NCBI GenBank assembly: GCA_002245135.1
Contig: NGBS01000597.1
Coordinates: forward strand, 62,001 to 126,000
DNA length: 64,000 nt
Source of the DNA: Proteromonas lacertae
Taxonomy: Eukaryota
Direction: 5' to 3'
This document shows, in pieces, positions 1 to 64,000 of this stretch. Positions within the stretch are counted from its first letter, which is position 1; the number at the start of each line of letters is the position of its first letter. The position numbers were made by a program, and so were the translations under genes. The notes under the pieces were generated by a model. That model was not told the DNA's origin. It saw nothing but the letters and a program-made list of their open reading frames with translations, and did not search any database.

Positions 1-901
1 TAAATATAAGAATATGTATAAATAATAAAATTATATTATACTTCTTTATTGATGGTTAAAACAGTCTTATCTAAATAATTTAATGATGATTCATCTTTCT
101 TGAAACGAGTAATCAAATTATTGATTTGTACATTGATAATATCATTCGATGCCGTCATAAATTGATTGAACAAATTTCTCAAGCATTTCTTAACAGTGTT
201 TTTATCATTTGATTTGACAGAGTTAATAAATTCGTTCGTGATTGGTTCTGTGATAATTGTTGCGAATTCTGGAATAGTATTTAAATGATTGATAATTTCA
301 TTTGCATCACGAAAACCACACCTAAATTTATTAAATTTACATAATTAATATATAAAATATACATTGCTTCCAAATAGGTGATAGCAACAGCCATTTCTGG
401 TTTTGCATTATCATCAGAGTATTCTTTTGGATTTGATTTGTGTAATTGAATTGCTAAATTCTTGTCTGGATGGGCTTGAATGGATAAAGCTTTGTTGATT
501 GATAAAACTTTGAATAAGAATGGTATATTTCCCTGTTTGGATGATTCGCAAGTGCCAGTTGCTTCTGGATGTGACTAAATAATATAATTAGAATATATGT
601 AAATAATACTTTCAAATAATCACTTAATAACATGGTTCCTTCTTTAGCAACAATTTTTGAAGGACCAGAAGGATGAGTTCCAAACCTATCAACCTAAATA
701 AATGCACATAATACCAATATTCTGCATATGGATGATCTTCCTCGATTTTAAATGTTGGATCAACATTGTGCTAAAGAATTAAAAAACAAACCATACTTTC
801 ATAATTGGAATCAAGCTGTTGCTACCTATTTTACCCCATGCATAATCTTTAACCTAATAATATTACCATTAAACAAATACCTCGCTTTGAAGAACAAACA
901 T
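1..901 (-). CDS. MPI: Mannose-6-phosphate isomerase (type I PMI), multi-exon, 3' end runs off the window
   Basis: Manual translation across short GT-AG introns gives [52 protein letters not shown] and [11 protein letters not shown], all type I PMI motifs. Confidence 0.95.
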
Positions 902-1053
902 CTTTTTTATTGAAAAAAGCTTGAAAAAAACTTGAATCAATTCAAACAGTTGTTTTAATTATTTTGCCAATTTCTTCGTATTTATTCATATATTCTTTTT
1001 TATATTAATATACAATAATCATCCATGTGTTTCTAAATAATATATTATAGATA

Positions 1054-1716
1054 ATGGCAACTCCAAACAAAAGACTAGATGTAATAAGAAAATCCGAAGC
1101 AAAAAGGTATTTGTGTATAGATTACTATTTTAGTCCATTATTATCATGTACAAAATCACCATATCACCGTGTTTGTAACAAACTCACAAACTCTGAACCA
1201 ATAAAAGACAGTGATGGTATTTATAATAACTAAAACTATTGCAATATAGGTATTGCTGCAATAAACAGATGTGTAATCACAATAGCTAACTCTAAAGATG
1301 ATGAAGAACAAGATCAATTTTTAGAGAAATTAAGAGATCTATTAGACAGAGGAGTTAATCCAAATGCACCCTGTGATAATGAGAAGAATCCTTTATGTTT
1401 ATGTGCAGAATTAGATTGTCCAGAAGCAGCAGAATTACTACTTCAAAGTGGAGCTCATCTTTCTGTTGATGTTGCTGGCTTAAATCCTTTTGAAATTGCA
1501 GTGCATAATAACTCTAAGGAATGTTTAGATGCATTTATGAGTTATTTGCAATATTTGGAGGGAGAAATCGATGCTACTGTTGATGATACTAGAGAATCTA
1601 TTAGTACTCCTGTTGTATCTATATAGTTAATATTATTATATGTTTAGACAGCTAGTAAAAGACTTAGAATTAGTAATGTTACAGCTAGTGCTAAAAAAAG
1701 AGCAAAGAAAAATTAA
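1054..1716 (+). CDS. Small ankyrin-repeat protein (about 4 exons)
   Basis: Spliced translation LLDRGVNPNAPCDNEKNPLCLCAELDCPEAAELLLQSGAHLSVDVAGLNPFEIAVHNNSKECL; basic C-terminal tail (KKRAKKN). Confidence 0.75.
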
Positions 1717-1812
1717 ATTTATATTTTCTTTTATATTATATTTTTGTAAGAATTGTGTATGATTTTACTCAACAACACATTCATTAAAGAGAATAAATAC
1801 TAAATTAATAAT

Positions 1813-2948
1813 TTAAAAAAACTTTCTTAACACAATATTATCACCTATTTCATCATATTCTTGTCTTGTAATCATTATAGATTTAAATGTGTCCATTGAA
1901 GCTAACATCGATCCACCAATCCAGGCAGCATTATCTCTATGTGGATCTACTAATACATGGAAGTTATTAGGTATTTCTTTTTTTAATTCACCTTCAAATC
2001 TTTCTGGCAAACCTGGAATCATTGAACCACCTCCACTTAATACAACATTCTGTAGCATTTCATTTTGTAATGTTCTATCACACTTATTAATGCAATCTTT
2101 AGTAATATCTATAATACCTGGTGTATTGGCTGGTGTAGTTGATAATAAGTTTGGTTTGAACAACACTTCACCACATTCAGGCTCGACAAGCTTGATCAAT
2201 TGTGACGATTTGACCATCTGGTAGTTCGTATACTTCATCTTTGATACTAATGCCATTTGGACGTACTCCTTCAACGTTTAATAAATAAGATGTTTTTTCT
2301 TTAATATCTTGAGCGATTTCATACTGACTTGGAGTTAATTCTATATTACATCTTTCTTTTAATAATTGTTGGAGATAAAATGTGACATCTTTTCCTCCAA
2401 CAGGAATACGACTTACTCCATAATGGAACTATATGTCCTTCATAACAAGGAACAGCTTGACTAATTCCATCTCCATATTCTATTGCTAAGCCAGTGACAT
2501 TTCCTGTTGAAAACAGTGATAATAAACTTTGAGAGAATATAGAACATCCTGGAACTTCAAATTTTTCAAACATTATTTGTGCTATTTTTTTTCTACCTTC
2601 TTTCCAGCCTTTTGAAGGAGCAGTTAATATTATTGGAAGTTTGATATGTTCAAAATCGCAATTTAGTTCATGTAGAAATATATATTCCCATAGTTTTTCC
2701 ATTGAATCCCAATCTACAATCTTACCTCTTTCTATTGGTCTAACAACGTTTAAAGTATCACGTCGACTTACAGCTTGATCACCAATATATCTATCTGTAC
2801 TTTCTTCAAATGTGTCTTGACTTTCACAAAATCCAATCACACTTGGGATATTACCTAGAGGTGTATCATTACCTGCTAAGCCATATTTAAAACTCCCTGA
2901 ACCATTATCAAATACTATTGCCTCGTTGTTGAATTGAACAGCAGTCAT
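1813..2948 (-). CDS. Divergent actin-related protein, intronless, with two +1 frameshifts (about 2422 and about 2180)
   Basis: IVFDNGSGSFKYG, PIERGKIVDWDSMEKLW, VLSGGGSMIPGLPERF, AWIGGSMLAS; the middle frame gives GGKDVTFYLQQLL...DIKEK...YELPDGQ. Confidence 0.9.
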
Positions 2949-3211
2949 TTAAATAAGAAACGATTATTGTCAAAACAGAATCAAGCTTTTTGATTTTGAT
3001 TGAGAAATTCATGATAAATACACATATATGATTAGAAAATAGATGAAATATTGTAACTACTTTCATAAATATAGTATATTAACCTGCTATGTTTCTATAT
3101 ACTACTGATTTAATTATTTTGCTTAATGTTGAGTTTCAGCATTTGAAAATTTAACAGTATCAAAAATATAACACCAATAGAATAAAATTTACTATGAAAT
3201 AAGGCTGAAAA

Positions 3212-3614
3212 AGTTGCACAACTTTTTATCAACAAGATTATTTTAAAAGGATTAGGAAAATCAAAAAATACTTTATCAGAAGACTTAAAGCATATATCAA
3301 TATACAATAATCCAATTGGAGATGAAGGAAAAGAGATAATATGTAAAAATTTGAATAATATTGTTCAACGGGAAAATGTTAATAATATTTCTTTGAATCT
3401 ATTAGAATATGAACTAAATGAAAGTGAACTGAGAATTATGAAAGATAATACAGAAATATTTGATTGTTTAGATGAATTATTAATTACAATGAAAAGCGAT
3501 ATAGGCAATACAAAATTAAAATTATTCTTAGAAACATTTATATTTATTGAAAGAATCAAATTTGCAGAAGATGAAAGGAAAGATTTACTAAAAGAATATT
3601 GGAATATAGAATAG
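3212..3614 (+). CDS. Short RNI-like leucine-rich-repeat protein or fragment; 5' end unclear
   Basis: Open frame LKHISIYNNPIGDEGKEIICKNL resembles one RNI-type LRR; no clear start codon or exon found. Confidence 0.4.
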
Positions 3615-3740
3615 TAACATCTATTTATTATCATCATCACTGTTTGAATATATGAGTTGTTTGTGATTGATTTAGATTGGAACAATAATTAAAATATATT
3701 CGTTTTAAAATAATCAATTTTGGCGGTATTTGGCTCTCTA

Positions 3741-5091
3741 ATGAATTATCTTTTAGAAATACAATCAGAATGGCCAGATAACAGCCAAATATTTCAGAAA
3801 TTCGAATCTATCCTGTCTTGCCCTATTTGTAAGGAATTAATACAAGGAGCAGTTATTCTGCCTTGTGGTCATTCATATTGTTCATTATGTATAAGAAAAT
3901 TTATGGAATATAATGAAGAATGTCCAACATGTCGCTTAAGATGTTGTGATGGTGATTTAATAAGAAACAATCAACTTGAGGAAGTAGCGCACTATTTTTC
4001 TATAATAAAACCACAAATAATATCATTATTAACGAATTCAAATAAAAATATAAAAGTAGATGTAATATCAAATACTTCCAATTCTAGAAAACCATTAGCA
4101 AAAGTATTTTACAATAACATATCCCTTCAACGTCTAAAAGAAATGCTACAGTCCTGTAATCTACCAATTACAGGAAGTAAAGAAGAAATGATAAGAAGAC
4201 ATAAGGATTATATATTATTGGTATATATATATATATATATATTGTAGTACAATTCTGAATGTGATAAAATAACACCACTATCTGAAGATGAGATTGTTAA
4301 GAAAGTAATAGAACAGGAGAATCAAAGAAGTAAACAGAATAATTTATTGAGTAAAACTAGATTGAATTTCTTTCATTCAAATCCTAAAACTACATCAGTA
4401 TTTTATTAAATAAATAAACATATAAATATTGTATATAGATACAATTAGGTGAGATATGGAGAGTGATTTATTCAAAGAAACTTGATAGAATATTATACTA
4501 TAATCATAAAGACAAAATATTACAAGAGAATGTATATATCATTACTATATTATTTTATATTTTATAATAAAATGAATAGCCACCTAATCAAATAAAAGAT
4601 TTTACAAACTATGATGTATTTTTACCATCAAATAGTAATAATAATGAAATAAAAGAGGTAGTTATTACACCTGACAAAAAAGAGAAAAGAAAAATCTCCA
4701 AAATTGATAGTTTTATTGATAAAAATCCATCATCAACCTCAGATATTACTATGACAACATCATACAATAATAAAAATAGCACTAATCCAAATAAAAAGCA
4801 AAAGACAACTGTATTAGATTATTTAGAAATAAGTGATGATGAAAAAAGCAGTAAAAAAGATGATAATCAACAAGAAGTTGATGATATTAGTAATGATGAT
4901 GATTTTGTTGAAGAAGTGAAGATAGAAAATGAAAATGATAGAAAAGGATGGATTTGTAACAAGTGTACTTTATGGAATTTAGGAAAATATCTTTTTTTAA
5001 TTCAATACTCTTGTGTTTTAGTGTTTTTAATTCATCTTTTTTTACTACAAATCTGTGTGATGCTTGTGGATCATTAAGAAAAAAGAAATGA
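3741..5091 (+). CDS. RAD18: RAD18-like E3 ubiquitin ligase (RING-HC, SAP, C-terminal RanBP2/NZF zinc finger)
   Basis: CPICKE...PCGHSYCSLCIR...CPTCR; SAP-like LKEMLQSCNLPITGSKEEMIRRH...YNSECD; last exon completes W-x-C-x2-C-x3-N-x6-C-x2-C. Confidence 0.85.
4987..5045 (+). other. U12-type AT-AC intron in the RAD18-like gene
   Basis: 5' ATATCTTT, branch-like TTTTTAAT at 5024-5031, 3' AC; removal yields WICNKCTLWNLGNTNLCDAC, an exact RanBP2 zinc-finger spacing. Confidence 0.85.
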
Positions 5092-5132
5092 ATAATTACT
5101 AAATTTTACACAGACAATAAGATAACATTAAT

Positions 5133-5659
5133 TTAAGATTGATTGTTTTGTTGTGCATCTATAACATCCCATACAGTAACTCCTAAACTCTTTAAATCAA
5201 CAGGTTGCATTTTCTTGTCAAATACTTGATAACCTTCTCCACTTTCATCTTCATACTCTTTAAATGGAGGTGGCAATGTAGTTAACATAAATCTCTCTTT
5301 TGGGAATGGTGTTGTGTCTGGCAAACGAGCTAATTCTCTTAAATGGTTTGTAGGTAGTGCATCCACAGCTCTATGCATTAGATATATTTTATTATCAATA
5401 TCAGCTCTTCTTCTAAAATCTCTTTTTTGATATTCTTTATTATATTTAGCAAAAATGACAGAAGCTCTCTCTTGTAACTCTTTTGGTAAATCTTCTCTAA
5501 AAATATACATCAAATAAGGCAATACAAAGTTTCTTTTGGTTCTAAAATATCAATAATAGCTTCAAAAAAAGGATCTTTACCTTTTGCAAAATTACGATTT
5601 ATAATTATTGGACTAATATTAGCACATCTATGAATTGGTATAAATAATCTTGAAAACAT
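5133..5659 (-). CDS. Mitochondrial ribosomal protein mL40-like
   Basis: Arg-rich, acid-free N-terminus MFSRLFIPIHRCANISPIIINRNFAK; AVDALP..LRELARLPDTTPFPKERFMLTTLPP resembles the MRPL40/MRP-L28 domain; one intron. Confidence 0.6.
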
Positions 5660-5748
5660 CTTCAATCAATAGAAAAAGTAAAAATAAATTATCACAGGCT
5701 TGAAGATAGCTTGATATATTACATTTTTCATTTTTGACTTAATTTAAG

Positions 5749-6627
5749 ATGGTATAAGCTTTCTATTAAACTCAATTTTAATATTTTATAGCCACAAAAC
5801 GAACATATTGAGCTATTTCAAAAAAGAAACGGATTCCGTTTAGATCATTTTGAAAAAGAGTATTGATACTCATTTTTATATATTAGGCGAAAGAAAGAAG
5901 CTCGTGCAGCTCATGATAAATCAGAATTCGCTCAAAAAGTAAGAGGTCTAAAAGCCAAGTTATACAACAAGCAGAGGTTTAAGGAGAAGGCTACTATGAA
6001 GAAACAGTATATTAGGTGATTATCATAAATAATAGGATCAATATGCATCAAGAAAGAACAAATAAACATTCAAATGATGATAAAGTATCAGAAGGTGCAG
6101 TACCAGCTTATTTATTAGATCGTGAAGGTGTATCTCGTGCAAAAGTCTTAAGTAATAGTGTAAAACAAAAGCGAAAAGAAAAAGCTGGTAAATGGCAAGT
6201 TCCAATTCCTAAAGTTAATCCAATATCAGATGCAGAGATGTTTAAAGTGTTAAGTACCGGTAAACGAAAGAAGAAACAATGGAAGAGAATGATAACTAAA
6301 GTTACATTTGTAGGAGATAGTTATACAAGAAAACCTCCAAAATATGAAAGATTTATAAGACCAACTGGTTTAAGATTTAAAAAAGCACATGTTACACATC
6401 CAGAATTGAAGACTACTTTTTATTTAGATATAATTGGAGTAAAGAAAAACCCACAAAGTGCTTTATATACACAATTAGGAGTTATTACTAAAGGTACTAT
6501 TATTGAGGTGAATGTGAGTGATTTAGGTTTGGTTACACAGAGTGGTAAAGTGGTTTGGGGTAAATATGCACAAGTTACAAACAATCCAGAGAATGATGGT
6601 TGTATTAATGCTGTCCTTTTGGTTTAA
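5749..6627 (+). CDS. NSA2: Ribosome biogenesis protein NSA2
   Basis: ATG, intron, then PQNEHIE; highly conserved [18 protein letters not shown] segment and [24 protein letters not shown]-terminus. Confidence 0.97.
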
Positions 6628-6807
6628 ATTTAAGATGTTTTTATTTTTCCTACTTCTACTAATGTTTAAAACTTATAACTAGTTGTATTACTTTATTATT
6701 TGTGATTTGTATAACACAACTACTGTCAATAAAAAAAATAAAGTGGAGGAATTGACATTACCATCTTTATTCTTTCATTATATTGTATATCCATATTAAT
6801 ATAAACA

Positions 6808-9800
6808 ATGCTCTTCAATAACGTAGAAAAAGATTTTTATTTTGTCGAGCCGAACTATCATATGAACTTTTATATCTCGAGAATGAGAAATCGATTATAT
6901 ACAATAGTTATTTCAATGATCCTTGTTGCTAAATCTATAGCCATCCATAACTTTAGATATCCTGAAAGCCCTTATCAAATGGATATTTACCAGAATGATG
7001 TTAAAATAGAGCCTACATATGAGCCAAGCTTATTTGATTTTCTGACGTGTTATTGTGACTCGGAATTACCCCCTGGTTTAATGTTTCATAAAAATGGTAC
7101 AATAAATGGTATTCCAGAATATTCAGGAGTATGGGATATTGTTGTTGTTGGTCATTTCTATTTCAGTGGGAATGAAACCGCAGCTTTTACCATCAAAATT
7201 TATGGTGATCCACATGATTGTAAGTATCCAGTAACATCCATGAAGCTATATGTAGGGCAAATGGTAACTGGCCTAATTCCGTCTTGTCCATATATTTATA
7301 TGTATAACAGTATTGGTTTACCTCATGGTTTATCCTTAGATCCATTAACAGGTGAAATAACTGGATCACCAACTACAGAATATGGTATTACGCAAGTACG
7401 AGTGCAATTTGCATCAATCAATATAATGTACACAGCTAATATCAATATAGAAGTAGTGAGTCGATATAGTTCAATAAATGGAGTAGTGATTGATTTTATA
7501 TACTATTCACTCTGTAATAAATTACCTTATTCAAGTGACTTTAAAACAGAAGCAATAATAACATCAAGGATATATTATCAATTGAATTTATTTACAGCGT
7601 CATTGCCAAATGTTGATTTGAATTTACCAACATCATTAACTCAAGGTTATGCGTTTAGAATACAAGGGACTTTGGTTGTTGACACTTTAGGTCAATATAT
7701 ATTCTCATTAGAAGCAACAGATGGTGTAAAATTCACTTTAAAACCTACCCCCTCTTCATCAAGTGTAATATTTAACAAATTATCATGTACAACATTTGAA
7801 CAATTTACAACAAAAGTTGAATTAACTGATCATTTAATAGATTTTGAAATAGTTGGTACTCAAGTTAATAATGCTCATGTATTTCGAATACTGTGGAAAA
7901 ACGCTGGTTCTTCTAGTGAACAACCGAAAATTATTAAAGGAGATAATCTATTAGTGATGCCTACTTATTTAACAAGATTACATTATGAATCTTCTACGCT
8001 ATTATTTCCACTAAATCAAGTAGTAACATATCCTTTATTTTATTCTGGTTTTCCATCATCATTTGAATTAAGAGAATGTATTTTACCTTCTGGCTTAAAT
8101 TTTCATAAAAATACAGGTACAATTGAAGGATCTTCTAGTTATTCTTCTATTATAGGACATTGTATAATAAATGGAATAGGCTTGACAAGTTCGTCAGAAT
8201 CAGAATTCAGTTTTATGGTAATTGATCATATATTAAAATCGAATGGAGTTATAGGAAAATTCTTTGAAATTTCTGGTGGTGATTTGGATATACAAGATCG
8301 TAGTTTATCTGATCCATCTAAATATCAATTAGCAAGTCAATTTTATCAAGAGAACATTAATTATAATGGAAGTGGTTTGTTTTGGAATTATTTACCTCGA
8401 ACTATTAGTTTGCCATTTTCATCTAGTTGGGAAGGTTATATAACTATCTCTTATCCATGGACTTACTGTATTTATTGTAACGCAACTGATATATGCCATG
8501 TAGAAATAGATGATCAATTGATTATATCAAAACAATATTATCATTTAGATGAAGTTTCAGATTGTCAATTTTATGAAGCAAAAGAACATAAAATAAGAGT
8601 TGTAGGACATCAAATACACAATAATTCAATATTAATCATATCAATAAGTGGTGGTTATCCTATACAAAGTAAACATCCTATAATTAACTATCATTTTTAT
8701 CCAAAAATACCTTTTCATTATAAACTCAATTATTTTACTTTAATTCAAGGACAGTTGTTTAACGATCCCCCTTTACTCTTCTTAACATCTTATCAGTCAT
8801 ATAATGATTTGACTTATACTGTTTATCCACAATTACCAGCTGGAATAAATCTTTATGAAAATGGAACAATCGGTGGTAGTACAACTTTATCTAATTTACC
8901 ACTTTCTAATTATACTATTAAAGTAACAAATGAAAGAATTAATCAATATTATACTACAACTATCTCATTATCAATTATTAGTGTAGTACCTCCAAAGAGA
9001 ATTACATATTCTCAAGATTTAGTCGAATCTTCATTAGGTATTACAATTCCAACATTAACTTGTGTAATAGAAGGAGGAATAGTAGAGAAATATTATACTA
9101 TCCCTGAATTACCTAAAGGAATAATCTTAGATCAAAGTGATGGAAGTATATCAGGAACACCAATGGAAATATTCAAAGGAACAATAATAGTATATGCTTC
9201 AAATAGTGGTGGAAGTTGTTCATTTGAAATTACATTTACTTTTCGTGATTGTGAAGGCGCTGATAGTGTAATTTTGTCATTTGTTTTAGGTAAAGAAGGT
9301 TCTCCACAAATTACTGTTTTCTTTAATGAAGAGAACATTTATACAAGACTTGGAAAAGGTATTAATGATACAAAAGTGTTTTGTCATTCTGGAGAAGGTA
9401 ATTATAGAGTTATGTTGAGATATGATTCACACAGTAATAAACCATATGTTTACTTAAGTTATTATCCAAATGTTATTATTTATGAAGGATATACAAATAT
9501 GGAAGCTCCAGAGCAAAATATTATTTTTAATAAGACTTATAGTGAAGTAGTTAAAATAAATATGCCAATAATGACAGAAGGAGATTCATATTCATATATG
9601 GAAATTATTCCAACTATAAAAGGAGCATATTCTAAATGTACAATATTAAATGCAATTGATTTATTCAAAGGATTGGAATATAATACTCATAATTGTATGA
9701 TTACTGGAATTCCTACTGTATCTGGAGATAGATATCTTACAGCTGAAATTTGTAATCCTCGTGGATGTGGTACAAATACATTTAGAGTGGTAGTAAGAGG

Positions 9801-11805
9801 ATGTCCAGCTGAAAATGAAGTGATTTATATAAAATTACTAACTATTGTAGAGGCATATACACAAAGTTTTGTACTATATGATAATAATAACACTGTAATA
9901 TATGAAATGAGTAATTTGAAAGATGATCAATATTATACAACTCAATTATGTGTTGCTGGTGGTGCTTATTATGTTGAAATGAATTCTACTTCAGTATATG
10001 GTTGGTTTGCAGGTAGTTATTTATCACTTCACAGTTATAGTGGAATTCCATTGTTTTATGGTTCAATTAATAGACAAGGAACTCTCAGAACTAGAATTAA
10101 TATCAATTTCTATATAAATAGTAGTACTTTAGTTAGTTATAATGATTATTATGTTGAGAAATGGATGGAAGTAGATTTTGTTAATAAATGGTCAAAAGCA
10201 ATACCTTCAAAATTGCCAAATTATCGTGCTATTTCTCGATTTTACAGATTTACATTTAATTTAACAGATAAAATGTTCTATGAAACATCAATATATGCTA
10301 TTTCATTTAAATATATATATGGAACAGCAATATATGTGAATGGCAAAGTTTTATTTACAGATGGATTAGTTCCACCATTTAATCCAACAACACCAGGAAT
10401 AAGTAAAAGTGAATATGTAACTATGTATTATAGTAATTCAGTAATATCTTTAAGTTATAATAATGTAATAGCAATTGAAGTACATCAAAATGATTCATAT
10501 CATGTAGATAATCCTGACATATTCTCATTTCAATTATATATAAATAATGGTGATAAAATTCACAATTATTTGAAGGAAGTACCATTCGAAATGAAGAGTA
10601 ATGTTACTGATACTTCATTAAGTCCACTTTATGATGACGATTATAATACTGATGTTTCATTTTCATTTTTACCAGAATTGACATGTGAAATATTGTTATA
10701 CTTTCCTCCCAATTATACAATTTTCATTAATCAATATACTTTTACTAGTTCGAAAATTGATGCTATATATGATCCTAAAGGATGGGAGTTTTATGGAAGT
10801 TTAAATGGTTATTATTGGAATTTGTTAGATAATAGAAGTGATATAGTATTTACAGAAAGAAGACAAATTCAATATTTTTCTATTGAAAGAGAAGAAGGTG
10901 AATTACTTCACAGTTATAATTATTACAAATGGGTTTTTACTGATTTAGGAAAGAATAATAAAGGTTTGACACAGTTTGCTTTATCTGAGATTCATTTTAG
11001 TGCTATCAATGATTTAAAATGTAAAAAAACAGACATACTCCCAGAAACACCAGCAGGAGTGACAGAGATATTAGGTTGTTCAGATTATTATCATGGAAAT
11101 ATATCTTACAAATGTGTATTTGATGTTAATACAAAAGTAGTTAATTGGACTAAACCAATCGATAATTGTGAACTTGATCCACCTTCTGAGTTATATGTTA
11201 TTCCTGACAAAATAGAAGGTTATTCAGGATATACAACAACTCCAATTTATATATCACACAAAGGTATAAAGACTAATGTAACTATTACACCTGATTTACC
11301 ATCTAATATTATATTCACAACCAATCAAATATCTGGTAGATGGAATGATCCAATATCACAAGTGTATTTGTTAAAAGTTTGCAATATTAATGGATGTTTG
11401 CAACATGAAATAACAGTTCGTGTAATTGAACCATTTTGTTCAGCAGATGGCATATATCCTGAAACAAAAATAGGTGTAACGATCATATTAGATTGTCCAG
11501 TAGGTGAATTGGGTGTTGTAAAGAGAGAATGTTTATTTGAAAGCCGTCCAGTTTGGGGAGAAGAGACTTCAACTTGTACAGTTCCAGACAAACAGAAAGA
11601 CAGTAATACTACAGTAGTTGTAATAGCTATTGTCATTCCTGTGATTATTATTATTATAGGAGCTATTGCGTTCTATTTTATATATCCTAGAATACATGGC
11701 AGAGCTAGAGCAATGTCACATAGTATGAGTCAACTAAATAAGAATCGATTATCAAGTCACAATAGTATAAAGGGTGTTAATTTGTCTGAATATGGTTTTA
11801 TATAA
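6808..11805 (+). CDS. Large type I membrane protein with He_PIG (putative Ig) repeats, PA14-like and galactose-binding/discoidin-like domains
   Basis: Repeated LPxGLxLDxxTGxIxGxP; two PA14-like segments (F.I.G.L.V...GQY.F.L.A.DG; SWEGYI); PKGWEFYGSLNG..W.LLD.R; C-terminal TM VVVIAIVIPVIIIIIGAIAFYFIY; likely signal start at about 6883. Confidence 0.8.
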   Translation: MLFNNVEKDFYFVEPNYHMNFYISRMRNRLYTIVISMILVAKSIAIHNFRYPESPYQMDIYQNDVKIEPTYEPSLFDFLTCYCDSELPPGLMFHKNGTINGIPEYSGVWDIVVVGHFYFSGNETAAFTIKIYGDPHDCKYPVTSMKLYVGQMVTGLIPSCPYIYMYNSIGLPHGLSLDPLTGEITGSPTTEYGITQVRVQFASINIMYTANINIEVVSRYSSINGVVIDFIYYSLCNKLPYSSDFKTEAIITSRIYYQLNLFTASLPNVDLNLPTSLTQGYAFRIQGTLVVDTLGQYIFSLEATDGVKFTLKPTPSSSSVIFNKLSCTTFEQFTTKVELTDHLIDFEIVGTQVNNAHVFRILWKNAGSSSEQPKIIKGDNLLVMPTYLTRLHYESSTLLFPLNQVVTYPLFYSGFPSSFELRECILPSGLNFHKNTGTIEGSSSYSSIIGHCIINGIGLTSSSESEFSFMVIDHILKSNGVIGKFFEISGGDLDIQDRSLSDPSKYQLASQFYQENINYNGSGLFWNYLPRTISLPFSSSWEGYITISYPWTYCIYCNATDICHVEIDDQLIISKQYYHLDEVSDCQFYEAKEHKIRVVGHQIHNNSILIISISGGYPIQSKHPIINYHFYPKIPFHYKLNYFTLIQGQLFNDPPLLFLTSYQSYNDLTYTVYPQLPAGINLYENGTIGGSTTLSNLPLSNYTIKVTNERINQYYTTTISLSIISVVPPKRITYSQDLVESSLGITIPTLTCVIEGGIVEKYYTIPELPKGIILDQSDGSISGTPMEIFKGTIIVYASNSGGSCSFEITFTFRDCEGADSVILSFVLGKEGSPQITVFFNEENIYTRLGKGINDTKVFCHSGEGNYRVMLRYDSHSNKPYVYLSYYPNVIIYEGYTNMEAPEQNIIFNKTYSEVVKINMPIMTEGDSYSYMEIIPTIKGAYSKCTILNAIDLFKGLEYNTHNCMITGIPTVSGDRYLTAEICNPRGCGTNTFRVVVRGCPAENEVIYIKLLTIVEAYTQSFVLYDNNNTVIYEMSNLKDDQYYTTQLCVAGGAYYVEMNSTSVYGWFAGSYLSLHSYSGIPLFYGSINRQGTLRTRININFYINSSTLVSYNDYYVEKWMEVDFVNKWSKAIPSKLPNYRAISRFYRFTFNLTDKMFYETSIYAISFKYIYGTAIYVNGKVLFTDGLVPPFNPTTPGISKSEYVTMYYSNSVISLSYNNVIAIEVHQNDSYHVDNPDIFSFQLYINNGDKIHNYLKEVPFEMKSNVTDTSLSPLYDDDYNTDVSFSFLPELTCEILLYFPPNYTIFINQYTFTSSKIDAIYDPKGWEFYGSLNGYYWNLLDNRSDIVFTERRQIQYFSIEREEGELLHSYNYYKWVFTDLGKNNKGLTQFALSEIHFSAINDLKCKKTDILPETPAGVTEILGCSDYYHGNISYKCVFDVNTKVVNWTKPIDNCELDPPSELYVIPDKIEGYSGYTTTPIYISHKGIKTNVTITPDLPSNIIFTTNQISGRWNDPISQVYLLKVCNINGCLQHEITVRVIEPFCSADGIYPETKIGVTIILDCPVGELGVVKRECLFESRPVWGEETSTCTVPDKQKDSNTTVVVIAIVIPVIIIIIGAIAFYFIYPRIHGRARAMSHSMSQLNKNRLSSHNSIKGVNLSEYGFI

Positions 11806-11916
11806 TTCTTAACTTAATTTGATTATTTATTCAATTTATAAACATTATTAATTGTTGTTTTTTTAAATGATCCAAAGCAAACACTGTTATTGCAATGGAT
11901 AACTACATTTTTAGAG

Positions 11917-14560
11917 TTATAAATATATTTTTAAATTATAATTACAGTTATTGAACAACTCATTTCTGTCAAATTCAGCATCTTCAATCATATTGTCTAT
12001 AAACAATAAAAAATATATAAATATGATATATTTATATATACATGACATATTTAAAAAATCTAATAAAGGTAAATGTGGTAAAGAAGTGATTATCATTTCA
12101 AATCCCTTCTTCTCTATGTTGTTAACACCCATTTCCAATCTCCTCAAATTACTTAAAACGGTTAAACTCTTACTAAATGTTTTAATTCCTATATCACTAA
12201 TATGATTTCCATTCAAGTTTAATTCTTCTAATAAAGTCAAATGTTTTAGATTATTTGACAAATCTTTCAAACCATTATTCATGATCATATTATCTAATAG
12301 TATATTATAATATATTTATACTGTGAAGGTCTAATTTCCTTAAACATTTCAACTTACTAACATTATTACTGAATATTCTAATGCCATTTTCAGTGATGTT
12401 ATTTCCTTCTAAATTGAGAATTTCAATTGTTGGTATAAAGTTAAAATTATCTGATAACAATTGAATGCCTTTATCTCGTATATCTTGATTCCATAAGTAT
12501 AATTCTTTTCCTTTTCTCACACTATCTATTATTTTAAATTTTAGAGTGTTATATATCAGTTTTATCTGACTAATTATTGAATATCTAAATTCTGGATATT
12601 CAAGACTAATATTCAACAATATAAAGAATAATTGTGAATCTGTATTCTTATTATATTTTTGAATTATATTATTCAATAGCTCATCTTGGTTCATTAGAAT
12701 ATTATATATTTCTTCTTTGGTAATAATTGGTTCTAAATTGTCTATTTTGTTGTTTATTCTTTCTATAATATCTCCTCCTTCATTCTCTTTACTTTCATCA
12801 TCATCTTCACCTTTCTCTTCTTCATTCTCTATATCATCATCAATTTTTGATTCATCATTACCATCTTTATTATTAACTCTATTCTTTTTAAACTCATTTG
12901 TGATACTTTCAAATGTCTTTTCTTCTTTCTCAACTGAATTTGGTTTAGGATAATTATCATAATCAACAGGAACACCAACAGGATAATACCATTTTATATC
13001 TCTTTTTAAACTGTAATTGTATTTAGAATGATTATTGTTGGTATTATAGCTTTGTAAACATTCAAATTTGATTGGATTCTTTGGTAATATTTTTCTGTAT
13101 TTTTCTGGTGGTGGGAATTTTTGATGAATGACTATTCTAACAATGTCATTTACCATACTTTCTAATTGTTTTAAATGAATATCGTTATATGAATCTATTT
13201 CAGTAAATATATATATATATAATTATATAATACTCAAATCTGGATCATTTGTTATATCAAACAACCATATTCTTAAATCTTCATCTAACTATTTAAAATA
13301 ATTAATGATATAAATGTATACGCAAAACTCAAACTGCAACAACTCAAAACAATCTCTTAACTTATTACTTTCATTCATTTTCAAGAGAATTGAATTGACT
13401 GAATCTAAGACAATATCTCTTATTCTATTTATTATTACTTTTTCACTAAACAAATAAAAGAATAGTAATTATACAAAACAATATAATTAGATGGATAACA
13501 TTTATCAATATATTGCTTCAACTCATTCATTTCCAATATATCAACACAGTTTTTGCTTAACTTATTTTCATACATCTGATACAGTGAGACAAACCCATCT
13601 TTATAAATATAAATATCTTTCTCATTTGTCAATAAACAAAACATATTAATTACTATCATTGAATTGTTATATAATAATGGTTTTTTCTATTAGTTTTTGA
13701 ACTACAAATCTATTTTATAATAATAATAAATATATATATATATATACTCTTCAACATTTTGCCTTGACTTAATAAAATCAAAAATACATTTTATATCATT
13801 CATTATTAATATATGATTGGATGTCTTTCTTTTATATTTAATCAACCATTTATTTTCCACACAATGTTTTAATGGAAGTGAAAAGAATTGTCTTTTTTCA
13901 ATTTTGTTTTTATTTCTACTGAAAGCATGAATAAATGATTTGATATTCTTTTCAGAAGTATGAGAAAGTATATATGATGGTAGTATAACAGAATTCACAA
14001 AGATTCCATGAACTTGATAATATTCAGTCAAATTTCTATTCAATATATAATTCAAAAATGATAATATACTCAATGAATGTTGATATTTTAATTAAACCTG
14101 TAATATCAATGAAATGGTTTACTAATTGTCGAGTATGAGTAGAATTTGTAGAATAGGGCAATGGTTGACTATTTATATAATATATAATTATTTATATTTG
14201 ATATACTTGTGAAGTGTAATTTTGTAATTAGGAATAACACTAGGAATTCTGAGACTATTATTCCAGCAAAAATCAAAATTCTGTTTAGGAAATGTTGTTA
14301 CTGATAGATTGATGATTGCATCAAAAATATGAGATAAATGAGATTCTGTCAAAGCTAATTCTTTTGGGTTTTCTATCATATTCATAGCTTCTTCATATTG
14401 CATAAATGTTTGATATAATTTATCACCATCTTTACAAGCATTCTATAGATTTGTTAATATAACACTATACTCTCCACCATGGTAATTTTGATAGACATTT
14501 TTGTACAATTTTACCATTATTAGTTGGAAATATCAAATATCTGTACTTCTTACTACTCAT
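11917..14560 (-). CDS. Divergent tubulin-tyrosine-ligase-like (TTLL) domain fused to C-terminal RNI-like LRRs
   Basis: Spliced exons give NNGKIVQKCLSKLPWW, FDFCW, QLVNHF, ILPSYIL, KWLIK, VQKLIEK, CFELLQFEFCLDEDLRIWLFDITNDPD; then LNLEGNNITENGI and LNLNGNHISDIGI LRRs. Confidence 0.7.
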
Positions 14561-14734
14561 TTTCGTTTCTGAAATTCAAAAAATCAAAAATGAAACGACT
14601 ATATATTCAAAAATTATTACTGTTCAATTTATGGATTTATAATAGAAGATAACTAAATAGAAAATTCAAAAAGCTTCAATTTAGGAAGATAATAGATAGA
14701 TAAAAATGTGAAAAAAGAAATGCAAATTCAGCCC

Positions 14735-14743
14735 AAAGCTTGA
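14735..14743 (+). promoter_or_regulatory. Recurrent AAAGCTTGA element upstream of a start codon (representative copy)
   Basis: The same word occurs in 5' intergenic regions at about 917, 2981, 24551, 30645, 44630 and 54511. Confidence 0.5.
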
Positions 14744-14761
14744 GACAACTCGAATCTAAAA

Positions 14762-15929
14762 ATGAGAACACAAATATATCTCTTGGTATCATTATTATTT
14801 TGCGTTGCAATTTGTCAAGATGAAGTAGTTGAATATACTACACCAGTATTCATTCACGGTGAAGGAGGTTACCCATGTTTGAGAATCCCAGCCATTGTTC
14901 AAACAAAGAGTGGTAAATTATTAGCCTTTGCTGAATGCAGAACCTTCACTGGTGATGGATGTAATCCAACAAAGAAATATCAATACACCTCAAAAGAAGG
15001 TGTTGCTCCAAACGCATTGAAAGGGTATTTCCTATAATACATCTATCTATCTATTAAATAGACATATGTGTATGAAGACATCAACTGATTTAGGAAAGAC
15101 TTGGTCAAACCTTACATTCCCATTCGGTAAAGAAGCTTGGCAAGATGATCCAGAACCAGTATACGATGAAAATGCCAATGCAGTCATCTTCCCAATTATG
15201 CACGAAATCAACGGTAGAAGTGTAGTTTATCAACGTATCAGTTATGATGAAGGTGAAACATGGGTTGAAGAACAAGATTTAAGTCAATACTTAAAACCAA
15301 ATGAAGGAACATATCCAGGTCCAGGTGCTGGTGTAATGAAGGAATTTGAACCACACAAGGGTAGATTATTATTCATTGGTCATTGGGGTGCTTACCAAAA
15401 GGATATTGTCTGGTATAGTGATGATCATGGAAAGACATACAAGAGAGCTGAATATACCTTCCCAGGAATGGATGAAGCTATGTTAGTAGAATTATCCAAT
15501 GGTACAATGATGGCTAACTTAAGAAATAATAAGAAATGGGGTCCATACCGTGCTGTTTCAATTTCTAAGGATGGTGGTGAAACATGGACTGAAGTAAGAC
15601 CAGAGAAACAATTAATTGATCCAGTCTGTCAAGGATCTATTATCAGAAATGGTAAAAACTTATATTTCAGTAATGTTCACACTGAAAACTCAAGAACCAA
15701 CATGACTGTTATGTTCTCCAAGGATGATGGCGAAACATGGAAGAAATATGTTCAATTAACAAAGGATGAAAGTGCTTACAGTTGTTTAACCAGAGTAGGA
15801 AAGCAAGATCATATTGGTTTATTATATGAAAAGAAGTGGGAAAATTGCAATGGTCATGCATGTGCCATATTATTCGCTTACATCAAGACTGATGATAAAG
15901 TTAAAACTACACCAAATCTAAGAAAGTAG
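14762..15929 (+). CDS. Secreted GH33 sialidase (exo-alpha-sialidase)
   Basis: Signal peptide, LRIP motif, five Asp-boxes (STDLGKTW, SYDEGETW, SDDHGKTY, SKDGGETW, SKDDGETW), YPGPGAG, DEA, SAYS with the catalytic Tyr; one intron at about 15025-15061. Confidence 0.92.
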
Positions 15930-16040
15930 ATGAATCAGTATTGATTAACTCTACAATTGTGAGTTAGATTTGTTTTTTGAATTGGGTTAAAAAATGAAAA
16001 ATCATTAAAAATACATTTGGCGCGAAAACATCATTTTTGA

Positions 16041-19000
16041 ATGAATAAGCCTAAGAACAACTATGACAAGGAAAAAGAGATTATTTTGAAGGTATGAATG
16101 AATAGTTGTATATAATAGACTAAATATAATCCATTAAATGATGAACAATTTAAACAAATTCCTGATAAGAAGGATATTAAGCCTCTTCCAAATGTGAAAT
16201 CAGTTACATTGAATATATCAGCATATTTAGCATGGCTTTCAAAACCTATTGTCCTACAACCATTGAAATACATACCTAAGAACAAAATAGACTTTAAATC
16301 ATTAGAAAAACAGAATAGTATCACAGTTATACCTCCTGGTCCTTCTAAACAACCATCTACATCCAATGTTTCAGTTCAAAATCCAATTCAAGTGAAGAAT
16401 AACACAAATACACCATACACTAGTTCATTTCAATCTAATCAAACAAATTTCAATCAGAAGAAGAACGATTTATCTGATGATTTATTTATTGATTTAGATA
16501 ATGATGATCTTGATGCAATAGAACAATCATTTATTAATCCATTACTCAAAGATAGTTTTTACACATCCACACCATCCAATACACCAATGCCAATCAAATC
16601 AACAAATACATTTCCATCTTCATCTCCAACAAACATGTCTTACAATAGCAGTAGTAATTATAATAATACTAATGATGCTACAATAAGCAAATATCAATCT
16701 AATAATTATACAAATTACAATTATTCTCCTATTACACCAAATTCCACACTTAATTCTTCATCTTCTTACAATATGAGCGATATAATGAAAGTAAACCATG
16801 AAATATTCGGTCACAACTCCTTCCGTCCCAGTCAAAAAGAAATCATAACTGCTGCTCTCAATAATGAAGATGTATTTGTAATAATGCCAACTGGAGGAGG
16901 TAAATCATTATGTTATCAATTACCAGCTTATATATGTCCAGGATTATCAATCGTAATATCACCACTAATATCACTTATACAGGATCAAGTAATGGAATTG
17001 AATTCATTGAATATAAATGCAGCATTTTTAAACTCCACTCAAAAAAGAGAAGATTCTGATAGAGTAATTAATGGATTAAGACAAAACCCGCCATATTATA
17101 AACTACTCTATTTAACACCAGAAAAGGTTAACAACAGTAATTTCATAATGAATATATTAAAGTCATTAGAATATAAAGGATATTTGAGTAGATTTGTAAT
17201 AGATGAAGCTCATTGTGTTAGTCAATGGGGACATGATTTTAGACCTGATTATTTACATTTATCAATCTTAAAAGAGACATTTCCAAAAGTTCCAATAATG
17301 GCATTGACTGCTACAGCAACTGATAAAGTGAAATTTGATATAATTCGTTCATTGAAAATGTCTAAAGTTGTGACATTTCAAAGGAGTTTTAATCGTCCTG
17401 AATTAAGATATGAAGTGAGAAAAAGATCTGGTTTTAAGAAAACAATTGATGAAATATCTGCTTTTATATTAAAATATCACCCAGATTCAAGTGGTATAAT
17501 TTACTGTCTGTCCAGGAAACTATGTGAAGAAGTAAGTAAAGCATTAAGTGAGAAATTTATAGGAACAAAATTAGAGAATATGGTTGAACATTATCATGCT
17601 GGAATTGAAGATGAAATGGATAGACAACAAAGACATATGAATTGGAGTAGTGATAAAACTAAAATTATTGTCGCCACTGTCGCATTTGGAATGGGAATTA
17701 ACAAGCCTGATGTTCGATATGTAATTCATTATTCTTTACCTCAATCATTAATTCATTATTATCAAGAAAGTGGTAGAGCTGGAAGAGATCAGAATATAGC
17801 TAATTGTATATTGTATTATAATTACAGTGATAAATCAATGTTACAGTCTTTAATAAAACAGAATGTTGATAATCGAATGGAACATTATAATTTAACTAAT
17901 ATTGAAAGAGTGGTTAGTTATTGTGAAAATCAAACTGATTGTAGAAGATCGTTAATATTACAATATTTTGGTGAGAAATATAATAGAGAATTATGTAATG
18001 GAACTTGTGATAATTGTAAAATATATAATAGAGTAACTATAAAGAATGTAAAAGAAGATGCGAAGAGATTATGTAGTATAATCCAACAGTGTAGTAGCAA
18101 GAATAACAATTGTACATTAATACAGTGTATTAATGTGTATAAAGGAAATAAAACAAAGGTTGAATTTGAAAGTTTAGATGAGTATGGTAAAGGTAAAAGT
18201 TGGGATAAGAATGATTTAGAAAGGTTATTACATAAACTAATGTTTGATCATATTATAGAAGAAGAAGAAAGATTGAACCAATCAGGTTTCTTTAATCAAT
18301 TCTTGAAACCATCAATTAATTTCACATCCTTTATGTTGGATAATGTTAAACCATATGAATTATCATTTATTAAAGGTGGAACAAGTAGTAGTAGTAATAA
18401 TAATAATAAAGACTTAGTTGAAAATAAAAAGAATATCGAATCTATCTCTAGAATTGATAAGAAATTATCTTCTCAATTAGAAGGTGAATTAAGAGCTGTA
18501 AGAACTGCACTATCAACTACAGAACATATAACAGCTTCAAGACTTGTAACAAATGAAGCAATCACTCAGATGTCTACTTTAATACCATCAACCGAAGCTG
18601 AATTGTTGTTATTAGATAATATGACTAAACCAAAGGTTCAGAAATGGGGTTTGCATTTCTTAGCTGTGATTAATGACTTTTTGAAGAGGAATAATATAAC
18701 ACCAAAAGGTGAATTTGTTGTTCCATCATCATCATCATCATCCAATGAGAATAAAGAGAATATGTATATATATATTGTTATTATTATTATTAATAGGAAT
18801 AATGCTAATATCAATCCTTCTTCTTCCTCTGTAAATGCGTTTAATAATGGTAGTAATGATTTATCAGAGAAAAATAACAAAAGAAAATCAAGAACTCCAA
18901 GAAAGAAAGCTGATAATAATAATGACAGTAATAAGCAAGGAACGAAGAGAAGAACTACTGATTTTTTAGATAGTGAAGCTCCTAAACCAAAGGTTAGATC

Positions 19001-19118
19001 GAAAGGAAAGTCATTACTTCATCCTGAAGCTAAGAATTCAGTTTCTGGGAATATTAATTCTACTGCTACTCCTTTATCTTCGAATAGCAAAGGATTACAT
19101 GCTTTATTACCAAAATAA
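16041..19118 (+). CDS. RecQ family DNA helicase (BLM/SGS1-like) with RQC and HRDC domains
   Basis: MPTGGGKSLCYQLPA, DEAHCVSQWGHDFRPDY, ALTATAT, ATVAFGMGINKPDVR, YYQESGRAGRD, CRR...CDNC zinc site. Confidence 0.95.
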
Positions 19119-19214
19119 TTTAAATACTTTTTTCATTCTGTGATATTTTTGTGTATAAAACTAAAATACAAATCTTCAAAGAAATACAATTGTATTTTTG
19201 TGTATTTTGGAATA

Positions 19215-20496
19215 ATGTCTCTTTTATCATTACCTGAACCTATTTATACTGTAATAACATCGTATTTCAATGAAAAAGATATGATGAACTTCCTATTATC
19301 AAGTACTCGTTTATATAAGGTATTTATGCTTCATTTCACATACAGGCTTGTAATACCAATGTGTGTTGGGAAAATATGTTCATGAATATGGTGTCAAAAG
19401 AAACATATGATATATATTCAGCATTTCTTCCAAATAATCTAACTTTAAGAAAATACTTCTTTTGGATGATGAAAGTATGAATAGATTTAAATAATTGAAT
19501 AGAGAAATAAAAAGAGAGACAAAAAGCCAGATACTTATCGAGAAGATTCAAAACACTATTTCAAGTTGGGATATGATAGTTCAGACGATGATATTGAGAA
19601 TTATCTTTACGAAGAAATATGCAAATGGGATGATCCAGGTAATATTCGTTATTTATTAATTGGAGGATTGTATAATATATTATTCATATATTCATCTCTT
19701 TTATATTTTGATATTTTGATATAGAAGAGGTAATTCACCAAATGATATATTCAAGATGCATTATTCGGAGTTTATTAATTTAAAATATTTGGATTTAGGA
19801 TGTTATGGATATGAAGAATATGTATTAAACGTTTAAAATGAAATGTATTTCAATAGGAATTATCATGGACTGCTTCAATCAATATCCAATTATTACTTGA
19901 CTGGTTTCCAAATTTATTATATCTATATCTTAAAAATGGAGAGAAACAATCTACAATAGGCAGAAATAAACGTTATCCTGAAATGTATTATTTGGGAATA
20001 GAATCATGTGGAATATGTAATGATCTATTAGAAAATCTATTTTCTAATAAATTTGATAATCTAATCGAATTAGAAGTCTGGGTAGGATGTGAAGAAAGAG
20101 GAAATCATAGTAATGAAAGTACATTTACTAATTTATTAAACAAATCATTTGCACCAAATTTAAAAATCCTGAGAATTAGAAATACAGAAAATATCAATGA
20201 TTTATTACCTTCAATCATTTCTTCTCTATTATTCAAAGATTTGATAGAAATTGATTTTTCATTTGGTGTAATTGATAATAATTCATATCGATATTTGAAA
20301 ACAATATTAGAATCAGAGAATATAAAAGTTTTAGTATTATATAACCATTATATTGGAGAATCAGAAATAGATGTATTGCAGAAAGTATAAGAATATAAAA
20401 TTTAATAATATAAAATAGATATCAGATGAAAATGGAAAGATTTTGAAAGAATCAAAATGTTACAGAAACAGACATTATGTAGCTGTTTCAGAATAA
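19215..20496 (+). CDS. F-box-like N-terminus plus LRR domain (resembles the bacterial STM4015 family)
   Basis: MSLLSLPEPIYTVITSYF F-box pattern; IRYLLIGG, LDLG..YEE/ELSW, FPNLLYL, FAPNLKILRIRN, LIEIDFSFG, terminal YVAVSE; 5 GT-AG introns. Confidence 0.6.
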
Positions 20497-20584
20497 TCGA
20501 AACAAACATATAATATCCATTTTTACTGTTATATTCACTTTTTCATTTTCAATCCCCAAAATTGAACTGAAATTAACAATATAC

Positions 20585-21656
20585 TTAATTTAAATAGTTA
20601 TATATAATTTCTTACTCTTTACTACAGATAATAACATATCATCATTAAGTAGAATTTCGCCTTGTTCACCAATTATTTGAAATTCCGCATTATAGTTATA
20701 CACAATCTCCATAATACTTTTCACTAAATCATATAACTCAATACAACTCATTTTTGGATTAAATTTTCTATTTAAAACATAGTCATCTGGGAAAATAATC
20801 TAATCAAAATATTAATAAATAAATACTGATAATGATATAGAAGCTTGATAAAACTTTGGTTGTAAACCAAATATATCATTCAATAGCTTTTCAAAATCTT
20901 TCATTTCTCTTGAACTTCTGAATTTTTCTTTTATTCCATCTTTCTTTTGTTGAAAAAATGATGATATTTTATCACTGAATGAGAATTCTTTTTCTGCTTT
21001 TGTTAGTTTATTTACTGGGTAATAAAATGATTTTGTTTGACTTGTTGGCTATTTAATATATTTATATATTAATAATAATACAATCATTGGATTTGGGAAT
21101 GTACCGTATAATACAAATACACTTAAATTCTTATCAATCATCGATTGTAAATACTCCATCAAATAAGATTCTGTTAAATACTGTGGTCCTGATGAAAGAC
21201 TGTTAAATAACCACCAATTCTCATACATATATCGCAAACCAATCCAGTGGTAATTATAATTTGCTATAAAAGCTAGTGGATGAGAGTATTTGGAGTTATC
21301 TGAAAGTGGTTGATAATGTTCCATTGTAACTCCTTGTCTTGAAAAAGCAATTTTTAAAACCTTTTGTAATTTATATAAATAATTGATTTATACATCAACA
21401 GAAAAATTACCATTGAAATCTCCATAAGTATAAGGGTCAATCTATATTTAATGGTAGAAATATACTTTCTGAATTGTATCTCTTAAAGAATTCTCTTCTA
21501 CACCTAGAGAGAAAGCAATAGCGAAAAGATCATCCTAAAAATAAATAAATAACACTATACATCGGTATAAAAAGGGCCTTGTAATATGTTGTTTACACAA
21601 TGCTTCCCACACATTGAGTCATAGCCTTGTTTTTCGAAATATAAAAGTTTAGTCAT
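20585..21656 (-). CDS. Josephin/ataxin-3-like deubiquitinase with possible C-terminal UBX/ubiquitin-like domain
   Basis: YFEKQ..SMCGKHCVNNILQG (catalytic C), GNFSVDVL, HWIGLR (H), WLFNSL (N); C-terminal QIIFPD..VLNRKF. Confidence 0.88.
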
Positions 21657-21807
21657 CTCAAACAGTTATCAAGTTTCATTTGACAATTTGTGTGTATATT
21701 TCACTGAAACTATTTTGCTATTCTGATATTGTCTTTATTTGTTCCATTAAAACATTTTAGAGTATGATCTTGTTGAATTAATAGGTTGTTTGAAAAAGTT
21801 GATTGAA

Positions 21808-23353
21808 ATGGGTGTATGAAACTCAACCAAAAATTTGCACCTATATCATTTTTTTCAATAAATGAATAGAAGGCGTTGTGAATAAAGTATTCTTATTACT
21901 CAGATAAATATTATTTATAGTTTCTCTCTACATTTACATCAGCGATAAACTCGAATAACACTATATTACTAAAACAGATATTTACTTTAAGTACAAACTC
22001 TCTTCCTGATTCATTTGCATCAAGTGCTCTTGCTGTATGTTAAATCATTATTATTTTCATAATAGAGTCCTGAAGAACTAAAATCAACATTACAAAGTTT
22101 AATAAATGGAGAAGAGTATTATTTAATTTTTATGTATTATACTTAGAGATTGTTCTAACTTTATATGTCATTTTATAAAGGCTTGGGCAAATTATAAGAA
22201 TCATAACTTGAGTGAGTGTTGTAATAACTATGAAAAGTCTATAACATACTTTTTATCATCTTACTACAAAGACACTGATAATGAATGGACAATACAATTA
22301 ATGAAGCAATTCTGTCACGAATTATATCACACAGCTGTAAATGCTGATTTAGAAACAAGTAAAAATAATAACAATGTAGATTGGCACAAATATGTATATA
22401 TAAATAATATAATATAAATATATATATATAAATAGAAGAATAATTATAGTAGAGGTTTAATGGATTGGTTTGCAACTTGTTATGGAGATAAATCAAAACT
22501 CCAAAATCAAAAAATCCAAATTATTATAGTAATATCATTTTTTTCTAAATAGTCTTTTTTTAAATAATTAATGTTCCTTAATAATATGATATAAATAGTG
22601 AATTACTTGTATAGATTGTACTTCTTAATCAACAATATAACAATTAAAACTTGTACAGTATTATACAATCAAATGAAGAAAATGCCAATTAATTTGTGTA
22701 GTAAAAGTGATCAAATTACATATCATTATTATATTGGAAGAATATTGATGTTTACTGAACAGTATAGTGAAGGAGTTGAACATTTAGAATATGCATTTAT
22801 TCATTGTCATAAGAATTATTTTAATAATAGAAGAAGAATATTGAAATATCTAGTACCAATGCAACTGATGATTGGGAAAATGATAAATCTACAACTTGTT
22901 GAACAATATAAACTTAATAATGTATATATTATTGTTTATATTTATATAGTATTTGACTTTATTAAAGTGTTTAAAGAATGGAAATATAGGATTGTATGAT
23001 AAAGTATTAGAAGAGAATGAAAATGAGTTTATATCAACAGGTGTTTATTTAATATTTGAAAGATTAAGATACATTGTATATCGTAATTTATTTATGAATA
23101 CATTAAAAATACTGGAGAAACCTCAAGAACCTTTGAGTATATTTTTAAAAGCACTTGAAATTGCAGGTGAAAATAATGCAGATTTAGATCAATTGGAATG
23201 TATTTTAGCGAATCTAATAGCCAAAGTATGATTGTTTATATAATTGAATAGAAATTTATCAAAGCTTATATAGCACATAAAAAGAGTTTCTTAGTGTTTA
23301 GAGCAACTGGTGCTTTTCCTCCATTTGAAGAAGGTAATTTATCAAAATTATAA
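21808..23353 (+). CDS. PCID2: PCI-domain protein 2 (PCID2/THP1/CSN12-like)
   Basis: VNYLYRLYF, ITYHYYIGR, LEYAFIHCH..YFNNRRRILKYLVP, GVYLIFERL..IVYRNL, LECILANLIAK/FIKAYIAH; start inferred. Confidence 0.85.
22532..22594 (+). other. Probable U12-type AT-AA intron in PCID2
   Basis: 5' ATATCATTT, branch TCCTTAAT at 22575-22582, ends TAA; phase-0 join QKIQIIIV/IVNYLY. Confidence 0.65.
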
Positions 23354-23441
23354 TTAACAGAAAGTGTAATATGAAATTTGTTTCTTTTTTCTTTTTCTAT
23401 TTTATCAATAAAAACAACAACAATATTATACAAAAAATAAA

Positions 23442-24531
23442 TTATATTAATGCTGCTTGTTCTGTACACGCCAAACCATAATAACCTAGAAAACAATCAC
23501 ATAAACCTGTTGTTGGATTACATATTCCATTACCACTACAAGACACAGGAGGTAAACCTGTATTAGTATATTCTATATTACCTTTTCCTCCTTCGAATAG
23601 TTTCTTTCCATCATCCACTTCTTTACTCATGCCTTTATATCCTGACTTTGTATCTGATCCTAACTTAAATGGATATTGTGTTAGTTCATCTTTTCCAATT
23701 ACTTGTATTTGTGATTGTCTTCCTGTTTGATGTTTTCCAAATAAAATTGTTATAGTGTAGTTTGTTGGCTCAGTTGGAGGAGTTGTTGGTGTTGGATTTA
23801 CTGTAATTGAAGCAATATCTATAGAACCAGTTGGTAATGTGTATAATGCTCTTTTCCATTCACTTTCTAAAGTTAAATCTATAAATCTGTTGAATATTTT
23901 CTATTAAAATAGTCTGTGTAATATAAATAGCCATATTTGTTATCTTTAATATTCTTAAGTACAATTGTTTGTGTTGATTGACTTGGACTATCACAATCCG
24001 ATGATGTTACATATCCTGTAGGACATCTACGTTGACTACAATCATAACCAGTCCATTCATTATCACATACACATGCAAAACTATTATCAGCATCCCATAC
24101 TGTATATTCATTATTATTATCATGTACATAATAATTATCAATAAGACTTGGATCTAACCCCATTAATTTGACTGGATCACAAATTCCATGTCCATTACAA
24201 AGATTTGGACAACTCATTCTTTGACAAGCCACTCCTTCATATCCATCATAGCACACACACGATCCTGATGTTCTGTCACAATCTCCTTGACCACTACACT
24301 CCAAAAACACTCGATCTTCCGTTGTTACAGGTGAAGCATAAGGCCTATCATATGGGCATGATCCTAATCAATATATCATTTATAAATACTCAAAGAGCAG
24401 TCAGCACCCATAAATTCAGGAAAACACTGACATATACCAGATCTGTTACAGTTGCCATGTCCACTACACATATTTGGACATCCTATAGAAAGAACAGCTA
24501 CTATTAACATCCATAGAAAGAGAATTTTCAT
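23442..24531 (-). CDS. Secreted EGF/tenascin-like protein of the stramenopile Sig1/Ocm1 (mastigoneme) type; one apparent -1 frameshift at about 23888
   Basis: Signal peptide; CPNMCSGHGNC, ECSGQGDCDRTSGSCVCYDGYEGVACQRMSCPNLCNGHGIC, WDA...CVCD..WTGYDCSQRRCP; C-terminal CSGNGIC...CFLGYYGLACTEQAALI. Confidence 0.8.
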
Positions 24532-24669
24532 TTTAAAAACAAGTCCGTTGTCAAGCTTTTTTAAAGTTTGATCACATTTAAATCATCAAAGAATCTATTA
24601 ATGGAAATAATTTTGACATTTTATCATTATTCAACACAACATAAATGCAATTAAAAAAACAAATTAATT

Positions 24670-26340
24670 TTAACGAGGTGATTCACCAACATTCTGTCTT
24701 TCAGATATAATTTTCAATGATCTAGATAGTCCTCTTTTACTATACAACATATAAATAAACATATAAAAACATACATCAATTGCTTTTCACTTTGAAGTTC
24801 TACATAATCGTTATTCATACTATCGGATATTGGAGGATGATAAATAATAGATTGTTTATGTGAAGAAGGTGATGTAAATTCTTCTAACTGTTTCCCTCTC
24901 AAATGATATAAGAATTTAACAGCTCCAATGAGTGTTGAATAATAATATCTATAAATAATTATTACATAATAATAAAATATACTCATATCCATTATTCATC
25001 AAGTCACTCACATCATAATATTTTAAATAATACAAATTAGTGATCAAATTACTAATCTTTGATTTCCAGATTAATAACACAAATAATGGAATCATATCAT
25101 CTGAAGCCAACACGAATTGTTTAGATTCATCTTTATCTATAAGAATAAATATAAAAAATATATATATAAATAATATACAATCCTCACCATAATATGATTT
25201 TCTATTATCTACAATCATATCAGATACACTTTGAGTTAATGATTGATATACTTCTTTAATACACTCATACTTCGCTAATGGAGATGTTCTAATTGATATC
25301 TGTTTAAATGTTGAGATAGGAGATGATAAATAATCAACACAATAATAATCAGATTTCAATCCAATAATATCTGAAGTTAATCCACCTGTATTAGTTATTT
25401 CATTCATAACACATTGAAAATCATCTTCTAAATTTTGATTCATTACTTTTAAACAGTAAAACAGCTTTTCATAGATTGAATCACTCACACATATAGCTAT
25501 TGCTCTTCTTATTTGCTCTTTATATTTCTTATTAGTATCAGCAGGGAAAAAATCATTATTATCTGTTACTACATAGGTTGTTACCATATTTATTGTTTGA
25601 TTCATTTTATTTAATAAGTCTTTATATCCTAAGTCTCCATCTAGAAATATATATCCTTTGTTAAATGATTAAAAAAAAACATTCAAATTAAGGAAAAATA
25701 TATATATAGTTATTTAATAAACAAAAAAAATGATATATTTGCATATAGCCATAGTATATTTAATCCTTTTCTATTTCTTGCATCATTACATAAGATTTCT
25801 ATATCTTCGTCTGATGATAAATCAACACCGAATAATAGACGTTTTTCATCAAAATTAACCATCTGATTGGTTACATCTATTGGATGTTCAATACAAAGTA
25901 TTTTGTATGGTTCATAATCTTCATTATAATATATTTCTTCAAAGAGTATCTTAATTTTATGTTCTAATCTGTTTTTGGACGAAATTTGACTATCCTATTT
26001 TTTTATTTATATTTATGATAATCATACTCGAACTGTTATATAACCTGAATCAAAGCATATGAACAAATTACTAAGTGTAACCATTTCATTAACAAAAAAA
26101 GGAGAAGGACTTAATATATGATTATCTAACAGTAAATATATGATTAAAAAAACAATACCTATGAAGCTTTTAGAAAATGTGAATTTCTTGAGGGAAGCAA
26201 GTTGTGGAACACATATAACCCATTTAAGTTGCACAGCCTGATATTGCAATTTCTAAAAACTATATTATATTTGGTTATACAGGATATTGACTTTGTAAAG
26301 CTTGAAAAAATATATTATCACCTAAATCTTCACCACTCAT
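24670..26340 (-). CDS. VPS9-domain Rab GEF with a VARP/ANKRD27-like N-terminus
   Basis: EDLGDNIFFQAL, ICVP, ILFEEIYYNEDYEPYKILCIEHP; VPS9 motifs SPLAKYECI, LASDDMIPLFVLL, GY/YYSTLIGAV. Confidence 0.85.
25669..25736 (-). other. Probable U12-type AT-AA intron in the VPS9 gene
   Basis: 5' ATATCATTT, branch TTCCTTAAT, ends TAA; phase-0 join LWLYAN/SFNKGYIF links two open exons. Confidence 0.75.
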
Positions 26341-26631
26341 ATTCTATAATTAACAAATTATCCTTATATGCTTGTTAGATAGCTAGAAAAAAATGATTTT
26401 GGTGTTTTTCAATTATGGTGTATGAAAATTTGTTTCAATAACCCATTAAACAAAACAGACAATTTAATTTAATAAAACTCAATATTGAAGAATTGCATTA
26501 ATAAATCTTTCTCTTCACAAATTTCAATTTTAATTATTCCAATTGATGAAAATAGATTCGTTTCAGAATTTTAAAAACATTAACAAATACAGAGAACATA
26601 TAATAAAATAATTAAAAATAGATAAAAATAA

Positions 26632-27243
26632 CTAATTATGTCCAGTAGCTTTAGTATCAATATGTTTTCTTATACTTTCATCCATATATGAAGTTAAATA
26701 TCCAGACCTAGTAAATGGTACCATAACTATATCTTGAGGAGGCGGAGTACAAAAATTAGCCTATATTATTATTATATTACCTATAAACATACATGAGTTG
26801 TACTTTTATAATTTGGTGGAACTCTAAGGTTTTCTGTTAAATGCTTTACTTGATATGAATCTTTACCATGAATATCACCCATATATGTTCTAACTCTGTT
26901 GTAAGGATCTTTATTATGAGGTATTTCTATTCCTGTAGGAGGTCTACTGCCTTTTAGAATCTTTTGCAACTCTTGATTAGTTCTTTCCAATTCTTCTAGA
27001 AGTCTATTCTTTATATTAAACTGAAAAATACTCATCTCTTCTATCAATCATATATTCGACCTCTTCTGGTGCTACTGAGTCTGGATGTGGTTCTAAATTT
27101 GAACTTTTTGTACTTGACTTTGTTGAAGGTCTTGATGATTGTTGGTGTTGCTGAGCAACTATCAGATTATTTGAAAAAGAACTATACCTTGATCTTTGTG
27201 ATACATTGGATGGTGTACCATTATAACTGCCTGTTCCATACAT
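26632..27243 (-). CDS. Hypothetical protein (about 180 aa, Ser-rich N-terminus, short coiled coil)
   Basis: Three exons joined by GT-AG introns give a continuous frame MYGTGSYNG...RRDELLEELERTNQELQKIL...DTKATGHN*. Confidence 0.6.
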
Positions 27244-27334
27244 TATTTCTTAAAAAAATAACAGTACTTGGGGATGTGAAAATTTTTGGAAGTTTTCTAA
27301 TACACCCAAGTGCTAAAATATTATAAAGAAATGT

Positions 27335-30300
27335 TTAATTTACACATCTGAATATTATAATTATCAATAATATCAAGTTGCAACATATAATGTAGTGAAT
27401 CATTTTTTCTGCTACATTTTCATCATAAAACAGTCTAGCCATTATTCTTGTTGAAATAGATGAGTTAATATAATAATCTGATGTCATTACTACAGTTTTT
27501 TTAATGGATTTTTTCAACAAATTCACAATATCGCTATGTTGTCTAGCAGTAGCAATTGCTAAAGCTGTAAAACCACTTAAATCCTTCGAATCAGGAGAAC
27601 AACCGATATTCAACAAATATTTCACGATATCAGCATATCCTTCTTGTGAAGCAATAATTATTGGTCTATTATTTGAATTTCCATCTTTTGATATTCCTGA
27701 TTCAATTAATGCTTTTACTACATTCAAATGACCTACATAACAAGAAATTGAGAGAGGATCTGTACCACTACTACTTTCTATAGGATTTTTATTGTAATAA
27801 TAAGGTAAAATAACTTTCACAATCTCCGAAAATCCATATGAAGCAGCAATCCATAATGGAGTAGAATTAGTCTTTTCATTACAAATAATATCAGGAGAAG
27901 CACCTCTTCTAATCAAAAACTTTATAATTTCCAAATGACCTTTCTTTGAAGCTAAACATATGGGAGATGGCGGAATACTTAATGAAGCACCATATTCAAG
28001 CAATGTTTTAATAATATTAACATGTCCATACAATGCAGCTAAATGTAATGCAGTATAATTGTCTTTAGTAAGGATAGTATCTACATTTATATTCTGCAAT
28101 ATTTGTTCCAAAAAAAAGTCATATCCATTTTCACAGGATTGTTTTAATAGTTTGATTGATTGGTGAGATATTGTACTATCCACTTGTTTAGACCAGTAAC
28201 TATGTCTCCATCTAATTAAGAATTCGTGTAGTATTGGATAGAATGTTGTGGAAATATTCATTTTAAATAAATAGGCTGTTAATGAATGTTCATCTAATTT
28301 TGGATCTATTTTTGAATAAATAAATAAATAAATAAATAAAATATACCTTCACCTTTAACAAAATACTTTCTCATTAATATATTACAATTACCTCCTACTT
28401 TATATAACAACGATACAGTGTGTAAATTCTCATTCACTATCGCATAATCCATTGCAGTTAATCCATATTCATCAACTTCATTTATTTTTACACCTCTTAA
28501 TAATAACAAGTCAACGATTATTCGCGAATGCTTTCTACTGGATGATGCATAATGTAATGAATTCTTACCATCATTACTCTTATAATTAACATTTGCACCT
28601 TTTTCTATTAGTGATAGTGTTATTTCATAATAACCTGAGAGTGATGATATATGAAGTGGATATTGATGACATGGACCTTCAGTAGATAAACCATGATTGA
28701 GTAATATATCAACAATCTATATATACAATTAAATAACAAAGAAATATATATTTATATATACTTGAGTATATTGATTCATTAATGGAAAACACAAAATACT
28801 TTCATATGAAGGAAGTGGAAAAATCATCGGATTTCTTTCAAATAATTTCTCCACTACTTTTACTTGATTTAATCGTATTGCATCTAACAATGGATATGAT
28901 AAGTTATTATATAATTGAGTATTTATATTGGTTAGTTTATTCTCAATTAATAACAAGGATATATCTTCATATCCATAAATGATAGATTTATGAAGTGGTG
29001 AAAAACCTTCTTGGTTTACTGTATTAATTTGAATAATTCTATTTATTAAATATCTACTCATATCATAATTATGATTTTGAATTGCGATAAATAAGATAAA
29101 ATCATTTTCATCAATACATGGAATCTAATAAAAAAGATAAATAATAAATGAAAATTAACTATACATCTATATATCCTTGATAATTATCGAAATACTCCAA
29201 CAAATCTTGCGAAGTTCCATTAATTGCAGCTCTACATAAACATTTTTGGATTGGTGCACCATTTTCAATTAAAATTTTAATGGTTTCTTTATGTTTGTAT
29301 GTACAAGCCATTAATAAAGCTGAATCTAATAACATTGGGTAATTGGTAAATAAAGGCACTAAATATTTAACTGTTTCTATATATCCATATCTTGCAGCTA
29401 CTTCTAATACATTTTTTTCACTATTATTCTTTGGAATATAGTCAACACCTTTCTGAATTAGTAATTTGATAATTTGTATATAATTATTCTTAATTGCATA
29501 TTCTAAGGCAGTTTTATCTATTTTCATAATAATATTCAAACATAATATTTATACTTCTATTATCTCTTTGATTTAAAGTGTTTAAATCCATTGTATCTAC
29601 TAGAATAAGTGCAACATCAAGATGTCTTTCTCTCCTATATAAATATATAAATAAACATTATATTATATATATATACAATGCAATATGTAATGGAGAAATT
29701 GACAATTTATGTGAAATATTAGGATTTGCTTTTAAATGCAATAACACCAACAACATCACTTTATCGCCTTTACTTGCACTTTGCCATACAGATGTTCTAC
29801 CATCGTTGTCTTGTATATTTATATCCGCTCCATTATCACAGAGTAACTTTACTATTTTGGTATAACCTTGTTGACTTGCTATAAATAGAGCAGATGTACC
29901 TGTATTATCTTTACTATTAACATTTATCCCTAATTAATAGAAATTATGGTTAATTATACTGATTTTTAGTAATTCTAATACTATATCATATGACCCTGAA
30001 TATGCTGCTGTCATTAGACATGTTACATTATCTTCTCCTATACAATCGTTCTTTACACTATATTTCAATAAAGCTTTTACTATTTCTACTTTTTTTGTTA
30101 ATGTTGACATCCATAACACTGTACAGTTGTTTTTATCTACTGAATGAGGGTTTGCACCACTGTCTAGCAAGAAAATGAACATTTCAGTATTGAGATTTTG
30201 ACTATTAGAGAATATAATCCAATAAAATACACTGCATTAAACAATAATAGAGAATTACCATCTTCATTATTCACATTAGCCTTGTTTTCAACCAAATACT

Positions 30301-30643
30301 TAACAATTTGTAGTTGATTTTTCTATTTACATTTATTTAATATACATAATACGTGAGATGCAATTTCTAATGGAGTAATGCCATTTTTATTTGGTATATT
30401 AGGATTAAAACCATGTGAAATAAACACTTTCAAAGTATCAAATAAATTCATCTTAATTGCATTACATAGTAAGGTCTCACCATTGATATCGTATTTGTCG
30501 TCAAGTTTGACGCTATCAACTGATTTTAGATATTTTTCTACTTCTGATGGCTTTGAAATAATTTTTAGTATAGATTCAAATGTATTATCACTCTGACAAC
30601 TCACTACAACGATAGAAATTAGAAAAATAAACTCAAGCCACAT
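27335..30643 (-). CDS. Long ankyrin-repeat protein with N-terminal signal peptide and C-terminal hydrophobic segment
   Basis: MWLEFIFLISIVVVSC; many TPL/TAL..A...GH..IVK.LL..GA repeats across about 10 exons; C-terminal YIICCNLILLIIIIF; a further small exon to about 27250 is possible. Confidence 0.8.
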
Positions 30644-31171
30644 TTTCAAGCTTGATTCTTATATTTCATTTTATGATGAAAGATATAATTTAAAAACAAG
30701 CGTAACAAATAATAAATAAGAAACCTTACTATTATTTTAAAAGAATAAGTTAAAAATAATAAAAATTCACAAATATTCTATAACATATTAGTTATTTTCC
30801 ACAATTATGCAATAAAGCAATTTTATAAAATAATGTTTTTGAATCATTGTAAACCTTTCTCATATGTTGAAAAATATGTTTTCTTATATTTAAAGCCAAT
30901 AATTCTCCTCAATAATGCATTAAATAATATCAATTTTCGAACACACATATTTAGCACAAATACCAGTGAATTACTCACAAAATTGTGAAAAGAAATTCTA
31001 TTTCAAATTTAAGCACCACAACATAAATTCCACCATAGTAAAAGCAAAAAAAATATATTGTAGTATAAAACACCTAATAAACAATCAGTAAAACAAAAAA
31101 GAAAAATCGGATTTTGAAAGAGGGTTTTTAAACCAAAATTTTGAGAGTGTGACATACGTTATTTTATTAAA

Positions 31172-34100
31172 ATGATGAGTTTAAAAGAAGTGCTTCTGAT
31201 TATACTAGTAATGATACAATTCTCATCAGAAAGTTCAATTGCCGCAAAGAAAATGTGTTTTGCTTTTGAAGATGATGAAGTTGCTGATGTATTAATAGAT
31301 ATAACTGAAGCATTATTCAACTCAACAAATGTAATAAATGATAATGATATGGAATATGTGAAGTTTGATACTTCAATAGATCAAAATACAGTAGATACTT
31401 ATAAAAAATTGGGTGAAACAGGTAAATGTGGTATAGTATTTACAAAACTTAAAGGAATAAGAAATAATTTATCAGCAATAGTTGAAGTTAACAATATGAT
31501 GAATTATTATAATATGTATACTATTAGTAGTGTTCTTGGGACAATACCAATATGCTTTAACCGTGTTATAAGAGGATATCTAACTTGTGATTCATCTTTT
31601 CAGTGTATGATTTATAAGATTTCTATTTATATATATATTTTAAATAGATATGAATTATTATTGGAAAAATAACACCAATTTTGTACTAATATATTCAGAT
31701 AAAAGTGATATGAAAGGTTGTGTAAGTAGTTATACTGAATACTTCAAAGGTAATGAAATGAATATCACACGAATAATAAAATATGATACTGCAACAACAC
31801 CTCCTTTATATGAAAAAGTATTAGCTGAATTTAAAGATAAGAAAGCAATAGTGATTAACTTTTTACCAGCAGATGAAACAGAACCTGTTGCTTTGTATAT
31901 ATCCACAAATACTCTAAATATTACAATGATTTCATTTCAAGAAATCTCAAAAGCAGATTTACCAAAATTTCCAACAACAAGAGATACCACTGATAATAAA
32001 TATTCATTTTATGTAGCATCTCAAATTATATCATTGGATATAGAAAAAGATGAAGCATTTAAGAATGCTTATTTATATGTAAGAGATTATAAACCAACTT
32101 TAGATCCTTCTACCACTGATACTGCAGCTACTACTACTGCTCCACCCAATCCACCAACTACTCCTCCTCCAGTTAATATTGCTGATTTTACAACAGAAAT
32201 GAAACTATAGTATATTTATTTATTTTGTATATATATATATATAGTTATGAGTTATTATCATTATATTTGAATGAAGTAAAGACAAAAAAGATTGTAACAC
32301 CTGAAATGGTTATTAATAGCTTATATAATGAATTAAGAACAATTAATGAGGTTAGTTACAGTTTATTGTCTAATAATGTTCTAGTTGGTTCAGTAGATGG
32401 TTATGAAATTGTTGTAGATGCTGGTAAAAATGTCTTAGCTAATGAACCATTTAGAGTTGTTCCAATCAGTTTTGATATTCAAGAAAAAGAGTTAAACGGC
32501 AAACCAATAGAAAATCTCTGTGATTTTTCAATTTCTGAAACTAATTTTAAATCAACTTATCAATATATTATAACTGTAAGTTATTATTCAGGTGCTTTAA
32601 AAGTATTAATTGAAGGAATTGAGGATACATTAGAAGTTGCTTTGGATAGAATCAATGAAGAAGAAGAGATATTGGGAAAGAAAACTCTCTCAATTACTAT
32701 TGATGCTTCAAGTGGTGTTGAAAATGTATTGAATGAAATAAAAAAATACTATGAAAAATTTGATATTCTAGCCGTTTTATATTATGGTTTAGATGATGTA
32801 TTAAATGCAATGATAAAAGCTTGGACTTATGATATTCCCATTATAAATTACAGTATAACAGCAGGAGAACATTGTAATAGTAAAGTATTAGAAATGGGTG
32901 TAAATATCCAAACATTATGGAGAGCAACAACTGAATTATTTGATATTGACACCATGATGATTGTATATAGTGATAGTGATTATTCAAACACTGCTCGTGA
33001 TATTATAAGTGCAAATGCTGAGGAAATTGGTATATATTTAAAGGAAGATGCTTTTGTTGAAGAAAATACAGTGGAAGCTTCAAAGAACGCATGTGGTCAA
33101 ATTTATTCAAAATGTACAGATGGGTGTTATGTGATTAATATATTAGATAGAAGTTATTTTACAAATTTATTTACTGAATGTTATAATGATTATAATATTT
33201 CATCAACAAAATACCCAATAATATCATATGCTATTGATGAACAATTATTAAAATCAATTGATGCAAAAGCAGTAAATGGTCATTATGTAGTTGGATATTT
33301 CTTTGATTCAATGGAAACTGAAGTTGGAGAACAATTGAGAACTGCATTGAGGAATAGGAATTATTTTGGCAAAGTAACTTCAAATATGGCTATTTTATAT
33401 ACTACCACATTTGTTATTGCTAGAGCATTTAATAAAGCAAGAAGAAGTGATCAACTAAGAGCATTTTTGCTGTATATTTTCTATTATTTTTCTATTTACT
33501 TAGAGGTGCAAGAAATAGTTTTTATGATGGTCCAGGTGGTCATTGTTATGTTAGCCAATATGGATATGGAAGTTATTTATTTAATTCTGGATATATTAGT
33601 GATGGTAGTATAATTGAATTAGATAAATCAAAAGGCACACAAATTGCATCTGCTTTTAATGACCCTTCTGAATATTGTGATTGGGTAAATGGCAAATTAG
33701 ATCATTTACAAACAAAACAAGTGATATTTTTGTATGTAAGAAATGAAACAAATACTGAAAGAATTGATTATTATGAATATACAGCTAATCAAGTCGGAGG
33801 ATTTCTTAATTCAAAAGGTGGAATTGCTGGTTATATGTTGAAAGTTAAAGTTCCACCACTTCATTCAATTGAAGATTTAGTAAAATATATGAAAGGTGTA
33901 AATCCTATAAATGTTTTATGTTATGTTGGTACAACATCATATCTTTTTAATTTAAGATATTATTATTTTTATTAGTTATATATCTTTAATTACTGTTTAA
34001 TAAAGAAGAAAGAGAAGCAATTAAAACAATATTAGCTGAACAGGATAAATTATTATTCAGTATTCATGCAAGTGAAGGTGAAGAATGTGATAAACAAATC

Positions 34101-37100
34101 ATTCAAATTGCTAGAATTCCACATCAATATGTATTTTCTGTATTTGGTTATTTCACTGAAAGACAAAGCGTTTGTGCTATTATATCTGATAATTCAACGT
34201 ATTTTGTTATTATTTAATTTATTATAAATAGTACTAACGATGGAATTGCAAATTATTTATCCCAAGTGTCACATTCATTTGTTTCTTACAATTGCTATGT
34301 AATTAATTTTGAGAATTTTGAACGTTTGAAATATCAATTGAATTTAATGACTACATTTTCAAATTCTACAACTTTATATTCTTTAATGGGAAGTTTGACA
34401 AATGAAATGATTAATAATATTTATGATTGGGGTTTTTTACCTCCTGAAAAATATCCAATAGTTATATTAGATTTATTATATCCAGAGTATTATAGTTTTG
34501 AAAATAAAACTAAATATGAAGGTCATTATTATGTTTCATCTTATTCATTACAAAAGACAAATCAAGAGAATTTACAGATGAAGTCAGTTATTGAATTGTA
34601 TTATGGAAATTTGCCTCTACAAATGCATGAAGATTCTGTTGCTGCGTATATATATATTAATATTTTTTTTAGTTTTTCTGCTTTAACATTAGTTGCTTCA
34701 GCTATGGGAAACATTTTTATTGAATCATCAGCTGAATTAAGATATAAAATCTATAAAACATCAATCAATACTCCATATGGTGAAATATCAGTTTCTACAT
34801 CAAATTTGATGAAGTCTTATTTTACAATTCATAAATTCACAAATGAGACTGATATATTGTTAATATTACCTGAACATTCACTTGAAAGGTCACAATATTC
34901 TGCTTTTGTATATATATTTATATATTTATATTATAGTTGAATAATAATATAAACAATGTATGTGACTTTGATGAAGGTGTAAATGTCAATTATTATGAAA
35001 AAGAAGTATATAAATTCGCACTATGGTATGAAGATGAAGATGAAGCACTTTATTTTCTATTAAGAGAATATCAAGATATTACTAATGAAGAAGGTGGTTT
35101 TGGAGGTTTGAATTATGATTTAGTTAAAACATTTTGTAAGAATGATACAGAAATTGAAATGTCATTTAATCAGTCATATAGATTTATTATTAGTGGATGT
35201 AGTGATGAAGTTAATAACAAATATATTGGACGTTTAAATAAGACATTTATGTTTGTAATGAAAGATCAGCAAACTTCAGCTTGTAATGATTCAGCGTATA
35301 TATTTTATATGTTTTATACATTATTAATATTGAAATAGAATATATTTGGGTTTATCTCCTTATCAGCAAGCATATCCATTAATCAATTATATTTCGACTA
35401 TTTATCCACTTAAAGCTTTTGTAATAATGGATATTAGTTATAACAATTCAATATTCCATGATATTATTGTTGAATATTTACATGAAAGTGGTTTTGAAAC
35501 ACCAATTGATGTTTATGTAAATGAAAGTAGTACTGTAAAAGAAGTAGAAGAACAAGTATATGGAATATTATCAAGAGTATTAAGATACATGCCAGAAGGT
35601 GGTGTAATATTTAATTATTTAAATGAATATTCTGAAAGTGTATATACTGCTTTTCATGATATAATATGTTATTCTCAAAAATATGAAAATATAGATTGTA
35701 AAAATTCAAGTGTTTATACTGACAAATATGTTATTGTTACTGACAATAACGAAATGTTTGGTGAAGTAGAACCAAAATTAAGAATTGGTCATTTGTTGTT
35801 AGTTAGTAGTTATGTAAATACAGCACCATATATTGAACAATTGTGGATTGATTTATTTGGTAAAAATCAAATTCCAACTTCTATTGAAGCAAGAGGTGCT
35901 TTAGGTTATGAATTGATGAAAGACATTTTGAGTAATACATTAACAGATGATTATGATACAGTTAGAGATTATATGTTTAATAATAATATAGAAACATCAT
36001 TTGGTGAATTAGTAATAGATATAGATTTCCATTTACATGTGAAAATATCAATAATGACAAGTGATGAAAATGGTAATATAGTAGAAGTTAGTCAATTGTC
36101 AAGTTATTTCCCAGCTGAAACATATTTCTTAACATCTAATTCAAAAACTGAACAGTTTGTGTGTGATTTCAAAGATGCACAAGGCGAAACAATTCAAAAG
36201 ATATTTAATGTTGTTATATTTGGACCTTTATCAAATGCTGATGCTTACGTTGGAAATGAGATGATGTATTCATTCTTATCAAGCTTCGACTTGATTAATG
36301 AAAATGGAGGTATTCAAGAAAGATTTGTCAATCCATTAGTAATTGATTCTACGAATGATGAAATAGTTTATGATACTATAAGAAATATGAAGAGAATATA
36401 CCATACAAGAATAATATTTGGATGTTATGATTCATTTACTAGAAATGGAATTGCCAAAGATTTGCATGAAAATGGAGTTTTATTGTTTTATCCACATAAC
36501 TTTGAAGGCTTTGAATGTAAAGAGAATATTATATATTGTGGAATGCCTTTCTCACTTAGAATTGCTTATATTCCTTGGATATTATCGACATTTGATAAAG
36601 ATCGTATAGCTATATTATACACTGATAAAGTAACAGAAACAAAAATAATGCAGTATATAAAAAGTGAATTTAGTATTAGAGAAGTAACACCTATTGCAAT
36701 TATTGAAGTTTCAAACACTGATTATGATATGGAGAAAATATTGAAGTTATTACAGTCTAAAATGAGTAGTGGTGTAATTATATCTTTATTGACTGGAACT
36801 GCTAGATTTGAGTTGTTTAAAACAATGTTTGAATTAGAAATGACTTCTGATTCATATACAGTTGTTGCTGAAAAGGTGAGAAGAGTAGATATTGATGGTC
36901 CATATGGTAAATATATGGTAGGACATTATATTTGGGTTAGTTTCCATAAAGATTATTATCCATTAACAGATGTAAGAGAAATATTCAATAAAGAATATTC
37001 GTTTGCAATAAATACTACTCATGGTAGTGAAAATGCATTCTTTGCAGCAAAAATATTTGAGAATGCCTTTTCAAATATTCAATTCAATGATTCTGAAGGT

Positions 37101-40100
37101 TTAGAAGTTCCTTACACATTTGAAGAAGCTTTAGATGCAATTCATAATGCTATAATAGTAGAAGGAGGTATGAATGTGAAAGTTTTTACCAACAATTATA
37201 TGAGTTTTTCAATCAGTTTATGTAAAATATTAGAAAACAAAACAACTGGATATCTTGAAGCTAATGCAATATATGAGTATCATTCATCTGATGTTACTGC
37301 ACCAAATCCTTGGAAAACTAGTGATCCTAATTATCCTAGATTATCATGTAATTGGGATACAAAAGCAGCAATAAGAGGTGAACAATTACAGGAAGATAGT
37401 TACTTCATTGGTGCAATATTTTCAGTTAAAAACAACGAATCTCCTTTTGAAATGTATGGTTTGAATTTGTTAATTGCAATGACATCAAAGATTAATGATT
37501 TAGGTGGTGTAATTGGTAAAACATTGAATTTTAAAGTATATGATCCTTCAGCTTATGATAATGATTATGAAAAAATAGCAAAAATAGCAGCTGAAGATGA
37601 AGTATCAGTATTCTTTGGTTGTTATACATCTGAATGTCGTATTGCATTTGCTAAAGAATTTCAATCAATCAATAAGTATTTATTCTATCCACAAACATAT
37701 GAAGGTCAAGAATGTTATTCAAGTGTATACTATTTTGGAAGTATTGCAAATCAATTATTTGACCAATTAGTACCATATTTAAGAGTTGTATCTAATTATA
37801 ATGAGGTATTGTTGATTGGATCATCCGATTTTGAACCTGAATATACAAATACCTTATTTGATGTAGTGAAATTTAAACTGGAAGATATAATGGATAAAAA
37901 AGGTGAATATAGAATAGACAGTAAGAGTGGAAGTGCAAGAGCAATTGTATCTACTGTATTAGATGATTTACCAAATGGTGGTATTATTATTTCAACATTG
38001 ATTGGTGATCCACTAAATGAATTTTTGGTTGCATTGAATGAGAAGATTGTAACAAGACATCAATTACAAGTTATTTGTATTGGTCCAGATAGAGAAATAT
38101 TGGATTATGCAATAAATGATTATATTGATGTTTATGAACCAAGTTATTATTTCGATGAAGTAAATGAAACAAATGCATTCCGTTTAGCTTCTATGGAATA
38201 TACAATAAAAGAAATAAATTCAGCATATGAAAGTTCAGTTTATGCAGGAATGAGATTTTGGTATAGAGCTGTTTTAAAAGCGAATAGTTTAGAAATTGAA
38301 GATTGGAGAAAAGCAATAATGGGAATGGAATATGAGACTGGATCTGGTATATTGAAAATGAACAAAAATCAATATGTATCATTACCATTCTATTTAGGAC
38401 AAGTTAATACAACAAGCAGAAGGTTTGATATAGCATTTGAACAGGATATAGTAATCGAGCCAATGGCTTGGAATTGGGATATTGTTGAAACACATGGTAA
38501 AGTATGTGATCATACAATTGGTAAAAGTAAATACGATATTGATATAATAAATATACTGTTTGGTATATCATTAACAGGCATTCAACAATCAATGGATACT
38601 GGATTATCTAATGTAATGAATATGTTAGTGGATGAGTTTAACAATCTAGGAGGAATTATAGATCATAGATTGTATGTAACTGATATTGATATAGGTAGTG
38701 ATGATACAGAATGTTCAACTGTATTTTTTAAGAATTTCGCTAATGATGTAGATGATACAATCAATTTAATTATTACTACAGCAAGTATTGAATGTATGAC
38801 AATGATATTAGATGAAGTAGTAAAAAGAGATATTCCAATTATACATATTGGTATGTCACCTGGTGAATCATGTGAGAATAATATCATCTATGCCAATAAA
38901 GAGCCAAGTATTGTAGAAAGAGTAGTTAGCATATTGAATGATGTAACTGATGAAAGTACATTAGCTTATGCAATATTATCAACTTATGATGAATCTAGTT
39001 CAAGAGCCAATCAATATGCTCAAAAAGTAGTTAAGAATTTAGGTGGAACAATTGTTCTTGCAAAGACATTTACATCAACCATATCACAGCAAGAAGTTGA
39101 TTTAATAATGAAAACTATAAGTGAAAGATCAACAGGTTGTTTTGTTTTATTGTTTGGTAGTGATAATTTACATAAATATGTTGATAAATCATATACTAAT
39201 ATCAATATAAATGCTGAAAAATATAAGATAATATCTTATTCCACAGGTGAATCAATGAATAGTCCAAATTATCAGCCATTCTATTCCATACAATCATATT
39301 TCCAATCTATAGAAGGTGAATCAAATGAAATATTTGTTAATAGAATATCTAAATATACTAAGAATCCAATAACTGAAAGAATGTCAAGTTTATATGCAGT
39401 TTTCCATTTATGGGCAGATGCAGTAAAGAAGGTGAATAGTGTAGATTATTCAAAATATCAACAAGCATTATACACTGTTAATTTTGATGCACCAGAAGGA
39501 AATGTGAAAATTGAGACGAATAACTATATGAATCATTATATTCGATTTGGTTATCATAGAAAAGGAAATAATGACTTTGATAAAGTGTATGAAAGTTCAT
39601 TACCAGTATCATCTAATCCTTGGAAAACTGAAATGAATGATGGTTATTATATATGTGATTTCTCAAGTTCAACAATTGGCAGATATGCAAGACAATCAAC
39701 CGTTTCAATTGGTGTATTAACCAGTTTTAGTGGTTCATTAGCAAGTACTGATAGAATTATATTGAATGGTCTTAAAGCTGCAGTAACTGAGTTAAATAAT
39801 AATGGTGGTGTATTGGATAGAATGGTATTAATGCAAATTCGTGATTGTAAATCTTTATTACAGAATTATATAGCTTATGCAACAGAATTAGGAAAATTAT
39901 CTGAAATTGTGGCTATATTTGGTGGTTCAAGATATTCACAACAGTTAGCTGTATCTGAAATTGCCATTAAATATAATATTTTATATTTCTATCCAGCAAT
40001 GTCAGGTGGTGAATTCTGTTCAGCAAATACATTCTCATTTGGTATTGTCGGAAGTCAAATGATTTCAGTTATAAAGAAATATGTAACAATGAAAGTTAAT

Positions 40101-43100
40101 ACATTCATTGAAGTATATGATACAACCGATTTTTCAATTAACATTACAAAAGCATTAGAAAGATATGGAGATGAAATAAAAATTGCTTCTTATCCAGTAT
40201 CTTATCTCAATTTGACTGATATATTATCAATACCAGAAAGTATAAGAAAGAAAAGTGCAATTATTGTGTTTGTTTCAATTGATTTTATCCCTATAACTGT
40301 TAATACATTATGTGAGCTTGGCATTTATCCTGATGCTGGTTATAGTATATTTGCTGTAACAATGGAACAACTGCATGCCAAATCAATTCCACCAAAATGT
40401 TTAAGTAATTATAGAATGTTAGCAACATTTACAAATGATATGGGATTAACTACATCAGATGATGTTACAAAACAAGATTCAGCAGTGACATTTGTTACTG
40501 CAATGAATGATTTGTATGGTGAAGGTTCTTGGTTTACACAACACTTAGAATCAGCATATACAAGTGTGAAAGTATGGTCTGAAGCAGCAAAAACATCATT
40601 TTCATTTGATACTGACAAAATTAAAACTGCACTTTATGGTTTATCAACCACTACTCCAGCTGGTTTATTAGTTGTTAATCCAAATGGCTTTTCAAATCGT
40701 GTAATTTATGGATTTCAAGTTGATGGAACTGGAAAAACAAAAGTGACTAGTTATTCTCCTCAACCAGAAACAGCTGATGCTTATAATCAATTGATTGAAG
40801 GAAATGAAGAATATGTTTGTGATTTTACTGATAAAGGTGTGAGATTCAAATATGATTCAGTAAAAATAGCATTATTCCATGATGCATCTAGTACAGCTCA
40901 TGATAGAGAAATGAGAATATTGACTTTAGAAGAGTATTTAATTAATGATATTAATAATAATAAAATCAATGGTTATTATATTCAACCAATCATTATATTT
41001 GGTACAACAGCTCAAGATTTTATTAATGAAATTCACAAGATTGAAAATGATACAAATATTATATTATATATGGGATGTAGAGGAGATCCATGTAGAGAGA
41101 CAGTATTAGCTGAAGCAGAAAGATTGAACATGTTCTTTATTTATACAGGTATTTCGGAAGGTTATATGTCAAGTAAGAATATGTTAGTTACTGGTAACAC
41201 AGCTTATCAAAAGATTCGTGCTTCTATAACGTATATGTTAAGTCAAGGAGTAGAAAACTTCTTATTGATTTTATCTGATGATCCAAAGATGAAGAAGTAT
41301 TTGACAACTGCCCAGTATGTATTAAAAGTTGAAGAAAAATACAGTAAAGTGAATTATATAACTGTTGAGTCAAATAGAACAGATACAAGTTATTATACTT
41401 CAATAGCATCTCAAATATCTAGTTCGAAAATAATAAATGGAAGATTATGTTGTATATTTATTTATTTATTTATTATGTTAAATAGTATTATATTTCTTGG
41501 ATGGTACATCTTCAAGAATGACATTACAAGCAATGAAAGATTATGGAATTAATTTCCATGAGATTATAGCTATTCTAATTAGATATACAAGATCAGATTA
41601 TAGTGATGGTTTCTTAACTGGAATGCCTGGAAGTTTAATAACTGTCAGTTATTCATCGTCTTTAACAACATCTTTATCTGAAGCGTTTGTAAGTGATGTG
41701 CAAGAGAATTTAGGAAATACAGCAGAGACTTTGCAAGAAATGGAATATATAAAAGTTGGTTTTGATATATGGAAATCTGCAATGATTCAAGCAGCTGAAG
41801 ATAGTGGAAATAAAATTCCACCAATTGAATATCTTAGATCTTGTATAATTGGTCAAGATGTAAAAGCACCAAGTGGTTCTGTATATGTTGAAGAGAATTT
41901 GCATTTACAGAGAAATATATTTATAATGGAAGGAAATGCAAATGGTGATTATTTACAAGTATATCCTGATACAGGACAAAGTATATTGATTGAACCAAGA
42001 CCATATCCAGAAGGTTTACCTGAATCTGCTAGATATGGTAAAAGTAAAGGCTTATTTGAATATAGCACTTCAATTGTAGCAGTTTGTTATTTGATGATGG
42101 GTATTGGTATTATATTTTCACTATTTGCATTGATATTCACAATTGTCAAACAGAAAAAACAAGTTATTCGTGCATTTGGAAGACCTTATTCTTACACATT
42201 AGCATTTCACTTGTTATTCTCATCATTTTCTGTTTTGACATATATTATTCCACCAAGTGAAACTAATGGTATATGTAAAGCTCGTGTTGCTGTAGTAGGT
42301 ATTGCGTTTAAAGGTATTTTAGGTTTATTCTATGCAAAAGTAACAAAAATATATCAGAAATATGTCAGAACTCAAAAGATTATAGTAAAAGTATAAATAT
42401 ACATTATTTATTTATTTAATTATTATAGTCGCGTGTTACTACTGCTAGAATATTATTGTTTTATGTTGGTTTTATAGTTTTAGGATTACTAGTTGTTATG
42501 GTATGGTTCTTAGCTGATATTCCAGAATATGATCCAGTTGAAACTACAAAATATTCATCCTATTTTGTAGATGTTTCAATTCGCCAATGCACAGTTTCAA
42601 CTCCTCTATTGTATTTATTTATATTATATATTGTTTATTATTAAATTAGATCTGTTGAATTAGTGATTGATGGTTTGTTGTTGTTATTCCTTATTTACTT
42701 AACAGGAAAAACAAAGAATGCTGCAAATCAACAGAATGATAGTATTGGAATGTTTATTTCTACATTGATATTGACACTATTAGGAGGAGTTATGGTAGCT
42801 TTAGATTTCAGTGTTAGTAATGAACCTGATTCAATATTGCTGTTAAGAACATTAGGAACAGAATTGATTATTATTCTAATGGTATTGTTACAGTATGGTA
42901 TAAAGTTACTTAATTTGTATTTGGATGAAACAGCAAATCTTACAACTGAGTCTGGTAGTAAACATGTAGGAACAAATGGACATTTAGGAACTGGAACTGG
43001 AACAGGAATGCATACATCAACATCAATCAGTAAAATACCAAATTCAAGTTTATTATCACAATCTGCATTTTTATCTTCTAAGATGACTCATACTCATACA

Positions 43101-43133
43101 GCCAAAACTCTCAGAACACAACAGAAACATTAA
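31172..43133 (+). CDS. Giant class C (GABA-B/mGluR-like) GPCR with nine tandem UrtA/AmiC-type periplasmic-binding (Venus flytrap) domains
   Basis: Signal peptide; repeated IN..GG[IV].G, LFYP..YEG.EC and P.G.[VL] motifs; about 11 short introns join the ORFs in frame; 7TM with VIRA...C.AR...G.FYAKVTKIY and K.KNA....NDS motifs. Confidence 0.88.
33939..34000 (+). other. Probable U12-type AT-AA intron in the GPCR gene
   Basis: 5' ATATCTTT, branch TCTTTAAT at 33983-33990, ends TAA; join gives YVGTTSKEEREAI, aligning with FGCYTSECRIAF of repeat 6. Confidence 0.75.
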
Positions 43134-43199
43134 TTAATTAATTATATAATATATCTTACATATCAATATATTATTGTTGGTGTTATTGATTGAAATTGC

Positions 43200-43207
43200 A
43201 ACAAACA
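43200..43207 (-). terminator. TGTTTGTT downstream (polyadenylation-associated) element, representative copy
   Basis: About 50 nt after the RCC1 stop; TGTTTGTN also follows the stops of several other genes. Confidence 0.45.
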
Positions 43208-43257
43208 ACAAAGATTAATAAATCATAAACGATATAAAACAGAAATTTCTGAATCAT

Positions 43258-44591
43258 TTAATTCCTTGGTTTAGCAGCTAGAAGAGTATGTCTCCATCCA
43301 ACACTTATATCTTTAACAAACAAATTTTCGCATTCCTTCATAACAGTTGGTGGATTAATCCAATCCCACTTATACACAACACCTTCATCATCAATTCCAT
43401 AAAAGCAGTTATTCCCAGATATACTCTTTACTAAATTATGTTTATTTAATTCAACCATATTCACAGGCTTTGGTGTATTAACCATCCTAGTCAATCCATT
43501 ATTTTCTCTCAATTTCCCTTGTTTTATCAATTCTAAAGCAGTTAAAGCATCTCTTAATCCATACATATATAAATTCTGATGAATATCTTGCAAGATTGTA
43601 ATATACATATTACTGTGTATATGGATGATTCTTTGTTTCATATCTATTCTTCTTGGATACAACTGATCATCATATATTTTCTTTTTAAAATTAGGTTTTA
43701 AGGATTGAAATTTACCCCAAGTATATACTTTACCATTTCCAGTTAATCCTAAACCATTTGAAAATCCTAAAGATATATCCACAATTTTATCATTATTACT
43801 TCTCACAATACTAGTTAATTTATCACATTTTACTGGTTTTCTAATATTATCATTTTCTCCAATACCTAATTGACCTCTTGTACTTTTACCCCATCCATAA
43901 ATATTACCTGATTTAGTTAAACACATTACATGTTGAAAACCACAGATAACTTTAGTTACAATTTCATCATCTAATCCTACAACTCTTCCTATTGTAAAAA
44001 TATTATTCTTATCACTTCCTTGACCACATTGACCATATTCATTATCACCAAAACTGTACAATTTACCTGATTCTGTTAAGAAAAAGGTTAATGCCATTCC
44101 TGTTGTTATATCCACTATTTTTTCATTTTCAAATATGAATTCTTCTGGTAGTAGTATATCCACTGCTGATTTACCAAAGAATTTATTGAACCACTTTGCT
44201 AATCGATGACTTGCATCATTCCATCTGCCTATTTCAAGTATATTATGAACATCATGAGTTCTTCCGAATAAATATGGCTTATTAGATGTTGATAATACTG
44301 CAGAATGTCCCCATCCTGCTGATACTTTCATAACATCTACATCTTTCAATGCTTCTATTTTCTAAAAAACTGAAAAAAAAAGATACTTTTGGAATTGCAA
44401 GACTCTCAAAATCACCATGTCCTAAACAACCAATATATCCATCTCCAAATGAATAAGCTATAAAATTCGATAGAAGTTAACAAATACCTCTAAATCCATT
44501 CTCAACATTGCTAACTAAATGACTATATATATTTTATTATACATAAACGCTTATAAATGTATTTATTCACACTTATATTAATTCTATTCAT
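43258..44591 (-). CDS. RCC1-repeat protein, possibly mitochondrial (RCC1L-like)
   Basis: YSFGDGYIGCLGHG, VSAGWGHS, LYSFGDNEYGQCGQG, ICGFQHVMCL, YGWGKSTRGQLG, SVGWRHTL; basic N-terminus ending KRLFS. Confidence 0.85.
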
Positions 44592-44650
44592 TGTTATTGG
44601 GAATTGAAAAGAAATTTGACTTGATTAGTTCAAGCTTTTCTATTTTTAAA

Positions 44651-46315
44651 ATGGAATCTGACGATGAAGAAGAAAATAAAAAGCCATTTGACTTTCAAGA
44701 AATAATGAAGCAAGCTGCTTATTTGAAAGGCGAACAACTAAAGTCTGAAAGAAAGGTTTTTGATCGTTATCCCTGTTATATTCAACACTCATTATATTAT
44801 TATGATAGTGCTGAGATAAAACGATGTGAATCACTAAAAGACAAAATCAATCAAGCTAATCAATTCAAATTAGAGGGAAATAATCTATTTCATGTATATA
44901 TACATAAGATTAAATAATGATAGGAAGGGAAGTATACTGATAGTGTAATGTCTTACGAAAAAGCCTTGACGTTGTTTGATTATTTAGAAACAAAAACACC
45001 AAATTGGAGAAGAACAGGAATATTTGATAAAGACATTACTTTAATACACATTGATAGAGAACCATATGAAGAAGAAATAGATGAATTAGTTACTTCATGT
45101 TTATCAAATTCATCTCTATGTTATTTCAATGTATTTTCATATTTTTATATATTAATAGAATAAAGAGTATAAAGAATGTATTGAATGTTGTGATGGTATA
45201 ATAGAAATGCATCCAGACAATTCAAAAGCATTTTATAGAAGAGCAATGGCAAGAATAACACCATTATCATCAGGAGCAACAGAATATGAATTAGGAATAA
45301 AAGTATTTACTATTTGTTATATATATATATATATAGGATTTAAAAGAAGCTTATCGATTGAATCCTAAAGATGCTCAAATTAATAGTAAATATCATAAAA
45401 TAATAACAAATTATAATAATCAAAAGAAGAAAGATAAAGAACAGTTTAATGGTTTGTTTAATAGAGGAAAAATTGTGGATGGTATTATATATATTGTTTA
45501 TTTTTACTGTTTAGAAAATGAAATAAAAGAAAAAGAAGACGATAAAGATAGAAAAGAGACTGAAAACCAGAAAATAAAAAGAATAAAAACAGAATTAGAT
45601 TATTGTCAAAAAATAGCAAATGATTATAGAAAAGTTGGTAAAATCGCAGATGCTGAAAGAATGGAAAGAGAAATAGAAGATACAAGAATAAAACTATATC
45701 TATATGATGAAAAGAAAAAGCAAGAGAAAGATAGAATTCATATTGATTTTGATAATCCTTCTAAAGAAATGGTTGAATTGGGAAAAAGATATGGTTTTGA
45801 TTTAACTGATCCAGAAACTAGAAAAGTATATACATATACTTTGTAATATGTTAATATATATATATATAGTTGCTAGCTGATATTCAAGATGATTCAGAGA
45901 AATCTTATGAAGTAGATGAAGAATCATTGAACAATAATGATAGTAAACATAATAATGATATAAGAAGGAGATATATGAATAATGAAATGAATGAAATTGA
46001 TGAAAAAAAGTCATTCATACCAGCAGATTGGGGTTGTAATGAGATTAAGAGTTATTTGGAGAGTGAAGGTTATGATACAAAGTGTATGGATGAAGTGCAT
46101 CTTAGAGTATATAATTATATATTCATACACTCATTTTTTCATAGAGATTAGCCAATATTATATTAAAGGATGAAATTGAAAATCATGACAAACCTAAGAA
46201 AAAGAAGCGTTGGTCTAGTGCAGCTATATCATTTGTTGTGTTTTTTGTCATCTTTTTCTTTAGATCGGTATATTTAGCATGGAGGATGGTGAAAGAAAAG
46301 AATCAACTTTATTAA
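44651..46315 (+). CDS. TPR-domain protein with coiled coil and C-terminal TM anchor
   Basis: ANQFKLEGNNLF, YEKAL, CLSNSSLCY, PDNSKAFYRRA, AYRLNPKD; C-terminal AAISFVVFFVIFFF. Confidence 0.8.
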
Positions 46316-46428
46316 ATTAACTTATTTTTTGATTTTTTAATGTAAATATGTTTGTAATTAAGGATATTATAGGAATCTAAATATTTCTGAATCAAGCCTA
46401 GACTTGATCAACGTATCAAAAGAAAAAC

Positions 46429-49400
46429 ATGTTTAAGAGAGCTATATTACTCCTATGTATATATTATCATATATAAATTATTTTAGACATGCTCTTAAAT
46501 GTGTTAGGATCTAGTTATTACAGTAATGGACCATTTAAGTATTTAGCTCCACTTTCAATACAATATCCTCAAAAAGAATATACTTTATATATTTATGACA
46601 CAGTTTATCCCATAAAACCAATACTTAGCCAACCAGTATATAATTTCACAGTTGAACCATCTTTACCATCTGCAATTACACTTGACTCTGAGACTGGTGT
46701 TATTAGTGGGTATTGCTTAAAAATAATAAATCAAACCTACACAATTACAGCTCATTTAAGCAATGAAAAGAAAGCTTCCACAAAAATCTATTTCACAGTA
46801 TCAGCAAAACCTATATTATCTGAAAATAACCAGTTCAATTTCAGATTTGATGATGATCCAAATTGCCCAACAAATGGAAGAAAATATTATATTGGTTCAT
46901 TTCCATCAGTATATACAACTTCAGTAAACTATTATAATTCCCATTTTGTCATTCCCACAAAATCATTATCAGAAATAAATCCATTATTAACATTTAATTA
47001 TAAGAATGAAAATGTAAAATCAATTGATATTCAAATCAATTCAAATTCAATGTTAAAAGAGAAAAAAGTTGATAAAGAAAGTGAAAATGATGAAATTGTC
47101 ATGAACATTCCAATAGAATATATAACAAAGGGAAGAAATGAAATAACAATCATTATTAAGAAAATAAAGCCAAGTAATGATAATAACCTATTTACAGTTT
47201 CAATTAAATATAATATTGAAGATTATAAAAAAGCGATATTGGAACATCGAAGAAGAGTATTAGAAGATGAAAAAAAAATTATTGATTTTGGTGAATCACT
47301 TGAGTTATATGAATTTATATTAGGTATTAATTATGAATTACCATATAATTTAACTGATGGTAAAGATTATTGTGTTACATTCGTTGATAATAAAACATAT
47401 GTAGGTAAAGGAGGATTAAGTGAAAATGATCTTATCTATACATATGGTATTTCATTAGATACTGTAGCAAAGAAATTAGTAATAAAAGGTGTTAGTAGAA
47501 CTGAGGAGAATATAACAGTAGTTGTAGGTGTATATGAAAAGGGAGATAGAGATGCTTGTGGAAATATATTTCCAAGTAATTTTACTGATTTTAACGATAC
47601 AGAAAAATTAATTATTAAATTAAGATGTCCTCCTCCTTCTAATTTTCAGTTTATTCTTTCTGAAAGTACTAGTAAAGCATATGTTGGTGAGAAGTTTTCA
47701 TATATGGTAAATGTGTATTTCACAGGTGGTACAATAGAAAAATGTCCAAACAATATTTATGTTGCAGATGAAGATTCTTCATATTTTACTAATATGGGAT
47801 TAAATATAACAGGAGGAGGTCAGACTAAGAATTATCATTTGAAAGGAACTCCACAATATAGAGATATTAATTTCAATTTCACAGTTTATATGAAGAATGC
47901 AGATGATAAATCAAACGATTATTTTGTTAAATTCCCTATTTATTATAATAAACCAAAGAATTTGAAATATGAGACAGAACCTATAATTATGTGGTATCAT
48001 TATAACTATTCCAGTGAAAGTTCAAATATTACATTAAATGCAACTGTTGATATAAAAAGTGAACCAAAATATACAATAGTATATAATCAAGGTTTGTTGA
48101 ACAGTTATGGTATTTATATAAATGAAAGTACTGGTAGTTTGTATGGATATCCCAATAATAGGACTATGTTAGATTCTACAAAACAAGCAATTCAATTCGA
48201 AGTACAAGGTTCAAATGAAGGTGGTCAAACTACTCAACCATTTAATCTTCGTGTATTATATGGTCCACCAAATGGATTAGATATTGAACCGAAATATGTA
48301 TATATGGAATTAGAAGAAAATATTGATCGATTTCATATAGATTGTTATGATTGTTATATATTGAATTACACAAAAGATTTTTGTGGAGAAAATGTAAGTG
48401 TTGATTCAGGAATAGAATTTAATAATAGATCTAATAATGAAAATTCACTTAATCCTCTTTATATTGATCTGAGTGATTATAATAATATCAATACAAAAGA
48501 TAGAGAAGATAAATTATATTTGAATAATAATACAGATACATATTTGTTTGAAGGTGATGCAGTTAATAAAGGTGATTATACATATTGTATAAGAGCATGT
48601 AATGATCAAGGATGTAGTAATCCAGTTGAAATAGAAATAGAAATAATCTGTCCAATTGTAAAGAACTTTACTTATGAAGGTGGTTACAGTGAAACAGATG
48701 ATGTAATTAATTCTGATGAAAATGAAGATTATAGATTTGAGGATTATGCAGATATAGGTAAAGATTATAGTTACATATTCTTAAATGGAACTGATGTTCA
48801 ACCTAATTTTTCACCTAATCCGAATTTACATTTAAAAAAAAATACAATGAATCAATGTAATTATACATACACAATTGAAGATGAAGATATATTATCAGAT
48901 GTAGGTGTTGATTTTAATGAATTAGATGGTAAATTCTATGGAACTCCATACGATGTTACTAATATTACAGCATATAATATAACTGTATATAATGAAGTGG
49001 GAAATGAAACATTAGATCAAGAATATATTTGGGTTGTTTATCCAAAACCAGGAAAGATTTATTATAATATGTATAATGTATCAGTAAGAGTATATTTGGA
49101 TTGGTTAGATGTATATCCAATTAATGTAAATGATTATGTTACAGCATTTAGATTAGCTGGTGATGAAGCTGGAAGAATCAATTTCTTAAACGAGCATGCT
49201 TTAGATTATTCTACTAAAAGTGGTAGATTTTGGGGTTTAGCTAATTCATCATTTGGATGGGAAGAGTTTGGAGTATTTGGTAAGAATGATAGAGGAAATT
49301 CTACAAATGTAACTGTTATTTCTATAATGGCTTACTGTGTAGAAGCTCAGAATTTAACATACACTGATTTGAATAATTGTAAAATTAATAAAACAGATCC

Positions 49401-51978
49401 ATTTTGTTTTAGAGAAGGTTATTTAAAAGCATATGTTGGTGAATATATTGGTATTTATAAACCAACATTTTGGTGTTGTGATTATATGTATTTATATTGT
49501 GACAAAGAATTAGAACTGAGAAAGAGTGGTATATTCTTCAACAGATTAACAGGTGATTTTCAAGGAAATGTAACTCAACCTTTTCCTGAACAAGTTGTTC
49601 ATTTTTATGTGTTTAATAGTGTTGATTATGATAAAGCAACAGGAATATCTATTCCTTTTAATTTGACAGTTTATTTTACACATCCACCACCATCCAATCT
49701 AAGATATTCTCCAAATCCTGTTACTTTTTATGTGAATGTAACAATTAATCCAATGATTCCTACTATTGATGGTGTTGTTTATAATTATACTATTAGTAAA
49801 GAATTTGAAGAATTAGAAGGTTTAGAATTTGATAACAAAACTGGTATTATATCTGGAATTCCTGAAGAAGTAACAGATAAACCAATAATATTGAATATCA
49901 CAGCATGTAATGATGAAGGATGTGTTTATTTCGAATTGAATATAACAATTGATATTCTTAAAGAAAATACTATAATGTATTTACCAAAGAAATACATCTT
50001 CCCAATAAATGACTATTCAGAAATATCAAAACCATCCTATTATACGCAACAATCAACATTATTGAAATTTGAAATAAGTGATTATGATTATTTAACATCA
50101 ATTGGTTTTATATTCAATACAACAGATGGTTCAATTAAAGGAACACCAACCATATTGGTAGAAGAACATGAGTTTATTATCACTGGTTATTTTAACGATA
50201 GTGATAATCCAACAGATAGAATATCAATACAAGTGTATGATCCATATCAATTCCCAATATATATACCAGAATCAGCTGTATTTGATGAAAATTCACTTCA
50301 TATTTGTTTGAATTATACTCATCCAAAAGGATTGCCTATTATATGTAGATTATATAATAATATTACCTTAACCAATGAATGGGAAACTGTTCCTCAATTT
50401 ATTGGCTTATTAGATGGTCAGTTTTATTCAATTATAATGAAGAATCATTCAATTTTATTAGATGAAAGTAGCAAATATTATTATCACGGATTAGTTCATA
50501 ATTTATTAGGTTCTACAATTAAAGATATTAATTTCATTATTGAAACAGGAGGTGATGAAAATGAAAGTGTTTATTTGACTGAAGAACAAACATTAGAAAC
50601 TACAGATGTTGGCTTTATATTTTCATATGCAAGTAAATCACATTTCTATAGTATTTTAGTAAAAGTGGAAGGTGATTTTTATACTAATTTGACTGTAGAG
50701 AATTATGCATTATTTGTAGCACACAGTTATTCATCTTCATTTGTTAAAGTGATGATAGAAAGTGAAGGTAATGTTACAATTAATAATCTTGGAAGTATAG
50801 GTATAATGCTTTGTAATGGTGAAAGTTTATCCATAAAGAATTCTTATATTCATATGAATATTGTAGAGTATAAAGATCCAGTTTATGCTGGTTTATTTGC
50901 TGGTGTTTGTACATTCTGTTCATTTTTAAATTCATTCAGTCATGTCCATACTTTTAATACTTATGTTATTTACTATGGTGATTTTTATATATCAGGATTT
51001 ATTGGTGTTTCAGATTCTTCTAATTTTACTAATATTATGACGACTGTTGGAGAGTTTAATATTCAAGATGATCTAAGATTTAATGGAAAAGTTGGTCTTG
51101 AAATGAGAAAAATGCAGAATCAAGTGATAAGTGAATTAGTTGGTCATTCTCAAAGTTCAAAATACCTTACATGTAATACATATTCTAAATATAATATAAT
51201 GAATACAGGCTTAAAGTTTGGAATTGGAATTGGTTCAGATGTTGCATTTAGAAATAATTCAATTGCTGAGAGTTATTTTACAGTTTATTATAAGGATTTA
51301 GATAAGTCAAACAATTTCAAAACATTACCAATGAGATCCAATATTACTAACACTATATTATATGTAAAACCTGATTTAGATGATTATTTTAATGATAATA
51401 AGGATGAAATAAAGGAAAATAATAAGCCAATCAGAGAAGATGTTTATATTTTGTATAATAATGGTGAAGAAGTAAATTTAACAAAATATGAAGGAGTAAA
51501 AAGTGTTAAATTTAATGAAAGTTTAGATTCAAAGTTATTCGATGGATTAGATTTCTCAATATTTGGTTATTGGTCATATGTAGTTCCATATGAAGTGATT
51601 AAATCATTAGAGGATATAACTAATCCACCAGAAGATAAAGGAGAATTGAAGTTTAAAAAGTCAGTATTTCAATCAAGATTACCAATTAGACTTGATAAAG
51701 GAAATAATACATTTGAATACTGGCCTGTTGCTGGTAATTGTTATATTGTGTTAGATGAATGTTGGGATGTTGAAACATGGGAAATTAAGACAAAGAACTT
51801 CCCTGTGTTGAATAGATTCAGAACAGATTATCATTATGAGAAACCATTTGAATCATTTGTTGATAAATACTCTACACAGTGTTTGCCAGAGTGTAGTAAG
51901 CAGCAGCAGTGTATTAATTATAAATGTGTTTGTATTAACGGAATGAAAGGTTTAGATTGTGATATACCATTTAATTAA
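46429..51978 (+). CDS. Large secreted He_PIG-repeat glycoprotein with a terminal EGF-like domain
   Basis: Signal MFKRAILLL/YMLLNVLG (one intron); repeated GL.FD..TG.I.G.P and AxNxxGC motifs; many N-x-S/T sequons; C-terminal C...C...C.C..G..G.DC. Confidence 0.8.
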
Positions 51979-52244
51979 AATTAAAATCTCTCTATTTATA
52001 CATATTATTTTGATAATTTGTTGTGTTTGTCGATATTTATGAAACTAAATTAGAGATTGGAATAGAGCGTATTTCATACTTACTTAGCTACAACTTAACA
52101 TGGTAAATACAATATTATTTCTCTGTAAAACTCTATATACAAAAATAATGATTATTTAACAAAAAAAATGAATGAATCGGCTTGAACAGACAAACGTTGT
52201 TTTCATTTTCTTTGTTCAATTTTTTAGAGGCATTATCTACATTT

Positions 52245-52844
52245 ATGGACAAGAACAACTCAGGTACTCGTCAAGCACGCACAAACAGTCAAGAGTCCTT
52301 TTATAGACCCAACTTTTTAGTAAAACCACAGAATCCCAATTACTTGAAAGACAGATTTAGAAATAAATCAATGTCGTACAATTTAAAACAAGGAGAAATA
52401 AATAGAGTGTTATCTAACCAGAGTTCACCCATCACAACAAAATACTGTTTCAATATATCAACCAAGACGCAATCAATATCATTTAGTCATCATGATCAAA
52501 GGTCATCATTAGGATCACCAAGAAGGAATAGTACTATACAACGGAAGGAAGAATCGTCATTACCATTCCTATATGGGCATTTGAATGAATATAATATCAA
52601 AACACATTACATAGATTTGTTTCTCAGAATTAATGATAAAACAGTCAGATATAAAGACTATCTCTCCAGTTATGCATCTATAGCCTTAGATTTATACAAA
52701 AGAAGTTTAATACCACTAATAAGTCTCGATTATTATACCAGACAAATTACATGCTTTGTAAGTCCGAAGATAAGAAAATTAGATATGGAAGGAGAGGTAT
52801 TTTGGGGTGAAACAAGTCCAGTTAAACATAAAAGTGGTAAATAA
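52245..52844 (+). CDS. Hypothetical protein
   Basis: About 200-codon intronless ORF from ATG 52245 in very AT-rich DNA; no family recognised. Confidence 0.55.
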   Translation: MDKNNSGTRQARTNSQESFYRPNFLVKPQNPNYLKDRFRNKSMSYNLKQGEINRVLSNQSSPITTKYCFNISTKTQSISFSHHDQRSSLGSPRRNSTIQRKEESSLPFLYGHLNEYNIKTHYIDLFLRINDKTVRYKDYLSSYASIALDLYKRSLIPLISLDYYTRQITCFVSPKIRKLDMEGEVFWGETSPVKHKSGK

Positions 52845-53008
52845 ATGCGGTGAATATGTTTATAATATTTTTTTAGTTATTTATAACGCAATATGTAATT
52901 AATGTGTTTTGTGACTTATATTGATAGTTTTATTTTTAATAAACATACAAAGAAATAAAAAAACATAATTAAAAAAAGCAGAAAATCAATTAAACATAAT
53001 ATATTGAG

Positions 53009-53781
53009 TTAATTCTGAAATTCAATATCACCAAGAACAAGTATATGAGATGGTAATTCGCCTGGTTTGGGTTGTAATAATTCTACAGTTTCATTATTAA
53101 CATCTACATTCAATATCTGCACAAATCCCATTGAATTACTGGTCAAAATCTCTTTCATCTCATTGGCTGTAGAAATAGAAGCTATTTTCTTTATATATTC
53201 ATTCTTTAATTCATCAATCTTTATTTCTTCTACTTTATATGGTTCTCTTGTAGATTTTGTCTCTATTGGCAATAATTAAATGATATATTAAGAAAAATAT
53301 ATCTTAGAAAAAAAGAAAAAAAAGGATATTGCACTATCATTTAAAGTTTTAACAACTCGATAGAAATTGAATGAAGAAAATGAATAAGTAACTGTAGGAG
53401 GTGATAATGGACAACCCAAATTACCATAAAAATACTTCTTTATTGAATTATTTCTAAACCTGGTTCTAAATTCTTTATCTTTTTCAGATACACCTCCACT
53501 TTTACCCATTTTAGTAACAGCAATTCTTCGACCAAATTGATTATACAATTCATGCTAAATATATATATATATATATATATAATATACAAAAACATAATCA
53601 TCACTTATTACTATAACAATATTAATATTAAATTGAGTTATTGCTTTCTTCAATAAATCCAATCCCAAACCAGTAACCCATCCAAATGTATTGACGATAA
53701 TTCCACTAGTCTTTGCACTTATTGAACTTTCTGATGATTTGTTGACTGATACAGCTAATTTTGACATTAACATTTCATAAC

Positions 53782-53813
<32 letters not shown>

Positions 53814-54467
53814 ATACTAAACAGTATCAGATGGACTAGTTTTACCATAGAAATAACATAATGGACTATTACCATTTAGATTGCCATAAATTGATAAACT
53901 ATCTTTTGTAATTATAGAGGCACTTAATGTTCCATGGTATTACTAAATCATTCTGACCAACGTCTAAATCTACAAATATTGGATTTGTTCCACAACGAAC
54001 TGCATAAGACACTAATGTACGACAAATTGTTGATTTACCAACATCTGTTGGACCAATTATCATCACTCGTGGTCCACTGCTTTTATTTCGTAATGCTTCA
54101 TCTCGTAAACTCTGCAATTGACCATGAATGTTGATATAAACTAAATTTGGATTTTCTGACTCTATATGTATCATTTTAGGAGTACCAACCACTTTCACTC
54201 TGCAACCATGATATGTATAGATTGAAAACTATTAACAGGAAGTAAAAACGCTGAAATTATACTTTTGTATCAACAAATTTATAGGTCATATCCGGAATTA
54301 ATTCAATTCCAAAAATTTCTGCTTTGTCACTTTTCAACTACCATACATTATTAAAAAAAAACAGATACTGTTATTTCTATTGGATCATTCCCTACAATGA
54401 TTCGAAGTTCTTCATATTTTTCAATAGTATACTCTTTTTCTTCATTAGTGTTAGCAAAGTCACTCAT
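53009..54467 (-). CDS. CLP1: Polynucleotide 5'-kinase / cleavage factor CLP1; one +1 frameshift at about 53934
   Basis: EELR, AEIFGIEL, IYTYHGC, GPRVMIIGPTDVGKST, FVDLDVGQ, IPGT, SGIIVNTFGW, KSGGV, IKKYFYG. Confidence 0.93.
53276..53329 (-). other. U12-type AT-AA intron in CLP1
   Basis: Perfect 5' ATATCCTTT, branch TTCTTAAT about 12 nt from the end, ends TAA; join NDSA/LLPIE restores the conserved DSxLP region. Confidence 0.85.
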
Positions 54468-54593
54468 TTTGTTAAGACAAGTATTAGGATGTATTTTTTT
54501 CAAACATTTCTCAAGCTTTTAATTTAATTTTTATTTTTTTCTTGTTAACAATGAAATAAATGAATGGCATTTCAAACATTTGTAATGTAGAAA

Positions 54594-55572
54594 ATGAATA
54601 AATTAGAAAAGAACATGACTTTAAGCTTAGTGAATGAATGTAATAGAGTTTTAGATTTTTTGGAAATTTCAATAGATATATTAGTAAAGAAGAATAAATT
54701 AATCATAATTTCATCAAAATTGTCTAATAAAGTAAAATTAGTAAAAGATTTATTCAACTTGGAAGAAATAACAATAATTGGAAATATAAATCGATTATTA
54801 ATGAATGTAAGTGAATTTGTAGAAGAAGAGGAAGAAAATTATTTTGTTATAAATTATCAAAATAATAATACTTTATTGTCTTTACTGAAATATAACTCAA
54901 TTAGTTTTTATTATACATATTATCATAAAGTAGGATATAAAATTAGTATATCTGTAAATATAATACAGTGATAGAAAGAGATATTAATCGAAAAATAATT
55001 CTAACAAAAAATCTTACATTTGATGCGAGTTGGAGTATATAGATCAAAATATATTTTATTGGTTGAATTAAAAGTGGATGGTTTAGAATATGTTTGTGAT
55101 AAATTAATGACAATAAGAAATATTAAAGCATTGTGTTTAAATTCTTGTGGGATAAATGACATTGGATTTGTGTTTTTCTATGATGTTCTTCCTTATTTCT
55201 TAGAATTAGAGCATTTAAGATTAAGTTGTATTTTCTAATTAATTAGTGTATAATCTTAGATAACAATATTGGAAATAAAAGTGTGAAATTACTTATAGAT
55301 AATGTACAGTCAGATAATAAATTAGAAACATTGGTTATTTCGTGTATATTTTTTTTTCTGATAAAATGAAATAGATAATTGTATTAACAATGAGATTTGT
55401 GAATATTTATATTCACATATTACAAAATTGGCAAAGCTAAGTTTATTAGGATTAGATAGTATTATTGTAATAGTTATAATATGTTCTAGATAATCTATTT
55501 ACAGATTATAAATGTTTGAAGAAGAATTTATTATCAATTCATCCAAACAAAAAACTATTTATTGCTATTTAG
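54594..55572 (+). CDS. RNI-like leucine-rich-repeat protein
   Basis: LCLNSCGINDIG, LRLS/NNIGNKSV, LVIS/NCINNE, LGLD/NLF across 4 GT-AG introns; start uncertain. Confidence 0.65.
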
Positions 55573-55690
55573 TTATTTATATTTAAATTATGTTGTATGT
55601 TGATAAGATTGAATTAAAGAAAGAATATTACAATTTATGTTAATAAACAATAAAATATATAAATTTATATAATTATATTGATAATGCAGT

Positions 55691-58600
55691 TTATCTTGAC
55701 CAACAAACCACTTTTCCAATTACATCACCACTGTATAATTCTTTTCCAGTAAATTGTAAACAACTAACTCTACAACTATGAAATTCCAATTCATTCAGCT
55801 TCTTCAATTTAAATACATTATTACCTTCATGATTAACTAAATATAGTTCAATTGTTCCATCAATATATCCAACAGCAATAATAACCTTTCTCTCATTATC
55901 ACAGGTAATATCACTTCTACTAATTACACTATTATGAATAACATTTTCTTGACAAATCAATTTTCCATTCACATCCAACAAGACAATAGTATGTTTTGTA
56001 CAAACACAGATTGTACCATTACTTTTATCAATACTGATATCTTCAATACTTTTATCAGGTAATTCTATTTCTTTTATTTTATTCATTTTATATAAATCCC
56101 ACATTATACATTCACCATCCACACTTACACTAATAATAATTCCATAACTTTTGCATAATTTCACAATTCTAATTGGTTCTAAATGTCCAAATAAACTTCC
56201 TATATTTTCAAAACTCAATTCTTTAATACTACCGTCATAATTCTCTACTTTCAAACTACATCTATAAATAGATAAAGAACCATTTTCTTCACTTCCTTTT
56301 ATCAATATATTATTATCAGAAGATATATCAATGCAAGAGATTCTTTTATTATCACAAGAATCAAAGGAAATACAACTTTCTACATTCTTTGTATTATTAT
56401 TCGTACTACTATTACCTTCTAATTTACTAATTGGATATAATCTCCAAGCATTATCATTATAACCCCATGAGATGTAATACTCCATTTTATTACCGAAGAA
56501 TACACAATTTAATGGTATTGCTTCAACATGATTATTCATCTTTCTAATACATCCAATTCCTATTGTTGGATCTCTTCTTGGTGCATATATATCACAACTA
56601 CAACTTTGTTGTTTTCTTATTAATTTTGGTGTTATTGGATGTTTCTTATTATCCCAATCATATATTGATATTTCTTTAATTAATGGTTTTCTACGAGGAT
56701 GACTAGTTGTGAATAATTGTTTGGGTGTTTGTCCAAATTCTCGTATTTGATTGATATATCCATTTCTTATAGTTTCATCAGGTTCATTCTCTAAATCAAT
56801 TGCACCTTCATAAGTTAAATAATAAAATACATTACAACAATCTCTTGCTTCATCTCCTTGTTGTTTATAACCAAATATTAAATCAATCCATTCTGGTAAA
56901 TGCTCAGAAACATATTCACTTTCTAATGCTAAACGATGTAATCTAATAAACTCACTTGGACTACCATTAGCCCATACAGGTAATTCAACATTATTGATGG
57001 AATTATTACCTATTTTACCAAGTGGATATTGATTGACATTGATTAAAAAGGATGGTAAATAGAAGAACTCTGGTATTAATTCTTTAATATCTTGTAAATC
57101 AGCAATTGATGGATCTTCACCACTACTATTAACCCACGCTTTTCTTATGGATCTAAACATTCTACTAGGATTATCAAATGTTCCACTTTGTAAATCAACC
57201 ATAAAACCAGCAAATGGTTGTAATCTTGCTAAGTAATACAATACAATTGGAGCTGTACTGTAATGCGTACCATAATGAAAAGGAGGAATATCACCATCTT
57301 CAAGACTTTCATATCTTTCCATAAACTCTTTTTTCCTATGTAAAGCTCCCATTGGTTTAGATAAATCACGATAAACGGATGGATCATTAATATCCAAATT
57401 TTTACAAACGTAATCTTGGATTATCCATGGAAATACTGGATATTGTGATAAATCATTATAACTTCTACCAGATAATGTATTTAATCTTATTAAATATTCA
57501 TAATTACTTATCTCACGATTAATCCATTTTTCTTCAATTTCTGCTAAATTTTCATTCATTTTATCTTTATCAACTATACATTTTGTTATATCACTATACC
57601 AATATTTAAATGTTTGGAATAAATCATCTCTTTCACTCGTAGAATCAAGTGCTAATAATATACTTCCACCATTTTGAAGGAATATCTCAAATGCAACATT
57701 TCTTAATTCATACCTTCTATAATATATTTCAACGATATCATTCACATTATATCTTTTACTTTTATGTTTATTATTTTCATTCAATTCCTGGATTTCACAT
57801 TCATCATCATGATTACATTTTTTGCAAATAAAATCGTCGATTAAGGAAATACTATCTTGACAACAAACAAATAAACAATTAGTCACTTTCATACCTCTAA
57901 TTCTTAAACTATTACAATGATATAAGATAGTATCAACAGGGTATAAATATGATCTGATCTTATCAGTGAAATTATTTCTATTTGCTTCACAAATATCCAC
58001 AATATCCAAAGCTTCTTGATTTAAAGTAGAGAGTGATAATTTCAGATTACTATATCTTTGAGAATTACTCTTACTATCTTGTCGTGTTAATCCTACAGTA
58101 TTACTTCCATTATTGGAGGATAATGATGGGATTTGTGGTAATTCATTTGTATCATCATCATCGTCATTATTATTATTATTATCATCACTACTTTCACTAT
58201 TCTCATCAGCATCCATTATTGTTGGTAAATCTTCTTTAATAAGTGAAGGAATATCAAATGCACTAGCACTTTCTTTAGCTATAGTTTCACCTTCGATCAC
58301 TGGCTCTAAGTTATGTAAACTCATATTCTTAATAAAATCAGCAGGTAATCTGATACTTGCATTTTTATTGGCTATTTTATTAGATCTAAAGTTAGTAGGT
58401 AATTCTTCAGAAGATCTTTCTTTTACTTCTAATTTGTTATTTGTTCTAATTAACTTCTTTCTCATTCTTAATTGATTTTCATGGAAGTTTAATTCATAAT
58501 CACCATTAGGAGTAAGTGTTTTAACTAATGGATACATCAACAATTTAGTTAAACTTCTCCAACAATAAGAACCAAAGGTTATTTCATGATTTAGTTTAAC

Positions 58601-61600
58601 TTCTGTACTGTTATTGATATTGGTTGTATCTTTTATTATTTCCATTAATCCTTTTTGTCGTTGTGTATCAATGTATTTCTTAATTGCTGAATTCTTTATT
58701 GATGTATTGATTTTCTTAGATTCAGCTGACCATAACTTACATAATGAATTCCACTGTCTATTCCACTTAACTTTCATTTGTTTATAATACACTAATAATT
58801 TATCAACTGAAAATGGTAATAGTTCAAATATAACATCTTTATAATCTAATAACCATTCATTAAACACTACTAAATCATTGTTTAACACTACAGATGCTAA
58901 TTTTACAACAACATTACTTCTATTTACATCACCTTCTTCTAAATACTCAAATAAAAACTTTTGATCTTTCTTTTCATCATTGATCATATACAATATATTC
59001 TTTATTGATTGGAGGATTAACACATTCTTTGAATCACATAAAACATTCATAAAGTAATGAATTAATAAATGAACTTGTTCAATTGAGAAGTTTGGCAAGA
59101 TGAATTCTTTCATTAAGTTATTCAATTGAACCATTATTGTACTAGGAGGAATGTAGTTTCTATTATAACAATAGATTATGTAACAACAAATCAAATCATT
59201 GTAAGTACTAGTCTCTTGATTCAATATCTTATTCTTTATATTTTTAGCTAATGATTTAAACAAATGAGATTTTTCTTTCTTTTCATTTTTATTTCTCAAA
59301 TTCAACACTTTTAATGCCAATATTAAAACACATAAAATACCATCAGGGAAATAATCAATATCAACATCAAATGGATCATTATAAACACTTTCAGGTGTAG
59401 AAGTGTATAACACAGTCTTTTCAACTATAATCTGCAAGACATTATCAAACAATTCATTCTTTTCTTTCTTACTAGGATTATCCAATTCAAACTTATTAAT
59501 ATTACTATAGAGTGTTTTAACAATATTTCTCATTAATTCACATTGATATCTCAACACAATATGACAATAAACATTATCAGCAACATCAAATGGCATTTGT
59601 CCAAATATATTCTTCAATATATCAACAATACCATTAAATCCTAATTCTATACTTCTCACTACCATTGTTGATATGAAATCAAAGAATGAATTTACTACAC
59701 TATCATCTCTTAATCCATCATGATTATCTTCGGTATATCCTTTATGGAATTTGAATAAATCGTTTCTTAAATCACTATCATTCATTTCTTTATATTCATG
59801 AAACAGTGTTTCTTTATAATCTTGTCTTTTCTTGATAATATTATCATCACTTGTTTCAGCATATAATTCTTCATCAGATTTAGTGGAAATACTAAATCTT
59901 GGAACAAATGAAGATGATGATTGTGCTGTATTAGATGAGGTTGATGTTATACTTGAACTGCTGCTATTGTTACTGCTGGTTATACTATTATTTCCACTTC
60001 CAGACCTTCTTCTTGATCTTCCTGTTGGTACTTCAATCTCATGAATTGTACTTCCAATGGGAGTTCCATCTGGATTAATAAATATTTGAATAGAACTATA
60101 TATTATTGTCATTACTTTTGCCATTGACATTTTCACAAATTCTGTATGTAATTCAAAGTTTATTTCTAATCCACGAACTAGTACAAGTATTCTAGAGATT
60201 GCTTTCAATATATCATTACATACATTAACATCCTTTTCATTAGAATATAATAGTTTAATTGCATAACTATAAGAAGTACCAATGTATTCAAAAATACAAG
60301 GCAATACAGAAGGACAATCAAATGATAATTCATCTGTTTTACTCAACTGTCTATCCAATTTATCAAATAACTGTTCTTCTATATTTTCATCATCTACATC
60401 AAATGCTAATTGTAAGAAGATATTGAATAATTCATAGATATAAATATGACCATATGTTTTACGATGATCTACATGCCAAGCACCTTGAACTGGGAGTAAT
60501 GAACCTAATAAATACTCACAACCGAAGTTCAAATAACCATCATAATTCAATTCAATTTCTAATCTTAAGATTCTTAAAGCTATTAATACAGTGGATGGAT
60601 TTCTTTTGGGGTTTATAAAGTAGAACAACCATTCGTAGGAGAATACTGATGCCAAAATCATCAGTATAACCAATATCCATTATAAATCTAATTAATAATC
60701 TCAATAATTTGTTTCTAATAGTCAAGACTTTATCGTGATAAACAACTTTCAATTCAGGCTTGAATGAATCAAAGTTATTGGGTTTACCAAAATGTATGGA
60801 AAGAGTACCAGCAATATAATCAGCATATTTTTGATATTTTGGTATTGTTGGATCAACTGAAATACATTTATAAATAACTTCCAAGATTCCATCAACATAA
60901 TCAATTTTAATAGATGGAATTGATAAGAAATATAGTAATTTATTCATTATATCCGTTACTGGAATTAATTCATTTTTAATCTGCTTTTGAACATTGAATA
61001 ATGCATCTAATAAACTTAAGAAACAATTTATATAAACACCATATAATTCCAAATTCAATTCAAACCAAATTGATGATATAATAATTGTTTCAAATGGTAC
61101 AATAAAGATATAAGATGTTTGAACACTGTGTAATAAAGGCTTCAGCAGTTGTTGGACGATATAAAACAGGTGAAATTCCTACAAAACTGAATATATATTC
61201 AATAGTTGTTTTTGTTATCATACTATTTGTAACACCTTCTAATGGAGGTGAATTGATTGATATTTGTTTGAATTTATTCTTTAATATATGTAATAACGCA
61301 TTATAACCTTTTAATCTACACATTATATCGACATTAATATCACTTGCAATAATACAGTGATATAATATCTTCAAACCTAAGTTCAATTCATCATTGTTAC
61401 TACTTTTATCAATGATAGATAAACTGTATAAAATCCCACCTTCCGTTACTTCAGTTAAACTCATAGAGATATGTTCACAACATTCTGGAATTATATCACC
61501 TTCTATATATAAACGAGGTAAACCAGAGGGCGTACAATTTTGTACAGTAAATGATAATACCAAATTTTGTTCAGATTTAAATATAAAGTTAGTATTATCA

Positions 61601-64000
61601 GGTGTATAACTAAATGCAATATCATCACAAGATATTGTTATATCATTTTGCTTGAAATAATAACTACCAGAATTCCATAATATACCATAATTAATGTTTA
61701 ATATTTTACAGATTGGTACTGACAATAATGCAGTTAAGATTGGGATACCATAACGATCTTGGGATGTGTAAAAACAGGAGTGATAAAATGGACCAATGCA
61801 ATATAAAAATGCTATTTCTTTATTAGTTAAATATTTTTTAAATATATAGAAAGTACTTAATCTCCATTTATAAGATGAGGATGGTGATAATGGTGGAATA
61901 GTGATGATTCCTTGGTTATATCCATTTGTAGGATATTCAATAGCATAAGAACCAGTTTCTAAACCATTTATATACAATGTAAAATTCGAATTTCCATTTT
62001 CTTTGTTTTTAGGAGAATGTGTAAATGCTATAAAATACCATAAATGTTCAACAAATAAGTAATTTTTATCATAATACTTTTCACCATTACAAATAATCAA
62101 TAAATGATTATTTATCACATGTAATTGTAAAGTTGTATTTTTACCATTTAATGTTAATATTGAGAGAGTAGTATCTGGTGTTAAAACATCAATATAAACC
62201 CATGATGAATAACTATAACCATTTGATATACTTTCACTTGATAATAACGGTATAATCATTTTAGGAACATTCATCACAGTTGAATCAATAAGAAAGTAAG
62301 GAATCCATCTAAATATTGCATTTACATTCAAATCTGTTCCTAACATATTGTTATAATGGTCAAATATAGGTTTAGGGTAAGTTGATTGGTTGATTAAATG
62401 GTAGTAATAAATATGGGAAGTATAAGGAATATGGATGTTTTGTTAATATTGATATTAAATTATGAATACATTTATAGGTGATTTTATTATTAATAACAGT
62501 TTGAATTAAGGGTGTTAATACATTGGTACTACTTAGAATATGTATATTTGGTCTATTACATAGTAAATTATAAATGGAAGTGAATATTTCTTCAATTTGA
62601 AAATCATAACTTCTCATATATTCTATTGAATTTGCACAATCAACTACAAAGTAGATTAACTCTGGATGTAAGATTTCTGGTACAATTCCTTCAGTATAGA
62701 ATGGTTTATTTTCATATTTAAATATTATATCATTACAATTATCATTGTTATTATCAGCTACACTCATCTTCAAACATGTTTGTAATAGCAATAGAGTTGT
62801 TTCATCAAAATATGAATCTAAAACAGGTAATAATGGAGTTAAGAATGTTTTGATATGTTTTAATAATGATTTAAATGAGGATGGATAAGGTGGTAAATGG
62901 TGTAATAGTTTCATTAGAATGCTAAGTATATAATAAGGTATTTGTTCTACTTTACAAATAGTTTCATTTGTATTTGTATTGATTAAGTTCCTTCCACTTT
63001 TTATCTTATTCTCTTTGATTGTTTCATCCCATTTTGAGATAATTACTTTAAATTCACTAAATATCTCCTCTAAATCAACAGCTATTGATTCATGTGATAT
63101 TAAAGTAAAACACAATTGAATAGCTTTAGGAGAGAGTGATAATAAATATTCAGTTCAATTTGAATAAATCTTTAGGATTATTGGTACTGTTATTACTTAT
63201 ATGAGTCTCTAAAGATCGTACAAAGAATGACAATATGTCATATAATGATTTAGAAAGTGGATAACAATCTGAGAAATTATCAATTAATGGTTGGCATAAA
63301 CCATAAATAGAATCAACTAATGATTCTTCGTTTAATAATTGTATAAATATTGATAAATCTTCTTTGATAAATATTGGATATATATTTGTTGTATCTTTTA
63401 TTAATAAAGCAGCAAGAATATTGATTATATTCTCTTTCATTTCATTGGTTATTACTGATTTAATCTTTGATACTTTAAATGTAGGTAGATGAATCCATGG
63501 TGAGGAAATATTGCACCTTAAACAATCAAACAAAAAAGAAATCATTTCATTGGACATTAAAGCTTGATGTCGGCTTGAACTTCCCATTATACTATCTAAA
63601 CTTAGAAATACATTTTTCATGTTGTAAGTAGATGGCATAATTCTTAATCCTTTCAAAAATGTTTGTAATTGTGTAGTTATATCAGAATCAGTATTATCAT
63701 AGAATTCAAATATAAATTTCAACACTATATAACTCTTATCATCATCTAACTTTATCAGCATTTTACATAATGATTTGATCAAATTAGAACTTGCTAATAT
63801 GTTATAATTCTTCAAACAATTCTTAAATAAATCATGGTAAGTCTCCACAACAGCCAGCGTTATTTCATTACTTAAATTATCATCTAATACTTTCTTAATA
63901 AACATTTCCATTGTATTTAATATGGATTTCTTTGTAATAACAGAATCTGATGTTATTACTTTATTTCTAGTGTCTTTTGATAATGTCATAATTACACAGT
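55691..64000 (-). CDS. BEACH-domain protein (ConA/LamG, PH, BEACH, WD40), 5' partial, with four +1 frameshifts
   Basis: RRYELRNVAFEIF, W...ISNYEYL..LN..SGRSYNDLSQYPVFPW, YRDLSKPMGA, HYGTHYS, KELIPEFFY, WIDLIFGYKQ, FGQTPKQLF; YSYSSWVY...WYFIAFTH LamG segment. Confidence 0.93.

Follow-up and report, generated by a model that had tools for sequence, protein, structure and literature searches.

In the genome account of Blastocystis ST1, 346 U12 introns, typically AT-AC, are described among about 35,412 introns, and its text and S1 Table list the complete set of four minor snRNAs together with seven minor proteins (PMC5608401). In the intronIC survey of Larue and Roy (2023), the figures for ST1 are 253 minor introns, 77% of them AT-AC, with a median length of 39 nt (PMC10639083). 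The ST1 set may include some AT-AA introns. In the published tables, AT-AA is the commonest non-canonical minor type in animals and plants (PMC10639083 Table S1; PMC1557818 Table 2), and its published share is 1–3% of minor introns. For Physarum polycephalum, 20,899 minor introns are reported against 154,299 major ones, AT-AA making up 27% of 1,014 non-canonical introns, about 1% of the minor introns (bioRxiv 10.1101/2020.10.12.336362). Our literature search found no account of a minor system dominated by AT-AA introns; most matches were judged from their listed entries, and the Proteromonas genome paper was not among them.

Here we describe a window, the whole 64-kb stretch of Proteromonas lacertae DNA analysed, in which five interruptions of coding sequence are probably real U12-type introns, as judged from sequence. 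The first-pass annotation had proposed one AT-AC and four AT-AA introns, and their coordinates, strands, lengths and termini were all confirmed. The putative introns and their modelled host genes are as follows.

3741..5091, + strand: host gene, RAD18-like; modelled with 4 introns; RING and SAP domains by Pfam
4987..5045, + strand: putative U12-type AT-AC intron in the RAD18-like gene; 59 nt long, in phase 2; its branch A, at 5030, lies 15 nt before the 3' end
21808..23353, + strand: PCID2 host gene, with 8 introns and 411 aa in the model
22532..22594, + strand: putative U12-type AT-AA intron in PCID2; 63 nt long, in phase 0; its branch A, at 22581, lies 13 nt before the 3' end
24670..26340, - strand: host gene with a VPS9 domain; modelled, 466 aa, 7 introns
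25669..25736, - strand: putative U12-type AT-AA intron in the VPS9-domain gene; 68 nt long, in phase 0; its branch A, at 25688, lies 19 nt before the 3' end
31211..43133, + strand: class C GPCR-like host gene, with 11 introns and 3836 aa in the model; it carries a 7tm_3 domain and periplasmic-binding repeats
33939..34000, + strand: putative U12-type AT-AA intron in the GPCR gene; 62 nt long, in phase 2; its branch A, at 33989, lies 11 nt before the 3' end
53009..54467, - strand: CLP1 host gene, with 6 introns and 415 aa in the model
53276..53329, - strand: putative U12-type AT-AA intron in CLP1; 54 nt long, in phase 0; its branch A, at 53288, lies 12 nt before the 3' end

Excision of each of the five introns rejoins two open frames, and the AT-AC intron sits within the last zinc finger of the RAD18-like gene. 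The window, probably of the same lineage as Blastocystis ST1, resembles it as described by Gentekaki 2017 (PMC5608401) in having short introns among which minor introns are unusually common. As in ST1, the minor introns are mostly A-type and longer than the major ones; phase 0 accounts for half of them in ST1 and for three of the five here. Unlike the ST1 set, four of the five in the window are AT-AA and all measure 54–68 nt, in DNA of 27% GC where the TGTTTGTT motif of human Blastocystis subtypes is unenriched (8 occurrences versus 7.3 expected). Termini, 5' motif and branch spacing agree with those given for animal and plant introns of the AT-AA minor type (PMC10639083 Table S1; PMC1557818 Table 2). 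The window shares with Physarum a high density, a degenerate +6 position, an altered branch motif and many non-canonical ends, but its branch motif is near canonical, whereas that described for Physarum is TTTGA with a co-evolved U12 snRNA. Minor introns are already known in the Blastocystis lineage; the new part is the AT-AA majority, a robust surprise although n is 5. Finding AA in four of five has p = 4e-6 if the rate in plants applies, and p = 0.011 on the extreme assumption that the 23% of ST1 minor introns that are not AT-AC were without exception AA.

Genes on both strands were modelled with a gene model trained on the window itself, whose minor state carried the textbook consensus and permitted any 3' end (acceptor prior: AC 0.3, AG 0.3, AA 0.15, AT 0.15, rest 0.1). 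This model returned exactly the five introns, with identical ends, among 98 introns, in good agreement with an initial rough count of 5 of about 90–100. The model overlooked at least two introns at the 5' end of NSA2, which brings the denominator to about 100. A model restricted to GT/GC-AG introns called 95 and split PCID2 and the VPS9-domain gene each in two at the minor-intron sites, which supports, for these two genes, the expectation that standard gene finders would miss such introns. The RAD18 intron was lost from the model when the minor prior was lowered ten-fold. The real motif gained 27.1 log units and seven permuted decoy donors 0.7–11.8; the decoys came into play solely at frameshifts in a BEACH gene or at the true minor sites. 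Two further minor candidates were rejected: one at 61126-61162 (37 nt, AT-AG), GC-rich and lying in the frameshifted BEACH gene, appeared only at a five-fold higher prior, and at another, at 21843, the branch motif would overlap the donor and the GT-AG model retained the conserved N-terminus, as judged by eye. Ten ORFs of the window had no exact match in the protein collection.

The introns could be U12-type with their true 3' ends elsewhere, at AC for PCID2 and VPS9 and at AG or another end for GPCR and CLP1, in which case AT-AA would be no majority. In-frame alternatives of this kind do exist. A 99% AC/AG prior moved the PCID2 and VPS9 ends to downstream ACs, and under a flat acceptor prior the AA ends of PCID2 and GPCR stayed in place but the VPS9 end shifted by 3 nt and the CLP1 end by 6 nt. 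Since the DNA model alone left the ends undecided, in-frame, stop-free candidate junctions within 45 nt were scored against protein profiles for CLP1, VPS9 and GPCR.

Against a CLP1 profile of 53 homologues, picked by length from 62 hits, the AA end scored 381.6 bits and ranked sixth of 1245 candidates, at most 0.3 bit below the top. A 57-nt form whose TA terminus lies 3 nt downstream tied with it (381.4 bits), which counts in favour of the alternative ends; the AT-AG end (370.2) and the best GT/GC-AG junction (368.8) scored well below. With the 54-nt intron removed, the protein aligned to its homologues without gaps. On these scores the CLP1 end is the least certain of the predicted AA ends. 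The VPS9 profile was built from 10 distant homologues, 22–27% identical; the AA end scored 247.9 bits, rank 6 of 1080 candidates, and the AC end 9 nt downstream scored 238.6 and removes an F found in nine of the ten. No in-frame GT/GC-AG junction was present within 45 nt of this intron, and its AT-AA junction has no sliding alternative. For GPCR, the profile came from four sister repeats of the same protein, and the AA end ranked fifth of 1376 candidates (42.3 bits), the top ten all excising 62 nt. The next AA end scored 38.6 bits, AT-AG 31.2 and the best GT-AG 30.1, and the alternative ends disrupt the G-x6-R spacing of the repeats. In all three profile tests the candidates ranked higher lack a splice motif; homology thus sets the excised length and the rough place, and the ATATC donor then sets the AA end.

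The two remaining introns were placed by conserved residues. The PCID2 exon after the intron opens I-V-N, aligned to L171-V172-N173 of human PCID2, and the offset to the 456-aa PDB chain of the human protein is a constant 57 residues across the aligned region. The I-V-N residues are lost with the in-frame AC 12 nt downstream, and the sole in-frame GT-AG option found, of 120 nt, cuts deep into the upstream exon. The junction slides from -1 to +3 with the mRNA unchanged; that of CLP1 is likewise able to slide. In the RAD18-like gene, 20 of 6955 junction pairs restore the zinc-finger spacing W-x-C-x2-C-x3-N-x6-C-x2-C, which we take to be the RAD18-like pattern; all 20 excise 59 nt and only one is AT-AC. 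GT-AG solutions for the minor-intron sites were discarded as 11–13 bits worse or absent. Other ends are quite unlikely: they lie far from the branch A (23–28 nt), score 9–11 bits lower and cost conserved residues or spacing in PCID2, VPS9 and GPCR. Related searches gave no match for the PCID2 3' exon and no relatives of the VPS9 exon in JGI metagenomes, relatives of the latter at 93% and 53% being known as proteins; in the ESM Atlas, the GPCR matched bacterial periplasmic-binding clusters only.

The donor ATATC[C/T/A]TT and the YYTTAAT-type branch motif noted at first sight are present in all five introns. Each begins with ATATC and carries TTTT at +7..+10; position +6 is the canonical C in one, T in two and A in two, and the 5' site otherwise agrees with RTATCCTT(T). 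The sequence ATATC[ACT]TT occurs 60 times in this AT-rich window, so that the bare donor motif is not rare and the evidence lies in its coincidence with frame breaks. The branch sequences are TCCTTAAC-like, TTCCTTAAT being exact in two of the five, and their final base is T, not C. All branch-to-end distances listed above fall inside the 10–20 nt given for minor introns, for which the optimum is 11–13 nt (PMC8199999). YYTTAAT with its A 10–20 nt from the end was found in 5/5 minor versus 3/93 GT-AG introns (Fisher p = 8e-7), +5C plus TTT at +7..+9 in 5/5 versus 1/93, and the five are longer, as also claimed, than most local GT-AG introns (24–62 nt, median 33, n = 93, only three of them at least 54 nt), contrasts that characterise the class but, since they partly reuse features scored by the minor state, do not test it independently. 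Of the shifted 3' signals that the first-pass annotation had claimed, the AA ends gain support from protein homology, and the branch shift reduces to a single C-to-T change after the branch A. Among the major introns, 86/93 start GTAT and 89/93 end TAG. Minor-to-major conversion may account for a pair of short GT-AG introns, at 44362-44386 and 54338-54368, that carry both GTATCT and a T run.

The GTAT donor of the major class already matches the A-initiated introns at +2..+4, and it is conceivable that these are spliced by the major spliceosome. The bases +3A, +4T and -3T are common to the major class, +6 departs from the U12 consensus in four of the five, and U2-type AT-AC introns are described elsewhere (PMC1557818). 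Rfam matches, minor snRNAs included, were absent from the 64-kb window, an absence that carries little weight. However, the five are set apart from the 93 major introns by +5C, the run of T, the branch motif and a nearly doubled length, the pattern that a second splicing machine would produce, and relatives possess the minor machinery, which makes major splicing very unlikely. Assembly error, with AC, AG or AT misread as AA, is a highly improbable source of the AA ends. Six apparent +1 frameshifts in two genes, pointing to local sequence error or decay, do indicate that the assembly is not clean, but they are found close to either end of the window, the modelled genes from about 3.7 kb to 60.5 kb require no such shift, and four separate errors precisely at the last intron base would be needed.

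We consider it likely that these are A-type introns removed by the U12 machinery, four of them predicted to end in AA because branch-point distance picks the 3' end and the last base has drifted in AT-rich DNA. U11 and U6atac would read the 5' site, where the loss of C at +6 may be made up for by the T run that follows. U12 would pair with the branch motif, and T in place of C after the branch A would turn that pairing into a G-U wobble, so that no snRNA change would be required. The 3' end would be the first in-frame A-N within 10–20 nt of the branch A. In all five introns the chosen end is indeed the first in-frame A-N at least 10 nt past the branch A, and the ACs among the competing in-frame 3' ends lie 25–29 nt past it. 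If spacing selects the 3' end in this way, the last base would be free to drift, and mutation pressure in AT-rich introns would have swapped out the terminal C. Variability of the last base in minor introns is described as the AT-AN class (PMC8280824). The intron bodies are 39% A and 50% T (89% AT); under free drift, four A of five has p = 0.08 and no T of five p = 0.03. Considering the absence of T ends despite 50% T, A may be preferred and not neutral. G-type minor introns would be readily captured by a major spliceosome whose donor is GTAT, which may be why all five survivors are A-initial.

The minor share in the window is 5/98, or 5.1% (95% interval 1.7–11.5%). At the ST1 rate of about 1%, at least 5 of 98 has p = 0.003 for a single window and 0.51 in the best of 250; the latter correction applies because the window was chosen for standing out. 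The expanded minor complement that had been claimed is thus unproven, since a rate of about 1% yields 5/98 some 51% of the time in the best of 250 windows. An expansion above about 1–2% is plausible. More tentatively, the minor system may be remodelled as a whole, with AT-AA as default, 3–5% of introns in the minor class, U11/U6atac accepting A or T at +6 and hundreds of introns missing from annotation; on balance we doubt this. A density of 3–5% would exceed all found in the literature except Physarum.

An Introner-type copied family was also considered and rejected. The ten pairwise scores among the intron bodies were 9–19, against a shuffled mean of 14.7 and a 95th percentile of 21, and the lack of similarity among the five bodies argues against a recent Introner burst. 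The CLP1 intron position was uninterrupted in 61 of 80 other eukaryote loci spanning the site, many of them intron-poor or transcript-like, and 13 were split elsewhere; with the position empty in so many loci, the intron need not be ancient. In one locus (L073) a GT-AG-like acceptor stands some nine codons upstream and does not coincide with the CLP1 site. Human PCID2 contains a U12 intron.

If AT-AA dominates genome-wide, this would be a natural case of a minor spliceosome that has largely released the last intron base. Whether branch spacing alone sets the 3' end of U12 introns would then be a question testable on hundreds of introns, and the result would bear on the persistence of A-type minor introns in the lineage. 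Pipelines limited to GT-AG, GC-AG and AT-AC would split or truncate such genes and undercount minor introns, and would take in-frame TAA intron ends as stops.

The source of the window is probably Blastocystis or a near relative, judging from one gene. In a quick tree of 128 rows, the NSA2 exon and its close relatives came out as the sister group of a clade that includes three named Blastocystis, with less than strong support (SH-aLRT 84); relatives at 93–99% were found only among Logan proteins. GC content is 21–23% in tortoise isolates, 39–55% in human Blastocystis subtypes and 27% in Proteromonas lacertae (PMC12129017 Table 1), the last being the value of the window. Blastocystis introns are described as near 30 nt (PMC5608401), matching the short introns of the window.

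Six apparent +1 frameshifts without an intron were found in two genes encoded close to the ends of the window:

2150-2430, minus strand: actin-related gene, two frameshifts
about 60550-63150, minus strand: BEACH gene, four frameshifts

The sign was identical at all six positions. No motif common to the six sites was seen, and in the codon model only three of them lay no more than 6 nt from a stop. Programmed frameshifting is conceivable; local assembly error or decay of the genes is the likely source. A further frameshift, or a 5' exon missed by the model, may possibly also account for an open frame to whose start the model could join no ATG:

3198-3614, plus strand: open frame inside the region 3100-3614

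Two short GT-AG introns, both with a GTATCT start and a long T run, are possible converts from the minor to the major class:

44362-44386, minus strand: 25 nt
54338-54368, minus strand: 31 nt, with TTTTAAT 13 nt from its end

The sole GC-AG intron among the 93 major introns is a putative model call (9513-9542, plus strand, 30 nt).

Other genes, all on the plus strand, were as follows:

6883-11805: large protein, almost without introns, putative Ig (He_PIG) domains; an additional weak PA14 match
14762-15929: sialidase-like gene with BNR repeats
31211-43133: gene of 3836 aa, class C GPCR seven-helix domain
46429-51978: large protein, almost without introns, putative Ig (He_PIG) domains

A bacterial-type GH33 sialidase has been reported from Blastocystis ST1 and ST4 (PMC5608401). 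Many bacterial-type periplasmic-binding repeats (Peripla_BP_5/6) precede the seven-helix domain of the GPCR-like protein.

What the first reader, a model, noticed from the sequence alone, without database searches (positions are those of the whole stretch)
31172..43133. Class C GPCR with nine tandem bacterial UrtA/AmiC-like ligand-binding domains
Seen: the ORFs from 31172 to 43133 splice into one protein of roughly 3,800 aa. It has a signal peptide, nine repeats of about 380 aa (starting near 31250, 32560, 33718, 35012, 36207, 37404, 38550, 39705, 40863) and a 7TM domain (about 42070-42905). Repeats carry 'IN..GG[IV].G', 'FGCYTS..R' and 'LFYPQTYEGQEC..VYYFG..NQ'. Known: these match the urea/amide ABC-binding proteins UrtA/AmiC (type I periplasmic fold), and canonical class C GPCRs carry only one flytrap domain. 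Inference: a multi-ligand chemosensory antenna built by tandem duplication of a probably bacterial-derived module. Repeats 5, 6 and 8 look best conserved and repeats 1-4 are divergent, suggesting different specificities or a spacer role.
Basis: partly seen in the sequence, partly recalled or inferred. Interest (0 to 1): 0.9.

Follow-up and report, generated by a model that had tools for sequence, protein, structure and literature searches.

The report
Protist receptor with nine flytrap domains
A predicted 12-exon gene of an AT-rich, likely single-celled eukaryote encodes a 3,848-residue receptor of the GABA-B/glutamate-receptor type whose outer part is nine stacked copies of a bacterial urea-binding protein; these nine copies lack the urea-gripping residues, but relatives with nine or ten copies keep them and are likely urea sensors.

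Summary
Eleven short introns join 31172-43133 into one open frame of 3,848 aa: signal peptide, nine type I periplasmic-binding-protein repeats (repeat 1 degenerate but real), a class C 7TM and a Ser/Thr-rich tail. The repeats are nearest bacterial UrtA; the family 7TM is nearest GABA-B2. Unspliced homologs carry up to 10 such repeats plus 7tm_3 in one reading frame, two of them complete from signal peptide to tail; Capsaspora CAOG_05347 is a named member. So this is a family, not an oddity. Function is less settled. No window repeat keeps more than 1 of the 5 residues UrtA needs for urea; none of 74 repeats in AT-rich relatives keeps more than 2, whereas 21 of 25 distal repeats in four environmental relatives keep all 5. 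The membrane-proximal repeat is degenerate throughout, and repeats group by slot, not by protein. Best reading: a derived member of an originally multivalent urea-receptor family, with a coupling repeat at the membrane and a mostly structural array. One intron is a likely minor-spliceosome AT-AA intron. No RNA data, ligand, dimer or G-protein evidence; organism unidentified. PBP+7tm_3 fusions are catalogued; my searches found no description of tandem UrtA arrays.

The parts
31172..43133 (+). whole predicted gene, 12 exons, 3,848 aa
   Evidence: stop-free spliced frame; homologs collinear
31172..31243 (+). likely signal peptide (aa 1-24)
   Evidence: hydrophobic stretch aa 7-25; no dedicated predictor run
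31244..32539 (+). repeat 1, degenerate PBP domain with Thr/Pro-rich insert at 32100-32171; spans introns 31605-31647 and 32210-32244
   Evidence: 25.5 bits vs best shuffle 8.3; hhalign 353 columns, P 5e-5; both family cysteines kept; no Pfam hit
32543..33687 (+). repeat 2; intron 33472-33503
   Evidence: Peripla_BP_6 E 3.8e-19; 140 bits
33703..34972 (+). repeat 3; introns 33939-34000, 34199-34231, 34646-34672, 34908-34936
   Evidence: 135 bits; groups with the same slot of P0008 (98, long branches flagged)
33939..34000 (+). likely U12-type AT-AA intron (5' ATATCTTT, branch-like TCTTTAAT 10 nt before the end)
   Evidence: ties for best of 452 frame-keeping splice options, 135.0 bits vs 123.6 for the best GT-AG option; unverified by RNA
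34991..36173 (+). repeat 4; intron 35296-35338
   Evidence: 102 bits; Peripla_BP_5 E 6.6e-6 on its C-terminal part
36186..37358 (+). repeat 5 (slot m5): keeps S122, Y141, E146 equivalents; best candidate for a retained small-ligand site
   Evidence: Peripla_BP_5 E 5.3e-27; three pocket columns invariant in 7 of 7 close relatives
37383..38516 (+). repeat 6 (slot m4), most UrtA-like (27% identity)
   Evidence: Peripla_BP_5 E 1e-42; PDB UrtA E 6.9e-29
38529..39665 (+). repeat 7 (slot m3)
   Evidence: Peripla_BP_5 E 6.7e-31
39684..40829 (+). repeat 8 (slot m2)
   Evidence: Peripla_BP_6 E 8.3e-31
40842..42039 (+). repeat 9 (slot m1), membrane-proximal, likely coupling domain; intron 41452-41485
   Evidence: halves hit Peripla_BP_5 at 8e-12 and 2.7e-13; slot clade 100/100; runs into TM1 with no cysteine-rich domain
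42061..42923 (+). class C 7TM domain; introns 42391-42428 and 42611-42649
   Evidence: 7tm_3; 32-40% identical to five closest homologs; homolog ORFs break off at the same two intron positions
42924..43133 (+). 69-aa cytoplasmic tail, 36% Ser+Thr, and stop codon

Best explanation
The predicted gene encodes a class C-type 7TM receptor whose ectodomain is nine UrtA-derived flytrap domains that lack the urea-binding residues, and it likely signals through its membrane-proximal repeat while most of the array likely serves as a fixed scaffold carrying one or a few re-tuned small-solute sites. Shown: architecture, UrtA ancestry of the fold, loss of the urea residues, slot-specific conservation, direct junction of repeat 9 to TM1. 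Inferred: (1) an ancestral eukaryote fused a cysteine-pair-type bacterial UrtA to a GABA-B-like 7TM and amplified it in tandem, giving a multivalent urea receptor still seen in the environmental relatives; (2) the repeat next to the membrane became a non-binding adaptor docked on the 7TM through a short strand beside the ECL2 hairpin; (3) in this AT-rich lineage each slot diverged and was then kept, repeats 5 and 6 being the best candidates for binding a small amide- or amine-like solute other than urea; (4) closure of a binding repeat would be passed along the disulfide-pinned chain, or across a dimer, to repeat 9 and the 7TM and on to a G protein.
For: Same architecture as single unspliced ORFs: 19 of 20 homologs scanned carry Peripla_BP_5 plus 7tm_3; P0078 and P0079 run from an N-terminal hydrophobic leader through 9-10 repeats to 7TM and tail; P0008 covers seven repeats plus a whole 7TM. 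Urea residues W120, S122, Q144, Y190, N246 (PMC10392092): window repeats keep 0-1 of 5; 74 AT-rich repeats keep 0 (47), 1 (24) or 2 (3); 21 of 25 distal repeats of four environmental proteins keep 5 of 5; their 4 membrane-proximal repeats keep 0-1. Slots m1-m5 each form one side of a branch (100/100, 99/98, 100/99, 72/93, 76/93); 4 label changes by slot (the minimum) vs 43 by protein, 57 rows. Slot m5 has three invariant pocket columns in 7 of 7. AlphaFold model of homolog P0014 (pLDDT 84, pTM 0.72): UrtA fold (Z 41.1, 2.8 A over 373 residues), seven helices, a strand just before TM1 and an ECL2 hairpin; best whole-chain match GABA-B. Two cysteines co-occur in 130 and are both absent in 51 of 191 domains, 10 discordant.
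Against: No ligand, expression or coupling data. Slot m5 pocket conservation (0.42 vs 0.30 overall) is not significant (9% of random column sets reach it). The close relatives compared are a mix of paralogs and orthologs, which would hide real but different pockets. The window's 7TM departs from class C consensus in ICL1 and TM7 (no proline in the recalled FxPK motif). The flytrap-to-7TM geometry of the model differs from GABA-B (whole-chain rmsd about 25 A). The model is of a homolog 25% identical in the 7TM, not of the window protein. The disulfide is inferred from co-occurrence among related sequences. Whether this organism has G proteins is unknown (no genome).
Confidence: 0.5

Rival explanations
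1. The ectodomain binds no small ligand: it is a roughly 50-60 nm stalk (size inferred from about 6-7 nm per domain, own knowledge) for adhesion, protein binding or mechanical sensing, or the receptor is constitutive or a dimer partner like GABA-B2.
For: Pocket columns are at or below average conservation in slots m1-m4 (0.20-0.30 vs 0.26-0.34); a CxxxxC pair sits in the pocket loop of slot m1 (15 of 15) and m4 (10 of 12), which could lock it; 29 N-glycosylation sequons and a Thr/Pro-rich insert; nearest solved 7TM is GABA-B2.
Against: Slot m5 keeps S122/Y141/E146 in 7 of 7; strict slot identity over long divergence is more than a spacer needs; the ancestral-looking members have intact sites.
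Confidence: 0.25
2. One reading: most repeats are working sensors with different specificities, so the receptor integrates many solutes.
For: Fold intact in R2-R9; type I PBP pockets readily change specificity (established for the LivJ/AmiC/UrtA group); each slot is retained.
Against: No pocket constraint in 4 of 5 slots tested; repeat 1 is badly degenerate; no known way for eight distal domains to report separately through one proximal domain.
Confidence: 0.17
3. The window protein itself is a urea or amide receptor like UrtA/AmiC.
For: Best sequence and fold matches are UrtA and AmiC.
Against: Single alanine mutations at any of five positions cut or abolish urea binding in UrtA (PMC10392092) and every window repeat lacks at least four of them; TIGR03407 scores of five repeats are 50-134 bits against a cut-off of 493.
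Confidence: 0.04
4. The region is two or more genes, or a decayed gene: the 5' repeats are not joined to the 7TM.
For: No RNA evidence; intron 33939-34000 lacks a consensus GT donor; no homolog found covers repeats 1-2.
Against: All 11 junctions keep frame with 27-62 nt AT-rich introns (10% GC vs 28% in exons); even the GT-AG alternative keeps frame; a second AT-AC intron with the same donor completes a zinc finger elsewhere in the window; repeat boundaries fall inside exons; P0008 joins slots 7 to 1 and the 7TM in one ORF.
Confidence: 0.04

Closest known systems
GABA-B receptor (class C GPCR; GABBR2 nearest)
   Same: Class C 7TM (family profile E 2e-30); type I PBP domain joined to TM1 without a cysteine-rich domain; best whole-chain fold match.
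   Different: One flytrap per subunit vs nine; flytrap is ANF/LivJ-type vs UrtA-type (Z 41 to UrtA, about 32 to mGlu8/T1R flytraps); domain geometry differs; short Ser/Thr-rich tail.
Bacterial UrtA (TIGR03407; PDB 8HIC, 7S6E, 7S6F) and AmiC (1PEA)
   Same: Same fold and length; nearest sequences (E 7e-29); the cysteine pair is shared with 32 of 80 bacterial UrtA loci, mostly cyanobacterial-looking.
   Different: Single soluble ABC-transporter subunit (some cyanobacterial hits are N-terminal domains of longer proteins); window repeats 15-27% identical and lacking the urea residues.
Non-metazoan glutamate-family GPCRs with bacterial-type solute-binding domains (Dictyostelium Grl/BMP; fungal OpuAC, SBP_bac_1; '/Peripla_BP//7tm_3/' architecture)
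   Same: Bacterial-type binding domain fused to 7tm_3 is catalogued (PMC3251606 section 20; PMC3971589 supplementary figure text).
   Different: The passages seen give no UrtA assignment, no copy number, and ectodomains up to 1,667 aa; here 3,500 aa and nine copies.
Capsaspora owczarzaki CAOG_05347 (XP_004347032.2)
   Same: Several UrtA-like domains plus 7tm_3; shares the ECL2/TM7 pattern in the alignment.
   Different: About three domains, GC-rich, annotated only as hypothetical/family 3 GPCR; common descent with the window protein's 7TM was not tested against outgroups.
Tandem-flytrap sensors outside GPCRs (trypanosome receptor adenylate cyclases, Bordetella BvgS) - recalled, not tested
   Same: More than one flytrap in series ahead of a membrane segment.
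   Different: Two domains, single-pass, enzyme output.

Membership tests
Class C GPCR | 7tm_3 domain above the Pfam cut-off | tested here: met
   53.1 bits vs 33.5 on the TM1-3 exon; 18.4 bits on the TM5-7 exon; close single-ORF homologs P0008 82 bits, P0006 91 bits
Class C GPCR | Seven membrane helices with TM3-ECL2 cysteine pair | tested here: met
   Six hydrophobic segments above threshold in the window protein, TM2 below; gap-free alignment over all seven with both cysteines; seven helices in the homolog model
Class C GPCR | TM3 lysine / TM6 acidic residue (ionic lock; label recalled) | tested here: met
   K in AKVT and D in NDS align with the family columns and with GABA-B2 AKTW / NDS
Class C GPCR | TM7 FxPK motif (recalled) | tested here: not met
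   YGIK in the window protein and YGIK/YGFK in close homologs; FVPK kept in P0024, P0078, P0083
Class C GPCR (canonical mGluR/GABA-B architecture) | A single Venus flytrap per subunit, with or without NCD3G | tested here: not met
   Nine repeats, no NCD3G hit
Class C GPCR | Obligate dimer | not tested
Class C GPCR | G-protein activation | not testable with these tools
   No genome held; needs a signalling assay
UrtA urea-binding protein | Type I PBP fold nearest UrtA | tested here: met
   on window repeats; Z 41.1 on the homolog's proximal repeat
UrtA urea-binding protein | TIGR03407 curated cut-off | tested here: not met
   50-134 bits for 5 of 5 repeats scanned (R2, R5-R8) vs 492.75
UrtA urea-binding protein | W120, S122, Q144, Y190, N246 present | tested here: not met
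   0-1 of 5 in each of nine repeats
U12-type intron (33939-34000) | ATATCC/TT donor, branch site 10-20 nt upstream of a non-AG acceptor (consensus recalled), spliced in RNA | tested here: inconclusive
   Sequence fits and scores best of 452 options; no RNA to confirm

The most novel reading that the evidence does not exclude
An undescribed family of 'poly-UrtA' class C GPCRs exists across distant microbial eukaryotes: its ancestral form is a multivalent urea receptor (up to nine intact bacterial urea sites in series above a degenerate coupling domain), and the window gene is a derived member whose nine slots were re-assigned. It would be the first urea-sensing GPCR type and would require signal relay along a chain of flytraps, outside the one-flytrap-per-subunit model of class C activation.
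Probability: 0.45. Interest if true: 0.88.

Novelty: new variant of a known kind. Interest (0 to 1): 0.72.

Why it matters
Class C receptor activation is understood as closure of one flytrap per subunit in a dimer; natural receptors with nine or ten flytraps in series must use another relay or leave most domains idle, and either answer bears on how these receptors evolved from bacterial binding proteins. The family offers a rare, direct test: repeats 43-55% identical to UrtA with every urea residue intact give a predicted ligand for orphan protist GPCRs, and the AT-rich branch shows what happens after the ligand site is lost. The repeats trace to UrtA rather than to the animal flytrap, pointing to a separate recruitment of a bacterial module onto the class C 7TM.

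Tried and rejected
No whole genome held, so no paralog or G-protein search. No RNA holder listed; no evidence either way. Self-BLAST of the model shows only the diagonal; repeats are too diverged. Single-sequence AlphaFold of repeat 8 failed (pLDDT 41) and was not used. Repeat 6 found no prokaryotic locus by DNA pattern; two metagenome scans found none. Atlas search of the repeat 9/7TM piece gave leads only (best 0.88). Lineage: an NSA2 marker has 93-99% identical unnamed relatives and named ones only at 87% or less; its tree does not place the organism; Blastocystis-like traits (about 30-40 nt introns, U12-type introns, He_PIG and sialidase-like genes) are suggestive only, and the He_PIG link is recalled (0 hits in PMC5608401). 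GT-AG readings of intron 33939-34000 rank 246th or lower of 452. Donor lineage of the UrtA module not resolved: no outgroup, and bacterial rows were selected by a YPLQYE-type pattern. Three look-ups of earlier findings returned nothing. Paper searches with 0 hits.
Full report
Setting. The window is about 27% GC, gene-dense, with very short introns: a microbial eukaryote. No genome and no RNA run were available. A marker gene did not place it; resemblance to Blastocystis (short introns, U12-type introns, which PMC5608401 reports for that genus in passages seen) is a lead only.

Gene model. ATG 31172 to stop 43133 with 11 introns gives 3,848 aa without a stop. Ten introns are GT-AG, 27-43 nt, all starting GTAT. 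The one at 33939-34000 has an ATATCTTT donor, a branch-like TCTTTAAT and ends in AA. Among 452 frame-keeping splice options scored with a profile free of window repeats it ties for first (135.0 bits; best GT-AG option 123.6, rank 246), and it restores the same loop length as the matching repeat of P0008. A second intron with that donor and an AC end (4987-5045) completes a zinc finger in another gene. ORFs of relatives break off at the positions of introns 10 (P0002, P0005, P0009) and 11 (P0003, P0007).

Domains. Of 18 exon pieces, 9 hit Peripla_BP_5/6 and 2 hit 7tm_3. Repeats 2-9 score 102-260 bits with the independent profile; repeat 1 scores 25.5 (best of 500 shuffles 8.3), aligns end to end, has a Thr/Pro insert and keeps both family cysteines. 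Repeats are 9-18% identical to each other and 15-27% to a bacterial UrtA. Repeat 6 matches solved UrtA at E 7e-29 and AmiC at 2e-7; TIGR03407 is the best NCBIfam family for 5 of 5 repeats scanned but far below its cut-off. The window's own TM1-3 piece matches solved class C receptors only weakly (E 0.22); a 12-sequence family profile matches GABA-B2 at 2e-30, ahead of mGlu7. The TM3-ECL2 cysteines and the TM3 lysine/TM6 aspartate are kept; the TM7 proline and the ICL1 serines are not (motif labels recalled).

Family. The long exon found one homolog among 5,757 candidates, 39% identical over 97% and collinear. The repeat 9/7TM piece found 46 representatives; 19 of 20 family proteins scanned carry both Peripla_BP_5 and 7tm_3 in one ORF, with up to 9 repeats. 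A search with two P0024 repeats among proteins of 2,059-6,554 aa gave 7 hits of 1,767 candidates: P0024, P0078, P0079 (9-10 repeats plus 7tm_3; the last two complete from leader to tail), Capsaspora CAOG_05347, a Pfiesteria protein with 4 repeats and ephrin-like repeats but no 7tm_3, a TRP-like protein and a kinase. Apart from these two named proteins the members are unnamed Logan, ENA, JGI or NCBI records. By amino-acid composition they split into an AT-rich group around the window protein and a GC-richer environmental group; in a 20-row 7TM tree the two sides separate at 98/95, without outgroup.

Ligand site. PMC10392092 (parts 1-2 of 5 read) gives nine pocket residues of Prochlorococcus UrtA, five essential. 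I aligned 111 domains from 24 proteins (partial domains under 250 profile positions dropped; repeat 1 added by hand) with 22 of 80 bacterial UrtA loci. Window repeats keep 0-1 of the five; 74 AT-rich repeats keep at most 2; 21 of 25 distal repeats of the environmental proteins keep all five; their 4 membrane-proximal repeats keep 0-1; 22 of 22 bacterial rows keep five. The bacterial rows and P0078/P0079 were found through UrtA-like words, so their conservation is partly by selection; P0024 was found through the 7TM side. Pocket columns are conserved far above background in the environmental repeats (0.83 vs 0.41) but not in AT-rich slots m1-m4; slot m5 (repeat 5) is at 0.42 vs 0.30 (9% of random sets reach it) with three invariant columns.

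Evolution of the array. Counted from the membrane, slots 1-5 of ten AT-rich proteins each form one side of a branch (three starred, two at 72/93 and 76/93); 4 label changes by slot against 43 by protein (57 rows; same pattern in the 133-row fast tree; long-branch warnings apply). So the array predates the split of these proteins and is not homogenised. Environmental repeats are 43-55% identical to UrtA where the site is intact. A cysteine near the hinge and one in the C-terminal linker co-occur (130 both, 51 neither, 10 discordant of 191); repeat 9 of the window lost both. This suggests a disulfide pinning each linker and a donor among cysteine-pair UrtAs; related rows are not independent and the tree has no root.

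Structure. Repeat 8 alone did not fold. Homolog P0014 with a 48-row alignment gave pLDDT 84, pTM 0.72: a flytrap running by a short strand into TM1, seven helices and an ECL2 hairpin. Its flytrap matches UrtA (Z 41.1, 2.8 A, 373 residues), then AmiC (37.9), ahead of mGlu8 (31.8); the whole chain matches GABA-B best (E 1.8e-27) but with about 25 A rmsd, so domain geometry differs.

Mechanism. Shown: architecture, fold, loss of the urea site, slot conservation, direct repeat 9-TM1 junction. Inferred: ancestral multivalent urea receptor; proximal repeat as adaptor; in this lineage a mostly structural array with one or two re-tuned sites (repeats 5, 6); relay to a G protein (0.5). Rivals: no small ligand (0.25), many-ligand antenna (0.17), urea receptor (0.04), split gene (0.04).

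Known versus new. Bacterial-type binding domains on 7tm_3 are known: PMC3251606 (passages and section 20) lists ANF, BMP, OpuAC, SBP_bac_1 and others with ectodomains up to 1,667 aa; PMC3971589 (passages; supplementary figure text; file 1 not searched) lists '/Peripla_BP//7tm_3/' without copy number; bioRxiv 2025.04.15.649019 (passages and section 9; the one eLife supplement held had no hit) does not mention periplasmic or tandem domains. Ten searches turned up no description of tandem UrtA arrays on a GPCR; five returned nothing, the others were seen as listings apart from the papers named; PMC12129017 and PMC5447177 (passages) do not mention it. The library lacks most subscription papers.

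Verdict. Real feature; works like a class C receptor by sequence and fold, but fails the one-flytrap architecture and the UrtA urea-site tests. New variant of a known kind, interest 0.72.

Noticed in passing
window 4987-5045 (+): A second likely minor-spliceosome intron (ATATCTTT...AC, 59 nt) in a RAD18-like gene; removing it completes a C-x2-C-x3-N-x6-C-x2-C zinc finger.
   Followed up: partly
window about 53329 (-): Third U12-like donor (ATATCCTT) interrupting a reading frame; acceptor not resolved.
   Followed up: partly
window 6805-11805 and 46477-51978 (+): Two large, nearly intron-free surface-type proteins with He_PIG (putative Ig) domains; the first also PA14-like and with a C-terminal membrane segment.
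   Followed up: partly
window 15021-15929 (+): BNR/Asp-box protein resembling a bacterial-type sialidase (BNR_2 E 3.4e-22).
   Followed up: no
window 27335-30658 (-): Long ankyrin-repeat gene with a likely signal peptide, head-to-head with the receptor gene about 530 nt away.
   Followed up: no
window 16119-19118, 43258-44361, 55691-60679: RecQ helicase, RCC1-repeat and BEACH/WD40 genes; ordinary eukaryotic housekeeping.
   Followed up: no
P0080, P0082: UrtA-type domains with an intact urea site also occur in other likely eukaryotic membrane proteins: a Pfiesteria protein with ephrin-like repeats and an unnamed protein with a TRP-like domain.
   Followed up: no
L036, L044, L047, L048, L052, L054-L057, L063-L065, L067, L072-L074, L078, L079: 18 of 80 bacterial loci carry UrtA as the N-terminal domain of a longer protein (250-730 further residues), mostly cyanobacterial, possibly sensory proteins.
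   Followed up: no
P0078: Repeat identities hint at duplication of a three-repeat block (m10/m7, m9/m6, m8/m5/m3 slightly closer, 52-56%), a weak signal.
   Followed up: partly
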